A stretch of 64,000 nt of DNA from Candidatus Latescibacterota bacterium. GTDB taxonomy: Bacteria; Latescibacterota; UBA2968; UBA8231. The notes under the pieces were generated by a model that searched no databases, was not told where the DNA came from, and worked only from the letters and a program-made list of their open reading frames with translations. This document shows, piece after piece, positions 1-64,000 of the stretch (within the stretch, counting starts at the first letter, position 1; each line of letters begins with the position of its first letter). The stretch lies in the NCBI GenBank assembly GCA_963422735.1, contig OY730476.1, positions 3,232,001 through 3,296,000 on the forward strand, read 5' to 3'. Made by a program: the position numbers and the translations under genes.

Positions 1-5
1 ACCAC

Positions 6-1070
6 ATGAACAGGGCTTGGTTGATCGCGGCGGCCGGCTACTTCTCAGCAATAGCCGTGCTGGTGAACGCCGTAGCGCCGAGTTGGGAATGGGTGGCCGC
101 GGCGATGCTGATGCGGGGCTTTGCCGTGTTCCACTTCCCGGCCTCATCGGCGCTCATCGCCGACTCCCTGTCCTCTGGGAACCGGGGTCGTGGGATGGCG
201 ACGATGGCCGGTCTGACCGGGGGCTTGGCGCTGTTCGCCCCGTTTGTCGCCGGCGTAGCCATTGACGCTTGGGGAGTTGACGCGGGGATGCGGATCCTCT
301 ACGTAGTGATGGGCTCGGCTTACGCCGCGGGAGCTACGATCAACCTGATCTTCATCCGCGAGACCCGAGAGCCACCAGCGGAAGCGGTGAGTGCCGCGAA
401 CCTCGGACAGACGCTACGCCGTTCTTACACTGGTATCCCGGCGCTGCTGCGGGGTTTCCCGCGATCGCTGCGGGCCGTGTCAGTGGTGATCACTTTGTGT
501 TTTATCGCCAACGGTGTGGCCAGCCCCTTCTGGGTGGTGTACGCGAAGACCCACATTGGGCTGACGGCTTCGCAGTGGGGGCTGATCTTGCTAGTAGAGT
601 TTGGCTTGCGGAACCTGACTACGGTTCCCGCGGGGTTCCTCACCGACCGCTTTGGACGCACGCGGTTTCTCATCGCCGCTTTGCTGGTCTCCGCCGCGAC
701 TCCACTGTATCTGTTGGCTGGCTCCTTTGGACTCGCGCTGGCGATCCGCTGTATCATCGCTGTGGCGGCGGCCTTTTTCAGCCCCGCTATGGGTGCCCTG
801 CTAGCCGACACCGTGCCCAGCGCAATCCGCGGCCGCGTGATGGCCGCCATTGGCCGAGGATCCGTGTCGATCGGCAGTGCCTCTGGAGGGACGGGTGGCC
901 CTGGGACCGGGTTCTTGACCACCCTACCACTGATGGCGGCGGCGCTCTGTGGTGGATTCCTCTACGCTTGGAGCCCGGCGACTCCGTTTCTCATCGTCTT
1001 TGGACTGACCATCGTCGCCTTGCTCGTGTTGGTCGCGTTCGTGCGGGATCCAAAAACGGCGGAGGCATAG
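6..1070 (+). CDS. MFS transporter (N-terminus probably lies upstream of the window)
   Basis: Many hydrophobic TM segments; MFS motif A-like GFLTDRFGRTR; ALIADS...RGR and LLADTVPSAIRGRVMA repeats. Confidence 0.85.
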   Translation: MNRAWLIAAAGYFSAIAVLVNAVAPSWEWVAAAMLMRGFAVFHFPASSALIADSLSSGNRGRGMATMAGLTGGLALFAPFVAGVAIDAWGVDAGMRILYVVMGSAYAAGATINLIFIRETREPPAEAVSAANLGQTLRRSYTGIPALLRGFPRSLRAVSVVITLCFIANGVASPFWVVYAKTHIGLTASQWGLILLVEFGLRNLTTVPAGFLTDRFGRTRFLIAALLVSAATPLYLLAGSFGLALAIRCIIAVAAAFFSPAMGALLADTVPSAIRGRVMAAIGRGSVSIGSASGGTGGPGTGFLTTLPLMAAALCGGFLYAWSPATPFLIVFGLTIVALLVLVAFVRDPKTAEA

Positions 1071-1196
1071 CTACTAGGTCGCGATTGACCCTTTGCAGGA
1101 GCGGGCGTACTATTCCCCGACCAACCCGTATTCCGCACGATCCGCACGAAATAGCTAGCAGGTGCCTGAGCAACTATGTCGAGGAAGGGAATCACT

Positions 1197-1718
1197 ATGT
1201 TTGAGCGGCCCGATTGGGACGAGTACTACATGCGCATCGCCATGGCCGTCCGGACGCGCGCCAACTGCACGGGCAACCGCATTGGGGCCATCTTGGTGCA
1301 GAACGACCGGATCATTTCGACCGGATACAACGGTACCCCTCACAATATGGTTAACTGCCTCGACGGCGGGTGCGACCGCTGTGCCCGCCGCGACCAATAC
1401 GCTTCGGGCAAGGACTACGATTTGTGCATCTGCGTCCACGCCGAGCAAAACGCGCTTTTGTCGGCGGCCCGCTTTGGGATCGCCACCGAAGGAGCGGTGC
1501 TGTATTCGACGATGCGGCCTTGTTTCGGCTGCGCCAAAGAAATCCTCCAAGCCAAGATACACGCGGTGTATTACCTACACGACTGGACCTATCCCGACCC
1601 CGAGCGGCAGACTAGCTACGAGGAACTGTTGTCGTTTGTACCCGGAGGAGTGCGGGCCGTGGCGATGGACGACCCGTACGCTGCTTGGGCTGTCTCCTCC
1701 TTGCGCCAAGACGAGTGA
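1197..1718 (+). CDS. dCMP deaminase (ComEB-like cytidine/deoxycytidylate deaminase)
   Basis: RPDWDEYYM start, STGYNGTP, HAEQNA and PCFGC zinc motifs; purine-rich RBS before ATG 1197. Confidence 0.9.
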   Translation: MFERPDWDEYYMRIAMAVRTRANCTGNRIGAILVQNDRIISTGYNGTPHNMVNCLDGGCDRCARRDQYASGKDYDLCICVHAEQNALLSAARFGIATEGAVLYSTMRPCFGCAKEILQAKIHAVYYLHDWTYPDPERQTSYEELLSFVPGGVRAVAMDDPYAAWAVSSLRQDE

Positions 1719-1720
1719 CG

Positions 1721-3163
1721 ATGAGGAGTGCTGCCTGGGCCGCGTGGGCGGGCCTGATGGTGGTGGAGGCTGTCGGCGCAGATCCGGTCGCCGTGGTGCC
1801 GGCGGGCTACAAGCCAACGCTCGACGGCATATTGGTCGAGTGGGGGGCACCCGAGCGCATCGGCCTAGTCCCTGGGGGGAAGCGAGTGGGTGTGCGCGGA
1901 GCCTTTACCGGCTCAGCAGACCACGAGGCCGACCTTTACCTGATGTGGGACGCCGACTACGTGTACGTGGCGGCCGCAGTAGTTGACGATACTGTAGATG
2001 CCCAACAGATTCCTCCCGACAAAAGCGAATGGCGCGGCCCATCCGGGGAGCGCAAGGACGCGATGTTTTACTACGATCACCTGAAAATTTTTTTGCGCGG
2101 CCCAGAGCAGCCCTTGGGGCATACCATTTGGCTGAGCCCGACCGACGGTACGCCCTATCTGTGGGGGGGCATGCAGCGCGAGAAGCCTACAGAGCGCGTG
2201 CCCGTAGAGGCCGGAGGGGCGCTGCGCGATCAACTCTACACCTTTGAAGTGGGCATTCCCTGGCGCTGGTTGGGCCTCTATCCCCAGCCTGACATAGTGC
2301 TCGACGCACTCTTCCTGCTGCCAGATTCCGACCAGCCCACCGAGGCACTGCGCAATAAGGTGCGGCAGAGCAACAAGTGGATCTGGTGGCAGGGCAAGGT
2401 GCAGCTCAAGGGGCAGCCCCCCGGGTTGCGTCAGCCTCCCAAGGCGCAGGTCATTGCGGAGATCGCGGAGAAGACTCGGGAGATTACCGTGCCTAAAGTA
2501 GTGGCCCGGGAGGAACAGGACGGGCAGGGTTCGGTTGTAGTTGAGCAAGCCCTGGGCGAACAGGAAAGAATCATAGCTGAAGCGGACAGCGGAGATTCTG
2601 GCACAGTAACGGCCGAGAGAAGGTCACAAGAGACCGTGAAAACTGCGTCGGTGCCGGCGCTTAGGTCGCGGCTGCACAGGTCGTTGTTGGCGAAGAGGCA
2701 TCCGGCGCCGGATTGGGTGCGGGTGCTCAATGACGACGAGGGGGTGTCCCTAGGCCAAGTCGATTCTCTCTATCATAGACTGACCCACTCGCTGGCGCGC
2801 CTGAGCGCGGACCGCATTAATGCCCGCACTGACGGACTGGTCATGGACCTAGCTGAATATGCGGGGACTTGGCGGGCGCAGGCGCGGCATTTCTTGCAAA
2901 AACTGCTGGCCAAGACGCTTGCCGACCTAGAGCAGGGGCGGCTGCAGGAGCAGATTGCGAGAGCGGCCGCAAAGGTCGGCGTGGACAGCGACAAAGCCTC
3001 CCGCTTGGTGCAATCGCTCTGCCGCGAGACTCTAAAGATCTACGCCGAGGGCAAGGTCGCTCATTCCGAAACCCTAGTCGACAAAGCGCGGCGGCAAGCC
3101 AAACTCTCCGAGGGGCCGGCGCGTGACCTGCTGGCGGTGCTGGCGGCAGCTATACCCCGATAA
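1721..3163 (+). CDS. Secreted protein with N-terminal CBM9/DOMON-like sugar-binding domain and helical C-terminal region
   Basis: Signal-like N-terminus; PTLDG..EWG, LYLMWDADYVYVAAAVVDD and YTFEVGIPW are CBM9-like motifs; low-complexity linker then helical tail. Confidence 0.6.
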   Translation: MRSAAWAAWAGLMVVEAVGADPVAVVPAGYKPTLDGILVEWGAPERIGLVPGGKRVGVRGAFTGSADHEADLYLMWDADYVYVAAAVVDDTVDAQQIPPDKSEWRGPSGERKDAMFYYDHLKIFLRGPEQPLGHTIWLSPTDGTPYLWGGMQREKPTERVPVEAGGALRDQLYTFEVGIPWRWLGLYPQPDIVLDALFLLPDSDQPTEALRNKVRQSNKWIWWQGKVQLKGQPPGLRQPPKAQVIAEIAEKTREITVPKVVAREEQDGQGSVVVEQALGEQERIIAEADSGDSGTVTAERRSQETVKTASVPALRSRLHRSLLAKRHPAPDWVRVLNDDEGVSLGQVDSLYHRLTHSLARLSADRINARTDGLVMDLAEYAGTWRAQARHFLQKLLAKTLADLEQGRLQEQIARAAAKVGVDSDKASRLVQSLCRETLKIYAEGKVAHSETLVDKARRQAKLSEGPARDLLAVLAAAIPR

Positions 3164-3166
3164 ATT

Positions 3167-4216
3167 ATGCCCGTATTGTCCATCGAACACTTGCGCCAAG
3201 TCGGCGCAGCCATTTTCGCGGCAGCCGGCGCACCACCCGCGGCAGCCGATGTCGTCGCCAAGCTGCTAGCCGACGCCAATGCCGTGGGGCACGACTCACA
3301 CGGCGTCATCCGCATTCCTCAATACATAACCACCATCGAAAAGGGGGAGATCGTTCCCCACGCCGAAGTCGAAGTTGTGCGCCAGACCGCGGCCGCGGCC
3401 GTGCTCGACGGGCACTGGGGATTTGGCCAAGTGGTGATGAACCAAGCGGTGGAGACGGGCTTAGAGTGCGCTGGCAACTGCGGGGTCGCGGCCATAACCG
3501 TCAAAAACTCCAACCACATCGGTCGCCTTGGCAGCTATGTGGAGCGCGTCGCCGAGGCGAATATGATCGGCCTGTTGTGCGCCAACTCGCACGGCGGCGG
3601 TGCCAGCGTGGCTCCTTGGGGTGGCATAGCCGGGCGCTTGGGCACCAACCCGCTGGCGGCCGGCTGGCCCGACGGAGAAGGCGGAGCACTCGTGCTGGAC
3701 ATCACGACCAGCGTGGTGGCCGAGGGCAAGGTGCGGGTCAAGCGGAATCGCGGCGAGTCGGTTCCCGAGGGGTGGATCATCGACGCGGCTGGCCGACCAT
3801 CGACCGATGCCGCGGACTTTTACGACGAGCCGCGCGGCAGCCTCTTGCCCTTTGGCGGCCTCATGGGCCACAAGGGCTACGGACTCGGGGTGGTGGTGGA
3901 GCTGTTGGGCGGGGCGCTGAGTGGGGCGGGTTGTGCGCGGGGCCGGAAGGCGCGGATCGGCAACGGCTGCTTCCTACTGGTCATCGACATTGGGTGCTTT
4001 CAGCCGTTAGCCGAGTACGCGGCCCGAGTGCGGGCGTACGCGGCCTATCTACGGGCCTCGCCCAAGGCCGCGGGCGTCGCCGCCGTTTTGCTGCCGGGAG
4101 AGTTGGAAAAGCGCGAGCGACAGCGGCGACAGTCCGGCGTGGTCGTCGAGGAAGAAACTTGGCGACAAATCCTAGATTGCTCACGCCGGGTCGGTGCTGC
4201 CCTACCAAGCGTTTAG
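3167..4216 (+). CDS. Ldh_2 family (malate/L-lactate/ureidoglycolate-type) oxidoreductase
   Basis: GHDSHG, NSNHIGRLG, LGTNPLA, LDITTS and GHKGYGL family motifs. Confidence 0.9.
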   Translation: MPVLSIEHLRQVGAAIFAAAGAPPAAADVVAKLLADANAVGHDSHGVIRIPQYITTIEKGEIVPHAEVEVVRQTAAAAVLDGHWGFGQVVMNQAVETGLECAGNCGVAAITVKNSNHIGRLGSYVERVAEANMIGLLCANSHGGGASVAPWGGIAGRLGTNPLAAGWPDGEGGALVLDITTSVVAEGKVRVKRNRGESVPEGWIIDAAGRPSTDAADFYDEPRGSLLPFGGLMGHKGYGLGVVVELLGGALSGAGCARGRKARIGNGCFLLVIDIGCFQPLAEYAARVRAYAAYLRASPKAAGVAAVLLPGELEKRERQRRQSGVVVEEETWRQILDCSRRVGAALPSV

Positions 4217-4234
4217 CACAGGGAGCCTTAGTTA

Positions 4235-4852
<618 letters not shown>

Positions 4853-4863
<11 letters not shown>

Positions 4864-5539
4864 GCATATCGCGCAGTATGTCGATTTCCCGATTGTTGAG
4901 CCCGCTATCGACGACATTGGTCTGGGTTTCGGCGATATACGTGGCCGAGACCACGCGGGCGAATTCGACAAAGCCCTTGATCCCCTGCTTGTCGTTGGGA
5001 TCCCGTATCACCAAGGCGCGATAGCGGCCGGTGTCCATAGCATAGACATCTAGTATCTCCAAGCCCATGTCGATTTTATGCTCGGACGTGCGGCTGATCC
5101 CCAAGTTCGCTATTAACCCAATGACCGGCTCCAGCGCCTCTTGGAGCGTTTGTGGGTTGATCTGTCCGACTTAGAGCATATTCGCTATGCTGGTCGAGCG
5201 AGCGATGATGGTGCGCGTGGAGAACGCCGCGGTAGCTTGCACCTGATCCATGCGGGCAGCGGCAGCGCGCACTTGGCGGCGGATCATCGGGCGTTTGCGT
5301 TGGGGGATCTTGCGCAGCTCCAGTGCCTTGGTCAGGCGCGGTTGGCGTTTGACGAATTTGGTGGTTAGCGGCCGGGGCACTTTTTCGGCCTGCTGCTGGA
5401 AGGGGTTGAGCACGACCAAGATCGCGTTCAGCAGTACGGCGATCCCCAGCGACAGCCAGAAAAACTTGCGCAGCGGGCTGAGCAGAGCATTGAGGTCCAA
5501 GCGAGCGGTGGTGTGCACAAAACGCGACGGTCGGTTCAT
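4853..5539 (-). pseudogene. Truncated membrane-anchored protein (resembles N-terminal part of DUF4159-type proteins)
   Basis: ORFs 5171-5539 and 4784-5104 share one frame separated by a single TAA; PLTTKFVKRQPRLTKALELRKIP and MDTGRYRALVIRDP..KGFV motifs; the similarity ends at ILRDMLNEW where it meets the ALS remnant. Confidence 0.6.
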
Positions 5540-5892
5540 AGGTCGTTATCCGGCCTGATTGATCCGCACGAGACGGCCCTGTGCTTGAGGTGGCCCGTTC
5601 AAATCGTACTGCCTTCGGGATTTTCCTAAGTAACTGACGGTAAGCACCTTAAGACCGCTTGCGGTTCATGTCCAAGCGGATTGAGCTCCCTCCCGGCCTC
5701 ATTTAAGTCCGCCGCGGCCCCTCGGTCATGCCTGCGCTCCCCTTTGCGGAAGCAAGACCAGCAGGCCTCGACAACACCGGGCCGGTCCCATCGACTCACC
5801 GGACGCGCTGAGTCTGCATGTCACGCCTTCGAGGACATGACGACGGACGGGCGACCAGACGCTGCATCAGGGCCCGTAACGTCAAGAAGTAA

Positions 5893-6111
5893 TATAGAAA
5901 GTGTATTGGAGGGAATCCGTTCGGCTTCTCTGCTCTAGACATCAAAGTCTATCACATGGGTGCAAAAGCTTGTCGATGGGCCGATACTCGATCGAGCCGA
6001 ATGGCTGCCGCATTGCAACCGCGGCGGCAGCCGAATCACACGGCCTTGCATGATGCTGAGTACCAAGCGGAACTATTCCGGCTCATCCGAGCGCAAGTGA
6101 TGGCCAAATAG
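5893..6111 (+). pseudogene. C-terminal half of a DEDDh 3'-5' exonuclease (Cap18-like)
   Basis: Not in the ORF track; manual translation gives GGNPFGFSALDIKVYHMGAKACRWADTRSSRM...HTALHDAEYQAELFRLIR* with ExoIII HxAxxDA; upstream TAA at 5890 and ExoI/II missing. Confidence 0.7.
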
Positions 6112-6214
6112 CCGAATGTGCGAGTTTGGTGCCGCCCACTCGTAGCCCGGTTCGATATAGCCGACTTCAGCCGCTCATCTTGATCGCCGCGTTCTCTTTC
6201 CCTAGATTTTCATT

Positions 6215-6274
6215 CGACAATTGGACGCTCTCTTAACCGACAATTGGACGCTTCTCTAATCGACAAATGGACGC
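6215..6274 (+). repeat. Tandem 23-bp direct repeats (2 full + 1 partial) overlapping the ATPase start codon
   Basis: CGACAATTGGACGCTCTCTTAAC / CGACAATTGGACGCTTCTCTAAT / CGACAAATGGACGC; the third copy contains ATG 6267. Confidence 0.9.
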
Positions 6275-7514
6275 CGACCGTTCCCTGTTTCCCCGCTCGC
6301 TGGCACCCGTCCTCCAAGAGGCTTTGGCCGACACGCCGGTGGTCTGTCTGCTTGGGCCGCGGCAAAGCGGAAAAACTACGCTCGTGCAGCAACTCGCGCC
6401 TGACCGTGCGTTCGTCAGCTTAGACGAGCACAACTACTACCAGACCGCCGGGGCTGACCCGGACGGTTTCGTCGCCAGCCTACCGGAGGCGGTGACCTTG
6501 GACGAAGTGCAACGGGTACCAGCCCTGCTCTCGGCCATCAAACGCGCCGTGGATCAGGACCGCCGTCCCGGGCGTTTCCTGCTGACCGGATCGGCCAATC
6601 TATTGCTGGTGCCGACCGTTACCGAATCTCTGGCGGGTCGGATGGAAATAGCGCAGTTGCACCCATTGACCGAATCAGAAAAAGCGCGCCAGCCCGGGTG
6701 CTTCCTCAGCGACCTGTTGAACGGCACGCTCAAACCGGGTATCCGGCCCGAGGCGGAGCCTGCCGGACCATCGCTGCCGGAGCGACTGGTAGCCGGCGGC
6801 TATCCCGAGCCGCTGACTCGCACACCTAGCCGAGCCCGGCAGTGGCACCGGCAGTATCTACTCAGCATTATCGAGCGGGATGTGCAAGACGTGGCGCGGG
6901 TAAGGGATGCCCATGAGTTGGCGCGTCTGCTGGAGCTGTTGGCCCTGCGCAGTGCCGAACTATTGAACACCTGCAATCTGGCCAACAGCCTCGGCCTGCA
7001 CCGGGCGACAGTAGATCACTACATCGCCGTGCTCGAACGGCTCTTTCTAGTGCGACGCCTGCCCGCGTGGCACCGCAACCCGGCCAAACGACTCGTCAAA
7101 ACACCGAAGGTCCATCTGCTCGATAGTGGGCTGGCGACGACCCTCGCCGACCTGACTGCGACCGATTGGCTCAACCATCGGGACCGTATGGGACATCTGT
7201 TGGAATCGTTCGCAGTGCAGCAACTCATGGCCCAAGCCACGTGGACAGAGCCGGATTTGCGTTTCTGGCACTATCGCGACAAGGATCAGGTGGAGGTCGA
7301 TGTAGTCCTTACTCGGGGCCGGAAGACTTGGGGTATTGAAGTCAAGGCCGCCGGTGCATTCACTCCCAAAGACGGGCAAGGGCTTATGCGGCTAGCCGAT
7401 CGCTGCGGCGAGGATTTCGAGTTTGGGGTGTTGCTCTACGCCGGTCGTGCCCGACTCCCGTTGGCCGACGAGCGCATACTAGCCGTGCCGCTGAGCGAAT
7501 TGTGGGAGCAGTAG
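6267..7514 (+). CDS. AAA_14 ATPase with DUF4143 / C-terminal PD-(D/E)xK-like domain
   Basis: Walker A GPRQSGKTT, Walker B LDEVQR, LTGSA, ESLAGR, KRLVKTPKVHLLDSGL, HYRDKDQVEVD, IEVK. Confidence 0.9.
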   Translation: MDADRSLFPRSLAPVLQEALADTPVVCLLGPRQSGKTTLVQQLAPDRAFVSLDEHNYYQTAGADPDGFVASLPEAVTLDEVQRVPALLSAIKRAVDQDRRPGRFLLTGSANLLLVPTVTESLAGRMEIAQLHPLTESEKARQPGCFLSDLLNGTLKPGIRPEAEPAGPSLPERLVAGGYPEPLTRTPSRARQWHRQYLLSIIERDVQDVARVRDAHELARLLELLALRSAELLNTCNLANSLGLHRATVDHYIAVLERLFLVRRLPAWHRNPAKRLVKTPKVHLLDSGLATTLADLTATDWLNHRDRMGHLLESFAVQQLMAQATWTEPDLRFWHYRDKDQVEVDVVLTRGRKTWGIEVKAAGAFTPKDGQGLMRLADRCGEDFEFGVLLYAGRARLPLADERILAVPLSELWEQ

Positions 7515-7672
7515 GGCGTGAACCTGCGGACTTTTGTACATTCTATGGGGCAGGAATCGGTGCGTGGCCGCCCGCTGCTTGGGCCGTGGTAGCTTGAGCA
7601 CGACGCTTGAGGTCGCTCCCCTGAGGAGATCGAGAACCGACGAAATAGATGGGAACGCCCAAGTGCTAAAGA

Positions 7673-8047
7673 ACGGAACTGCTGCGCCCAGATGCGCCGT
7701 CCATGTTTCTATTGCAGCAACCCGAAGTGCATCTGCACCCCAGTGCCCAAGCCGCCTTGGGTAACCTTTTCTGCCAAGTCGCCAAGCCAGAGCGCCAATT
7801 AGTAGTCGAGACCCACAGCGACCACCTGCTCGACCGGGTGCGGATGGATGTGCGCGACGGCACGACACGGTTGAAGCCCGAGGATGTGTCCATTTTTTTC
7901 TTTGAGCGCGGCGACTTGGATGTGCATATTTACTCACTGCGAATCGACGAGGAGGGCAATATCGGAGGCGCACCCGGTAGCTACCGCAGGTTTTTTATGG
8001 AAGAGGTAGCGAGGTCTCTGTGGAAGAGACAATCTATAGGGACCTGA
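7673..8047 (+). pseudogene. C-terminal fragment of an ABC/AAA ATPase with DUF3696-like tail
   Basis: LLQQPEVHLHPSAQ (Walker B/D-loop), VVETHSDHLLDRVR (H-loop), IDEEGNI..AP..YRRFF; no Walker A or N-terminal half. Confidence 0.75.
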
Positions 8048-8321
8048 AGAATGTGTGCAATTCCTTCGACTCGATTGGGATACGGGGACTGGTCGGCACC
8101 ATAGAAGAGATGGCCTCGGAGATCGCACGGATGCACGCGGTGCCAACCTATTACAAAGAGACGTTGAGCAGGGTTGACGCCTATCACCGACGCTACAATC
8201 GCCAGATGAACCTCGGCCGCTGATTGCAAGACGCCATGGAATATCTCTGTAGAAAGCGGGAGCGATAGTCGCAGTTCTCCACGCTCATAAGTAGTGAGTC
8301 TCTTTGAAAAGTACCCACAAG

Positions 8322-8368
8322 GCTTCACCTCGATCGTCCTGTCCAAAGGCAGGGTGAAGCAGGCGCGA
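8322..8368 (-). repeat. 47-bp nested-hairpin element; second copy at 27223-27269
   Basis: Reverse complement TCGCGCCTGCTTCACCCTGCCTTTGGACAGGACGATCGAGGTGAAGC differs at 5 of 47 positions from 27223-27269; outer stem GCTTCACC/GGTGAAGC. Confidence 0.8.
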
Positions 8369-8560
8369 CCATCGCAGCCCGATCAATTTTATGGTCCATC
8401 TCATCGGCGGATTAATTGCCTACTGCCACCAACCTAAAAAACCGTCCCTAAAAATCGACGGATCACTCCAAGTAGAGGCCGCTTAACCCGAACTCACATT
8501 GTACAACAAGCACTTGTAACGTTTTTAGTCGCCGTTCTGGTACCAGAAACAATCAACGAC

Positions 8561-10084
8561 ATGCCCTGCTCGCCCGCGGATCGCATCGCCATACTCGCCC
8601 TCCTTTCAATCGGGGGATGCGGCGAAGTGCGGCAAGAACCGCCAACAGGCGATCCACTGCTCGCGGTGGGGAGGGCCTATTTGGATCAGGGCCAGTACGA
8701 CCAAGCCGCGGCCGTGTACCAAGAGGCCGTCCGCCTCGATTCGCTGTCCCGCGACGCTCATTTTTACTTAGGCTTGGCGCATTTGCAGCGCAAGAGCACG
8801 GCTGCGGCCGCGCTCTTTGCACGGGCCATTGCACTGGATTCGACGTATATTCCTTCCTACCACAACTTGGCCATCGCCCACCTCGAAGCAGGCCGCTACT
8901 CGCAAGCTATAGAGGCGGTAGAAGCCGCGTTGCGCTTCGATCCCCAATCGCCTAGCTCCTATCGCCTGTTGGCCTTCTTGCACAAGGAGCAGGGGCGATA
9001 CGAGCGCGCCGAAGAGGCCCTGCTAAGGGCGCTTTACATCGCCCCAAAAGATGTGGAAGCGCGGCAGGCCCTAGCCTTGCTCTACAGCCAACAGGGCCGC
9101 ACTGAGCGTGCGGAAGAAGTTTTGGTGGAAGCGGTCGAGTTGGCGCCAGAGCGAAAAGAAATCTGGCGGGACATGGGAAGGCTCTTATTAAACGAGAAGC
9201 GGTACGACGAAGCAGCGCAGGCGCTCAACCGGGCCGTAGCGCTTGACGCCAACTACGGCGCGGCGTACCACGACTTGGCGAATTTGTATTCGGCTCAGGG
9301 CCGCTACGACGAAGCCGAAGCCATGCTCGTGCGCCTAGAAGGGTTATTCGACTTGGCAGATCGGGAAGAGACTTTGGAAAAGGTGCTGGAGAGAGATCCC
9401 GGCAATGTGGAGGCGCGGTTGGCTCTGGGCCGAGCGCAGACGCGCTTGGGGCGCTACGCAGACGCGCTGAGCACGTACAAGGACGTACTCAGCCGCGAAC
9501 CCGAACACGTTGACGCGTTGGCTACGGTGGTCCAGCTCCACCTGCGGCAGGGCGATGTCGAGCGCGCCGCGCACTTGGCCGGCAAAATCGCTGCGTACGA
9601 GCCTCGGGGCCGGCGTGCGCCTGAAGCGCATTTTACCATGGGATTTGCCCATGTCCAAAAGCAGCGTTGGGCCGAAGCCGAAGCCGCGTTTTCTCGCGCC
9701 TTGGACATCGACGCTTGCTACGCCAAGGCGCACAATGCTTTGGGCAATGTCTATGCCTTGCGGGGCGACTTGGAAAAAGCCATTAGCACTTATCGGGCCG
9801 CCCTCGATTGCGACGCCGAGCTGCGCGACGCGTACTACGGATTGGGCATGGCCTTGGCTCGGCGCGAGTCCTTGGCGGAAGCCATCGCTCAGTTCGAGGA
9901 AGTCGTGCGGCGCGATTCCACTCATGCGCGCTCCCACTACGCGCTGGGCCAAGCCTACGAAAAACAGGGCGCGGCCTCGGCCGCACGCCTCGCCTACGGG
10001 GCCTTTGTCCGGCACTGGCGCGGTGACGAGAAGGTGCTGGCGGCGGCTCAAAGCCGCATTGCACACTTGCAACCCCCCCAATAG
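8561..10084 (+). CDS. Tetratricopeptide-repeat protein, probable lipoprotein
   Basis: Hydrophobic N-terminus ending SIGGC; many 34-aa TPR units (e.g. AYHDLANLYSAQGRYDEAE, AHNALGNVYALRGDLEKAI). Confidence 0.9.
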   Translation: MPCSPADRIAILALLSIGGCGEVRQEPPTGDPLLAVGRAYLDQGQYDQAAAVYQEAVRLDSLSRDAHFYLGLAHLQRKSTAAAALFARAIALDSTYIPSYHNLAIAHLEAGRYSQAIEAVEAALRFDPQSPSSYRLLAFLHKEQGRYERAEEALLRALYIAPKDVEARQALALLYSQQGRTERAEEVLVEAVELAPERKEIWRDMGRLLLNEKRYDEAAQALNRAVALDANYGAAYHDLANLYSAQGRYDEAEAMLVRLEGLFDLADREETLEKVLERDPGNVEARLALGRAQTRLGRYADALSTYKDVLSREPEHVDALATVVQLHLRQGDVERAAHLAGKIAAYEPRGRRAPEAHFTMGFAHVQKQRWAEAEAAFSRALDIDACYAKAHNALGNVYALRGDLEKAISTYRAALDCDAELRDAYYGLGMALARRESLAEAIAQFEEVVRRDSTHARSHYALGQAYEKQGAASAARLAYGAFVRHWRGDEKVLAAAQSRIAHLQPPQ

Positions 10085-10238
10085 ATTTACAATCGCACAG
10101 AGAAAGGAGGTCGTTGCCTAAGTAAGTGCAGTGAAACGTCCCACTTGCGGCCGTCAGGCCGTGCAACGAAAGCGTTTTTTATTTTTATACTAGATATATG
10201 CCCCGCCGTGGCGGGCGTTTTAACTAAAACCAAGGAGG

Positions 10239-11189
10239 ATGATTTTGAAAAAAATCACTGTTTTGCTCGCACTGGCCTTGTGCGTGGGCGTCGTCGCTCC
10301 GGCTACGGCGCATGTGCCCGAAGGCGCTGTGCGTACGGCCTTCCAGTGGCCGGCGGGCCTTGAGCCAACGCTGGACGGCGATCTGTCCGAATGGTCGATC
10401 GTGCCCGAAGACTACTCGATTGCCTTTGCCGATCACATCGAGTTCAACGGCGAAAAGCCGGCCGACTTCGGCGACTTGAACTTCCGCGCCATCGTCGGCT
10501 GGAGCGAATCGACCAACAGCCTCTACTTCATGATGGAGCGCTTTGACGACTTCTACGATCGCGACGCCATGGGCGGCGTGGCTGGCGGCGACGATAGTTG
10601 GGAAATGCACGTCGATGGCGACCACGGCGGCGAGCAGATGCGCTTCGGCAGCGCTGACATAGAGGACGAGGAAGAGCGCACCTTGGCCCAAGGCCGCTGG
10701 GCGCAGTCCTACCACACCCGCTTCCCGAACCTCGGTCCCGACGGCCAAGAGAGCTGGTCGTGGTTTTGGATGACCCAAGCGCAGTGGCACGACGAGCTGC
10801 CCTACGCCGACCACGGCTTCCGCTTGGACGGCCAAATCGGCGGTGGCGAGGCCACGGCCTTTATCGAGGTGCGGCGCCAGGCTTGGGACGACTTTCTCTT
10901 TAACGACCCAGACGGCAGCGTCATCCACGACTACAACGAGGGCGAGATCACCGGCTTGGGCTGGGCGGTCTTCGACAGCGATGTAGCCGGTGCCGACGGC
11001 GGCGTTGGTCAGGACACCGAGCACTCCGGCCAGTGGTCTCTTTCGGGCGCCAGCGATGTGTGGAAAACCACGGCTTCGGCCACGGATTTCCTGCTAGCAC
11101 CCGTTGATCCGCGCGTCGATTTCAGCGCGATCGAGAGCGCGATCGAGGAGAATAGCTGGGGTCGCATCAAGTCTGCCTACATCCAGTAA
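10239..11189 (+). CDS. Secreted acidic CBM9/DOMON-like protein with C-terminal SWGRIK tail
   Basis: Signal peptide (ATA-H), PTLDGDLSEW, IVGWS...LYF..ERFDD, DDSWEMHVDGDHGG; ends SAIEENSWGRIKSAYIQ; RBS AAGGAGG. Confidence 0.7.
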   Translation: MILKKITVLLALALCVGVVAPATAHVPEGAVRTAFQWPAGLEPTLDGDLSEWSIVPEDYSIAFADHIEFNGEKPADFGDLNFRAIVGWSESTNSLYFMMERFDDFYDRDAMGGVAGGDDSWEMHVDGDHGGEQMRFGSADIEDEEERTLAQGRWAQSYHTRFPNLGPDGQESWSWFWMTQAQWHDELPYADHGFRLDGQIGGGEATAFIEVRRQAWDDFLFNDPDGSVIHDYNEGEITGLGWAVFDSDVAGADGGVGQDTEHSGQWSLSGASDVWKTTASATDFLLAPVDPRVDFSAIESAIEENSWGRIKSAYIQ

Positions 11190-11215
11190 GTGGGCAGTGT
11201 CTAGGATGCAAGGAC

Positions 11216-11250
11216 AAGGGGGGATGGGCTAGTTCCATCCCCCCTTCTTC
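11216..11250 (+). terminator. Strong intercistronic hairpin (leaky terminator or mRNA-stabilising stem)
   Basis: AAGGGGGGATGG-N7-CCATCCCCCCTT followed by a weak U-tract CTTCTT, just before the next RBS. Confidence 0.7.
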
Positions 11251-11264
11251 TTGGAGGTGCCATT

Positions 11265-13214
11265 GTGAAAAAGTTGCAGCGCACGACGCGGCTCATCGCG
11301 GCCCTGTTGGTAGTAGTCGGCGGCCAGCCAAGCGCGGCCTTGGTCGTCTATCGCATCGGCGGCGAGGACCTCCCGCCTCCGGCTGAGGTAGAGGCCGGTG
11401 CCGAGTTCCGCCAGTTGAGCTGGGCCGACTTGGACAAGAATTTAGGCGGCGAGAGCTTTGGGCTCGCGCTCAGTGAGCAGATTAGGCCCTTCTTCTACAA
11501 CGAGAGCGATAATATGGCGACGACCCTGAACGGGGTCGGCGGCAATTTCCAGCACGGCGCGTACAATGGCTTTGAAGATGTCGGCGACGAGCTGCGGATG
11601 GTGACCGACGGGGACCCGACGACGTTTTTCTTGGAGACCCGTCCGAGAGAACACGCTCATAACTTCCATGGCACGGCTTTTTTCTTTGATCTCGGCGGCG
11701 ACTTTGCGACGCACTTGATTCGCTTTATCCCGCAGGCAAGCAGTGAACGCTCGGTCGCCCACGTCATCGTCGCCGCGCAGACCGATGCCGGGGGCGGCGT
11801 GGATGAAATTGAATTCGTCGGAGCGAGTGCGCTTAGCCGGTCGCTGAGGGATCCCAAGCAGAAAAAGGGCATTGAGCTAAAGGTGGTCGCGGAAATCCGG
11901 GAAAACAAAAATCCGCAGCTCGACATTGAGCTAGACGGAATGCCCATCCGCTATTTGATGATCCACGTGATGCCCCAAAATGAAATATGGGACTTGGCTG
12001 AGCTGGAGGTGTACGGCGGCGGTTTCCAAGGCTCGGCCTCGTACCAGTCCAATGTCCTCGACCTAGGCGAATTTTCCAATTTGGGCTGGGTGCGTTGGGC
12101 AGGGCAGCAGGACGAAGGGGCGCAAGTGGAGATCCGCTCTCGCGCCGGTGGCGACGAGACGCCGCTCGTATACTGGCGCAAGACTTTCCGCGGCGACGAG
12201 CAGGTACCCTTTGGCGAGGACGGCAAACTGCTAACCCGCAAAAGCTATGGCCGCTTGGGGCCGATCGTGCGCGGGGCCATCACCGACGACACCGCCCAGT
12301 GGGAGCTGTGGTCGTCGCCGTACGAATTCGCCGACAGCGTGGGGGTGGCCCTGCGGGCGACGCGCTCCCACCGCTACGTGCAGTTCAGGGTAGAATTCAA
12401 ATCTTTCGGCCAAGCTGGCGGCCAGCTCGGCTATCTCGAATTCGCCGTTTCCCCGCGCTTGGTAACCGGCTTAGTCGGCGAGGTTGATCCTTGGCGGGCC
12501 GCAGTGGCTGAGGAACGCACTTTCACCTACGCATTGCGCCCGACAATTGAACCCGGCGACCAAGGATTTGACGGTTTGGACCTGCGCTTGGTCGGCGGCC
12601 GGATCGTCGGTGTGGAGGCGGTGCGCCTCAGCGGCGTACCCGTGGCGGATTTCAGCGTAGTGGCCGAGGATGCCGGCGTAGTCGTGGGTTTCCCGCGACT
12701 GGATGTCGCGCGCAGCGGCGAACTGCTCGAAGTGGATGTGCGCGCCGAAATTTTTCGCTTTGGCGCGAGCTTTGAAGGCCGGGTGATCGACAGCACAGTG
12801 CCGGGGGAAATCGGGCAGCTCGTGGCCGCTGGCGAGGCCAACGAGTTAGTGGACGGCAACCAACTTTTGGTACAGGCGATGACCCTAGACGATCAAGTCT
12901 TAGGGACAGTGTCGCTGAGCGTCGCGGCATTTACGCCTAACGGCGACCGGATCAACGACCAAGTGGAGATCACCTACGAACTGCTCAAAGTGACCGAGTC
13001 GGTGCAGGTGGAGGTGCTGGTGCGTGATTTGAGCGGCCGCTTGGTGCGGCGCGTGTACTCAGACGCCGATGGCGCAGGTCGGCATCCGCGCCAATGGGAC
13101 GGACTGGACGAAGCCGGCCAGCAGGTCGCCCCCGGTCTTTACATCTGCCAAGTTGAGGTCGAGAGTGGTGGGGAACGCCAAGTGCAAATGCGGCCCATTG
13201 CCGTCGCCTATTGA
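11265..13214 (+). CDS. Secreted protein, galactose-binding-like region plus C-terminal FlgD-Ig / T9SS type-B-like tail (paralogue 1)
   Basis: Signal peptide; TDGDPTT...FDLGG, AELEVYG.GF, WSSPY, FTPNGDRIND, DLSGRLVR, WDGLDEAGQQVAPGLY; ends VAY. Confidence 0.8.
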   Translation: MKKLQRTTRLIAALLVVVGGQPSAALVVYRIGGEDLPPPAEVEAGAEFRQLSWADLDKNLGGESFGLALSEQIRPFFYNESDNMATTLNGVGGNFQHGAYNGFEDVGDELRMVTDGDPTTFFLETRPREHAHNFHGTAFFFDLGGDFATHLIRFIPQASSERSVAHVIVAAQTDAGGGVDEIEFVGASALSRSLRDPKQKKGIELKVVAEIRENKNPQLDIELDGMPIRYLMIHVMPQNEIWDLAELEVYGGGFQGSASYQSNVLDLGEFSNLGWVRWAGQQDEGAQVEIRSRAGGDETPLVYWRKTFRGDEQVPFGEDGKLLTRKSYGRLGPIVRGAITDDTAQWELWSSPYEFADSVGVALRATRSHRYVQFRVEFKSFGQAGGQLGYLEFAVSPRLVTGLVGEVDPWRAAVAEERTFTYALRPTIEPGDQGFDGLDLRLVGGRIVGVEAVRLSGVPVADFSVVAEDAGVVVGFPRLDVARSGELLEVDVRAEIFRFGASFEGRVIDSTVPGEIGQLVAAGEANELVDGNQLLVQAMTLDDQVLGTVSLSVAAFTPNGDRINDQVEITYELLKVTESVQVEVLVRDLSGRLVRRVYSDADGAGRHPRQWDGLDEAGQQVAPGLYICQVEVESGGERQVQMRPIAVAY

Positions 13215-13226
13215 GGAGCAGGGGTC

Positions 13227-15722
13227 ATGTTGAATGCTGCGTTGTTGCTGAGCGTATTGTTGGGCGTTGTCGCCGCTTGGGGACAGGGCCATACCATCTC
13301 CGGGAATAAGGTCGTCGTCGAGCGGCAGACGCATTGGCAGCAGTGGATTTTTCCCGCCGGTACGCTCGACATGGACCAAACCGGGGCCGTGCGTCCCCAC
13401 TTCGCGTCCAAGAACATACTGGCAACCGCAGACATCGCGGCGTTTATCAAGCGCGGCAAGGGCTCGGAGGACGCGACCCTGCTCGACGCCCTCAACGCGG
13501 GCACTCGGGCCGCGGATCTGGCCCACCTTTTCGACGGGGACTTGAGCACCTATTGGGAACCCGATCCGGCGAGCCCGCTGCGCCAATGGTGGTTCGAGGT
13601 CGATCTGGGGCGGCTGGTGGCGGCCACCCACATCCGGCTCAAATTCGTCGGCGAGGAGCTAGGCGATCCCTTCCTGCAATTCGTGGTCTTGACCTCGGAC
13701 GGAAGCGAGGTTACAAAAGGTCAGCGCAGATTCAACCAAGTCTTCCGCACCTTGAAGTCGAACAAGGATCAGCGAGAATTTGAAATCGAGTTGGGTCCCA
13801 CGCGCCTTGATAGAGAAGGGCGCATGGTGAGCGACTACATCCGCTTCGTGCGGGTGACGATCACCGACACGGATAGCACGCGCGCCGCCAAGGTGTCGGC
13901 TGAACAATACAACCAGCTAGCGGCCGCGGATCGGGGCGCGGTGGATTTTTACAAAAAGGCCGGCGCAGGCCAAGTACAGGTGAGCGAGGCCACGTACGAG
14001 GTGGTTGACCCCGCGTTGCGCGGTGAGATCCGCCGCTACCGCCGCGAGCGCCCGCGGCTGGCCGAGCTGGAGGTCCAGACGCTCGGGGAAAACATCTCGC
14101 TGGGATTGGTGGAGCGCAAAGGCGTCGCGCTGCTCACCTTCTTGGACAACGCGCCCGCGACGGCCTTCTTCGACGGCCTCTTCGAGACGTCCTTGGCCTT
14201 TACCAGCACCGACGAGATACGGGAATTATTCTTCGACTTAGGCTCTTCCTTCTGGATAGACCGGCACCAGATTTACTACGACCGCCAGCGCAGCCGCTTC
14301 CCTAATTACGACTTGCAGACTGCGGACGGCTCGCTGGCTGCGGACGGCTCGCTGGTGTGGACGACGCAGGCCTCGCGGCGCAATCGCGCCACTTCTGGCC
14401 ACTTTACCGGAGATGTGTACGATGTGGATACGTTCGCGCCGACGCCTACGCGCTTTGCGCGAATTTTGTTCTGGGGAGGGGGTCAGTTCAAGCCGCGCGA
14501 GGTGCAGTTCTACGGAGAGGGTTTCCAGCCGGAGGTCGAGTTGGTTTCGCCGCTCATCCGCTTGGGCGGCTCGAAAAACTTGGTCTCAATTGAATGGGAT
14601 GGAGACGCTGACTTGGGGACCTTTGTCGAAGTTCAGACGCGCACGGGCAACGAGCTGGTCGAAGAGTATCGCTACTTCAACAGCGGCGGCGGCGAAGTTT
14701 CGGCCGAGGCATACGCAGGCTTGGGCTTTTTCAGCAAGGGGCGGATCGACACGACGGAAGCCCCCGGGGCCGACTGGAGCGCGTGGAGCTTGCCCTACGA
14801 GGCTTCGGGCGCGGCGATCACTTCTCCAAGCCCGCGCCAATTTCTGTTGCTCAGGGCCCGCTTGCTCTCGGACGACCCGCGCAGCGCGGCTGTGCTGCGC
14901 TCCATTCGGCTCAGCTTCGTCGAGCCGCTCGCCAGCCAGCTTTTGGGCGAGATCGAACCCGGCCTCGTGGGAGCGTTGGGCAAAAAGCAGGAGCTTTCGC
15001 TTTTCATCAAACCGAATTTCGCTCCCCAGAGCGTGGGGTTTGACGAGGTGCAGATAAGGGTACCGGACAACATGGCCTTGGATTTTCGCGGACTGCGGCT
15101 GGGGCGCGAAGCCCAATGGGAGAGCGCGGAACTAGCGGCCTCCGCAGAAGTAGTGGCGACCGCCCCAGACTCTTTGTGGGTGCGGTTAAACGAGGTCGTC
15201 GGCCCATCCTCAGCCGATCTGATTGAGGTGCAATTCGCCACCGCCCTCTACTTGCCCGGTGCCGTGTTCAAGGCGTCGTTGGGTCATTCGGCCATGGAGA
15301 ACTCTTGGCAGCGGGTTGATCCAGCGGATGCAACGGAATTGGCGACCGGGCAGGGGATGCTGTTGGTAGGCCCAGAAGGCGGCCGACACGTCTTGGGTGA
15401 CCTGAACGTTGGCAGTGGGGTCGCGACGCCGAATGGGGATGGGATCAATGACGAGTTGGCGTTCTCATTCGCGGTTACCAAGCTGACCGGCACCCAGCCG
15501 CTCCACGTGCGGATTTACGACCTAGCTGGCCGGCTGGTGAGGCACTGGCGAGAGACGCGGCCCTTGGTCAGCGGCGAGTACGCCCTGCGCTGGTCGTGCG
15601 AGGATCAATCCGGCGCACTGGTCGCCCCCGGACTGTATCTGCTAGCGGTAGAAGTGGTGCCCAACGACGACTCGCGAGTGGAGCGCACCGCGAGGCAACA
15701 CCTCATTCACGTGGCGTATTGA
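13227..15722 (+). CDS. Secreted protein, two galactose-binding-like regions plus FlgD-Ig / type-B-like tail (paralogue 2)
   Basis: Signal peptide; FDGDLSTYW..WFEVDLGR, EVQFYGEGF, WSAWSLPY, SPSPRQF, TPNGDGIND, YDLAGRLVR, VAPGLY; ends VAY. Confidence 0.8.
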   Translation: MLNAALLLSVLLGVVAAWGQGHTISGNKVVVERQTHWQQWIFPAGTLDMDQTGAVRPHFASKNILATADIAAFIKRGKGSEDATLLDALNAGTRAADLAHLFDGDLSTYWEPDPASPLRQWWFEVDLGRLVAATHIRLKFVGEELGDPFLQFVVLTSDGSEVTKGQRRFNQVFRTLKSNKDQREFEIELGPTRLDREGRMVSDYIRFVRVTITDTDSTRAAKVSAEQYNQLAAADRGAVDFYKKAGAGQVQVSEATYEVVDPALRGEIRRYRRERPRLAELEVQTLGENISLGLVERKGVALLTFLDNAPATAFFDGLFETSLAFTSTDEIRELFFDLGSSFWIDRHQIYYDRQRSRFPNYDLQTADGSLAADGSLVWTTQASRRNRATSGHFTGDVYDVDTFAPTPTRFARILFWGGGQFKPREVQFYGEGFQPEVELVSPLIRLGGSKNLVSIEWDGDADLGTFVEVQTRTGNELVEEYRYFNSGGGEVSAEAYAGLGFFSKGRIDTTEAPGADWSAWSLPYEASGAAITSPSPRQFLLLRARLLSDDPRSAAVLRSIRLSFVEPLASQLLGEIEPGLVGALGKKQELSLFIKPNFAPQSVGFDEVQIRVPDNMALDFRGLRLGREAQWESAELAASAEVVATAPDSLWVRLNEVVGPSSADLIEVQFATALYLPGAVFKASLGHSAMENSWQRVDPADATELATGQGMLLVGPEGGRHVLGDLNVGSGVATPNGDGINDELAFSFAVTKLTGTQPLHVRIYDLAGRLVRHWRETRPLVSGEYALRWSCEDQSGALVAPGLYLLAVEVVPNDDSRVERTARQHLIHVAY

Positions 15723-15733
15723 GGGAGGTTGCG

Positions 15734-17899
15734 ATGCACTGGTTGCCGATCGCGCTGCTGTTGCTAGCGGCACTGCAAAGCATAGCCGAGACGCGGAGCA
15801 TTTCCATAGGCGGCGCGAGCGGATCGTCTTGGCAAGAGGGTGGGGGCCAGATACAGGCAATTTTCCCAACTGGGGCCAGAGATGTCGAGCGCGGCAACAC
15901 CCCGGGCGGCGTGATCGATTTTGACCCCGAGGGTCGGGTGGGTTGGATTTTTCCGCAGAACGTCGTCGAGGGCACCAATCTAGCCCTTGGAATACTCGGG
16001 CGCGGCGGCTCGGTCACCTCGCCGACGGTCCTCGAAGCGGGCATTGAGTCGCAGCTAGAGACGATGATCGACGGCGACGGCAAAACGGCCTTGGAGCGCA
16101 AGAACGTGGCCGTCATCCGCGGCATGGCCATGGACTTTGACCTAGGTGCTCGCTTTGGGGTCAATCGCGTCCAATTTTTCCCGCGCAATGGCCACCCAGA
16201 TTTTCCCGCGGCTCCTTTCCAAGAGGAATTCATTCGCGGCTACGAGCTGTTTTTCAACGACGGCAGCGAGGAGACGCAAGGCGCGGGCGGCCCAGAATGG
16301 CGCTCGTTTCGGTTGGACGCTGCCAACCAAGACGCGCTGGTCGATCTGAGCATTCCCCCGCAATTTGTGCGCTTCATCCGCTTGCAGTCGCGCACGAGCA
16401 GCGGTTTTGAGATCGCCGAGTTCCGCGTCTTTGGCACTGGTTTCGTGCCCACGGCTGAATACATATCCAACATATTCGATCTCGGCCCAGATTTGGGCTT
16501 GTGGGGGACCATTCGCTGGGTGGAGGAAAGCGTCGGCCCGGCTGGTTTCGCCAGTGCGCGTGCGCGAACCCGCACCGGCTTGGACGACAGTCCTTTAGTC
16601 TATACCCGGCGCTTCTTCTTTGAGGGGACCCAAGTCGAGGTGCCGTGGAAGAAGAATGCCGCAGTTGAGGCCGAGGGCGGCGAGGTCAATCTCGACCAGG
16701 TCGATCTGGAGAGGGCGCGTGCGCTCTTTGGCGCGCTGCCGCTGGGTCAGCGCAATGCCATCTCGCTGTCGCTGGACGATTACAAGGGCTTGGGTGCCGA
16801 GCGGGGCAATGTGGTGGCCGATCTAGACGCTTGGAGCCCGTGGTCCTCGCCCTACGAGTTAGGGACCCTGTTGACCGAGGCAGAGATCGAGGACAGCCAA
16901 TTGGGCGTGCCGATTGTCTCGCCCGGGCCGAGGCGTTACATACAGTTCCGCATCGACTTTTTCAGCGAGGACTTGGAGGCGGCCACAGGCATCGGCCCGC
17001 TGACCTTTACCGTGGCTACGCCGCCGCCGGCCGCACAGATTCTCGGAGAGATCTTTCCTCGTCAGGTCGATTTGGGCAAGCCGGTGGATTTCGTCTATGC
17101 GGTGATGCCGACTTCCATTCGGCCAAGTGTAGATACGGGCTTTGACAGCTTTGAGATCGCCACGCCGGTGCGGGTACAGGCCATTGAGTCCATCGAAGTC
17201 ATCGATGCCGCTGGGCAGGTTGAGGCAGCGGATTTTTCAATGGCCGATCTTTCCGCGCTGCCGGCCACCGACGAGACCGGACGCTTTGCCATTGAGTCGG
17301 TCGATGCGCGTCGCTTTCGCGTGCGCTTTCCCATCATTGCCGAAAGCGAGTTGGCGACCGGGCGGACGGCCCAGCTCAAAATCCGCTTTCGCAGCCGCGT
17401 GTTGCGCTACGGCACCAAGTTCGCCGGTTTTGCCTTCAACAGTGCCGAGGGGGACGTGGGGCAGGAGGTCGTTGCCGGCAACGTGGCCGCGTTGGCTCCT
17501 AGCGACGACGATATTGTGGCTGTTGGCTTGGAGACGAACCGGGGCCTTTCGGTGGATGTGCCACTAGCCAGCAGCAGTGCCCTGCTGATCAACGTGCGCA
17601 CCGAACCCCGTCCCTTTAGCCCCAACGGCGATGGAATCAACGACGCGACGCACGTGTACTACGATCTGAGCCGTTTGGCCAGCCCGGCACCGGTCAATGT
17701 GGAAATCGTCGATTTGGCCGGACGCTGGGTGCGCCAGCTATTTTCCGGCCTCCAGGGCGGCGGCTCGTACGCCATGCCTTGGAGTGGTGTGGATGAGAGC
17801 GGGGCCGCGCTACCGCCGGGCATTTACTTAGTGCGCGTAACGCTGGCCAGCGATGCGGGCCGCGAAAGCGCGGTTAGGGCTGTCGAACTAGTGTACTGA
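15734..17899 (+). CDS. Secreted protein, galactose-binding-like region plus FlgD-Ig / type-B-like tail (paralogue 3)
   Basis: ATG 15734 after GGGAGG; IDGDGKT..FDLGARF, EIAEFRVFGTGF, WSPWSSPY, SPGPRRYIQ, FSPNGDGIND, LPPGIY; ends LVY. Confidence 0.8.
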   Translation: MHWLPIALLLLAALQSIAETRSISIGGASGSSWQEGGGQIQAIFPTGARDVERGNTPGGVIDFDPEGRVGWIFPQNVVEGTNLALGILGRGGSVTSPTVLEAGIESQLETMIDGDGKTALERKNVAVIRGMAMDFDLGARFGVNRVQFFPRNGHPDFPAAPFQEEFIRGYELFFNDGSEETQGAGGPEWRSFRLDAANQDALVDLSIPPQFVRFIRLQSRTSSGFEIAEFRVFGTGFVPTAEYISNIFDLGPDLGLWGTIRWVEESVGPAGFASARARTRTGLDDSPLVYTRRFFFEGTQVEVPWKKNAAVEAEGGEVNLDQVDLERARALFGALPLGQRNAISLSLDDYKGLGAERGNVVADLDAWSPWSSPYELGTLLTEAEIEDSQLGVPIVSPGPRRYIQFRIDFFSEDLEAATGIGPLTFTVATPPPAAQILGEIFPRQVDLGKPVDFVYAVMPTSIRPSVDTGFDSFEIATPVRVQAIESIEVIDAAGQVEAADFSMADLSALPATDETGRFAIESVDARRFRVRFPIIAESELATGRTAQLKIRFRSRVLRYGTKFAGFAFNSAEGDVGQEVVAGNVAALAPSDDDIVAVGLETNRGLSVDVPLASSSALLINVRTEPRPFSPNGDGINDATHVYYDLSRLASPAPVNVEIVDLAGRWVRQLFSGLQGGGSYAMPWSGVDESGAALPPGIYLVRVTLASDAGRESAVRAVELVY

Positions 17900-17912
17900 T
17901 TAGGGAGGGCTA

Positions 17913-20669
17913 ATGAGAGACCTACGGTGGATACTCGCTGCCTTGCTCGTCGCGGCGATGAGCGCCCATGCCCAAGGCCGGCGCTGGGGAGCGGAAATTA
18001 CCTATGAGCCTCGGGGGCCGGGTGTGCTCTTCGACGCGTTGGATCCAGCGGTTAAGCGCTGGTACGTGCCGCAGGAGCTGTTTGCCGACTACGGTTGGCA
18101 GCAGTGGCAGTACACCAACTACGCGCGCGACGCGTACGAGCGCTACGTCAGCACCACGATTGAAGGCTCTCCGTTCTACGATCTGTACGGCAACTACTTG
18201 ACGCGCGGCTGGCTCATCTACGACTGGAGCCAGAACCAGCCCGTGCAATTTGGTTCGTCCATCTTCAAGGATCAGCGCTTTAACAATTGGTTCAACGCGG
18301 TCACTATTAGCTCAGACTCGCAGGGGCAGTTCTACTATGCGATCACGGTGGGCGAGCGAATCCGCACGACCCTGACTCCGCTCACCTTCTCTAAGCCTGC
18401 CTTCAGCGGCGTGCAGATGGACTTTGCCGCGGACAAGTACGAGGGCACCCTGCTCTTTTCGCGGGTGAGCCGTCCGGTCATCGGCAGTACGCCCAACGAC
18501 CCTAGTTCCGTCTCCAATGCCACCAACCTGATGGCTGGCCGCGCCGTGGTCCAACTCGGCGATTTCGTGGCTGTGGGGGCCAATTTAGTCAATGCGCGCA
18601 ACTCCACCACGGTGGCCGATGCCTTTGAACGCAACCCCTTCGTCGGTACCCTCGCTGCCAATCAGGGCAGCCTGCCGATCTCGGGCATTGCCTTGGTCCT
18701 CAGCGACGACTCGCCCGAGGACGGTCGGGGTGGGGCGACCCTATTTTCGCACGACCTCGTCTTGACGAGCGAGGATCCAGATACGGGGGAGCGCGAGCAA
18801 TTTAGGCTCCGCGATGTGGTCGCCGATCCGGCGCGGTGGCCCGTGGTCTCGGGCGGAGCGCCCAAGGAAGGGGCTTTAGCTGCCGACGGCGACGAGAAGA
18901 TCGTCATCAACTACGACTTCGCGGATATCGCCTATACCGGCCCACGGCCCTCGGAGATCGTCGCGGTGCAGTTCGACTTAGTCTTGGCTAATGACTACAA
19001 GGTGCAGGTTTGGTCCGATCGGCAAACGGGCAGCCGCGCCCTGCCGGTCCTGCCGCTGACGGGCCAGGACATTGAGGATCAGTCCCCGGCGTTGTTCGAC
19101 ATCCTCAGTGCCGAGGGCAATGTGCAGGACAATTCCAACCAGCAGCGGGTCGTCTTCGACTACGGATTGCCGTCGTCCCGCTTGATCTACGGCTTCACCC
19201 TAAACGCCACGGATATCAAGGGCTTAGACCTATACGCGGAGTTCGATGTCAGCCGCTCATACAGCCAGTACCCTAACCCGGCGCGCCAAGCAGCCGCTCG
19301 CTCGCTAACCACGTACGCCCGCGACGCCGAGGCTTGGATGGTCAACGCCGCAAAAGTAGCCTCCCCGTTTTACTTTTTTGGCGAGGCATACAGCATGGAC
19401 CCGGATTACTCGACGAGCTCGTTTATCGTGGACGACAACGGGGGCATTACCTACGACAATCCGCGCACCTCCCTGTACGAGTTGGTTGACGACAACGACG
19501 ACCAAGACCGCTCGGCCGATTGGTTCCGCTTCTCGCAGGGCGGTGGCGATGTGGCCGTCTTCCCGGGGTGGGACGAGAACAACGACTTTGTCTCCGACTT
19601 CAACCAAAACGACAATCGTATCCTCAACAACCGCATCCCGGATTACGAAGAACCTTTCTTTCGCTATGCGGCCGATCGCCCAGAGTTTTTGTTTGGCATC
19701 GACCTAAACAACAACGGTTGGATCGACCGCTTTGAAAACGACGACTTGCCTGACTACCCCTACAAGATCGATCGCCGGGGCTACAACCTGTACGCCGGCA
19801 TTTTCCTCGACCCGCACACTCGGCTGACGTTGGGCAGGCTGAGCGAGAAGAGCATGGCTTCCGACGGGCGCAACCGGGCCGCGTATGGCCTGCTGACCTA
19901 CGACCGCGACTTCACTTGGGGCCGGTTGCGGGCCTTTGAGATGCTGCGGCGCGTCGAAGACGATATCGCCGACGACCGGCGCGAGATGACGCCGCACCTC
20001 GAAGTCAACTCGCTCGCGCTGGTGCGCGACATCCTGCCGGCGCGGGACACGTGGATCAACACGACCTATGTACAGCTCGATTACCAGCCGCTCGACAACC
20101 TAAACGCGAGCAACAAGTTCAATTACGAGCGTTTTTGGCAGCAGGGCCGTGCGTTCAAAAGCCGCGTCAAAGGCCCAGTTCTCAATCGAGGCAGCCACTT
20201 GATTGGATTGATCAACAAAGCGGATTACACCTTTGGCTTGGCTGGCTTTAGGTTGCAGCCCAAGGTCAAGAGCGAGTATCTCAACCAGACCGCGCTCGAA
20301 GCGCGCGCCGAGGATCGCGAGGAGTGGGTCGGCACAGGCATCGTGCTGCTGAGCCACCCGCTGTTGAGCCAGTCGCTGGTGGAAGGAGGCGTCGAATTTT
20401 CTCTGTTCCGGGACTTGATTCTCAAAGAGGACGAGCAGCTCGCCAACGGCCCGGCCGGGCCTACGGGCGACTTCCGCAACTTGGTGCTGGCCCTGCAATG
20501 GTCCAGTGCCGGTTCCTACTTGGGCTACCGGCTCACGACGCAGTTTGGCTTTAGTTACACGCGCCTGTGGGAGGAGCGGGTGATTATCGGCAGCGAAGGC
20601 TTGGAGCGGACGAATGAAATCAGCGCCTTTAGCACCAGCTTCATAACCGTGTACGCGGGGCTGGGATAG
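17913..20669 (+). CDS. Large exported protein, putative outer-membrane beta-barrel with D/N-rich loops (paralogue A)
   Basis: Signal peptide (AHA-Q); alternating hydrophobic/polar strands in the C-terminal third, ending FITVYAGLG; VDDNDDQD, GWDENNDFVSDFNQND, DLNNNGWIDRFEND. Confidence 0.6.
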   Translation: MRDLRWILAALLVAAMSAHAQGRRWGAEITYEPRGPGVLFDALDPAVKRWYVPQELFADYGWQQWQYTNYARDAYERYVSTTIEGSPFYDLYGNYLTRGWLIYDWSQNQPVQFGSSIFKDQRFNNWFNAVTISSDSQGQFYYAITVGERIRTTLTPLTFSKPAFSGVQMDFAADKYEGTLLFSRVSRPVIGSTPNDPSSVSNATNLMAGRAVVQLGDFVAVGANLVNARNSTTVADAFERNPFVGTLAANQGSLPISGIALVLSDDSPEDGRGGATLFSHDLVLTSEDPDTGEREQFRLRDVVADPARWPVVSGGAPKEGALAADGDEKIVINYDFADIAYTGPRPSEIVAVQFDLVLANDYKVQVWSDRQTGSRALPVLPLTGQDIEDQSPALFDILSAEGNVQDNSNQQRVVFDYGLPSSRLIYGFTLNATDIKGLDLYAEFDVSRSYSQYPNPARQAAARSLTTYARDAEAWMVNAAKVASPFYFFGEAYSMDPDYSTSSFIVDDNGGITYDNPRTSLYELVDDNDDQDRSADWFRFSQGGGDVAVFPGWDENNDFVSDFNQNDNRILNNRIPDYEEPFFRYAADRPEFLFGIDLNNNGWIDRFENDDLPDYPYKIDRRGYNLYAGIFLDPHTRLTLGRLSEKSMASDGRNRAAYGLLTYDRDFTWGRLRAFEMLRRVEDDIADDRREMTPHLEVNSLALVRDILPARDTWINTTYVQLDYQPLDNLNASNKFNYERFWQQGRAFKSRVKGPVLNRGSHLIGLINKADYTFGLAGFRLQPKVKSEYLNQTALEARAEDREEWVGTGIVLLSHPLLSQSLVEGGVEFSLFRDLILKEDEQLANGPAGPTGDFRNLVLALQWSSAGSYLGYRLTTQFGFSYTRLWEERVIIGSEGLERTNEISAFSTSFITVYAGLG

Positions 20670-20674
20670 CTATT

Positions 20675-23533
20675 ATGAACGCCAGCTTGCGCTGCGTCGG
20701 TGCTCTCTGCTGGGCCGCGCTGCTTTGGGCCGCGCCGCTCAACGCCCAGCGCGAGGATTACGGCAGCCGCTTGGGCCGCATCGAAGCGGGCCAGCCGATC
20801 TACTATTCGTCCGGCACGGGGCTGCGCATGGAAGCCGTCTATCCCTCGTTGCAGAAGTGGTATCTGCCGCAGGAAGTCGCCGGCGAGTACCGCCGGCAGT
20901 GGAGCTACACCAACTACGCGCGGGACCCCTACCGGCGCTATCTCGATCCCGCCTTGGAGGGCGGGTACTTCTACGACCTCTACGGGCGCTTCTTGAACAA
21001 GGGCTGGTTGATCTACGACTGGCGTCAGGTCCAGCCGATCGGCTCGGGCGGCTCGGGCATCTTGCAGGCCGGCCAATACGGCTCGTGGTTCAACAACTTG
21101 GTCCTTGCCGGCGACACCAAGGGCCAGCACTACCTCTCGGTACTCATCGGCGACGAGATCTTCGCCATGCTGACGCCCATGACTTTTCGCAAGACCGCGT
21201 ACAATGGGGTTATGTTCAACTACGCGGCCGATCGCCTGACGGCCACCGTGCTCATGTCGCGGATCAACCTGCCGCTCTTCCGCACGGACCCCTTTCCCGT
21301 GACCGAGGACAATTTCACCAACCTCATCGGCGGTCGCATAGTCTGGGACCTTGGTGCTACGACGCGGATCGGCGGCACCTTTCTCAACGCACACAACGGT
21401 CGGACGGCCTCTGACCGCTTTGAGGGCCATCCGCTCAAGGGCAAGCTGACGAGCGGCCAGCTAGACGGACGCATCGACCGCATCGTGGTGCGGCTAACCG
21501 ACGATTCGCCCGAAGACGAGGGCGGCGGGGCCGTGCTTTTTAGCAGCGACATTGAGATTGAGACGCGGATCGGCGAGCGCGACACCCTGCTGATTGGCAG
21601 CCAGATTGGCTTCGCGCCGCGCATCATTGGTGGGATCGAGCGGGGTGGTTTTTTGACGGCCGAGGGCCGGGGCGAGGCGAGCCAGATTTTGCTCGAATAC
21701 GCGTTTTCCGACGACGATCCGGCGGTCATGGATCTAGAGGCCGTAGTGCCGAGCGCGGATTTGGTCAACCAAATCAGCCGGGTGCGCTTCCGCTTGGTGT
21801 TGGGCAACGACTACAAGGTAGAGGTCGCGTCCAACCGCCAGACCGACAATAATGCCAGCGGCGAGCAGCCGCAGTTTCGCACGGTCGCCCGGGCTGAGGG
21901 CAACGTCTGGGACAACTCCAACCAGCGAACGGTCGTCTTCGACTACGGACTGCCGACGGCGACGCAGGTGGCCGGGCTGACGCTACAGGCCGACGATTGG
22001 GCCGGCTTCCGCGTGTACGGCGAATTCAACCTCAACCACCAGTTCACCCAGTACCCGACGCGGACGCGGGATACGCACAAGGCGTCCTCGGGCATTGGCG
22101 GAGATCGTGCGGCCCTCGGCTGGACGTTCAATGTCTCGCGCCGTTTGGCATCGTTTTTCTTTTTTGGCGAGGCATTCGGCCTAGACGCCGAATACGACAC
22201 AAGCCCGCGCTTTGTCGATAGCAGCGGCCGGGTGGATTGGTCAAACGACGACGAAGCGCGGGCTCGGCACGTGTACGACTTTGTCGATGACAACGACGAC
22301 AACGACCGCATCAACGACCAAAAGCGCCGCTTTGACGACGGCCGCACCGCCGACCAGCGCGGCGTCCGCGCACGCACCTTTGAGGGTTTTGCCGACGACG
22401 CGGTCTTCCCCGGCCTCGACGAGAACAACGATTTCATTTCCGATTTCAATCAGAACGATCTGCGCGAGCGTCCCAATTTCTTGCCCGACTACGAAGAGCC
22501 TTTTCTCCGCTACAATGTCGATCGGCCCGAGTATCTCTTCGCCCTCGACCTGAACAACAACGGCTGGGGCGATCGCTTTGAAAACGACGAAGAGCCCGAC
22601 TATCCCTACAAGCGCGACCGGCGCGGGTACAACGCCTATCTAAGCGCGGATCTCCGGCCCGAGCTTAAGCTGACGACTGGACAGGTGTGGGAGCGCAAGC
22701 CGACGACGGGGGAGCGCAATCGCACGTACTATGCCCTGCTTGCGTACGAACAGAGCTTTGCCGGATGGGGCATGCTGACGGCGTATAATGCGTTCAAATG
22801 GGTCGCCGACGCGATCGCCGAAGACTTGGTGCAGTGGATTCAACTGCGCCCCGTGCTCGGTCGCCCGAGCAATTCCCCCGGCAGCATGATCGCCATCCGC
22901 GATCCGCTGGGCATGGGCGACGCCTTGGTCAACAAGCTGTGGATAGGTGCTGAGCGCCGCCGCCGCGATGGCTTCCAGAGCGCAAACAAGCTGCTGTTTG
23001 AGTTCATGCAGCAGCGGCGAGAAGCTGCCGTTGACCGCGATGGCCGCCGCTTGCAGCGCAAGGCGCGGCGCTTGGGGCTGATCAACAAGGCCGAGTACCC
23101 AGTGCATCTGGGCCGCATAACCGCGCTACCGCGCCTCAAGCAAGAGTTGTTTATGGACGATACCCCGTTCAATATCGAGCGGCAGCTAGGCACTCCGACG
23201 GCCGAGCGCCGCGATTGGAGCGCGATGGTCTCGGTATTGGTAAAGGTGCCCTTTATGAAACGCTCGGTCGTACAACTCGGCACAGAGTACCTGCGCTTCC
23301 GCGACATGGTCGTGGACGAGACCACAGTACCCCCGGGCGATTCCACCGGGGACTACGACGAGACGTCCTTTGCCGTGCAATTGTCCAATACGACATCGTA
23401 TTTGGGCTATAAGCTCATGTCCCAAGTGGGACTGCGCATCGACAAGCGGCAGATAGAGCGCGCGGCGCAGAAGGCTCGCACCGAAACCAGCGGTTTGACT
23501 TTTGTCACAGTACAAGCAGGGCTTAGTGATTAG
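20675..23533 (+). CDS. Large exported protein, putative outer-membrane beta-barrel with D/N-rich loops (paralogue B)
   Basis: Signal peptide; shares KWYLPQE, YTNYARD, FYDLYG..L.KGWLIYDW, LTDDSPED, VFDYGLP, PDYEEPF, DLNNNGW.DRFEND and GLINKAEY blocks with 17913-20669. Confidence 0.6.
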   Translation: MNASLRCVGALCWAALLWAAPLNAQREDYGSRLGRIEAGQPIYYSSGTGLRMEAVYPSLQKWYLPQEVAGEYRRQWSYTNYARDPYRRYLDPALEGGYFYDLYGRFLNKGWLIYDWRQVQPIGSGGSGILQAGQYGSWFNNLVLAGDTKGQHYLSVLIGDEIFAMLTPMTFRKTAYNGVMFNYAADRLTATVLMSRINLPLFRTDPFPVTEDNFTNLIGGRIVWDLGATTRIGGTFLNAHNGRTASDRFEGHPLKGKLTSGQLDGRIDRIVVRLTDDSPEDEGGGAVLFSSDIEIETRIGERDTLLIGSQIGFAPRIIGGIERGGFLTAEGRGEASQILLEYAFSDDDPAVMDLEAVVPSADLVNQISRVRFRLVLGNDYKVEVASNRQTDNNASGEQPQFRTVARAEGNVWDNSNQRTVVFDYGLPTATQVAGLTLQADDWAGFRVYGEFNLNHQFTQYPTRTRDTHKASSGIGGDRAALGWTFNVSRRLASFFFFGEAFGLDAEYDTSPRFVDSSGRVDWSNDDEARARHVYDFVDDNDDNDRINDQKRRFDDGRTADQRGVRARTFEGFADDAVFPGLDENNDFISDFNQNDLRERPNFLPDYEEPFLRYNVDRPEYLFALDLNNNGWGDRFENDEEPDYPYKRDRRGYNAYLSADLRPELKLTTGQVWERKPTTGERNRTYYALLAYEQSFAGWGMLTAYNAFKWVADAIAEDLVQWIQLRPVLGRPSNSPGSMIAIRDPLGMGDALVNKLWIGAERRRRDGFQSANKLLFEFMQQRREAAVDRDGRRLQRKARRLGLINKAEYPVHLGRITALPRLKQELFMDDTPFNIERQLGTPTAERRDWSAMVSVLVKVPFMKRSVVQLGTEYLRFRDMVVDETTVPPGDSTGDYDETSFAVQLSNTTSYLGYKLMSQVGLRIDKRQIERAAQKARTETSGLTFVTVQAGLSD

Positions 23534-25205
23534 ATCGAAGCACGCGGTATATGGGCTGTGGATTCTTGTTTTCTGGAGCTGCGGCACACCAGCCGAGGAC
23601 TTGGTGGTGGCCCGAGTCGGCGAGGTGGAAATTGACGCCCCCCAATTGCTGGAGTTTGAAGAGAAGATACACCGCGATCTGCGGAGCAAAAAGACGGGTG
23701 CTGACGCCTATTTCGACTACTTGCAGACCATGATCGACAAGGAGCTCATGGTCCTAGAGGCCAAAAAGCGGGGCCTCGACCAGCGCGCCGACTTCCGCCG
23801 CAAGATGGACAAATTGTATAGCGACCGCGTCTTGCGCCGCTTTTTGCAGCTTGAGGTGCATGACAAGATCGTCCACACGCAAGAGGAAATGCTGGCTCAC
23901 CAGCGAGAGACGGGCCGCGATCGCGCCGTGCAGGTGCGGCGCATCGTCGTAGCCACAATACAAGAGGCTCAAGCAATCAAGGCGGCCTTGGAGGGCGGCG
24001 ACGATTTCGACGCATGGGCCAGCCGCAGCTTGCTCGCGGCGACCCAGCTAGAGGAGGGCCGCTACCTGCTCAAGGACGAGCTGTATCCACCCATCTTGCA
24101 GGAGGAGGTCTTTCCGCTGGCACTGGGTCAGTTCTCGGAGCCGGTGCTCTTCAACGACCAATTCGGCGTGTACGAGGTGACGGCCGAAGTGCCGGTCGCG
24201 CTCTCGGTCGTGCAATCGGTAATCGAGGCCGAGCTGATCGCGGAGAAGGTGCCGCCGGCCGTGCAAGCCCTGTCGGCCCGCTTGCGGCAGGAGCTCGACT
24301 TTGTGGTTTACGCCCAAGTCTTGGAGCGCGTACGCGGGCGCATCGGGCAGGGCGCCAAAGTGTTTTCTGCAAAGGAGCGCGAGCAGCCTATCTACGAGCA
24401 CGAGAGCGGCGTCTTTACCACCGGCGATCTGCTCAACTTCGCCCGCGAGCTAGGCGTCGGTTTTCCAAAGGACGCGCCCGAGCAGTTCGACTGGTTCGTC
24501 CATGACATCGTCGAGCCGCGCGCCCTGCTTTTGGCCGGTGCATATACGGCGGGCGTTGACCGCGAAGAAGGAGTGGTCGCTTGGTTCCAAAAGCGGCAGC
24601 TATCAAACCTGCTAGTGGCCATGCGCCGGGACGTGGTCGATGGTGTCTTCGCCAGCCGCGAAGAAGCTCGTGCGTTCTACGACCGCCACTCAGACCTTTT
24701 CCGCCCCCTCGAATCGATCGCCGTGCAGGAAATTTTGCTCCGCACCGAGGAGGAGGCACTGGCGCTGCGCGAGGAAGTGGCGCGCGGCGGCGACTTGGGT
24801 GCGCTCGCCGCCGAGCACACCTTGCGCCGGCGCGGCAGAGCTAACCAAGGCGAGTTCCACCTGCATCCTTGGGAGAAGCAACAGTTCGTCCCGCTTTTTG
24901 AGGCGGCCCAAGGGCAAAAAATCGGCGCACTCATCGGCCCTATCGCCTTGGAGGTCGCTGCCGCCGAGGTGCTAAGCCTCGAGCCAGTCAGCGGCCCGTA
25001 CTACGCCATTTTCCGGTTGCTCGATTCGACGATCGACGCCGCACCCAAGCCCTTCGCGCAGGCCGAGCGCCGTGCTCGGGCGCTGATCCGCCGCCAAAAG
25101 CAGGAGCGACTCTTCGGACAGTTCATCATCCAATTGCGCCACCAATACGGGGCGCAAATCGAGGTTTTCCGCGAGCAGGTGGAGGCCCTCGTTCGCAATA
25201 CTTAA
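23526..25205 (+). CDS. PpiC/parvulin-type peptidyl-prolyl isomerase (SurA/PrsA-like lipoprotein, two rotamase domains)
   Basis: GTG start overlapping the previous stop; FWSC lipobox-like; VARVGEVEI; VQVRRIVV..EAQAIKAALEGGDDF and VQEILL..EEEA..LREEVARGGDLGALAAEH. Confidence 0.8.
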   Translation: MIRSKHAVYGLWILVFWSCGTPAEDLVVARVGEVEIDAPQLLEFEEKIHRDLRSKKTGADAYFDYLQTMIDKELMVLEAKKRGLDQRADFRRKMDKLYSDRVLRRFLQLEVHDKIVHTQEEMLAHQRETGRDRAVQVRRIVVATIQEAQAIKAALEGGDDFDAWASRSLLAATQLEEGRYLLKDELYPPILQEEVFPLALGQFSEPVLFNDQFGVYEVTAEVPVALSVVQSVIEAELIAEKVPPAVQALSARLRQELDFVVYAQVLERVRGRIGQGAKVFSAKEREQPIYEHESGVFTTGDLLNFARELGVGFPKDAPEQFDWFVHDIVEPRALLLAGAYTAGVDREEGVVAWFQKRQLSNLLVAMRRDVVDGVFASREEARAFYDRHSDLFRPLESIAVQEILLRTEEEALALREEVARGGDLGALAAEHTLRRRGRANQGEFHLHPWEKQQFVPLFEAAQGQKIGALIGPIALEVAAAEVLSLEPVSGPYYAIFRLLDSTIDAAPKPFAQAERRARALIRRQKQERLFGQFIIQLRHQYGAQIEVFREQVEALVRNT

Positions 25206-25301
25206 GAGTCAGTGGCCAGTGGTCAGTCCCCGCACCGCGCCCTATGGGTGCTCACTAAGCTAGCACGAGGAATTTTAAGGACTCTTCTAAGGAGGCTAAA
25301 A

Positions 25302-27194
25302 GTGGTAAGAGTCGAAGCGAACATACCTTTTGTCGAGCCGCCCCAATGGGCCGTTCTCGAGCGCAGCCTAATCGACCTGATGGACGCTTCTGTCCATCCG
25401 CTCATGCAGCGCTACGTGCGCCCAGACGGCTCGGTGCTGTGGCCGCCCACAGACGACTTTAGCAGCATCGATGGCCTCGACGACGCGTACGAGAGCTTTC
25501 ACAACTGGCCGCTCTTTTACTTGATGGGCGGCGGCGATCACATTCTCGAATATTCCCACCGCACTTGGGAGGGCATTACCCGGCAGTTTTCCCGCTACGA
25601 CACCGGCCACGGCCATCCCATGGTCGTCAAAGAATACGAGCAAGGCTACGACTGGATGCACCAAGGCGAGGGGTACTTGTTTTTCTATTTGCTATGCCTT
25701 GCCGATCCAACGCACGAACAGAACGTCGAGCGCGCCAAGCGCTATGCGGGCTTCTATCTCAACGAAGACCCAGAGGCTCCCAATTACGACGCGGAGAAAA
25801 AGCTCATCCGCTGCGCCCACAACGGCAGTATGGGACCAGCACACCGCAACTTTGCAAAGCACTACACGACCTATCGCTACGCCCAGTGGAAACCTTGGCC
25901 CTTGCCCTTTCACGACATTCCCGGCATTGAGAAGGTCGAGGATTTGCAAAAGCCGGGCATGGAAGAGAAGATGGGCCGAACCCTCGTCGAGCGCATGAGC
26001 CGCGGCGATGTGGCCTGCAACCTCGCGGCTACCAGTATGGTGACCAACGCCTATCTGTGCAGCGGCGACGACAAGTACCGAGCATGGGTCGAGGAATACA
26101 CCAATGCTTGGATCGAGCGCGCCCGGCAAAACAACGGCATCCTGCCCGACAACATTGGCCTTTCGGGGCAGATCGGCGAATACATCGACGGCAAGTGGTA
26201 CGGCGGCTACTATGGCTGGACTTGGCCGCACGGCTGGCACCACCTGAGCGACGCCTGCATTGCGGCTGCGGAAAACGCGACCTTGCTCTCCGGCGACTCG
26301 CGCTACATGAACTTTCCGCGCTCGCAAATTGACGTGCTGATGCAGCAGGGGGAAATAAGGGGACAAACGCTGTACGCGCCGCACTTCTACCACGACAAAG
26401 GCTGGGACGGCTACAGCCCTATGCAGGCCCATCCCACGACCCACCTCTGGTGCATGAGTATGCAGCAAGAGGACATGGCGCGGCTCAAACAGCAGCGCAA
26501 CCACGATAGCTGGCGGCAGGTAGGCTCGCACTTTTCCAAGCACGGCGGCGGCCACGAGGCCGCTTGGACCGCGTATCTCGAAGGCGAATATCCAGAGTAC
26601 CCGGTGGACATCCTGCGGCACAACCACGCTCAGGTCTATCAGCGTTTGGCCTTTATGCGCGATGACCAGCAAGACCCTGCTACATACGGCGACTGGTATC
26701 TGCAAGTGCGCAACCCCATCACCGTCGAGGGCTTGGTACAACTGACGATGGGTGCCCCGCTCTTCATGTACAACGGCGGCCTGCTCATGGCCCGCCTGCG
26801 CTACTTCGACCCGCAACGCCGCCGGCCAGGCTTGCCGTCAGACGTGGCCGCCTTGGTGGAATCGCTCGCAGACGAGCGAGCCGTCCTGCACTTGGTCAAC
26901 CTGCACCCGACGCAGGAGCGCGAGGTCTTGCTACAGGCCGGTGCTTTTGGCGAGCATGGCTTCACCCGCGTTTCCTACCAGCAGCGCCGGCTCATCTCGG
27001 CTGAAGAAGCCGGTGCTGGACACACGCATGCCGCCCACTATCAGCAGACCGTTCAGGGGCAGCTAGAAGACAAAACGGTCGCCGTACAGAGCCGCCACTT
27101 CACCGTCTGTCTCCAAGCCGGCGCGGCCATTCGGCTCGACTTGGGGATGAAGCGTTTCGTCCATAAGCCGTCGTACGCCCTGCCGTGGAATTAG
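25302..27194 (+). CDS. Conserved hypothetical cytoplasmic enzyme, possibly an (alpha/alpha)-barrel glycosidase/lyase-like fold
   Basis: GTG after AGGAGG; no signal peptide; GLDDAYESFHNWP, YDWMHQGEG, PDNIGLSG, WYGGYYGWTWPHG, RLRYFDP.RRRPGLP.DVAALV motifs; function not assignable. Confidence 0.55.
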   Translation: MVRVEANIPFVEPPQWAVLERSLIDLMDASVHPLMQRYVRPDGSVLWPPTDDFSSIDGLDDAYESFHNWPLFYLMGGGDHILEYSHRTWEGITRQFSRYDTGHGHPMVVKEYEQGYDWMHQGEGYLFFYLLCLADPTHEQNVERAKRYAGFYLNEDPEAPNYDAEKKLIRCAHNGSMGPAHRNFAKHYTTYRYAQWKPWPLPFHDIPGIEKVEDLQKPGMEEKMGRTLVERMSRGDVACNLAATSMVTNAYLCSGDDKYRAWVEEYTNAWIERARQNNGILPDNIGLSGQIGEYIDGKWYGGYYGWTWPHGWHHLSDACIAAAENATLLSGDSRYMNFPRSQIDVLMQQGEIRGQTLYAPHFYHDKGWDGYSPMQAHPTTHLWCMSMQQEDMARLKQQRNHDSWRQVGSHFSKHGGGHEAAWTAYLEGEYPEYPVDILRHNHAQVYQRLAFMRDDQQDPATYGDWYLQVRNPITVEGLVQLTMGAPLFMYNGGLLMARLRYFDPQRRRPGLPSDVAALVESLADERAVLHLVNLHPTQEREVLLQAGAFGEHGFTRVSYQQRRLISAEEAGAGHTHAAHYQQTVQGQLEDKTVAVQSRHFTVCLQAGAAIRLDLGMKRFVHKPSYALPWN

Positions 27195-27197
27195 GAG

Positions 27198-27339
27198 TAG
27201 ACCCCTTGGGCATGGGATGCTGTCTCGCCTGCTTCACCCTGCCTTTAGGCAGGACAGTCGAGGTGAAGCGACTCCGCTCCGCTCAGCACGACAGGTAAGG
27301 ACAGTGCCTACGCATAGGCAGGACGATGCGTAGCGTCTG
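27198..27339 (+). mobile_element. Degenerate MITE-like element (inverted relative of 44699-44874) carrying a nested 47-bp insert
   Basis: Aligns with the reverse complement of 44699-44874 (GACAGGTAAGGACAGTGC, GGCAGGACGATGCGTA); right end TGCGTAGCGTCTG; left end eroded. Confidence 0.65.
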
Positions 27340-27351
27340 TTAGGAGGCGAC

Positions 27352-28128
27352 ATGCACAACCGCATCAAAGACCAATTCGCCGCGGGAAAACCCGCTTTCG
27401 GCGCCCAGCTCCGCTTTGGCTCTCCGGCCATTGCCGAGCTGTTCGGCCACTCGGGCTTTGACTTTCTCATCATCGACTCGGAACACGCGCCGCAAACCCC
27501 CACTGGCATTCAGGCCCAATTGCAGGCCATCGGCAATACCCCGGCCACCCCCATCGTCCGTCTGCCGCGCATCGACGAGGAGCAGATTCGTCTCTACCTC
27601 GACATGGGTGCGCTGGGCATCCTCGCCCCGTTCGTAAACACCGCCGCCCAAGCCGCAGAAGGTGCTCGCGCCTGCCGCTATCCTCCGGCTGGCATTCGCG
27701 GTTTCGGACCGCATCGGGCGGCCCAGTACGGGTTGCGTACCGACGAGTACTTCGCGGAGATAAACGACTTGGCGATATTCATCGCGCTGATCGAAACGGC
27801 CGAGGCGGTCGCCAATATCGACGAGATTCTCGCCGTTGAGGGAGTCGATACGTTCGTCATTGGCCCGGTCGATCTGTCCATCTCGCTAGGGGTGCCCTTC
27901 GACTACGAGGGATCCGTCTTCCAAGCCGCCCAGGCCCATCTCGCCGCAGCCGCTCGCCGCGCTGGCAAACCGGCAGGCATCGGAGTCTATCGACGGGCCA
28001 GCGATCCGCAAGCACTCCAACGCGCCATGGACGACGGCTTTTCGCTGATTCTCGCCGGCGGCGACGAGCCGTTTCTCACCGCTGGCTGCCAACAGATAGC
28101 GCGCGTCCGCGCCGACTTGGGATGCTGA
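27352..28128 (+). CDS. HpcH/HpaI aldolase family (2-keto-3-deoxy sugar acid aldolase-like)
   Basis: GFDFLIIDSEH, LDMGALGILAPFV, RYPPAGIRG, LIET..AVANIDEILAVEGVD.FVIGPVDLS. Confidence 0.9.
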   Translation: MHNRIKDQFAAGKPAFGAQLRFGSPAIAELFGHSGFDFLIIDSEHAPQTPTGIQAQLQAIGNTPATPIVRLPRIDEEQIRLYLDMGALGILAPFVNTAAQAAEGARACRYPPAGIRGFGPHRAAQYGLRTDEYFAEINDLAIFIALIETAEAVANIDEILAVEGVDTFVIGPVDLSISLGVPFDYEGSVFQAAQAHLAAAARRAGKPAGIGVYRRASDPQALQRAMDDGFSLILAGGDEPFLTAGCQQIARVRADLGC

Positions 28129-28131
28129 CTC

Positions 28132-29121
28132 ATGCGTCGGCTTGAGGTTCTCTTTTTGCCCCATCCGGTCGCTGCGATCGCCACGCCTTGGGCGGCTGAC
28201 GTCATTGAGGCCGTAAGTGCCTGCCACAATCTCCGCCTCTTCGACCGCACCCAGCCAGCCGCGCCTCAACTAGCGGACATTGAAGCCATCGTCGATTTAG
28301 GAGGCAATATCACCCCAGACCTGCTGGCCGCGGCGGCCGACGCTGGCGTCAAATTCCTCCAGGTCCAGACCACCGGCCTCGACCATGTCGATGTCGAGGG
28401 GATCCTCAATGCCGGGCTGCTGCTCGCCCATTGCCCCGGGCAGCTTAGCAGCGCGGCTCTGGCTCAAAGTGCGATGATGTTCATCCTCATGTACGCCCAC
28501 CGCTACGGAGAGGCGCGCCGGAACTTCGACGCTGGCAGGCTGTACGCGCCTACGGGTATCGCGCTGGAGGGCTTGACGCTCGGCCTGATCGGTTTTGGCG
28601 CGAGCGGCCAAGATTTGGCGCGCCGGGCCAAGCCCTTCGGCCTGCGTATATTGGCCATCGACATCCGCCCCATTGAGGAGGAAATCCTCGTCGAGATCCA
28701 ACCCGAGTTCCTCGGCGATCCGTCCGACTTAGACCGCGTGGTGGCCGAGAGCGACTACCTGTCGCTGCACCTGCACCTGACGCCGAAAACCCGGCATACC
28801 ATCGACGCACGACGCATAGGTCTAATGAAAAAATCTGCCTGTCTAATCAACTTGGCCCGCGGTGAGTTGGTCGATGAGGACGCCCTCTACCGGGCACTTT
28901 TGGACGGTCGCTTGGGCGGGGCTGGGCTCGATGTCTTCTCGCAGGAGCCACCCGACGCTACGGCCCCCGTTTTCCAATTGCCCAATGTGTTTGCCATGCC
29001 TCACACCGCCGGTTCGACCGACGGCACCTCGAGCAAGCGGGCGCGTTTGGCTGCCGACAATCTCGACCGTTACGCTCGGGGCGAGGTGCTCGTGGGGCAA
29101 ATCACGTCTAGGTTTATCTGA
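28132..29121 (+). CDS. D-isomer-specific 2-hydroxyacid dehydrogenase
   Basis: GLIGFGASG Rossmann motif, INLARGELVDE, GLDVFSQEP, PHTAG. Confidence 0.9.
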   Translation: MRRLEVLFLPHPVAAIATPWAADVIEAVSACHNLRLFDRTQPAAPQLADIEAIVDLGGNITPDLLAAAADAGVKFLQVQTTGLDHVDVEGILNAGLLLAHCPGQLSSAALAQSAMMFILMYAHRYGEARRNFDAGRLYAPTGIALEGLTLGLIGFGASGQDLARRAKPFGLRILAIDIRPIEEEILVEIQPEFLGDPSDLDRVVAESDYLSLHLHLTPKTRHTIDARRIGLMKKSACLINLARGELVDEDALYRALLDGRLGGAGLDVFSQEPPDATAPVFQLPNVFAMPHTAGSTDGTSSKRARLAADNLDRYARGEVLVGQITSRFI

Positions 29122-29141
29122 ACGTCAGGAGATAATTCTCG

Positions 29142-29915
29142 GTGAACGCGCTTATCACGGGTGCCAGTTCTGGCATTGGCGAGACCATCGCTCGGCGGCT
29201 GGCGGCGGCCGGGCACCAAGCTGCGCTGATGGCGCGACGAGGGGAGCGGGTGCAGGCTCTCGCCACTGAGTTGGGCCGCGCGATAGCGGTCCCGGGCGAT
29301 GTGGGGATCGCTGAGGATTGCGAAACCTCGGTGGGGGCGGCGGTGGAAGCATTTGGTAGTCTCGACGCGCTGGTCAATGCGGCCGGCAATTGGGTGGAGG
29401 AGCCGCTTGCCGAGGTCGGCTACGAAGACTTACGCGCCTTTGTCGAGACGGATGTAAGCGGCGCGTTGCAGATCACGCGCGCCGCCCTGCCGATGCTGAT
29501 GCAAAGCGGCGGACGGATACTACATATCAACGGCTTGCAGGGGCTGATCCGCGCTCGGCCACCGGTGCTCTATGCGGCGGTCGAGTCCGCGGTGCGCGGG
29601 CTGTGTGAGAGTCTGCGCTGGGAGGCGGCAGCGCAGGGAGTCCACGTTAGCCTAATCACCCTAGGCGCAGTGGCTAGCCCCGCTCCGGTGCCGGTGTACG
29701 GGGGCGGCCAGCGCTGTCGCCTGAGCCGCGACGAGGTCGCCGACGCCGTGTGCTTTGTGCTGGCGCAGCCGCACGGGGTCAATGTCGATGAACTGGTGCT
29801 GACGCCGCTGGGACAGAAGTGGTGGTTTTGTGTATGTCCTGTAAAATTGCATTGTTTTTCACTTCCTCAATACAGCACCTGCTCAAAAGCCACAGCCCTA
29901 ACTACATGCCCCTAG
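29142..29915 (+). CDS. SDR family oxidoreductase (atypical active site; C-terminus appears to read through towards the IS relic)
   Basis: ITGASSGIG, LVNAAG; YAAVE instead of YxxxK; similarity ends near TPLGQKW. Confidence 0.75.
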   Translation: MNALITGASSGIGETIARRLAAAGHQAALMARRGERVQALATELGRAIAVPGDVGIAEDCETSVGAAVEAFGSLDALVNAAGNWVEEPLAEVGYEDLRAFVETDVSGALQITRAALPMLMQSGGRILHINGLQGLIRARPPVLYAAVESAVRGLCESLRWEAAAQGVHVSLITLGAVASPAPVPVYGGGQRCRLSRDEVADAVCFVLAQPHGVNVDELVLTPLGQKWWFCVCPVKLHCFSLPQYSTCSKATALTTCP

Positions 29916-30691
29916 TTAGTGTGAGCAAACGACCACTATCTCTAACGATTTGGAGCTGCACGGTGCATCTATTCAATAGCTTAAAACGCACGGTGCGTCG
30001 AGGGTTCTTATCTATGTCTCGGTATCAAGAAGATTTGCTCCCGCGTGTGCTATGTGCTGTCCTTCAAACGCGTTCGGTGCCTTTTCGCCGGTGGGTACCG
30101 GTGGTAGGTAGCTCAACTCAAATCGACCGCACGTATCGTCGGATCCAGCGCTTTTTCAACGGCACATGGTCGCCCCAAGTAGCAACGCAACTAACCGTGC
30201 AGCAATTAGTTAAGACTCACAAGACGATTTAGCTAACGCTGAATAGAACCCGCTAGCAATACGGCAAGACCCCCGTACTCTGTTGTGCTTGGCCCGATCT
30301 ATAAGGGCCTATCCATACCCCTTGAATCCCTCGCTTTGGGTCGGGCTGGAGCGGCTTCGATGTCGGATCCAATCGCCCTATTGCAGCTTGGCAGACGAGG
30401 GCCGCTGGCTTTGCTTCCTGCGCACTCATCCGCCTACGCGCTACGCACTCGTTCCACACCGCCTGCTCACGCCGAATCCTAAAGGCCGGGCTAAAAATAC
30501 GACGCGTGTCTAATAAAAACGCGACCTTATACCAACATGCGAATGCGGTGCCCATTCATACTTATCAGTCACCGTCCGGCCAAGGGGACGGCCCTGTTTT
30601 TGGTCACCAACCGCTCCGATGGGGACGCCGTCGTCAAACGGTATGCTCGACGCTGGGCAAACGCGGCGGTCGGCGTTGGCCGTACTGCGAG
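29866..30691 (+). mobile_element. IS4-family transposase pseudogene (boundaries approximate)
   Basis: VLCAVLQTRSV...STQIDRTYRRIQRFF and LTLNRTR*QYG (cf. LTLDRTNWKFG); stops and frameshifts; lower GC than flanks. Confidence 0.7.
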
Positions 30692-30697
30692 ACGGAA

Positions 30698-32287
30698 TCA
30701 GTAGCGCTTGCTGATAAACTCGCGGCTCATCCACTGCCCGAGCACTTTCTGCGAACGGAGCAGCAGCTTCTGGTAGGAGCGCTCTAGGTTCTTTTTGTTT
30801 TTGGCGTTGGGTAGGACGTTGTAGCGGCCGCGGATTTGGGTGATGGCGCGGGTGCGCGGATCGACGGCAATGGTGAGGATGCGGTGGCGGTGGCCTTTGC
30901 CGTCTTCTACGCCGAGGGACCAGATCGAGGTACTGCCGTTGCGGCAGCTCTTGGCGTAGGTATAGACGCAGTGGCCCATTTCGCGGCCCTCGGCCCCCAG
31001 TTCGTGGTTGGATAGCAGCTCTTTTATACTCCAAGTGAGGGTCTCGCCGAGCTGCTTGTCCTCCTGTTTCTGCTCGAATTCGCCAATACTCGAAGCTCCC
31101 CAAGACATATGCCGGATGCGGCTCTTTTTGCCACCGGCTCTGTCTGGTTCGGCCTCTGTATCGGGTAGTAGCACCTGCTGAGCCAGCACTTCGTGCCATT
31201 CGTCAACTTGGCGCAACAGTTTGGGGATGCTGCGGCTCTTCATCGAGAAGTTCGGCTGAGCAGGTGGCCTTTGCTCGACGCGACCGCCGGGCACAACGAT
31301 TTGCTGCGGCACGTATTTCTGATTGTGGATAAAATCGACGATGGGGCCGACGTGAGCTGGGTCGAGCATGGGGTTGTTGGCAAAAAACAGGATCGCGGTG
31401 GACCAAAAGTCCTCGTTTTCAAACGACTGGCCCAGCCGAGTGCCAATCGCCGCCCGCGCTAGCGCCGGGCTACCTCCTTGCCCCAAGACTTGGCCCCAGC
31501 GCAGGGCGTGGGCGATGGAGAGGTCGTTGGGGGCCGCGAGGAAGCAGTGGGCCGACTTCTTGCTCAAGGCGAAGGGGAGGTCGGCAGTGCGGATATTCTG
31601 TCCCGAGCCGATGTGTTTGAACCACGCCTGATGCAAGCCGGCCTCTGGCTGCGCTGCGGTGAAAAAGGCCGCATCCATAAAAGCGGGTACTTCATAGCGA
31701 GCTAACAGATGGCAGGCGAGGTGGTGAAACTGCTTGCGAGGGTTGTGGCTTGGCGACACCCACTCGGCCACGGGGCGCACCCAGTCTTCTGAGTGGCAAG
31801 CCAAGGCGGCCAAGCCGTCGAGGAAGTTGTTTTGCGGGTGGGCACCGAAAGCGGGGATGACGGGGTCGAGGCGAAACAGATCGGCGCGGCGCGCTGCTTG
31901 GAGCAGGATTTCGAGAAAGGCGCGTCGCGCCGGGCCATAGGAAAAGGCGTTAAAAAGGCCACGAATCTTGTAGAGGTAGTCGGCACCGAGCCGCCCCTTG
32001 GGGAGGGTGCGATCGTAGAGCTGGCGGATGGTATTGGCCGGGCTGCGGGTTTGCTGGCGGGTTCGGGTGAGCGCGGCCTCGCCCTGTTGGCGGCGGGCGA
32101 GGCCGCGCTCCTTTTGGATTTGGCGATTGCTCTTGTGGAGTCCGTCGCCCAAACCTCGCTTGCGGCACCAAGCCCTGTACTCGTCCTCGGATTGGAGGCC
32201 TAGGGCGCGGATGTGGCTTTTGAGGTTGGCGCGGTTGTGGGCTCGCTCGATCTCGCTGCGGATATTTCTTTTGCGACGGCGCGCCAT
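30698..32287 (-). CDS. PcfJ-like domain protein
   Basis: HLLARYEVPAFM, WFKHIGSGQNIR, NFSMKSRS..KLLRQVDEWH, ELGAEGREMGHCVYTY, SIWSL, QIRGRYN. Confidence 0.75.
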   Translation of the reverse strand: MARRRKRNIRSEIERAHNRANLKSHIRALGLQSEDEYRAWCRKRGLGDGLHKSNRQIQKERGLARRQQGEAALTRTRQQTRSPANTIRQLYDRTLPKGRLGADYLYKIRGLFNAFSYGPARRAFLEILLQAARRADLFRLDPVIPAFGAHPQNNFLDGLAALACHSEDWVRPVAEWVSPSHNPRKQFHHLACHLLARYEVPAFMDAAFFTAAQPEAGLHQAWFKHIGSGQNIRTADLPFALSKKSAHCFLAAPNDLSIAHALRWGQVLGQGGSPALARAAIGTRLGQSFENEDFWSTAILFFANNPMLDPAHVGPIVDFIHNQKYVPQQIVVPGGRVEQRPPAQPNFSMKSRSIPKLLRQVDEWHEVLAQQVLLPDTEAEPDRAGGKKSRIRHMSWGASSIGEFEQKQEDKQLGETLTWSIKELLSNHELGAEGREMGHCVYTYAKSCRNGSTSIWSLGVEDGKGHRHRILTIAVDPRTRAITQIRGRYNVLPNAKNKKNLERSYQKLLLRSQKVLGQWMSREFISKRY

Positions 32288-32502
32288 AGCCAAGTCCCGG
32301 TTTTGGGGCACCCCTTAATGAGTCGCGCAGCTAGTATAGTGTCAACAGCACCAACAACTTCAGCCGCGACCAGCGTTTTTGCAGATCGAAGACTAGCCCC
32401 CTCGTGGCCCGAGGCAAGGCTTCCATCGCCGCCGAGCCGCTTGCCCGCGCCGGTATCGGCGATTTTATTTGCTCTTACCAGCCAACCCAACGCGATGTGC
32501 CC

Positions 32503-33147
32503 ATGTTAGATCGCAATCCGATCCCACTCTTTCCCCTGCCGATAGTTGTCTTCCCCAACCAAGTCGTGCCTCTACACATATTTGAGCCGCGCTACAAACA
32601 GATGCTCGCCGATGTGCGGACGGCTGACGAGCGCGGCGAGACTCTACCCATTGGCATGATTCTGGGACAGGACTGCGAGGTGCAGGGCGAGGTGGGCTGC
32701 GCGATGCTGTTGGCCAAAGTGCTCGACGAGTTCGACGATGGCCGACTCAACATCATCGTCCGCGGCGCGCGGCGCTTTCGCATCGCTCGCATTGCCGAGC
32801 ACAAACCCTACTTGGAAGCGTGGGTAGAGTACGTAGATGACGCCGAGGAGCCGACGGATCCAGTGCTCTTGGCTAAGGCCGTTGCGGCCTTAAAGAACTT
32901 AGTGGGGCAACTCGAGGAAGTGACCGGCGCACGAGCCGAAATAGGGCCTCTGCAAAACGCCTTTCAAATGGCCCAAGTGACGGGCCTCGACCTAGGGATT
33001 AGGCAACAACTGCTGGAAATGACGACCGAAAATGGCCGCCTACACGCGCTCTGCTCGTACTTTGATCAGATGATCCCCCTGCTAGAGGCGGAGCGCAAGA
33101 TCCATCGCCTCGCGTCCTCCAATGGACATACCCAGGGCCATGAATAA
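32503..33147 (+). CDS. LON peptidase substrate-binding domain protein (stand-alone LON-N)
   Basis: IPLFPLPIVVFP..VPLHIFEPRYKQM, DGRLNIIVRGARRFRI. Confidence 0.9.
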   Translation: MLDRNPIPLFPLPIVVFPNQVVPLHIFEPRYKQMLADVRTADERGETLPIGMILGQDCEVQGEVGCAMLLAKVLDEFDDGRLNIIVRGARRFRIARIAEHKPYLEAWVEYVDDAEEPTDPVLLAKAVAALKNLVGQLEEVTGARAEIGPLQNAFQMAQVTGLDLGIRQQLLEMTTENGRLHALCSYFDQMIPLLEAERKIHRLASSNGHTQGHE

Positions 33148-33152
33148 GGCTC

Positions 33153-33833
33153 TTAGTCGTCCTCGACGAAGATACTACCGGCTACTTCCAACCCCAGCGA
33201 CACCTCCTTGGCGGCATCGATCTTCAATTGCAGCGGGCCGTTAAAGGGTGCCTTGGCGGTGACTTCGACCCGGGTGCCCAAGAGCAATTGCAAATTTTCC
33301 ATATAGCGCAGCATCTGGGGGTTGCGGTCGCTGACCCGGCGGATGACCGCGGATTGGCCGTCTTGTAGCTCGGAAAGACGGCGGTACTTTGGGTGGTCGA
33401 TCTGGCCTTGCTTGGTGGGGATCGGCTCGCCGTGGGCACCGATGGTCGGATAGCCCAAAGCCTCGTCGATGCGATCTTCGAATTCCTCGGAAATAGCGTG
33501 CTCTAGACGGTCGGCCTCGTCGTCGATCTGGTCCCAAGAATAGCCCAACGCTTGGCTGAGATACAGCTCGATCAAGCGGTGATGGCGGATGGTCTCTAAG
33601 GCGATCTTCTCGCCGCTGGCTGTTAGCTCAACCCCTTGGTATGGCTTGTACATGAGCAGATTCATCTCGGCGAGTTTCTTGATCATGTTCGTCGCCGAGG
33701 CCGCAGCCACTTCCATGCGGCTGGCAATCACCGAGGTGGTGACGCGCCCGCCTTGTTTGTCGCTGTGCTGCAATTTGTAAATCGTCTTGAGATAATCCTC
33801 AATAGCCTGAGTAAGCAATCCCTTAACCTCCAA
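33153..33833 (-). CDS. mntR: DtxR/MntR/TroR metal-dependent repressor with FeoA domain
   Basis: EDYLKTIY, HHRLIELYL, EADRLEHAISE, HGEPIP and C-terminal SH3/FeoA; divergent from the tro operon. Confidence 0.9.
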   Translation of the reverse strand: MEVKGLLTQAIEDYLKTIYKLQHSDKQGGRVTTSVIASRMEVAAASATNMIKKLAEMNLLMYKPYQGVELTASGEKIALETIRHHRLIELYLSQALGYSWDQIDDEADRLEHAISEEFEDRIDEALGYPTIGAHGEPIPTKQGQIDHPKYRRLSELQDGQSAVIRRVSDRNPQMLRYMENLQLLLGTRVEVTAKAPFNGPLQLKIDAAKEVSLGLEVAGSIFVEDD

Positions 33834-33890
33834 GGTAACATGCCTTGCCTCGTTTTTAAGATAGGGCCAAAAGCAGATTTAGCAATGACC

Positions 33891-33942
33891 TTGACATTTT
33901 TTTAGCTATAGCTAAATTTTGGTTTGCATGTCAACCAAAATT
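33891..33942 (+). promoter_or_regulatory. sigma70 promoter with overlapping MntR/TroR-type operator palindromes
   Basis: TTGACA (33891)-N16-TAAATT; perfect palindrome TTTAGCTATAGCTAAA at 33901-33916; second inverted repeat AATTTTGGTT-N8-AACCAAAATT at 33915-33942. Confidence 0.8.
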
Positions 33943-33958
33943 GGATAAGCAAGGGACC

Positions 33959-34855
33959 ATGCTCTGGATTTTCATTTTGTTGTGCGCGTTGGGTTGCGAA
34001 GCTCCCGAACGAGGAGACGAGCGGATCGAGGTGGTGTGTACCACCGGGATGGTGGCCGACCTCGCCCGGAATATCGGCGGCGACCGCATCGCGGTTGTCG
34101 GGATGATGGGCCCGGGTGTCGATCCTCATTACTACAAGGCATCGCAAGGCGATTTGGCCAAGCTGACGGGTGCGGATTTGATTCTCTTTAACGGCCTTTT
34201 TCTCGAAGGCAAGATGGCGGATATCTTCGCCAAAATGGCCCGCAGCAAGCAAGTGTTGGCCGTTGCCGAGCAAATCCCAGAAGAGCGCTTGCTGCGTCCC
34301 CCGGAATTCGAGGGCAATTTCGACCCCCACATATGGTTCGACGTATCGCTGTGGGCGCGGATGATCGAGCCGGTCGTGAACAGCCTGAGTGCGCTAGACC
34401 CGGACGGGGTGTCGGTCTATCGCCAGAACGGTGCCCGCTACCGAGCGCGCCTCGACGCGCTGCACCAATGGGTCGTCGAGCAGGTCGAGATGCTGCCGGA
34501 GGCCAGCCGCGTGCTGATTACGGCCCACGACGCCTTTGGCTATTTTGGCCGGGCTTACGGAGTGGAGGTCGTCGGCCTGCAAGGCATTTCCACGGTGGCC
34601 GATTACGGGGTCAACGACGTCACCCGGCTCGTCGATCTGATCGTGGAGCGCAAGGTCAAGGCCATATTCGTCGAAAGCAGCGTACCCGTGCGCTCGATTG
34701 AGGCGGTGCGCGAAGGGTGCTTGGACCGCGGCTTCCAAGTGGAAATAGGCGGCACCCTATACTCGGATGCGATGGGGGCCGCCGGCAGCGGTGCCGACAC
34801 GTATGTGGGCATGGTCGAAAGCAACGTCAACACCATTGTGGGAGCCTTGCGATGA
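33959..34855 (+). CDS. troA: Mn/Zn/Fe ABC transporter substrate-binding lipoprotein
   Basis: ALGC lipobox; GPGVDPH, DPHIWFD, TAHDAFGYFG, FVESS, LYSDAMG. Confidence 0.9.
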   Translation: MLWIFILLCALGCEAPERGDERIEVVCTTGMVADLARNIGGDRIAVVGMMGPGVDPHYYKASQGDLAKLTGADLILFNGLFLEGKMADIFAKMARSKQVLAVAEQIPEERLLRPPEFEGNFDPHIWFDVSLWARMIEPVVNSLSALDPDGVSVYRQNGARYRARLDALHQWVVEQVEMLPEASRVLITAHDAFGYFGRAYGVEVVGLQGISTVADYGVNDVTRLVDLIVERKVKAIFVESSVPVRSIEAVREGCLDRGFQVEIGGTLYSDAMGAAGSGADTYVGMVESNVNTIVGALR

Positions 34856-35622
34856 GCGTTCCCCACCCCATCCAGATCCACGACATGACCATTGCCTATC
34901 ACAAGAAGCCGGTGCTGTGGGACGTAGATCTCGATGTGCCCGAAGGACAGCTCGTGGGCGTCATCGGTCCCAACGGCTCGGGCAAAAGCACCATGATCAA
35001 AGCCATTATGGACCTCGTACCCAAGGCGTCGGGGTGGGTCAAGATCTACGGCGAGGACTACAGCCAGATGCGCAAGATCATCGGCTATGTGCCGCAGCGC
35101 GAGTCCGTGGATTGGGACTTTCCCATCAGCGCGCTCGACGTGGTGCTGATGGGCCGCTACGGCCACGTGGGATGGATGCGGCGGCCGAGCAAGGAAGATC
35201 GCCGTTTGGCTTGGGAGGCCCTCGACGAGGTGGGCATGGCCCCCTTTGCCGAGCGGCAGATCAGCCAGCTATCGGGCGGCCAGCAGCAGCGGGTCTTTCT
35301 CGCCCGCGCCTTGGCCCAAGAGGCCCGTATCTACATCATGGACGAGCCGTTTGCCGGCGTGGATGCGGCGACCGAGCGTGCGATCATCGCCAGCTTAGTC
35401 GCCCTGCGCCAGCAGGGGAAAACCATCTTGGTCGTGCATCACGACTTGCAGACCGTAACCGAATACTTCGATTGGGTCATTATGCTCAACATGCGGGTCG
35501 TGGCGTCCGGCTCAACCCGCGAGGTCTTTACCGATGACAATCTGCAAAAGACCTATGGGGGCCGGCTGACCGTGCTCTCGCAGGCCGCCCAAGCCATGGC
35601 CGAGCAGCGGCGCGAGGGCTGA
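34852..35622 (+). CDS. troB: Mn/Zn/Fe ABC transporter ATPase
   Basis: GPNGSGKST, YVPQRESVDWDFP, LSGGQQQR, MDEPFAGVD, VHHDL; ATGA overlap with troA. Confidence 0.92.
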   Translation: MSVPHPIQIHDMTIAYHKKPVLWDVDLDVPEGQLVGVIGPNGSGKSTMIKAIMDLVPKASGWVKIYGEDYSQMRKIIGYVPQRESVDWDFPISALDVVLMGRYGHVGWMRRPSKEDRRLAWEALDEVGMAPFAERQISQLSGGQQQRVFLARALAQEARIYIMDEPFAGVDAATERAIIASLVALRQQGKTILVVHHDLQTVTEYFDWVIMLNMRVVASGSTREVFTDDNLQKTYGGRLTVLSQAAQAMAEQRREG

Positions 35623-35624
35623 CG

Positions 35625-36953
35625 ATGCTAGCTGAAAACGCCCTGCGCTTCTTGAGCTTGGCCGACGCCAATGTGCGTTTTGTGCTCTTCGGCTCCCTGC
35701 TGATTGGCGCGACCGGCGGGTTGCTAGGGTCGTTTGCCGTGTTGCGACGGCGGAGCCTCGTCGGCGACGCGCTGGCGCACGCGGCCCTGCCCGGGGTGGC
35801 GTTGGCTTATTTGTGGACTGGGAGCAAGGCCCTGCCGGTGCTGCTGACGGGCGCGGCGATCTCCGGGGTGCTCGGCGTGTTGGTGATGCAGTTCATCATC
35901 AACTGTACCCGCGTCAAGGCGGATTCGGCCATCGGCATTGTCCTGTCGGTATTTTTCGGCGTGGGGATCGTGCTGTTGACCCACGTCCAGCGGGTCGGCA
36001 CGGGCAATCAGAGCGGCTTGGACAAGTTCCTCTTTGGGCAGGCGGCCTCGCTGGTGAATGACGACCTGCGCGTCATGAGCGTGCTGACGGGCCTCATCAT
36101 CCTCGCGGTGGCCTTGTTTTTTAAGGAGTTCAAGGCCCTGATTTTCGACGCGGACTTTTTGCAAACCCTCGGCTACTCGGCCCGCTGGGTCGACGCCTTG
36201 CTGATGGGGCTGATCGCGCTGACGGTGATCGTCGGCTTGCAGGCCGTGGGCGTGGTGCTGATTGCGGCCATGCTCATCACGCCGGCTGTAGCGGCTCGCT
36301 TTTGGACCGAGCAACTGCACAAGATGGTGCTGCTCGCCGCTGCTTTCGGGGGCTTGGCTGGGGTCGTCGGCACCTTCATCAGCTCCTTGGTGCCGCGGAT
36401 TCCCACCGGCCCGGTGATGGTGCTCGTCGCCACTTTGTGCTTTGTGACGTCGGCTCTTTTCGCACCCCGGCGGGGGGTGTTGGCGCGGTGGCGCAGGCAG
36501 CGGCACAACAGCCGCCGCGAGAGCCGACAGCACTTTTTGCGCGCATGCGTCGAACTGCAAGAGAAGCTGGAAACGAGCCGATCCTTGGCCGTGGAGGATC
36601 TGGCCATTGAGATGGGCCTGTCGCCGGACCGGGTGAAACGTCTCGGGCGGCGGCTCGCCGAGAAGGGACTCGTCTCCAGTCAGGACGGGCGTTTCGTCCT
36701 GACGGCCCAAGGCTCGGAGGAAGGGATTTTCGTGGTTAAATCGCACCGCCTGTGGGAACACTATTTGTATTATCGGGCCATACTCGACGCCGATCACGTG
36801 GATCGGCCCGCCGACGAAGTCGAGCACTTGCTGACGCCGGAAATCATCGTCCAGCTAGAGGACATCCTCAAGCGCGAGCAGGGGCTGGACCCGGCCCGAA
36901 TCGTCAATATCCACGGCACCGGCAGCCACTACCGCCGGGGAGGGCGCGAATGA
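35625..36953 (+). CDS. troC: ABC-3 permease fused to a C-terminal DtxR-like domain
   Basis: GDALAHAALPG permease motif; soluble wHTH-like tail followed by SHRLWEHYL...HVDRPADEVEH. Confidence 0.88.
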   Translation: MLAENALRFLSLADANVRFVLFGSLLIGATGGLLGSFAVLRRRSLVGDALAHAALPGVALAYLWTGSKALPVLLTGAAISGVLGVLVMQFIINCTRVKADSAIGIVLSVFFGVGIVLLTHVQRVGTGNQSGLDKFLFGQAASLVNDDLRVMSVLTGLIILAVALFFKEFKALIFDADFLQTLGYSARWVDALLMGLIALTVIVGLQAVGVVLIAAMLITPAVAARFWTEQLHKMVLLAAAFGGLAGVVGTFISSLVPRIPTGPVMVLVATLCFVTSALFAPRRGVLARWRRQRHNSRRESRQHFLRACVELQEKLETSRSLAVEDLAIEMGLSPDRVKRLGRRLAEKGLVSSQDGRFVLTAQGSEEGIFVVKSHRLWEHYLYYRAILDADHVDRPADEVEHLLTPEIIVQLEDILKREQGLDPARIVNIHGTGSHYRRGGRE

Positions 36954-38221
36954 TCGAAGGTGCTTTCTGGATCGTGCTTACTGGCGTGTTGGTCACTGCG
37001 TCCTGTAGTCTGTTGGGCACCTTCTTGGTGCTGCGCAAGATGTCGCTGTTGGGCGACGCTTTGAGCCACGCCGTGCTGCCTGGGATCGCCGTGGCCTTCC
37101 TGCTGTCGGGCAGCCGTGCGGTGCTGCCGATGTTTTTTGGCGCGGCCGCCTTCGGTTTGGTGACCGCGCTGTTGGTCGAGTCGTTTCACCGGCGGTGGCG
37201 CGTGCAAGAAGACGCGGCTATCGGCATTGTGTTTACCGCGCTTTTCGCGCTGGGCGTGGTAATCATTACCGCGTATGCTGGTCAAGTAGATCTCGATCAA
37301 GAGTGCGTGCTCTACGGCGAGATCGCCTATACCCCTTGGGATCTGCTGCTGTGGGAAGACAAGTCGCTGGGGCCGCGGCCGGTGTGGATATTGGGCGCGG
37401 TACTTGTGATTAATCTGACTGTGATCGCGCTCTTGTACAAGGAATTCAAGATCTCCGCGTTCGATCCGGTCATGGCCATGTCGGTGGGGATCAACGCCGC
37501 GCTGATGCACTATCTCTTGATGGGTTTGGTGGCGCTGACGACGGTGGCGTCGTTTGAGTCCGTAGGCGCGATCTTGGTTGTGGCCATGCTAATCGTGCCC
37601 GGGGCCGCCGCCTATCTGTGGAGCGACCGGCTCATCGCGGTACTGGGTTTAGCCGTGCTTTTTGGGATGGCCTCGGCTGTGGCAGGTTATTTTTTGGCCA
37701 GCTTCTGGAATAGCTCCATCGCCGGTGCCATGGTGGTCGTCATCGGTGGGATATTCCTCTTTTCCCTGCTTTTTTCGCCCAATCAGGGCGTGCTGGCGCG
37801 GGTCTATCAGCGCACGCGGCTGTCGCTGCAAGTGGCGCAAGATCACATGATGCTCGCGCTGGTGCGGCGCGAGGAGGCCGGGCGCACTGGGCTGCGGCCC
37901 GCCGAGTTGGTGGAGGCGGCGGCCGTTTGGAGCCTGCTGGCACGGCTGGCGTTTGGCAATCTGCAGCGGCGGCAACTGCTGGCACAGGCGAATGGCTTGG
38001 TCGAATTGTCCGCAAAGGGCCAACAAGCCGCGCTGCGCCTGTTGCGCAATCACCGGCTTTGGGAGACCTATATGAACCATCTGGGCCTGCCCGAAGACCA
38101 CGTACACGACCCGGCCGACGCGATTGAACACTTCATCGGCAGCGAGCTGGCAGCCGAGTTGGGCGCACAAATCAGCGACGAGCAAGATCCGCAGGGCAAG
38201 CAAATTCCGCCCTCTAATTGA
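36950..38221 (+). CDS. troD: ABC-3 permease fused to a C-terminal DtxR-like domain
   Basis: GDALSHAVLPG, VDLDQECVLYGEI; tail NHRLWETYM...HVHDPADAIEHF...DPQGKQIP. Confidence 0.88.
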   Translation: MIEGAFWIVLTGVLVTASCSLLGTFLVLRKMSLLGDALSHAVLPGIAVAFLLSGSRAVLPMFFGAAAFGLVTALLVESFHRRWRVQEDAAIGIVFTALFALGVVIITAYAGQVDLDQECVLYGEIAYTPWDLLLWEDKSLGPRPVWILGAVLVINLTVIALLYKEFKISAFDPVMAMSVGINAALMHYLLMGLVALTTVASFESVGAILVVAMLIVPGAAAYLWSDRLIAVLGLAVLFGMASAVAGYFLASFWNSSIAGAMVVVIGGIFLFSLLFSPNQGVLARVYQRTRLSLQVAQDHMMLALVRREEAGRTGLRPAELVEAAAVWSLLARLAFGNLQRRQLLAQANGLVELSAKGQQAALRLLRNHRLWETYMNHLGLPEDHVHDPADAIEHFIGSELAAELGAQISDEQDPQGKQIPPSN

Positions 38222-38234
38222 TGCCGAGGCAAAC

Positions 38235-38834
38235 GTGATCCGGCTAAAGAGCAAAGATGCAGATATCAAGAGAACCTATGCGCGAGATCTGTGGACTGCG
38301 GTGGGGTTTGTGGTCCTGTTGTTGGCCGCGGTGGTGGCGATTAATCCGCAGATTGCGTTCGATGGCAGTAGGCCCGTGCAGTGGCCTGCTATCATTGAGA
38401 TAGGTCTCGTTCCTGCAACCGAGATGCGGCTGCCCTTGCCGCTACCGGTCCGAAGTGTTGAGCCGGTGGCGTACGCGCCGCCCGTGCGCGAATATAAACT
38501 GCCGCCACCCGTGGTGGTAACCGAGTTCCCTTTGGAGAAGGAAGTGGAGGCCGCGGAGTTGTGGATGGTGGAGCTGCCGCCGAAGGTGCTTAAGAAAATT
38601 CTGCCGGCCTATCCCGACAGTGCGCGGAGAGCACTGGTGGAGGGCAAGGTCTTTGCGCGGGTGCTGGTGGGTCGGGAGGGGCGGGTCGAGCGCATCGACC
38701 GTATCGAGGGGCCGCAGGTCTTCCAGCGCGAGGTGGCGCAGGCCGCCAAGGCTTGGGAGTTTGTGCCGGCTGTGCAAAACGACCGCGCCGTCCCGGTGTG
38801 GGTCAGCTTGCCGTTTGTGTTCAAGATGGAGTAA
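38235..38834 (+). CDS. TonB-family energy transducer
   Basis: Single TM, Pro-rich linker, PAYPDSARRALVEGKV, WEFVPAVQN..VPVWVSLPFVF. Confidence 0.85.
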   Translation: MIRLKSKDADIKRTYARDLWTAVGFVVLLLAAVVAINPQIAFDGSRPVQWPAIIEIGLVPATEMRLPLPLPVRSVEPVAYAPPVREYKLPPPVVVTEFPLEKEVEAAELWMVELPPKVLKKILPAYPDSARRALVEGKVFARVLVGREGRVERIDRIEGPQVFQREVAQAAKAWEFVPAVQNDRAVPVWVSLPFVFKME

Positions 38835-39158
38835 TCAGCCGCCAGCGCGCTTGGCCTGATAGCCGCGCTTGGCTAGCTCGGCGAGCACGACATCCACTTT
38901 GTCCCCTTGAATTTCTATTACGCGATCGACGACCGACCCGCCGCTGCCGCATTTGCGTTTGAGCTCGGAGGCGAGGGCCTTCAGTTCGGCTGCGGACAGC
39001 CGCAGGCCTGAGATCGTGGTCGCAGTCTTGCCGGCGCGGCCCTTTTTCTCGCGGCGCACGCGGGCAATGCCATCGCCGGTGGGTGCGGCGGCCTGCTTTT
39101 TCGGCTGCGGTACGCGGCCAGTATCAGAGGAATACACGAGGCGGCTGTTTTTAGCCAT
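38835..39158 (-). CDS. yciH: SUI1/YciH translation initiation factor homologue
   Basis: SRLVYSSDTGR, REKKGRAGK, LKRKCGSGGS, IEIQGD, KRAGG. Confidence 0.92.
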   Translation of the reverse strand: MAKNSRLVYSSDTGRVPQPKKQAAAPTGDGIARVRREKKGRAGKTATTISGLRLSAAELKALASELKRKCGSGGSVVDRVIEIQGDKVDVVLAELAKRGYQAKRAGG

Positions 39159-39963
39159 GATTGGGGTTCTCCATCCCATGTCCCGCCGCCCGCCGCTCTT
39201 GGACCACGCGCAGGGTCTCGTCGCGCCACGCCGCAAACTCGTCGGTATCTACTGAGTCGTGCAGGGTCGCCCTTTTGGCGTAGGGCACGTAGTTGCCGAT
39301 GTGCCATAGCGTGTTGCGGTAGAGGCAAAAGTCGCCGGCGTTGAGGAAGATCTGCCGGGCACTAGGCATACTTTGTGCGTATTCGCGGCAGATAGACTCG
39401 CGTTCGGTAGCGGATTGTCCTTCGAGATCGGGCTTGGCAATGGGGCGCTTGGGGAAGCGCGCTACTTCGCACGGCAGGTCGCGGCGCAGGTGGCTGCCAG
39501 GGACGACCCAAGTGCATGAGTCGGCGTACAGGGCGCAGTTGACTTGGTTGAAGTAGCGGTCGTCGGCAAAGTGCTCGTCCCAGCGAGCCAGCTCCAAGCC
39601 GGGCATATTGTCGCGCCAGTCGCGGTGCCAGTGGGTACACCACGGCCACTCGGCTGGCTCGAAGAGTACGCCCATGACCTGCGAGCCGCCGACGCGGAAA
39701 CCTGGCGAAAACAGGCGGTGCAATGCGTCGTTGAGCGCCGGGAGCGCGGCGTAGTCGGCGAAGGGTTGCTGGTTGAGCGGGAAGTCGGCCATTGGCTGCA
39801 AGCGCTGGGTTTGAGGGCCGCGCTGTTGGCGAGCCAAGTCCCGCGCCTCGTCGCAGACTCGGCGCAGATCGGCGACTAAGGAAAGCGGGAGGATTTGGCG
39901 GAAGACCGTGTAGCCCTGAGTGCGGTACTCGTCGATGTGGCGGTCGGAAAAGACGAAAGTCAT
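39151..39963 (-). CDS. PhyH family Fe(II)/2OG dioxygenase
   Basis: YRTQGY, WHRD facial-triad start, WVVPGSH, LNAGD..WH. Confidence 0.85.
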   Translation of the reverse strand: MTFVFSDRHIDEYRTQGYTVFRQILPLSLVADLRRVCDEARDLARQQRGPQTQRLQPMADFPLNQQPFADYAALPALNDALHRLFSPGFRVGGSQVMGVLFEPAEWPWCTHWHRDWRDNMPGLELARWDEHFADDRYFNQVNCALYADSCTWVVPGSHLRRDLPCEVARFPKRPIAKPDLEGQSATERESICREYAQSMPSARQIFLNAGDFCLYRNTLWHIGNYVPYAKRATLHDSVDTDEFAAWRDETLRVVQERRAAGHGMENPNHG

Positions 39964-40050
39964 GGCAAGGGCAGTTTTTGGTTAATTTGGTGATTCGGTT
40001 ATTTCCTCTAGTACGCGCTCTCGCAGGCCCAATACCGTAGGATCGGCCAC

Positions 40051-40761
40051 TCATACGTGCGCCACGTGAAAGCCTTGGGGCGGCTCGAAGTGCTCGGCGC
40101 GTTTGCCGATATAGTGGCAGATAAAACTGCGCCGCCAGCGGTCGGCGGTCTGGTTGGGGTAGGAGCCGTGGATGGTCTTGCCGTCGAAGAAGAGGCCGTC
40201 GCCCGGGGCCATGTCGAGGCCGACGATTGCGGCTCCGGGAGGTAGCTGGCTCTGAGCACGGGTGAAGGAGATATTCGCATCGGCCTTTTCAACGGGCCGG
40301 AGTTGGCCGTGAGAGCCGGGGGCGACGACCATCTGGCCCACGGCGTCGTCGGACGGGTCGAGGGCGATCCACAGGCCGATCAGTGGCTCGGTGGTGATGT
40401 ACTGTTCGTCTTGGTGTAGACCTTGACCGCGGCCGCCGGGCGGCTTGAAGTAGAGCATGGTCTGGCGCAGGACGGGCTCGTCGTAGATGAGCTGTTCGAC
40501 CGCGGAGAGCAGATCGGGGCGGGTAGCCCAAGTGGCACTGGCGGGGTCCCAGTTGTGCATGTTGATCATGCGCGGATAGGTGTGGTTGGGGTCGTCGGGC
40601 CGGTCGTCAGTACCGCCGCTGTCGCCCGGATGGGGGCCTTGGGCGCGTAGTTCCATGTAGTGGTCAATCATGGCCTCGGCTTGGTCGGGCGCGAAAACCC
40701 TCGGCACGGTGAGATAGCCTTGGTCGCGGTAGGATTGTACTTGGGTGGCGTTGAGGTGCAT
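40051..40761 (-). CDS. PhyH family Fe(II)/2OG dioxygenase
   Basis: YFKPPGGRGQGLHQD, WIALD, PGSH, MAPGDGLFF..IHGS.PN...WRRSFICHY. Confidence 0.9.
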   Translation of the reverse strand: MHLNATQVQSYRDQGYLTVPRVFAPDQAEAMIDHYMELRAQGPHPGDSGGTDDRPDDPNHTYPRMINMHNWDPASATWATRPDLLSAVEQLIYDEPVLRQTMLYFKPPGGRGQGLHQDEQYITTEPLIGLWIALDPSDDAVGQMVVAPGSHGQLRPVEKADANISFTRAQSQLPPGAAIVGLDMAPGDGLFFDGKTIHGSYPNQTADRWRRSFICHYIGKRAEHFEPPQGFHVAHV

Positions 40762-40838
40762 GGCAGACTAATTCCTAAGTGATGAACGGCTGCCTCGTAA
40801 TTTAGCGAACATGATCACGGGCTTCAACCAATGACGGA

Positions 40839-41978
40839 TTACCACTCGGCCACGCGCTTTTTGGCGAAATAAGCTCGGTCCCACTCGGCTCCCCAGCCGG
40901 GGCCGGTCGGCGGTGCGATGTGGCCATCGATAGGGAGTGGGGGATTGAGCAGGCCGATCTCGCGGCCGACTTCGTCGCGGCTGCCACCGGGAAAGTACTC
41001 GTAGTACGTGGTGTTTTGCAGGGCGCAGACTAGATGGGCGTGAACTAAGCCAAAGAGCCCGCCTGGACCATTGAGTTCAATCGTGGTGCGATAGGCGGCG
41101 GCCATAGCAGCGAGTTTGAGGGTAGCCGTGGTGCCGTGACGGGCGTTGGCGCGGACGAGGTCCGTAGCCTCGGCGCTAACCCAAGCAATGCAGAGTTCGT
41201 GGTCGTGCATTAGGGTCTCAAGGGCCATAACGGGTATGTCGAGTTCGGCGCACAGCGTTTGCAAGCCCTGGAGATCGCGGTCGGAAATCGCCTCCTCGAA
41301 CCAGCTGTAGTTGAGTTCTTCCAGCGCGCGGCCAACGCGCAGGGCTTCGCGCAGGGTGTAGGGGCTGCCGGCCGCGTCGTGCAATAGATCGACGTTCGGG
41401 CCGACGTGATCGCGGATGGTACGCGACCAAGCGATATTGGTGTCGAGGGGGCCGGACCAGTGGTCTTTGAGTGCCACAAAGCCCGCTGCGAGTGCTTGGT
41501 CTGCTCCTTCTAAGGCGGTGTCGAGGCTGCCGGAGGGGAAGTTGTAATAGGCCCGGCAGCGCGAACGCGCTTGGCCGATTAGAGCGCAAACTGGGAGACC
41601 GGCGGCTTGCCCGGCAATGTCCCAGAGGCAATTGTCGAAAGCTCCGTGCCAGCCCGGACGCGAAAACAGCGAGCGGGTAGCCCAGCGCAGCTTGTCGTCG
41701 AGCTGTTCGCGGTAGAGCGGGTCTTGGCCAACTGCCATGATTCGCAGGGTCTCTAGTTCCTCGCGGCGCATGGTCTGGTAGCGGGCGTCGCCGACGGTGC
41801 AGATACCCTCCAAGCCTTCGTCGGTCAGCACGTGCAGCACGTGGATGGGAGCCTCGGCGCGGCGATGGCCGCAGGGCTGCCAGCGGGTGCGATGGCCGTA
41901 GGGGACTTGTTCTAGATCGAAGAGGGGGGTGGTAGCTGGAAGCTCGAAAACCGAGAGCTTTATGGCTGTGATTTTCAT
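40839..41978 (-). CDS. Mandelate racemase/muconate lactonising (enolase superfamily) protein
   Basis: MKITAIK start, DNCLWDIAG, metal ligands D/E/E (HDAAG, WFEEA, ALET), PTGPGWG. Confidence 0.85.
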   Translation of the reverse strand: MKITAIKLSVFELPATTPLFDLEQVPYGHRTRWQPCGHRRAEAPIHVLHVLTDEGLEGICTVGDARYQTMRREELETLRIMAVGQDPLYREQLDDKLRWATRSLFSRPGWHGAFDNCLWDIAGQAAGLPVCALIGQARSRCRAYYNFPSGSLDTALEGADQALAAGFVALKDHWSGPLDTNIAWSRTIRDHVGPNVDLLHDAAGSPYTLREALRVGRALEELNYSWFEEAISDRDLQGLQTLCAELDIPVMALETLMHDHELCIAWVSAEATDLVRANARHGTTATLKLAAMAAAYRTTIELNGPGGLFGLVHAHLVCALQNTTYYEYFPGGSRDEVGREIGLLNPPLPIDGHIAPPTGPGWGAEWDRAYFAKKRVAEW

Positions 41979-42081
41979 AAGTTTGGCGCAGTTTGCGGTG
42001 GAAATGGGCCACCAGCGGGCCGATATAGTGTACCTGTGGATTCCATTTCCTCCGCGAACGAGTCCTCTTGTTTGCTCACCG

Positions 42082-42366
42082 CTAGCGAACGGCTTGGACT
42101 TTGAAGTGTAAACCTTCGCGCTTTTGAAGGCATCCGATGATCTCAAACAGGTTCCGGGCTTGGGGGTTGCTGTTTGGGCTGAACATGCGCATTAAGCTCT
42201 TGGGCGACTTCGCGGTCAACCCGCCTAACGCCTGAAAACCAATGGTTGCGTTGATGCAGTCGCGCAATACCGCCTTGCCCGAAAGCTTGAGCAGTTCCTC
42301 GCGGAAGGTCGGATCGCGCTCTATGCTCACTTGGATCGTTTCCTTGAAATTTCGCGTCAGAACCAT
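42082..42366 (-). CDS. Orphan addiction-module antitoxin (HTH), apparently internally deleted
   Basis: LTRNFKETI..RDPTFREELL, GKAVLRD.INATIGF, KSLMRMF.P..NPQARNLF; the segment between EELLK and GKAVL looks shortened; no toxin gene upstream. Confidence 0.65.
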   Translation of the reverse strand: MVLTRNFKETIQVSIERDPTFREELLKLSGKAVLRDCINATIGFQALGGLTAKSPKSLMRMFSPNSNPQARNLFEIIGCLQKREGLHFKVQAVR

Positions 42367-42473
42367 AGTTTTCAAATCTCCCGTCGCTTGCGTCGCTTAT
42401 ATTCTCACAATAGGTAACCGGATATGGTTCCATTTGGCAAGTTCCTGCCGCGGGAGTGATCTACCGCAGTTTT

Positions 42474-42503
42474 TTGCGTCCTTTTCTGGTCACTTGCGTC
42501 TTA
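42474..42503 (+). promoter_or_regulatory. Candidate ECF (SigZ) promoter
   Basis: TTGCGTC repeated with 20-bp period; the downstream CGTC matches a typical ECF -10; lies just upstream of the arsI/cadI-sigZ pair. Confidence 0.45.
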
Positions 42504-42533
42504 TCAGTTAAAGGATAATGGAAGGAGCAAGTT

Positions 42534-42953
42534 ATGCGTTTGCAATTGGCCCTGAACGTCAGTGATTTGGATGAAGCCGTCGCTTATTACGGTGAACTTT
42601 TCAACGCCAAGCCTCACAAGCGGCACCCCGGTTATGCCAACTTTGCCATCGATCAACCGCCGTTGAAGTTGGTGCTATTTGAGAATCCAGAAGCGGCAGA
42701 ACGCCTCAATCATCTAGGCGTTGAAGCGCTTGCAGAAGCCGAGGTGAGCGACGCCGAGCAACGACTGCGGAACGCGGGCATTTTGACCGAAGTGCAACAG
42801 AACGAAACCTGTTGCCACGCGACCCAGAACAAAGTCTGGTCGAGCGATCCGCAAGGCTTGCGTTGGGAGTGGTATCGCATCATCGATGACAAGCCGGCGG
42901 AGCGTGTCTGCTCCCCCCGCGATTCTGGTGAAAAAGATAGCTGCTGCGCATGA
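42534..42953 (+). CDS. ArsI/CadI family VOC metalloenzyme
   Basis: RLQLALNVSDL, PGYANFAI.QPPLKLVL, LNHLGVE, TCCHATQNKVW..DPQG..WEWY; C-terminal SCCA. Confidence 0.88.
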   Translation: MRLQLALNVSDLDEAVAYYGELFNAKPHKRHPGYANFAIDQPPLKLVLFENPEAAERLNHLGVEALAEAEVSDAEQRLRNAGILTEVQQNETCCHATQNKVWSSDPQGLRWEWYRIIDDKPAERVCSPRDSGEKDSCCA

Positions 42954-43546
42954 TCACTAAGACGCAGATCGGCCCGCAAGCCCGCCTCGGCCAAGACAAT
43001 TGGCGGGATTTCCAGACGAGCTTGCGCACCTATGTGGGTCGCCGGGTCGAAGCGGGCGCAGTAGAAGACGTCGTAGGCGACATCCTGCTGCTGCTCGCCC
43101 GCCATCAGGACCGGCTCGCCGTTGCTGATGAGCCGGCCGCTTGGGTGTTCCGCGTTGCTGCCAACGCGATCGCGGATCACCATCGTCGCCGTGCTGCGGA
43201 GGCACGGGCGTTGGCACAATATGCCGCGGAAATCGAGCAGCACGGCGGTGCGTCTGGTGATGCGAGCAGCACCGCCGAAATTGCCGCGTGTCTGACGCCT
43301 GTTATCCGCAACCTGCCGCAACCTTATGCGGAAGCGCTGCTGCTCACAGACATCGCAGGTCTCAACCAAACAGAAGCGGCGGCTCGCCTCGGCCTTTCCA
43401 CTTCCGGTATGAAATCCCGCGTGCAGCGCGGCCGTTCCAAGCTGAAACAGGCGATACTGCGTTGCTGTGCCGTTGCGCTCGATTGCCGCGGTGGGGTAAT
43501 TGACTGCGAACCGCGCAGCAGCACCAAGCTTCAAAACGAGAGTTAG
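42950..43546 (+). CDS. sigZ: ECF sigma factor, SigZ-like
   Basis: AWVFRVAANAIADHHR (sigma2), LPQPYAEALLL..GL...EAA.RLGLS.SGMKSRVQRGR (sigma4), RCC...D.RG tail. Confidence 0.85.
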   Translation: MITKTQIGPQARLGQDNWRDFQTSLRTYVGRRVEAGAVEDVVGDILLLLARHQDRLAVADEPAAWVFRVAANAIADHHRRRAAEARALAQYAAEIEQHGGASGDASSTAEIAACLTPVIRNLPQPYAEALLLTDIAGLNQTEAAARLGLSTSGMKSRVQRGRSKLKQAILRCCAVALDCRGGVIDCEPRSSTKLQNES

Positions 43547-43642
43547 CATTGAAGACCGACTGATCTGTTGGTTGCCGCCTATGGCGACCAATGTTTACGC
43601 TCTCGGCTTTCGCCTTCACAAGTAGTCTCCGGCGTCGCCTGT

Positions 43643-44612
43643 TCACGCCCGCTCGCCGCGCACGAGTTGATCCAGCGTGGCTACGTCGTCTCTACTGCCG
43701 ATGAACAGGGGTGCGCTGATGCAACTCGGTCGCCTGCAAGTCCATGATGGGCTGGGTTCTGATTGGAGGCCGCGCCCCCGGCTTGTTCAACGACAAAGGC
43801 GAGAGGCGCGGCTTGCCACTGGGCGACTTGCTGTCGCCGGGGTAGAGGAAAATGCCGCCCTTGAGCAGGTTGCGGTGGAAGTCGGCCACGAGCGAGCCGA
43901 TGTAGCGCGCTGAGTAGGATTGCGGACCTTCTTTGAGCTGATCGACGTAGCGGCGCACCGGCGCGTCCCATTTGAGATAGTTGCCCTCGTTCGCGCTGTA
44001 GTACTGGCCGCGCTTAGGGATCTGGATGTACTCGTGGGAGAGCAGAAATTCGCCGAGGCCTGGGTCGAGGGTAAAGCCGTGGCTACCGCTGCTAGTGGTA
44101 TAGACTAGCATGGTGCTGGAGCCGTAGATGATGTAGCCGGCGCAGACTTGCTCGTGGCCGCGGCGGAAGAAGTCGCTGCGGGTAACGCTGTGGGTGCTTT
44201 TCTTGCGATAGATGGAGAAGATGGTGCCAATGGAGACGTTCACGTCTATATTGGACGAGCCGTCAACCGGATCAAAGACGAGGAGGTAGTTGCCGCGCGG
44301 GTGTCTTTCCGGGATGGGGTAAATATCGTCCATCTCTTCGGACGCCATGCCGGCCAGTCGCCCGGTGTGGTCGGTGGTGCGGATGACGGTAGTGTTGGCG
44401 AACGCATCGAGCTTTTGCACTTCTTCGCCGTGAATGTTGGTGCGACCGGTCAGGCCCATTACTTCGGCGAGGCCGGCCTTGTTTACGTCGCGCGCGATGA
44501 TTTTGGCCGCGCTGGTTAGGTCGGTGAGTAGGCCGGTAAATTCGCCGGTGGCCTCGGGGTGCTGCCGCTCTTCTTCGATGATGAAGCGAGTGAGGGTAGT
44601 GCCTATTTGCAT
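43643..44612 (-). pseudogene. fbp: Class 1 fructose-1,6-bisphosphatase with 3' frameshifts
   Basis: NIHGEEVQKLD, SEE, FDPVDGSSNID, ARYIGSLVADFHRNLLKGGIFLYP intact; GKLRLLYE motif deleted; remaining C-terminal motifs split across frames. Confidence 0.85.
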
Positions 44613-44698
44613 GAGGGATCTGGCATCAATTGAGGGTGTTTGACATGGGATGGGATAAAACAATACAATCCCGTCTATCCTGTCCATCCTGTTAATCG

Positions 44699-44874
44699 CT
44701 GATGTTACGCATCGTCCTGCCAGTGCGCTAGGCACTAGTCGCCATAGAGATACTTCGCTTCCACCGCCCTCCGCTGCGCTCCAGCTCAGCATGACAGGGC
44801 TAGCACTGTCTTTGCCTGTCATGCTAAGGTGGAGCTGAAGCATCTCATACCTAGGGGCCCGTGCGTAAAATCAG
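44699..44874. mobile_element. MITE-like element with 13-bp terminal inverted repeats and an internal REP-like doublet
   Basis: CTGATGTTACGCA ... TGCGTAAAATCAG (12/13 match); internal GAGATACTTCG...AGCATGACAGG / CCTGTCATGCT...GAAGCATCTC inverted pair; no ORF. Confidence 0.8.
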
Positions 44875-44913
44875 TTGATCACAGTTAACGCCACTGAGGG
44901 AGAACGAGAGACA

Positions 44914-45732
44914 ATGATCAAATTGGCGACTATGAGCAGCGCGTGTCCAGACTGGACCTTGGACGAGGTCGTCGCTGGCATGAAGCGGCACGGCTATCAG
45001 GGGTTTGAGCCGCGGGTCGAATGGGATCATGCCTGTGGCATTGAGGCCGCGCTTGCGGCCAAAGAGCGGCCGGGCATTCGCCGGCGGATGGAAGACGAGG
45101 GACTGGAAATCTGCTGCATTGCAACCGGGGCGCGGATGGCTGCGCCCGACGCGGCGGAGCGGGCCGGGCACGTGGAGGACGTAAAAAAGTACATCGACTT
45201 AGCGGCTGATTTAGGCTGTGGCTTGGTGCGGGTTTTCGGCGGCCAGCGCGACCGGAGTCGCGAGTGGGCTGTGGTCGTTGATTATGTGGTGGAGGGCTTT
45301 GTGCAGGTGTTGCCCACGGCGGCTGAATGCGGAGTAACGTTGCTGCTGGAAACGCACGACGATTGGTGCTGTTCTGCGCCAGTGCGCGCCGTTGTCGAGC
45401 GGGCTGGGCACCCGAATTTGCAGGTGTTGTGGGATTTTATGCACACGCAGCGGATGCTAGAAGAGCCAGCCGAGAGCTTCCAACTGTTGGGCGCGCACAC
45501 GCGCCACATCCATGCCCACGACGGGATGATTGTCGATAGCAAGTTGCAGGTCAGCGATGTGCTAGGCGCGGGCGTCTTCGATCACGCCGAGCCGTTGCGC
45601 CTACTCGCGGAGGCTGGGTTTGCTGGGTATTGCTCGGTGGAAGTGATCTATAAGCGCGGCAGCGGAGATCGGGCCGATGCGGTGCTTGGGCAATATGCCG
45701 AGGGGCTGCGGGGAATTATGGCTGGTTTTTGA
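44914..45732 (+). CDS. Sugar phosphate isomerase/epimerase (AP_endonuc_2 TIM barrel)
   Basis: GYQGFE, LLLETHDD, LWDFMH, HIHAHD, SVE metal ligands. Confidence 0.85.
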   Translation: MIKLATMSSACPDWTLDEVVAGMKRHGYQGFEPRVEWDHACGIEAALAAKERPGIRRRMEDEGLEICCIATGARMAAPDAAERAGHVEDVKKYIDLAADLGCGLVRVFGGQRDRSREWAVVVDYVVEGFVQVLPTAAECGVTLLLETHDDWCCSAPVRAVVERAGHPNLQVLWDFMHTQRMLEEPAESFQLLGAHTRHIHAHDGMIVDSKLQVSDVLGAGVFDHAEPLRLLAEAGFAGYCSVEVIYKRGSGDRADAVLGQYAEGLRGIMAGF

Positions 45733-45754
45733 AGGGACGCTTCCTCTGCTTGGC

Positions 45755-45787
45755 AAGGCCCGTCGATCTTCTGATTGGCGGGCTTTT
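45755..45787 (+). terminator. Rho-independent terminator
   Basis: AAGGCCCGTCGATC-loop-GATTGGCGGGCTTTT just after the stop at 45732. Confidence 0.7.
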
Positions 45788-45946
45788 CGTTCTCGAATGT
45801 TCGGGCGATTATCGTTGCGCTAGCGGGCTATGCTAAAAAGTCGGCAAAGCCCGTGTGCTGCTGGCATCTTCGGCCTGAGTTCCTATCTTAAAGCCTCTTT
45901 TGCGAGTGAGACGCCCGCGTCCCCAGACGATAAATGGAGTGCATGT

Positions 45947-47284
45947 ATGGACAGTGCGCAAAGCAGCATCCGCGAGGCCCCGGCTCATTTTGGTGGCCTC
46001 TTACGCAATATCGGTCCCGGCGTCATTGTCTCTGGGTCGGTGGTTGGCTCGGGCGAGTTGTTGGTGACGACGCGGATGGGAGCTGAGGTCGGCTTTGTCT
46101 TTCTCTGGGGCGTGATCTTGGCCTGTTTGGTCAAATTTGCGATTCAGCTCGAATTGGGTCGGCAGTGCCTGTTGCGCAAGAGCAGTACCGTGCAAATCCT
46201 CGACCAAGTGCCGGGCGTGCGCTGGCGCGGCACTTCGTGGATCGCGTGGCTCTGCGTGGTAGGCTACTTCTCGGTGACGGTGGCCGTCATCGGCATCTTG
46301 GGGTCGGTGGCCGGGCTGATGGTCGCGGTTTTTCCCTTTGCGTCCGAACAGGTATGGGCGGTAGTCATTTTCCTCGCCATGTCGGTCTTGCTCTGGCGAG
46401 GATTGTACGGCGACTTGGAGAAAATGGTCTCCGCGCTGGTGGCGACCTTTAGCTTGGTCGTCGTCGGATCGGTGCTCGCACTGCAAGGCACGAGCTACGC
46501 AATCAGCAGCGCACAAATCGCCTCGGGCTTCCGCTTTGCCATGCCGGCCGAAGGCGCGTTTGTGGCTTTGGCGGTGATGGGATCGGTCGGCGCGACCGCA
46601 GTCGAGCTTTTCATGTATCCCTATTGGATCGTGGAAAAAGGCTACCCGGATTTCGTCGGGCCAAAAGACAATAGCCCCGAATGGCAGGCGCGCTACCGGG
46701 GCTGGATGCGGGTCTTGATTGCGGATGCGGGCGTGTGTACGGGCATCGCACTGGTGGTCACTTGCGCGTATTACCTGCTGGGCGCGTCGGTGCTCAATCA
46801 GCTACAAGTCTTGCCCGAAGGCATGAAGGTCGTCGAGCAAGTCTCGCTAATTTTCACCGAGAGCATCGGCGGCTGGGCGTACTATCTCTTTATGTTTGGG
46901 GGATTTTGCACGCTCTTTTCCACACTGCTGGTTTTCGCCGCTTCTTCGGGGCGGATCGGCGCTGACTTCCTGCGGCAACTAAAGGTGAGCGCGTTTGCCG
47001 GAGAAGAGGGCTACCGCCGCTGGATCCGCATTTTCCAGATCGGCTTCCCGTTTGGGTGGCTGCTCTTCATATTGTTCGACCCGCGCACCCTCGACTTTGT
47101 GCTCAAAGGGGCCAACGCCAACAATCTGTTGCTCATCCCCATGGCCTACGGGGTGCTGCACTTGGCCATGCGCACACCCGCGGACGAGCGCATGGCACTG
47201 AAGACCGAACTGGCACTGCTCTTCACCATCTGGGCCATCATCAACTTCACGGCGATCAATCTGTTTCAGCTATCTGGGCACTAG
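45947..47284 (+). CDS. Nramp-related (YcsG-like) APC-fold secondary transporter
   Basis: IGPGVIVSGSVVGSGEL, KFAIQLELGR, ~11 TM segments; lacks the DPGN motif of true MntH. Confidence 0.75.
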   Translation: MDSAQSSIREAPAHFGGLLRNIGPGVIVSGSVVGSGELLVTTRMGAEVGFVFLWGVILACLVKFAIQLELGRQCLLRKSSTVQILDQVPGVRWRGTSWIAWLCVVGYFSVTVAVIGILGSVAGLMVAVFPFASEQVWAVVIFLAMSVLLWRGLYGDLEKMVSALVATFSLVVVGSVLALQGTSYAISSAQIASGFRFAMPAEGAFVALAVMGSVGATAVELFMYPYWIVEKGYPDFVGPKDNSPEWQARYRGWMRVLIADAGVCTGIALVVTCAYYLLGASVLNQLQVLPEGMKVVEQVSLIFTESIGGWAYYLFMFGGFCTLFSTLLVFAASSGRIGADFLRQLKVSAFAGEEGYRRWIRIFQIGFPFGWLLFILFDPRTLDFVLKGANANNLLLIPMAYGVLHLAMRTPADERMALKTELALLFTIWAIINFTAINLFQLSGH

Positions 47285-47422
47285 CAGCAATGAGCTTCGC
47301 CGTTTTAGCATTCTCTCCGATAGTGTCCAACAGGCGGCCCTTTTTTAATTTGCGCGTACGACTCGGCCACGCCGCCGCTTCGCAAAACCCTCATTCCGCT
47401 TCTTAGGGATCCGCGCACCTTA

Positions 47423-47620
47423 CTGACGTTACGCAGCCCTTGAGCCTTGTGCGATGATCCACCAAAGGCCTGAAGGAACACGAAGAATACTCAGGAAACC
47501 CTTCGTGTTCCTTGGTGGATAAACCCAAAAGAAATACCCTACTCGACACGACCACCCCGCTCCCTTGCATCTTGGCACCTTCGCATTAACTCCCTAACCG
47601 CGGACCATGCGTAACATCAA
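47423..47620. mobile_element. MITE-like element with the same terminal repeats but a different internal palindrome; overlaps the hisA 3' end
   Basis: CTGACGTTACGCA ... TGCGTAACATCAA (11/13 match); internal ATCCACCAA...GGAACACGAAG / CTTCGTGTTCCTTGGTGGAT. Confidence 0.7.
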
Positions 47621-48362
47621 TTCCTAACATATCCTCGTAGCGCAGCCCCGTGCCCCCGAAAATATCCAGCGCCGCTCCCACCGTAAAATCCAATTTCCCT
47701 TGGCCGAGCCGGCCGAGAATCTCGATGTCCGCCGCGCAGCACACGCCGCCAGCATACGTCGTTGGGATCGGCGCGATCTCGCCCAGAAGCGCGACGAGTT
47801 CGGCATCGATCCCTTGCTGCTTGCCTTCGACCCCAGTGGCGTGGATGAGGAATTCGCTGCAAGACTCGGCGAGGAGTGCCAAGTTGTCCGCGCTGAGCGC
47901 AAAGTCCGTGGCCTTTTGCCAGCGGTCGGTCATTACCACGTAGCGCCCATCGCGTTTGTTGCAACTGAGATCTAAGACCAGCCGCTCGTGCCCTACCGCA
48001 GCCACCATTTGCGCCAGCCGGCTGTGGTGTATCTGGCCGTCGCTAAAGATATAGGAAGTGACGATCACCTGCGCGGCACCGCGGCTGAGCCAAGCCGCTG
48101 CGTTGTCGGGGCGGATGCCGCCGCCGACCTGTAGGCCTCCGGGGAAGGAGGCTAACGCCTGTGCGGCCGCGTCCTCATTGCCCGGGCCGAGCATGATGAC
48201 GTGGCCGCCGAAGAGCCGGTCGCAGCAATAGCGCGCTGCAAAGTAAGCAGGAGGATGGGGGGCGATGAAGTGGGTTTGAGGGGCGATGCCGTCGCGTAGG
48301 CTGGTGCCGACGATCTGTTTGACCCGCCCCTCGTGCAAATCGATACAGGGCCGAAAGCGCAT
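47586..48362 (-). CDS. hisA: ProFAR isomerase, eukaryote-like (His6 type)
   Basis: FRPCIDLHEGRVKQIVG, GGHVIMLGPGN, VIVTSYIF, LVLDLSC, EFLIHA..VEGK..GID, TVGAALDIFGG. Confidence 0.92.
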   Translation of the reverse strand: MRFRPCIDLHEGRVKQIVGTSLRDGIAPQTHFIAPHPPAYFAARYCCDRLFGGHVIMLGPGNEDAAAQALASFPGGLQVGGGIRPDNAAAWLSRGAAQVIVTSYIFSDGQIHHSRLAQMVAAVGHERLVLDLSCNKRDGRYVVMTDRWQKATDFALSADNLALLAESCSEFLIHATGVEGKQQGIDAELVALLGEIAPIPTTYAGGVCCAADIEILGRLGQGKLDFTVGAALDIFGGTGLRYEDMLGIDVTHGPRLGS

Positions 48363-48366
48363 TGGG

Positions 48367-48405
48367 AGTGGTTAGTGGTCAGTGGTCAGTGATCAGTGAT
48401 CAGTG
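48367..48405 (+). repeat. Heptamer tandem repeat AGTG(G/A)TC, about 5.5 copies
   Basis: AGTGGTT AGTGGTC AGTGGTC AGTGATC AGTGATC AGTG immediately upstream of hisA; related short tracts near 25207 and 50405. Confidence 0.8.
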
Positions 48406-48497
48406 CCCTCCACCCCGCCTTGGGGGTGGGGACTGATCGGTAAGCTCCATTCGACGACATATAAGGTGGGGCGGTGGTGGAGGCTATCCACTATCTA

Positions 48498-49592
48498 CTA
48501 ATCAATGCGATGCTCGGCGAGCGCGTCCTCATCGAGGGTGACGCCGAGGCCCGGGCCGGCTGGCGGGAGGATGTACCCGTCGGCGATGGGCAGCTTTTCG
48601 CGGATGACGTCGCCGCTGTGATAGACACAGCCGTTCACGTCGCTGGCGTAGCCCAAGTTGGGCATGGCAAAGGCGAGGTGAGCTTGCGCTGCTGTGCCGA
48701 TCCCCAGCTCGGGCATACTGCCGATGATACAGGGCAGACGCGCCGCTTCGGCAATGGCGAAGATGTGCGCGGCCGCACCCAAGCCGCCGGCTTCCGACAC
48801 GTACACGTTGAAGACATCGACGGCTTGGTGGCGGACGCAGTTGAGGGCATCGGTTGGAGTCCAAACGCTCTCGTCGGCCATGATGGGCAGCGAGACGCGC
48901 TCGCGGACAAAGCGCAGCCCCTCTAGGTCGTCGGCTGCTAAGGGCTGCTCAACCAACTCCAAGTCAAAATCCGCGATCGCCTCGATGTGGCGCACGGCTT
49001 CCTTCGCCGAGGACCAGCCCATGTTGGCATCTACGCGCAGGACGACTTCGCTGCCGATCGCGCTGCGCACGGCCGCAAGCACGGCTAGGTCGGCGCGAAG
49101 GTCCCGCCCGATCTTTACCTTGAGCGTCTTGTACCCTTGTGCCACTAGGCTCTGGGCTTGGGCGGCGATGGCCTCGGGGTCGCCCATGGACAGCGAATGA
49201 CTCAGCAACACGCGGTCGCGGGCTAGGCCGCCCAGCAGTTGGTAAACGGGTGCGCCGCAGGTTTTGCCGACCAAGTCGTAGAGGGCCATTTCAATGCCGG
49301 CCTTGGCCGGGAAAAAGCGGTGCAGGGCTTGATTCATGCGGTCGGCGATCTCGCGGATGCGGCGCGGGTCCAAGCCGCAGAGCACATCGGCGAGCAGCCC
49401 ATTGATGGCTTCACTTTCCCCGCGTCCGCGGCGGTCCCAGATGCTAGAGGCTTCGCCGAGGCCGGTGAGGCCGGCGTCGGTGTGGATCAAGACGACGGCG
49501 TTTTCAGAGGCTTGGTGCGTACCGAGGCTGCTTTGGAAAGGCTGCGGTCTTGGCACGCGCACGGGTATGGCTTCGACGTGAGTGATTTTCAT
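48498..49592 (-). CDS. Muconate cycloisomerase / dipeptide epimerase-like enolase superfamily protein
   Basis: KTLKVKIG (KxK), RVDANMGW, LVEQP, IMADES, IGSMPELGIG. Confidence 0.85.
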   Translation of the reverse strand: MKITHVEAIPVRVPRPQPFQSSLGTHQASENAVVLIHTDAGLTGLGEASSIWDRRGRGESEAINGLLADVLCGLDPRRIREIADRMNQALHRFFPAKAGIEMALYDLVGKTCGAPVYQLLGGLARDRVLLSHSLSMGDPEAIAAQAQSLVAQGYKTLKVKIGRDLRADLAVLAAVRSAIGSEVVLRVDANMGWSSAKEAVRHIEAIADFDLELVEQPLAADDLEGLRFVRERVSLPIMADESVWTPTDALNCVRHQAVDVFNVYVSEAGGLGAAAHIFAIAEAARLPCIIGSMPELGIGTAAQAHLAFAMPNLGYASDVNGCVYHSGDVIREKLPIADGYILPPAGPGLGVTLDEDALAEHRID

Positions 49593-49596
49593 AAGA

Positions 49597-50160
49597 TCAG
49601 GCGCGGCGATAGATGCTAAGGGAGGTATTGCCGTACGCCCGTTGTTGGTTGAGCGCGAGGTGGCCACTCTGCTCGGGCACGTCCAAGTCGATTTGGTGCT
49701 GCACGAACAGCAGGCCCGCGTCGTTAAAGAGCGGGGATTCCCCAAGGGCTTCGATCAGGCCCAGCAGAAGCGGGGTGCCGCAGTAGCAGGCGTGGTACGG
49801 AGGATCGGCGTACACAATGTCGAAGCGGTGGCCGGCCGTTGCCAACTGAGGGATGAGGTGTTGGGCCTTGACCGAGTGTAGGCCCGCGACGCCGGCCCGC
49901 CATTGGTAGAGTAGTGCGCGGATCTGACGCCGCCGCCGGTGATCTGGCTCGTTGAGCTCGACGCTCGCACCCCGGCTTAGTGCTTCGAGCCCCATCTGGC
50001 CCGAGCCAGCACATAGGTCGAGGAAGGTGCAGCCCCTCAAATCGGGGCCGAGCATGGAGAATACGGCTTCTTTTAGGCGCGTTGAAGTGAGGCGAATTTG
50101 GCGCAGATGTCGCCCGGAGGAAATCTGCCGACCGCGATAGGTGCCAGTGACAATGCGCAC
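49597..50160 (-). CDS. rsmD: 16S rRNA m2G966 methyltransferase-like
   Basis: MRIVTGTYRGR, LKEAVFSML, FLDLCAGSGQMGLEALSRGA, DPPY, RAYGNT. Confidence 0.85.
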   Translation of the reverse strand: MRIVTGTYRGRQISSGRHLRQIRLTSTRLKEAVFSMLGPDLRGCTFLDLCAGSGQMGLEALSRGASVELNEPDHRRRRQIRALLYQWRAGVAGLHSVKAQHLIPQLATAGHRFDIVYADPPYHACYCGTPLLLGLIEALGESPLFNDAGLLFVQHQIDLDVPEQSGHLALNQQRAYGNTSLSIYRRA

Positions 50161-50276
50161 GGGAAAGCCTTGAGTTGGAGTTGATTGAAACGCAAAAGTA
50201 TCGCGGTTGAGACTAGCAGCGTCAAGTTGTGGGTCGTGGACGATGGGGGAGTTTGCAAAGAGTGATTAGTTGTGAT

Positions 50277-50404
50277 TAATAATTATCTCACAAATGCTAG
50301 CAATCCCGCAGGGAACGGCTCCTGTGTCTCAGCCCAGCAAAGGACAACCACAGGGATCGATCCCGATATAAACGACGTATTCAGGGTTTATGAAATAGCT
50401 TCTA
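50277..50404. repeat. Degenerate small element with weak terminal inverted repeats around a decayed REP-like doublet
   Basis: TAATAATTATCTCACAAA versus the reverse complement of TTTATGAAATAGCTTCTA (12/18 match); internal CCTGTG...CACAGG. Confidence 0.4.
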
Positions 50405-50430
50405 ACCACTAACCACATATAACCAAACTA

Positions 50431-51579
50431 ATGATCACAGAACGATACGATGTCATTGTCGCAGGGGCCGGTGGCATGGGCGGTGCCGCGCTGTACCACT
50501 TGGCCCGCCGCGGTGTGCGCGTCTGCGCTGTAGAGCGCTTTGGCATAGCTCACGACCGGGGATCTTCGCACGGAGATACCCGCATTATTCGCAAAGCCTA
50601 TATGGAGCATCCCGACTACGTTCCCTTGTTGCACCGGGCCTACGTGCTGTGGGAGGAGCTAGAGGCCGAAGAAGCGGGGGAACTCTTTGCCCGCGTCGGG
50701 CTGCTCGTGGCGGGCGATCCCAACGCGGAGGCGATGCAGGGGCAGGCAGCTTGTTATCAGGAGCACGACCTGCCGCACGAACCGCTCGATGCGGCAGCCA
50801 TTGCCGCGCGCTATCCAAGCTTGGCCTTGCCCGCGGAGTGGAGTGGCTTTTACGATCCCCTAGGCGGTTTTCTCCATGTCGAGGACTGCGTCCGTCGGCA
50901 TGTCGCGTTAGCCCAAAAGCACGGCGCGAAACTCTACGACGGGGAGGCCATGCGGTCGTGGCGACGCGAGGGCGAAGGAGTGGTAGTGGAAACCGAGCGA
51001 AGGCACCTGCTCGCCGAACGGTTGGTGCTGGCGACCGGGGCTTGGGCGGTGCCGGAGCTATGCCGGCTGGGCGTAGCAGCGTGCGTAGTGCGCAAAGTGC
51101 AGTTGTGGTACCAAGGGCGCGGTGTGGAGCAGTACGCGCGCGGCGCGTTCCCCTGCTTCTTCATCGCCGACGGTGAACACTATTTCTATGGATTTCCCGC
51201 CGAAGCACCGTGGGGCCTAAAGTTGGCCGAGCACAATCTGTCGCACGATCCAGTAGCCGACCCGCTCCAACTCAATCGCGCACTGGCCGCCGGCGATCAG
51301 CCCTATGTCCTCGATTTTCTCGCGCGATTTTTTCCCGCGCTGCAACCAGAACTGAGCAAACACGCCGCCTGCATGTATTCGCTGACGCCGGATAAGCACT
51401 TCGTCTTGGACATCCACCCCGAATGCCCAGCCGTGGTGCTGGGGGCGGGTTTTTCCGGCCACGGCTTCAAGTTCGCGCCGATAGTGGGCGAAATCCTAGC
51501 TGAATTGGTGCTGGAAGGCGATACCAAGCATCCCATCGAATTCCTGCGTCTTTCCCGTTTTGCACAAAGGAGGTCATAA
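50431..51579 (+). CDS. solA: N-methyl-L-tryptophan / monomeric sarcosine oxidase family
   Basis: GAGGMG FAD motif, HDRGSSHGDTRIIR.AY.E, CMYS.TPD (flavinylated Cys), GFSGHGFKF. Confidence 0.88.
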   Translation: MITERYDVIVAGAGGMGGAALYHLARRGVRVCAVERFGIAHDRGSSHGDTRIIRKAYMEHPDYVPLLHRAYVLWEELEAEEAGELFARVGLLVAGDPNAEAMQGQAACYQEHDLPHEPLDAAAIAARYPSLALPAEWSGFYDPLGGFLHVEDCVRRHVALAQKHGAKLYDGEAMRSWRREGEGVVVETERRHLLAERLVLATGAWAVPELCRLGVAACVVRKVQLWYQGRGVEQYARGAFPCFFIADGEHYFYGFPAEAPWGLKLAEHNLSHDPVADPLQLNRALAAGDQPYVLDFLARFFPALQPELSKHAACMYSLTPDKHFVLDIHPECPAVVLGAGFSGHGFKFAPIVGEILAELVLEGDTKHPIEFLRLSRFAQRRS

Positions 51580-52356
51580 ATGGATCTAGGGCTGAAAGGC
51601 AAAATTGCTCTGATAACTGGAGGGAGCCGGGGGATCGGCCGGGCGATTGCGTTGGCACTGGCCAATGAGGGATGCAAGGTGGCGATTTGCGCCCGCGACC
51701 AAGAGCCGCTCGAACGCGCATTGCAACAAGTGCGGGCCACTGGGGCCGAAGCCATCGCCGAGGTCGCCGATGTGCGCTCGCGGTCGGAGGTGGAGGCCGT
51801 TGTCGCGCACTGCGCGGCCGAGTGGGGAGGGGTGGATATCTTGGTCAACAATGTGGGTGGGGCGACCGGCGAACAGAGCTTGCTCGAAACCGATGATGAA
51901 GACTGGGAAGCAACCTTTGACCTAAACGTGTTCCACGCCGTGCGCACGACGCGGGCGGTGCTGCCCTACATGCAGCAGCGAGGCGGGGGCGCGGTAGTGA
52001 TCGTCTCGTCGATCTCCGGGTGGAAGCCCGGGCCCAAGTCCCAGTATGGAAGCGCAAAGGCCGCGGAGATTTTTCTCGCTGGTGCGCTGGCACTGGAACT
52101 GGCCGAATGCGGGGTGCGGGTCAACACCGTCGCGCCGGGGTCAATATTTTTCTCCGGCGGTGGGTGGGCGCATTTTCAGGAGGAGCAGCCCGAGCGTTTT
52201 GCACAGTTTGTGGAGCGGGAGTTGCCCGCCGGGCGCTTGGGGACGCCAGAAGAGGTGGCAGATGTGGTGGCGTTTCTGGTGTCCGAGCGTGCGAATTGGA
52301 TCAATGGAGCGCTGATCCCCGTGGATGGGGCGCAGGGCCGGCCGACGGCTTTTTGA
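51580..52356 (+). CDS. SDR family oxidoreductase
   Basis: TGGSRGIG, LVNNVG, SSISG, YGSAK. Confidence 0.9.
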   Translation: MDLGLKGKIALITGGSRGIGRAIALALANEGCKVAICARDQEPLERALQQVRATGAEAIAEVADVRSRSEVEAVVAHCAAEWGGVDILVNNVGGATGEQSLLETDDEDWEATFDLNVFHAVRTTRAVLPYMQQRGGGAVVIVSSISGWKPGPKSQYGSAKAAEIFLAGALALELAECGVRVNTVAPGSIFFSGGGWAHFQEEQPERFAQFVERELPAGRLGTPEEVADVVAFLVSERANWINGALIPVDGAQGRPTAF

Positions 52357-52374
52357 CGGCGGCCCTGCGCGACC

Positions 52375-52715
52375 ACTAACACCGCCTGCATGTTCTGGTT
52401 GGTAAAAATGGCGGGCATATTGTCGTCGAAGGTCCAGAGAACGTCTGAAAGACAATCCCGCGAGTGGGTTTGTAGGTAGTTGATCAGATCATCCCCGCCA
52501 AGGGCGGCTAAGTCGGAGGATGAGCAGTAATCCGCATACATCTTGGCCGCGGGGCGAGCTGTCTCCTGTTCCAGCGGAGGGATTGTGGATCTACTGCAAA
52601 GCGGAGGTTGCGAAGACTGGCTTTCGCCCGGACGGGGCGCGACTCTTGCTGCGGCCAGACAGGCACTCGATGCCACGAGTAGGGCCGTCAAGATGCCGAT
52701 ATATATGTTATTCAT
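52375..52715 (-). pseudogene. Truncated secreted protein resembling the N-terminus of M9 collagenases
   Basis: Signal peptide, pro-region, then CSSSDLAALGGDDLINYL...CLSDVLWTF....IFTNQNMQAV; the frame then runs antisense into the SDR gene. Confidence 0.45.
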
Positions 52716-52761
52716 TTAGTCCACCTCCAAGATTGTGTTCCGATTCCGCTTGTTTCCGCCC

Positions 52762-53544
52762 TTACCCCTGAAACAGCGACAGCGCCCCATCTACGTACAT
52801 CTCGGTTCCCGTAATATAGCTGGCCTCGTCCGACGCCAAAAAGACAATGGCGTTGGCGACCTCCTCTGCGCTGGCGGCGCGTTGTTGTAGGGGGATCATG
52901 CCTTGGGGGAACTCGCGGGGGATGCGGATCTTGTCGATGTCGCGGGGGAAGGTGTTCTCGCCGATGCTGGTTTTGGTGGCCCCAGGGCAGACGACATTGA
53001 TGCGGATGTCCCACTGCGCTAGTTCGACTGCAGCCATTTTGGCGAAGGTGACTTGGGCGGCCTTGGAGCAGGAATACGAGGTGAAGCCGAAGTTGGAGAA
53101 GATGCGGTTGCCGTTGACCGAGGAGACGACGACGATGCTGCCGCCGCCGGCTGTGCGCAGGTGGGGGATGGCGTATTTAACGGTGAGGAAGGTGCCGCGC
53201 ACGTTGATGTTGTGCGTCTGATCCCACTCGTCGGGGGTGATGTCCTCAATGGGGGCAAAGACCCCGTTGATGCCGGCGTTGGGCACGACGATGTCGAGGC
53301 GGCCCCAACGCTCGACCGCGGCGGCCACCAGCTCGGCGACGTGCTCGGCGTTAGCCACATCGCCGGGCAAGGCCAACGCTTGGCCGCCCAGCCCTTCGAT
53401 TTCGGCTACGGCTTCCTCGCAGCGCTCGGCACGGCGGGCCGTCAGCGCGATCTTGGCTCCTTCGTTGGCCATGGCCACGGCCGCGGCCCGGCCGATGCCG
53501 CTGCTGCCCCCGGTGATGAGGGCCACTCTGTCTTTCAGCTTCAT
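52762..53544 (-). CDS. SDR family oxidoreductase
   Basis: TGGSSGIG, NAGINGV.APIE, SSVNG, YSCSK. Confidence 0.9.
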   Translation of the reverse strand: MKLKDRVALITGGSSGIGRAAAVAMANEGAKIALTARRAERCEEAVAEIEGLGGQALALPGDVANAEHVAELVAAAVERWGRLDIVVPNAGINGVFAPIEDITPDEWDQTHNINVRGTFLTVKYAIPHLRTAGGGSIVVVSSVNGNRIFSNFGFTSYSCSKAAQVTFAKMAAVELAQWDIRINVVCPGATKTSIGENTFPRDIDKIRIPREFPQGMIPLQQRAASAEEVANAIVFLASDEASYITGTEMYVDGALSLFQG

Positions 53545-53627
53545 GTCGATCTCCTAAGTTGACGAAAAAATGTGGGCGGGATATCATTGGAAGCCCTAAA
53601 ATACACCCAGCGAAAGTGGAGACAAGA

Positions 53628-54887
53628 ATGGAAGAAAACGCGAACACGCACTCCCGACCCTCAAAGCTGAAGGTCACGGATATGCGCGTCGCTAATGTGC
53701 GCGGTGCGCCGTTCCGTGCGACGATCATCCGCATCGACACCAACCAAGGCATCTCCGGTTACGGCGAGGTGCGCGACGGCGGCAGCCCGACCTACGCGCT
53801 AATGCTCAAAAGCCGCTTACTCGGCGAAAACCCCTGCAACGTCGATAAGCTCTTCCGCAAGATCAAACAATTCGGCCACCATGCGCGTCAAGCCGGCGGT
53901 GTCTGCGGCGTCGAGATGGCGCTGATGGACCTAGCCGGCAAAGCCTACAATGTGCCGGCCTACCAATTGGCCGGGGGTAAGTTCCGCGACCGAATCCTCT
54001 GCTACTGCGACACCCCCACGCGGCGCGACGGCCGGGAGATGGGACGATTGCTCAAGGAGCGGATGGAGCGGGGGTTTAAATTCCTCAAAATGGACGTCGG
54101 CATTAGGTTGCTGCGGGAAGTTGAAGACGCGCTGATCGCTCCGCCGGGGATGCTGGAAAGCCACGGCATCATGCACCCATTTACGGGTATCCAGATTACC
54201 AACAAGGGCATCGATATCCTCTGCGAATACGTGGCGCAGGTGCGCGAGGTGATCGGCTATGAAATTCCCTTGGCCGTCGATCACTTTGGCCACATTGGCG
54301 TCGAGTCCTGCATCCGCTTGGGCAAGGCACTCGATCCGTTCAGCCTAGCTTGGTATGAAGACATGATCCCCTGGCAGTTGGCCGACCAGTGGCAGCGGCT
54401 CGCCGAAGCAGTAGATACGCCCGTATGCACGGGCGAGGACATCTATCTCAAGGAAAACTTCCTGCCCCTTTTTGAACGGCGTGCCCTTGCCGTCGTCCAC
54501 CCGGATTTGGCCTCTTCCGGCGGGATCCTTGAGACCAAAAAGATCGGCGACCTAGCGCAGGAGCACGGCATTGCCATGGCGCTGCACATGGCCATGTCGC
54601 CGGTGGCGGCGCTCGCTTCGGTGCATTGCGCTGCGGCGACCGAAAACTTCATGGTGCTCGAAAACCACTCGGTCGATCAGCTAGAACAATGGAGTAGCTT
54701 GGTCGAGGGCTTGCCGGTGCCCCTGATTGAGGACGGGCACATTGCGGTGCCAGAGGGGCCGGGGCTGGGCTTTAGCGGCCTCAATGAAGAAGTGCTGCGG
54801 TCGTTTGCCAACCCAGAGCAGCCGGAGATTTTTGGCCCCACTGAGCAGTGGAACGACGAGCGGCCACACGACCGCTTGTGGAGCTAA
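53628..54887 (+). CDS. Mandelate racemase family acid-sugar dehydratase-like protein
   Basis: GYGEVRDG, EMALMDLAGK, KFLKMD, DHFGH, WYEDM, TGEDIY, HPDLASSGG. Confidence 0.85.
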   Translation: MEENANTHSRPSKLKVTDMRVANVRGAPFRATIIRIDTNQGISGYGEVRDGGSPTYALMLKSRLLGENPCNVDKLFRKIKQFGHHARQAGGVCGVEMALMDLAGKAYNVPAYQLAGGKFRDRILCYCDTPTRRDGREMGRLLKERMERGFKFLKMDVGIRLLREVEDALIAPPGMLESHGIMHPFTGIQITNKGIDILCEYVAQVREVIGYEIPLAVDHFGHIGVESCIRLGKALDPFSLAWYEDMIPWQLADQWQRLAEAVDTPVCTGEDIYLKENFLPLFERRALAVVHPDLASSGGILETKKIGDLAQEHGIAMALHMAMSPVAALASVHCAAATENFMVLENHSVDQLEQWSSLVEGLPVPLIEDGHIAVPEGPGLGFSGLNEEVLRSFANPEQPEIFGPTEQWNDERPHDRLWS

Positions 54888-54889
54888 AA

Positions 54890-55948
<1,059 letters not shown>

Positions 55949-55949
55949 C

Positions 55950-57068
55950 ATGGACCGCCGGACCTTTCTCGGCCTAGGTTTAAGCGCAGCCGCGTGGCCT
56001 GCATTGGGCCGCGCCGCGCCCGTGCGGTCGGAGCGAGTGCGCCTGCGCGAGTTGGGCATTGTCATTGGCGAATTGGCGACCGGCTTCCATAACGCCATCA
56101 CCGATGTCGAGGGCGTGAGGGTCGGCCATTTGACCCTGATTCAGGATGGGGGTCCGGTTCGAACCGGCGTGACGGCGATTGTGCCGCGCCCGCCCGCGTT
56201 TGCCGCGGACTTCACGCTCAACGGCAACGGCGAACTGATGGGGGTAGGCTCTATGCGTCGTACGGGCCTGTTGGCCGGTCCAGTCCTTTTTACCAACACA
56301 TCCAGCGTCGGCGCAGTGTACGATGGGGCAGTGGAGTGGATGTTGGCGCGAGATCCCGACCTGTTCAAAAGCGATTTGCAGCCCGCGCCCATAGTCGGCG
56401 AGACGTGGGCTGCGTTTCTCCACGACGAAGTCGGGCGACACCTGCAGCCTGCACACGCGGCAGCAGCCCTCGACGCAGCACGCGGTGGGCCGGTGACCGA
56501 AGGCTGTGTCGGCGGCGGGACCGGGATGCGGGCCTATAGCTTTAAGGCCGGCATTGGCACGGCGTCGCGCAAAATCCCCTGCGGCGACCAGCTCTACACC
56601 GTGGGTGTGCTGGTGCAGGCGAATTTTGGCCGGCGTCCCCAACTGCGCGTTGACGGCGTCCCTGTGGGCCGGGAGATCGCCGATCTAATGCCTGTGCGCG
56701 GCGGCAAGAGCAAGTCCATGCTCGCGGCAGTAGCTACGGATGCGCCGTTGATCCCAATCCAACTACAGCGCGTGTGCAAGCGGGTGGCTTTGGGCATGGC
56801 GCGCACGGGTGCTATTTCCACCCACGGCAGCGGCGACCTCGTGTTGGCTTTTTCCGCGGCCTCCTCCAAGCCGCCGGCCGCGCTCGCCATGCTCGCTGAC
56901 CGTTGGATTTCGGGCCTGTTCCAAGGCGTAGTTGAGGCTACGGAGGAAGCCATTCTCAACGCGCTGACTACGGCCTACACCATGACCGGTCGCGCCGGCA
57001 ATATCATCTATGCCCTGCCGCTGGACCGCTTGATCGAAATCATGCGCTCATACGGCCGGCTCAAATGA
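55950..57068 (+). CDS. DmpA/P1 (peptidase S58) family aminopeptidase with Tat signal
   Basis: MDRRTFLG Tat motif; NAITDVEGVRVGH, RTGVTAI, NGNGE, GCVGGGTGM, FKAGIGTASR, ATDAPL, HGSGD. Confidence 0.85.
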   Translation: MDRRTFLGLGLSAAAWPALGRAAPVRSERVRLRELGIVIGELATGFHNAITDVEGVRVGHLTLIQDGGPVRTGVTAIVPRPPAFAADFTLNGNGELMGVGSMRRTGLLAGPVLFTNTSSVGAVYDGAVEWMLARDPDLFKSDLQPAPIVGETWAAFLHDEVGRHLQPAHAAAALDAARGGPVTEGCVGGGTGMRAYSFKAGIGTASRKIPCGDQLYTVGVLVQANFGRRPQLRVDGVPVGREIADLMPVRGGKSKSMLAAVATDAPLIPIQLQRVCKRVALGMARTGAISTHGSGDLVLAFSAASSKPPAALAMLADRWISGLFQGVVEATEEAILNALTTAYTMTGRAGNIIYALPLDRLIEIMRSYGRLK

Positions 57069-58036
57069 ATCGCTCGCTCCCATCGGGCGAGGCGGCGGGA
57101 CCGCACAACGCCATTGTCGATGTGGCCGGAGTCAGCGTGGGCCACGTGGATATTCGCACGCCCGACCTACACACCGGCCTCACCGCCATTGTCCCATATC
57201 CGGTCGCAGTGGCCGAGCGCAAGCAGTTTATCGGTCACTTCTCCATAGACGGCGGCGACGCCATGAGTGGCCTTGGGGTCGCCGAAGACTTTGGCACTTT
57301 TTCCTCGCCCATTGTCCTTGCCCCAGCCCCGGTCGTCGGCCGGGTGTACGAATCCTTAATTCGCCATAGCTTGGGCCGCGACACCGGGCTATCGACCGTG
57401 GCGGGCTGGCCACCGGTGGTCGTGGGGATTGACGACACGGCTGTCAACGACCCCGCGCTCATTCGCAAGGTCCTGACACACGCCCACGCAGACGAGGCGT
57501 TGGCCAGTGCCGGTAGCGCGGTGCCCACGGGCAATGCCGGAGTCGGCGGCGGGTTGCAGGCCTTTGGCTACAAGGGCGGCATCGGCACGGCTTCGCGCCG
57601 CGCTGGCGAATACGCGCTGGGTGTGCTGGCCGCGGTTAACGGGGGGCGCGAGCTGAGTTTGGCCGGTCGCGTCCTGCCGGCAGGCGAGGGGGCAGGGGGA
57701 CCGCAGACTTTTGCCGCGGTCGTGGCTACGGATGCGCCCCTAATCCCGCGCCAACTAGAGCGTTTGGCTGGTCGCGCCGCGCTGGGACTGGCGCGGACAG
57801 GTTTGTGGAACCCGCATACGCGCGAGGGCCTCGTCCTCGCCTTTTCCACCACGAGCCTCGTCCAAGAACTGGCCACATCTGTGGGGATGGTAGGCGAAGA
57901 AGGGCTCTACCCGCTCTTTGCTGCTGGGGCTGCGGCTGCCGAGGGTGCGGTCGTCGATGCCCTCTTGGCCGCCGAGCCTGCTGGGGATCTCAAAGCCATG
58001 CCGCAGATCGGCTGGCTGGAAGAGGGGGATGGTTGA
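57065..58036 (+). CDS. DmpA/P1 family paralogue with degenerate catalytic motifs
   Basis: NAIVDVAGVSVGH, KGGIGTASR and ATDAPL present; NGNGE and GSGD replaced; no signal peptide. Confidence 0.75.
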   Translation: MNRSLPSGEAAGPHNAIVDVAGVSVGHVDIRTPDLHTGLTAIVPYPVAVAERKQFIGHFSIDGGDAMSGLGVAEDFGTFSSPIVLAPAPVVGRVYESLIRHSLGRDTGLSTVAGWPPVVVGIDDTAVNDPALIRKVLTHAHADEALASAGSAVPTGNAGVGGGLQAFGYKGGIGTASRRAGEYALGVLAAVNGGRELSLAGRVLPAGEGAGGPQTFAAVVATDAPLIPRQLERLAGRAALGLARTGLWNPHTREGLVLAFSTTSLVQELATSVGMVGEEGLYPLFAAGAAAAEGAVVDALLAAEPAGDLKAMPQIGWLEEGDG

Positions 58037-59160
58037 GCCGCAGCTTGCTCGACGATCAGGACGCGCTTAGCGCCTTCCGCGCTCGGCTCTTGGCTTGGTA
58101 TCGCCAAAACAAACGGCAGACGAGTTGGCGCGACAGCGGCAATCCCTATCACGTCTGGATATCCGAGGTCATGTTGCAACAGACCCGGGTGGATCAGATG
58201 GCCCCCTATTTCGAGCGTTTTATCCGCGCATTTCCCACGCTCCAATCGCTGGCCGCCGCTTCCGAGGACCAAGTGCTCAAAGTCTGGGAGGGCTTGGGCT
58301 ATTATGCGCGAGCGCGCAACCTGCACAAGGCGGCTAAGCGCGTGGCCTTTGAGTTAGAAGGCCGCATACCAGATACGTACCAAGCGCTGATTGAACTGCC
58401 TGGGATTGGCCAGTACACGGCCGCGGCCTTAAGCAGCATTGCCTTCGACCGCGACCACCCAGTACTCGACGGCAATGTGACTCGTGTGCTCTGCCGCTTG
58501 TTGCGGATTGAGGAAGTGCCGGTCCGCGCCCAAGTCAAGGCGCGACTCATCGCCGCTGGGGAGGCCTTATTGGCCCGGGGCGAGGCCGGCGACTTCAATC
58601 AGGCGATGATGGAGTTGGGGGCGAGGGTCTGTACGCCGCAAAGTCCTTGCTGCCCGACGTGTCCGGTCGGCGGCTGGTGTCGGGCCAAGGCCGAGTTGGA
58701 CGACCCAGCCTCCTTGCCGCGCAAGGCCCCTAGGAAACAGAAGCCGCATTATCACGTGGCGGCCGGCTTGATTCGCAAGGGCGACGAACTGCTAATCGCC
58801 CAGCGGCCGGCCGAGGGGATGCTCGGTGGCCTGTGGGAGTTTCCCGGGGGCAAGCAGGAGCCCGGCGAGACCTTGCCCGAATGCTTGGTGCGCGAGATCC
58901 GCGAGGAATTGGGCATTGAAATCGAAGTGGGTGCGCGTCTGACGAGCGTGGATCACGCCTATTCGCATTTTAGCATCACTTTACACGCGTTTGCCGCCCG
59001 CTATGTGCGCGGCCCCCCCCAGGCGCTGGGTTGCGCTGCTTGGCGGTGGATCGCGCCGGAGGCTTTGGGCGACTTCGCCCTGCCGCGGGCCGATCGCCTG
59101 ATCGTGGAGTTCATGCGCGAGCACGCACAGCAGATGGAGCTATTTGGTGAAAGAAAGTGA
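58033..59160 (+). CDS. mutY: A/G-specific adenine glycosylase with complete C-terminal Nudix box
   Basis: VWISEVMLQQT, WEGLGYYARARNL, HhH LPGIGQYTA, DGNV, C-x6-C-x2-C-x5-C Fe-S motif, GGKQEPGETLPECLVREIREELG. Confidence 0.93.
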   Translation: MSRSLLDDQDALSAFRARLLAWYRQNKRQTSWRDSGNPYHVWISEVMLQQTRVDQMAPYFERFIRAFPTLQSLAAASEDQVLKVWEGLGYYARARNLHKAAKRVAFELEGRIPDTYQALIELPGIGQYTAAALSSIAFDRDHPVLDGNVTRVLCRLLRIEEVPVRAQVKARLIAAGEALLARGEAGDFNQAMMELGARVCTPQSPCCPTCPVGGWCRAKAELDDPASLPRKAPRKQKPHYHVAAGLIRKGDELLIAQRPAEGMLGGLWEFPGGKQEPGETLPECLVREIREELGIEIEVGARLTSVDHAYSHFSITLHAFAARYVRGPPQALGCAAWRWIAPEALGDFALPRADRLIVEFMREHAQQMELFGERK

Positions 59161-60046
59161 GTTGCTAGCCGAAGGACGCCGCCGTGCGCCCGGATTGGTT
59201 TTGCGCGGGCTTTGCATGGGCGCGGCCGATGTGATTCCCGGGGTTTCCGGGGGGACGATCGCCTTGGTCATGGGCATTTACGATGAACTGGTCGGGACTA
59301 TTGCCGCAGTCGATCAACGGCTCGTGGGTGCCTTGGTGCGGGGACGCTTGATCGAGGTGTTGCACCGAGTTAATGCCCCTTTTCTAGTGCCATTGCTGTG
59401 CGGTATAGGCGTGTCCATTGCCGCGCTGGCCAAGTTCATAACTTGGCTGCTCGCGACGCACCCCCAGCCTGTGTGGGGCTTCTTCACCGGGTTGATCTTG
59501 GCCAGTGCGCTCGTGGTCGCTCGGCAGGTCGCTGGATGGGGGATGGCGCAATGGGGGCTGACGGCTCTCGGCGCAGTGGCGGGCTACGCCATCACTACGT
59601 TGGTGCCGGTCGAGACTGGGGGCGAGGGCTACAAGTTCGCGCTGGCCGGCATGGTAGCCATCTGCGCGATGATTCTGCCGGGCATTAGCGGCTCATTTCT
59701 GCTAGTGGTCATGGGCAAATACCAGCAGGTCTTGACCGCGGTACACGAGTTCGACTGGGCGATCTTGGCCCTCTTCGGCCTTGGGGCGGTTATCGGTCTG
59801 CTGGGCTTCTCGCGGCTGCTCAAGCACCTGCTGACCCGCTTTCGCACGAGTACCATGGCCTTTTTGGTGGGAGTGATGTTGGGTTCCCTGCGCAAGGTGT
59901 GGCCGTTCCGCAACGCGCTGGAGGACGGGCGCTACGAATGCGCGTGGCCGCAGGAGTTCAGTGGCGAGGCCTGGCTGAGCTTGGGGCTGATTGCAGTGGG
60001 TGCTGTGTTGGTCTTGGCGTTGGAGCGGCTGGGACGGAGGCGATGA
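59144..60046 (+). CDS. DUF368 membrane protein (undecaprenyl-phosphate translocase family)
   Basis: MGAADVIPGVSGGTIALVMGIY and AMILPGISGS repeats; GSLRKVWPF. Confidence 0.9.
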   Translation: MVKESELLAEGRRRAPGLVLRGLCMGAADVIPGVSGGTIALVMGIYDELVGTIAAVDQRLVGALVRGRLIEVLHRVNAPFLVPLLCGIGVSIAALAKFITWLLATHPQPVWGFFTGLILASALVVARQVAGWGMAQWGLTALGAVAGYAITTLVPVETGGEGYKFALAGMVAICAMILPGISGSFLLVVMGKYQQVLTAVHEFDWAILALFGLGAVIGLLGFSRLLKHLLTRFRTSTMAFLVGVMLGSLRKVWPFRNALEDGRYECAWPQEFSGEAWLSLGLIAVGAVLVLALERLGRRR

Positions 60047-60054
60047 CTGCGAAC

Positions 60055-60333
60055 TCAATTTTGCGAATGATCCGCACCGTCGCGCTTGGGAGCGGGGTCT
60101 ATCTTTGGACCATCCTCGGCATCGCTCAGGGCGTCGCGGGCGGCGTGGAAGCGGCGGATGCGCCGCACGAGAATGAAGATCAATCCCGCCAGTGCCGAGT
60201 AGAGCAAGTACTGATAGATCGGCTCAGTCCAGCCTAGTACTACGGGCCAGAGGCTGGCGATGCAGAGCAAAATAAAAAGGTCTTCGATCAGCTTGTGCCT
60301 TTTTTCTCGCTGCTCTTCGCGTTCAGGCGTCAT
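60055..60333 (-). CDS. Small two-TM membrane protein
   Basis: Two hydrophobic segments; start overlaps the slt stop region. Confidence 0.6.
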   Translation of the reverse strand: MTPEREEQREKRHKLIEDLFILLCIASLWPVVLGWTEPIYQYLLYSALAGLIFILVRRIRRFHAARDALSDAEDGPKIDPAPKRDGADHSQN

Positions 60334-62458
60334 CGGATAGGGCCTTGTAAATGGAGTAGTTTTTGAGGACTAGCTTGATGTAGAGACGGGTTTCCTTGTA
60401 GGGGATGCGCTCGACGAAGGCATCCGGGTCCTCGGAGGGAAAGCTCTTGAGCCACCGGCGGGCGTTGTGCGGGCCGGCGTTGTAAGCGGCCAGGCCCAGT
60501 TCAAAGCCCAAGTCTGCGCCCGGCCCAGTCGCGAATTGGCGCATTTGGTCGCCGAGGAAGTAACTGCCCAAGCGGATGGAGACGGCCGGATCGAAGAGTG
60601 CGCGGAGCTCAAAGGGTTTTATCTTCAAGGTCCGCGCGAGGGTGAGGCCGGTGTGGGGCATGATCTGCATCAGGCCCCTAGCGCCCGCCCGCGATACCGC
60701 GCTTTCGTTAAATGTGCTCTCTTGGCGAATGACCGACAGGACCAGAAAGGGGTCAATTTGGGCCGCGGTCGCGGCCGCCACGATCTCTTCCCAATAGTAA
60801 GTCGGATAGATGCGCGATAGTTCATCCGGATCTTTCCCGTCGAACAGGCGCAGCGACAGCCGCAGGGCTTGGCCGCGAAAGCCGAGCACCTCGTAGTAGT
60901 TGCGGATGACCTTTAGCGCAGCCTTGTGGCCCTCGTAGTCGCGGACGGCTTGCCCCATCTCGGCTGCCGACCAATCCCTTAGCCCCAATTGGTTTAGCAA
61001 GCTAGCGCGTTCGAGGTATGCCCTTTGCGCTAGCGCGGGGACTTCTTGGTGGCGGTTGTCTGCGGGTCGCCCTTTGAGCTGAACCTGCTCTCTGTGTCCC
61101 AACTGGACGGCGCGGGCCGAGTAGTAAGAACGGGGAAATCCGGCGGCGGCGCGGCGATAGAACGCGGTGGCGGCCTCTTCTTGGCCCAGTTGGGCCGCAC
61201 TCTTTCCAGCCCAGTACAGGGATTGGTCAATAATGTGGGGCTGGCGCACCTGCTGACTTGCGCGCTCAAAGGCGGCTAGAGCTTGGGAATATTGCTCTTG
61301 GCAATAGAGCGCGAAGCCGACGCTCCAACGCGCTTCGTCGCCGTAATCGGTTTGCGGATAGTGCTCGGCTAGGCGGCCATAGAGCGTTTCGGCACGGGCG
61401 AATTGGCTGTTGCGCTCGGCGGCTTTGGCGGCCTGCCACAGAGCATCGTCGGCCAAGTCGTGCTGGGGGTACTGCTTGGCAAACCTCGCATAAACCGCAA
61501 TGGCTTTGTCTTCGCGGTTTATGCGGACTGAGAGACCGGCGATGTGATAAAGGGCAGCCGGGCTGCCATAGCGCTCGTGAACCGTCCGAAAAACCTGTTC
61601 GGCCTTGGTGTAGTGCCCCGCAGATAGGTGGGCCCGGCCAAGCATGAAGTGCGCTTTGGCGACGCGCTGGTCGCCGCTTTGTGCGCGGATGAAGTGCCGA
61701 AAGCTCTTGATGGCTTGGTTGAATTGCCCGTGGCTGTGGTAGGTATAGGCCTTGGCGTAAGCCGTGCGGGCATCGAGCTTCTTAGGCAAGTGCGACAGGC
61801 TATTGCGGGCGTGCTTGGAAAGGGGGTGGTTTTCCAGCAGTTCTAAGCGCCACTTTTGCGCCCGCGCTGAGTCGTGCTTTTGGCTGGTGGCTGCGAGCAA
61901 GTAGAGAACCCGCGCTGGATCGGCGTCCTGCGCGAGTTGCTCCTCGTACAGGGCGAGGGCCTTGGTGGGTTGGCCGGCGGTTCGGTAGAGGGAGGCCAAG
62001 CGCAGACTGGCCGGGTTGCGGAGGATCGGGTTGGCCGAGGTAGCCAGAAAGTTTTCGTACTCGGCGATGGCGTCGTGCATCTGGCCCATGTCTTCTAGGG
62101 AGCGGGCCATCCAGAAGCGGCGGTAATCATCCAAGGTCGGCAGGTCGAGGTCGCGCAAACGATTGTACGCGCGGCTTGGCTGTTTGAGCTCGCGCTCGCA
62201 AAACGCCTGCTGGAATTCGATGTGCGATTGGGCAGCCGGCTCGTGATGTTGGCTCGTGTCTAGCGCAGTGAGTTGGGGATAGGCGAGGTCGCAGCGGTTC
62301 TCGGCGATCAGAACGGCAATTGGGCTAGGCGGCTCTGGTGTGGGGGCCTCGGAGAGGGGCTTAGCGGGGGCTGAGAAGTAGAACCAGGCTGCCAACGGCA
62401 GCAGAATTAGCAGGCTCAGGCCCAGCGTTGTCCAAGCCCATTTGGCTTTGTTGGTCAT
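60323..62458 (-). CDS. slt: Soluble lytic transglycosylase (Slt70-like) with TPR superhelix
   Basis: N-terminal TM, TPRs, IRQESTF (catalytic Glu), AGARGLMQIMP, AAYNAG, ETRLY. Confidence 0.88.
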   Translation of the reverse strand: MTNKAKWAWTTLGLSLLILLPLAAWFYFSAPAKPLSEAPTPEPPSPIAVLIAENRCDLAYPQLTALDTSQHHEPAAQSHIEFQQAFCERELKQPSRAYNRLRDLDLPTLDDYRRFWMARSLEDMGQMHDAIAEYENFLATSANPILRNPASLRLASLYRTAGQPTKALALYEEQLAQDADPARVLYLLAATSQKHDSARAQKWRLELLENHPLSKHARNSLSHLPKKLDARTAYAKAYTYHSHGQFNQAIKSFRHFIRAQSGDQRVAKAHFMLGRAHLSAGHYTKAEQVFRTVHERYGSPAALYHIAGLSVRINREDKAIAVYARFAKQYPQHDLADDALWQAAKAAERNSQFARAETLYGRLAEHYPQTDYGDEARWSVGFALYCQEQYSQALAAFERASQQVRQPHIIDQSLYWAGKSAAQLGQEEAATAFYRRAAAGFPRSYYSARAVQLGHREQVQLKGRPADNRHQEVPALAQRAYLERASLLNQLGLRDWSAAEMGQAVRDYEGHKAALKVIRNYYEVLGFRGQALRLSLRLFDGKDPDELSRIYPTYYWEEIVAAATAAQIDPFLVLSVIRQESTFNESAVSRAGARGLMQIMPHTGLTLARTLKIKPFELRALFDPAVSIRLGSYFLGDQMRQFATGPGADLGFELGLAAYNAGPHNARRWLKSFPSEDPDAFVERIPYKETRLYIKLVLKNYSIYKALSDDA

Positions 62459-62605
62459 CGGTATTGAGGAGGCTTAAATTGGGTCTCCGTTTGGACGCGC
62501 CAGCGGCGCGTCTTGCTCCTTAAAATACAATAGCCTAGCGCAAGGGGACAAGCGAAAAATCGCTGTGCGACGGCGCGGCAAACAGGGCCAAGGAGGGCCA
62601 TAAAA

Positions 62606-63319
62606 ATGAACGAGCGCGATTATGCGAGTCTGCTGCACCGACTGCGGGCGGTGGGACCAACACAGCTAGTAGCTGAGTGCGGCGGGTATCCAATTTACGC
62701 TCTGGAATTAGGGACTGGTACTGAGGCGCGAATCCTGCTGACAGCCGGGTTACACGGAGACGAGCCGGCTGGCCCAGAAGCCGCGCTGCGCTTTGCGGAG
62801 GGGTTGAGTCCGCGCCTCGCCCAGCGTTGTCAGTTCCTGGTCTTACCCTGTCTCAATCCGCACGGCTATGTCCACAATACCCGCGAGAACGAATCCGGCT
62901 TGGATTGCAATCGGGAGTTTGGCGGCGATGCGGTCCCGCTCGTCGCGCAGGTCAAGACCTTTCTAAGTGGTCGGCGCTTTGATTGCGCGCTGGATTTTCA
63001 CGAGGACTGGGAGGCTTCGGGGTTTTACTGCTATGAAGCCAAGCGCGACGAGCAGTGGCTCGGGCCGGCCATTGTCGAGCAAGTGCGCGCGGTGATGCCC
63101 ATTGACGGAGAGGCCGGCGAAAACGACAAAGTGATTGCTAAAGGCGTCTTCCTCGTCGATCCAGAGTGGGGCGAGGCTGGGTTGGTGCCCTACTTGTACG
63201 CGCACCACACCGAACACGCGCTAATCAGCGAAACGCCCAGCGAATGGCCGCTAGCAGTGCGGGCAGAGGCGCATCTTAGGGCGCTGGATGTCGCGCTTCA
63301 ACGGCGTTTGGGTGCGTAG
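62606..63319 (+). CDS. M14 metallocarboxypeptidase / succinylglutamate desuccinylase family
   Basis: AGLHGDEPAG, PCLNPHGY, DCNREF, LDFHED, SETP. Confidence 0.85.
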   Translation: MNERDYASLLHRLRAVGPTQLVAECGGYPIYALELGTGTEARILLTAGLHGDEPAGPEAALRFAEGLSPRLAQRCQFLVLPCLNPHGYVHNTRENESGLDCNREFGGDAVPLVAQVKTFLSGRRFDCALDFHEDWEASGFYCYEAKRDEQWLGPAIVEQVRAVMPIDGEAGENDKVIAKGVFLVDPEWGEAGLVPYLYAHHTEHALISETPSEWPLAVRAEAHLRALDVALQRRLGA

Positions 63320-64000
63320 AGGTGTGCGCTCTGGCCGTAGTGGCTTTCGGCCGCTTCCATGAGGGTTTCGGAGAGCGTAGGATGGGGGTGGATCGAAAGT
63401 TGGACATCCGCTGCGAGCGCGGCCATTTCCACGGCTAAGACGCCCTCGGCGATCAGCTCACCCGCGCCGCTGCCGGCAATGCCCACGCCTAGGATCCGGT
63501 CGGTCTGGGGGTCGATGAGCAGCTTGGTGAGGCCGTCGCTTGTGCCTTGGGTCGCGGCGCGGCCAGAAGCCGACCAAGGAAAGCGTGCAACCGCGACCGA
63601 GCGGCTCTGTTTTTCGGCTTCTTCCTCGGTAAGGCCGCACCAGGCGATTTCCGGATCAGTATAGACGACATTGGGAATGGCGTGGGGCGCGAAGACTTGC
63701 TTGTCGTGGCCGGCCACAACCTCGGCAGCTAGGCTCCCTTGGTGGGCGGCTGTGTGGGCAAGGGCCGCGCTTGTGAGGTCTCCAATGGCGAAAATCGAAG
63801 ACTCGGCCGTGCGCAGTTGGTCATCAACTTGGACATAGCCGCGCTCGTCGAGGCCGATGGCGGTGCGTTCCAAACCCAAGTCTTCGATATTGGGAACCCG
63901 GCCAACGGCAAGCAGGATTTTGGCATAGGTCTTGGAAAAACTCTGGCCGTCGCTTTTTTGCAAGTGTACCTCTAAGCCATCGCCGCTCTCTGCGAGCGCG
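63298..64000 (-). CDS. lpdA: Dihydrolipoamide dehydrogenase, C-terminal part (5' end outside the window)
   Basis: LLAVGRVPN, FAIGD, YTDPEIAWCGLTE, FPWSASGRA, HPHPTLSE. Confidence 0.92.
   Translation of the reverse strand, partial: ALAESGDGLEVHLQKSDGQSFSKTYAKILLAVGRVPNIEDLGLERTAIGLDERGYVQVDDQLRTAESSIFAIGDLTSAALAHTAAHQGSLAAEVVAGHDKQVFAPHAIPNVVYTDPEIAWCGLTEEEAEKQSRSVAVARFPWSASGRAATQGTSDGLTKLLIDPQTDRILGVGIAGSGAGELIAEGVLAVEMAALAADVQLSIHPHPTLSETLMEAAESHYGQSAHLYAPKRR

Follow-up and report, generated by a model that had tools for sequence, protein, structure and literature searches.

A repeated Latescibacterota gene cassette encoding a large predicted outer-membrane barrel and lectin-like proteins with T9SS-type tails

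Organization and distribution of the locus

The window, a stretch of 64,000 nucleotides from the genome of a Candidatus Latescibacterota bacterium, contains eight co-oriented genes on the + strand that encode a TPR lipoprotein (gene 1; 8561..10084), a secreted CBM9-fold protein (gene 2; 10239..11189), three tailed proteins of class A (gene 3; 11265..13214), class B in its long form (gene 4; 13227..15722) and class C (gene 5; 15734..17899), two large predicted barrels, A (gene 6; 17913..20669) and B (gene 7; 20675..23533), and a parvulin/SurA-like lipoprotein (gene 8; 23526..25205). The intergenic gaps from gene 1 to gene 7 are 154, 75, 12, 11, 13 and 5 bp in ORF coordinates, the 13 bp gap separating the class C and barrel A genes. 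Genes 7 and 8 overlap by 32 bp when the parvulin is read from the TTG codon of the longest ORF and by 8 bp when it starts at the GTG at 23526; the parvulin orthologue in a relative's locus (L074) is 559 aa long. Inspection by eye showed signal peptides as well as two motifs resembling a lipobox, IGGC and FWSC. The co-oriented ORFs, export signals and small gaps from 11265 onward agree with a preliminary description of this DNA, as do its triplicated and duplicated families: the tailed proteins are 26–28% identical to one another and the two large proteins 37%, and barrel B is a paralogue of barrel A. That description treated the eight genes as a single locus, but a ninth + strand gene (25212..27194) starts 6 bp past gene 8, and the genome contains many paralogous copies of the locus. 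The ninth product, present in 3 of 62 long loci, matched nothing in Pfam, NCBIfam or the PDB; its gene is probably co-transcribed with the locus, yet lies outside the core.

Pfam searches identified TPR in gene 1, an F5/8-type C domain in gene 4, Rotamase in gene 8 and FlgD_ig on all three tails, which also matched CHU_C with sub-cut-off scores. Gene 2 searched alone and both barrels produced zero Pfam matches. None of the seven non-TPR proteins matched a SusC/SusD, Bam, T2SS or Por family at cut-off in Pfam or NCBIfam, as had been noted earlier from motifs. A scan for sigma-70 promoters and terminators was discarded, its counts being at chance level and the hairpin described below having been missed.

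The locus is one copy of a gene set present about twenty times in the genome, which holds 23 barrel-containing clusters with 34 barrels and ~84 tailed proteins; together the cassettes occupy 383 kb (7.7% of the genome). At least three tailed genes were found in 20/23 clusters, a CBM9 gene in 21/23 and a parvulin gene in 19/23. A single barrel is present in 15/23, and the second is thus optional rather than half of the two-barrel complex envisaged previously. The expectation that gene content would be conserved in relatives was borne out: among 62 long loci, at least three tailed genes are present in 57, a parvulin gene in 58, a CBM9-like gene in 55 and a TPR gene in 40. A complete cassette contains one each of three classes of protein with CBM32 and a T9SS-type tail, one long and two short in the tail tree, plus a CBM9-fold protein. 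Tails, barrel and CBM9 protein co-diverge (Mantel rho 0.70–0.84; 17–18 cassettes), which is explicable by block duplication alone, and the genomes are not independent. Parvulin co-divergence with the other members is weak (rho 0.18–0.41), which tells against a dedicated foldase; the protein is a probable folding helper. The TPR family is large, with 47 members in the genome of which 25 are near cassettes, and gene 1 is a peripheral member rather than part of the machine as first supposed. Its product exceeded two NCBIfam cut-offs, those of the SctY chaperone and of a generic TPR domain, and both are read as generic TPR matches. The TPR protein, like the parvulin, belongs to the cassette more loosely.

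The barrel was found in 75/75 other genomes searched from the same family. The tailed family occurs in 104 of 168 genomes of the phylum, every one among the 107 that are barrel-positive. Named matches outside the genome were all labeled Latescibacterota or Gemmatimonadetes, most matches being without a name. Listings of openly available papers contained no account of the cassette or its barrel, of DUF6785 or of the SWG tag discussed below, consistent with the earlier view that this composition is uncharacterised.

Predicted structures and signals of the cassette proteins

The model of barrel A (918 aa; pLDDT 86.8) comprises 23 long strands with amphipathic alternation and 11 short turns on one side, and in a structure search (VIA) all 50 matches listed were membrane barrels. 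The protein therefore models as an outer-membrane barrel of ~24 strands from a new family without a close known fold, in accordance with the barrel proposed earlier for the ~930-aa protein. The N-terminal segment is rich in aromatics and its first 60 residues were poorly modelled. Two inserts, one beta-rich (~18609–19166) and one Asp/Asn-rich (~19398–19772), are probably both extracellular, judging from the model; the latter is the most conserved region of the barrel. Searches with the first insert against the ESM Atlas, sequences in the PDB and the tailed family yielded nothing usable. The nearest named family in the ESM Atlas was DUF6029 at 0.89, a lead only. The barrel is similar in size to MtrB, Deinococcus SlpA, LptD and ushers, but comparisons with these yielded TM-scores of ≤0.27 and rmsd values >7, and the cassette is without haem proteins, an SLH domain or pilins. 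Barrel B belongs to a separate old subclade retained beside barrel A in four cassettes.

Neither window barrel nor any of 53 family members matched TonB plug or SusC/SusD families in Pfam or NCBIfam, and the SusC model TIGR04056 had zero genome matches over cut-off. The genome encodes 16 TonB-receptor plugs; plug counts overlap between families and are not lower in barrel-positive ones, and SusC matches occur in 12/75 barrel-positive genomes of the family. The barrels as a simple replacement of TonB receptors were rejected because the plug counts overlap and SusC matches coexist.

The class A protein comprises a split beta domain, an inserted CBM32/discoidin domain (~11499–12026), an Ig domain and a predicted seven-strand T9SS-type tail (~12891–13211) that is shared with the class B protein. 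In models, the CBM32 domain aligned with known structures with Z 14.5 (rmsd 2.2; 122 aligned), and the tail resembled that of PorU (6za2) with Z 13.1 (rmsd 2.1; 99 aligned). A phage-tail-like trimer considered for the split beta domain on one match (9nwi; Z 10.8) was abandoned as further searches gave no support. Two marks of T9SS cargo are present here, an Ig-like C-terminal domain and a T9SS in the genome: SprA, PorU and seven PorV-family matches over cut-off are encoded away from the locus. Because the tails are of PorU type and SprA, PorU and PorV lie elsewhere, the cassette is not the self-contained complex that had been suggested. Genome searches produced no match to GldM, GldN or PorP/SprF, with the controls also silent, and neither the window barrels, which adjoin the tailed genes, nor the 53 family members matched PorP/SprF. 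The three window tails scored 15.0–16.4 bits against TIGR04131 (cut-off 35), and class C tails matched it weakly in 46/46 cases (best E 3e-9). Where the gene preceding a barrel gene is not itself a barrel gene, a tailed gene comes before it in 73/77 cases, and in 59/77 a class C gene is located directly 5′, the usual position of this class. The tail motif F[TS]PNxDxxND was confined to 65 ORFs, which are 63 full tailed proteins and two fragments.

The gene 2 family profile matched the CBM9 structure 1i82 (E 9e-7), in support of the CBM9-like assignment made earlier; CBM9_1 (PF06452) was detected in 9/24 family members (best E 1.7e-9), whereas the window's own protein, searched singly, had no match. 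CBM9 modules bind glycan ends between two tryptophans, and the window protein keeps one of the two Trp residues aligned with solved CBM9 and has the other replaced. Acidic residues are conserved and the mature N-terminus is probably His, which occurs in 26/49 non-redundant CBM9 proteins and always together with His106, although His106 is present in 45/49 regardless (Fisher p 0.04). The protein ends in a tag (11136..11186, + strand) of the form (S/T)A(V/I)Exx(S/T)WGx(I/V)K, a candidate short sorting or docking signal. The TAVE..SWGxIK tag is present in 95/107 barrel-positive versus 2/61 barrel-negative genomes of the phylum, and is also C-terminal on ~12 unrelated exported proteins.

Between genes 2 and 3 lies a 12 bp RNA stem-loop (11217..11245, + strand; z −3.17), a candidate stabiliser or partial terminator. 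As a strong hairpin follows the CBM9 gene in 18/21 operon-internal cases, the CBM9-fold protein is probably an excess subunit. The window gene is without high-expression codon bias (37th percentile), the family median being at the 80th percentile. RNA contigs from relatives, mostly <95% alike, cover 30, 30, 30 and 25 of 30 locus bins in four datasets. Contig values over gene 2 compared to downstream were 105.9 versus 8.5–20.5 (X2) and 30.5 versus 2.4–4.1 (X14), a depth that cannot rank genes and is not counted as evidence; in X6 and X9 the gene 2 contigs were merged with neighbours.

Gene neighborhoods and comparison with SusC/SusD loci

Neighbor enrichment was assessed within 8 kb of cassettes against a 10% background with seed genes excluded. 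Genes for DUF6785 inner-membrane proteins (14/38; p 9e-6) and sugar-ABC-type permeases, a label assigned from sequence and not Pfam (6/18; p 0.006), were near cassettes, and 3/4 ExbB genes were in or beside cassette-type loci. PhyH (5/41) and mandelate-racemase genes (3/62) displayed no enrichment, and the window cassette had no recognisable glycoside hydrolase or sulfatase. In the relative genome G117, 11 of 12 barrel windows examined were without full-length tailed, CBM9 and parvulin genes. BNR/sialidase-fold genes were within 5 kb of the barrel in 8/22 cases versus 6.5%, and in held-out windows in 4/17 versus 4.6% (p 0.007); enrichment of sulfatases was not clear. Stand-alone G117 barrels, in or like a divergent subgroup, may differ in function.

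SusC/SusD loci are present as dozens of diversified paralogues per genome, with a large barrel core, surface glycan-binding partners and neighboring transporters. The cassettes likewise are multi-copy and barrel-cored, have putative glycan-binding surface partners and are flanked by transporter genes, to which the G117 barrel surroundings add carbohydrate-acting enzymes and propeller-sensor two-component regulators. Unlike in SusC/SusD loci, the barrel shows neither a TonB plug nor similarity to SusC/SusD, no hydrolase was recognised in the window cassette, the partner proteins carry T9SS tails or the SWG tag instead of being surface lipoproteins, and the genes 3′ of barrel A encode barrel B and the parvulin, with no SusD family match.

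Proposed function and competing interpretations

We propose, at about even confidence, that the cassette is a SusCD-independent capture-and-import module fed by T9SS that would stand in for a polysaccharide utilisation locus, with both transport and binding inferred. All of the proteins would cross the inner membrane via Sec, as their signal peptides indicate by eye, and the barrel, given its modelled fold, would be inserted in the outer membrane with the parvulin lipoprotein as putative chaperone. One each of the three CBM32-bearing proteins would exit by T9SS through the cassette-specific tail and may then remain docked on the extracellular inserts of the barrel, and the SWG-tagged CBM9-fold protein, made in excess, would be the scavenging subunit. 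From the gene neighborhood, the barrel would hand oligosaccharides or comparable solutes, once captured, to transporters of the inner membrane, with ExbBD possibly energising transport. Copies that are ~30–45% identical would differ in specificity. Counting against import, neither a plug domain nor a TonB box was recognised in the barrel; moreover, CBM32 and CBM9 folds serve in adhesion too, and the CBM9 protein here has lost one of the two aligned tryptophans.

Display without import is somewhat unlikely: the barrel would act as a giant PorP/SprF analogue that collects the tailed lectins cognate to it at the SprA translocon and anchors them for adhesion to host, particles or matrix. Published work on Bacteroidota describes T9SS cargo with a type B C-terminal domain as having a cognate PorP/SprF shuttle or anchor (PMC12618676, PMC9143113). 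The cassettes resemble that arrangement in that SprA is present, a PNGDGxND-type tail motif is found only on cargo encoded beside a barrel, and the class C gene directly precedes the barrel gene as type B cargo genes do with porP/sprF (PMC12618676). No PorP/SprF match turned up in the genome, where controls were silent as well. However, the barrel of ~900 aa is roughly threefold larger than PorP-family proteins (model length 292), has two large inserts and is unrelated in sequence, and the tail has the seven-strand PorU/FlgD-Ig fold rather than the four strands predicted for type B and falls below the TIGR04131 cut-off. In addition, the cassette encodes cargo of three classes and a fourth protein with a different tag, GldM and GldN were not found (controls silent), and barrels also exist without cargo. 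As the G117 barrels mostly stand alone and are enriched beside sialidase-fold genes, a pure PorP-type anchor is argued against.

Assembly of an usher-like appendage, with the barrel as pore, the CBM9 protein as major subunit, the tailed proteins as minor or tip subunits and the parvulin as chaperone, is quite improbable. The size and strand number of the barrel, the hairpin suggestive of an excess subunit, and the occurrence of one of each tail class per cassette would fit such a machine, and FimD/PapC were among the Foldseek matches, but at a TM-score of ~0.2 that was no better than for other barrels. The inserts appear extracellular and the model shows no periplasmic chaperone-binding domains, the SWG tag terminates unrelated exported proteins, and the tails already resemble T9SS cargo. 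Neither the cassette proteins nor the barrel family matched usher, PapD or pilin families in Pfam or NCBIfam. A structural or protective layer, a metal-binding coat or a signalling receptor is unlikely also; here a diversified coat borne by calcium-bound barrels would serve to evade phages or hosts, or else the CBM9 protein with its terminal His would bind metal and not glycan. The conserved Asp/Asn-rich insert and the pairing of the N-terminal His with His106 point this way, but His106 is near-constant anyway, and the Deinococcus SlpA barrel profile matched 8/53 members (best E 2.9e-4) over a short stretch of ~70–110 residues far below cut-off. Moreover, the transporter and BNR neighbors would be unexplained.

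Latescibacterota, a widespread phylum without cultured members, are believed to feed on complex polysaccharides, for the uptake of which non-specific porins have been invoked (PMC4454575). If capture and import is the function of the cassette, then it is possible, and suggested more tentatively, that the barrel family is a new nutrient-importer class, expanded in much of Latescibacterota to tens of copies in each genome like SusC in Bacteroidota, which acts alone in some lineages and elsewhere with a T9SS-delivered lectin trio and an abundant scavenger addressed by the 15-residue tag. Through a new class of large barrels, a T9SS tail peculiar to the cassettes and a short tag whose distribution follows that of the barrel, the known scope of both T9SS sorting and glycan uptake would widen past Bacteroidota.

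The cassette and its copies

Re-derivation of the ORF positions bore out the placement of eight genes in the preliminary description, which had proposed an undescribed cell-envelope machine. The intergenic gaps measure 154, 75, 12, 11, 13 and 5 bp followed by a short overlap into the parvulin gene, and the GC content of the cassette is that of the window. Family searches recovered TPR, FlgD_ig (with CHU_C matching the tails weakly), F5/8-type C and Rotamase. Gene 2, the two large proteins and a ninth gene, which starts 6 bp downstream (window 25212-27194, +), had no family match. The family of gene 9 (~630-660 aa) has six full-length paralogues in the genome and no Pfam, NCBIfam or PDB match; barrel pairs precede members in two cassette-type loci, L049 and L063.

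Profiles built from in-genome paralogues were searched against 18,068 ORFs and, counting matches above 50% coverage, detected 34 barrels, 84 tailed proteins, 27 CBM9-like proteins and 24 parvulins. The 23 barrel-containing clusters total 383 kb. At least three tailed genes are present in 20 of them, a CBM9-like gene in 21 and a parvulin in 19, and 15 have a single barrel. The clusters differ in gene order but keep their content. Among 79 related loci, from records all labeled Latescibacterota or Gemmatimonadetes-type bins, 62 measure at least 20 kb; in these 62, which are mutually related and not independent, at least three tailed genes (57), a parvulin (58) and a CBM9-like gene (55) recur, with two barrels in 42, a TPR gene in 40 and gene 9 in three. 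The barrel occurs in 107 of 168 phylum genomes and the tailed family in 104, every one of which is barrel-positive. An orphan long-class tailed gene (contig C1 of this genome, 3229246-3231684) lies left of the window, ~10 kb upstream of the cassette.

Elsewhere in the window, a 537-aa protein (30698-32311, -) with one paralogue inside another cassette region resembles PcfJ-like proteins. As read from the sequence, a DtxR/MntR-type regulator is divergent from a Mn/Zn ABC transporter operon (33153-38221) in which both permeases appear fused to DtxR-like domains. Fructose-1,6-bisphosphatase-like (43692-44843) and dihydrolipoamide-dehydrogenase-like (63298-63963) ORFs appear frameshifted or partial, possibly through assembly errors.

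Tailed proteins and their proposed secretion

In the gene 3 model (pLDDT 90), a split beta domain hosts an inserted CBM32/discoidin domain (Z 14.5, rmsd 2.2, 122 aligned) and is followed by an Ig domain and a seven-strand tail that matches the PorU tail (Z 13.1, rmsd 2.1, 99 aligned). The tail bears a type-B-like PNGDGxND motif, yet reaches 15-16 bits where TIGR04131 has a cut-off of 35. The strict motif was found in 65 ORFs, namely 63 full tailed proteins and two fragments, whereas 37 of 38 ORFs with a PNPFN-type tail are outside the tailed family; the PNGDGxND-type tail is therefore cassette-specific. In a tree of 83 tailed paralogues each complete cassette contributes one long and two short classes with mirrored branching. 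Pairwise identities of the three classes, barrel and CBM9-fold protein were correlated (rho 0.70-0.84) across 18 hand-assigned cassettes, for which the class labels in the second subgroup were the author's choice and five others were omitted as incomplete, merged or divergent; the parvulin gave rho 0.18-0.41 with the other members in this set. In 59 of 77 cases the gene immediately upstream of a barrel is of class C.

T9SS components over cut-off in the genome were SprA, PorU and seven PorV-family matches. PorP, GldM and GldN had no match in the genome, and control searches were equally silent. Across the phylum, 167 of 168 genomes encode SprA (here at C1:2394944-2400385, locus L027). The T9SS, represented by SprA, PorU and PorV with no GldM or GldN match, may function without the Bacteroidota motor.

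The CBM9-fold protein and its C-terminal tag

The CBM9-fold family profile matches Thermotoga CBM9 (E 9e-7), and acidic residues aligning with the calcium sites of the latter are invariant or nearly so. The mature protein is predicted to start with His (window 10311-10313 in gene 2) in 26 of the 49 non-redundant relatives, and each of these 26 also has His106, a combination that suggests a possible metal site. A separate single-copy exported protein of 492 aa (window 1685-3163, +) matches CBM9_1 weakly (E 0.0012), and its C-terminal half is helical.

The CBM9-fold protein ends in TAVExxSWGxIK. In 36 ORFs the core SWG motif falls within the final 35 residues; 2.66 million other residues contain it twice. 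The 13 tagged ORFs outside the CBM9 family encode unrelated proteins, mostly exported (e.g., C1:2670681-2671271 and 2418902-2419819), and words resembling TAV(E) stand ahead of many PNPFN tails. As a DNA pattern the tag was detected in 95 of 107 barrel-positive genomes, versus a single match in each of 2 of 61 barrel-negative genomes, which equals the rate obtained with the reversed control. Few independent losses underlie the distribution across these genomes. Barrel-positive genomes lacking the tag (12) have weak-scoring, divergent barrels only.

Downstream of 22 of 26 CBM9 genes lies a hairpin of -18 kcal/mol or better; the corresponding counts are 14 of 83 for tailed genes and 45 of 300 for random genes. 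Among genes with a same-strand follower, 18 of 21 CBM9 genes have such a hairpin, versus 40 of 300 drawn from a pool of 520 controls (p 3e-12); the hairpin of gene 2 in the window has a z of -3.17. Hairpins after binding-protein genes usually raise the output of those genes. Median codon bias of the CBM9 family, at the 80th percentile, is in line with raised output, but that of the window copy, at the 37th, is not.

The barrel and the proposed role of the cassette

The gene 6 model (pLDDT 86.8, 133 aligned sequences) has 23 long strands in mature residues 110-896 and at most three short strands ahead of them; 24 is the likeliest strand number on this model. Turns on one side are just 2-6 residues (11 of 11). 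The C-terminus of an outer-membrane barrel is periplasmic, and counting strands back from it places outside both a beta-rich insert (residues 213-398) and a second insert (476-600), the most conserved region of the barrel, which is 30% Asp+Asn. The first 60 residues are poorly modeled, and residues 1-109 are 22-24% aromatic. Membrane barrels account for all of the 50 VIA matches listed, but none is a close match (best Z 14, rmsd above 7), and MtrB and SlpA ranked top in Foldseek (TM 0.23-0.27). No sequence relative with a solved structure was found; a representative library contained 447 proteins at E below 1e-30. In the tree, barrels A and B represent two old subclades that four cassettes retain side by side; a long branch unites nine divergent barrels.

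Three of four ExbB genes, several N-terminally membrane-anchored DUF4159 proteins and two PorV-like genes are in or beside cassette-type loci. A DUF4159-family fragment in the window (5171-5539, -, 122 aa) looks truncated. L006 (C1:1251240-1272348), C1:1953334-1965049, L012, L113 and L125 represent a distinct core locus type, in which a ~1090-aa TPR protein accompanies divergent barrels; several of these loci also include ExbB/ExbD, a PorV-like gene, a small lipoprotein and DUF4159. This type may act as an energizing or assembly module across the family. Enrichment within 8 kb of a cassette in this genome was seen for DUF6785 membrane proteins and sugar-ABC-type permeases, as well as for a small lipoprotein (15 of 17; the window copy is without it) and FG-GAP/ASPIC proteins (23 of 47), but not for PhyH or mandelate-racemase genes.

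In G116 and in the relative G117 divergent barrels are expanded, while SWG tags are nearly absent and tailed partners scarce. G117 has 63 barrel matches, or ~51 barrel genes, several split, and one SWG match; full-length tailed, CBM9 and parvulin genes were missing from 11 of 12 windows examined. A neighbor scan of G117 windows and three from a further genome, G041, covering 105 of 134 candidates, identified BNR-fold proteins, sulfatases, a rhamnosidase, deacetylases, solute-binding proteins and propeller-sensor regulators. In G117, 8 of 22 BNR clusters lay within 5 kb of a barrel against a background of 6.5% (local-shift p 0.0005); as BNR had been picked after looking, the test was repeated on unseen windows, giving 4 of 17 versus 4.6% (p 0.007). 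No clear enrichment of sulfatases beside G117 barrels was seen.

Among the papers listed in literature searches, none described the cassette. In its workings it partly resembles type B T9SS cargo paired with a cognate barrel (PMC12618676; PMC9143113), and in its organization a polysaccharide utilization locus, yet it does not pass the sequence tests that define either. An usher-like role is very improbable, and a coat or metal binding, to which the candidate His site would be relevant, is scarcely less so. Display only, with the barrel as a pure anchor for tailed cargo, is unlikely: barrels recur in G117 without such cargo beside carbohydrate-acting genes, for which a receptor or importer is a better fit. 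Three points speak against a receptor or importer: no plug or TonB box was recognized in the barrel, TonB receptors are not depleted, and the G117 barrels may differ functionally. The folds, gene content, co-divergence, co-distribution, tag and hairpin were obtained by computation. Capture with import, entailing a putative export route, docking, ligands and transport, has an even chance of being the function of the cassette.
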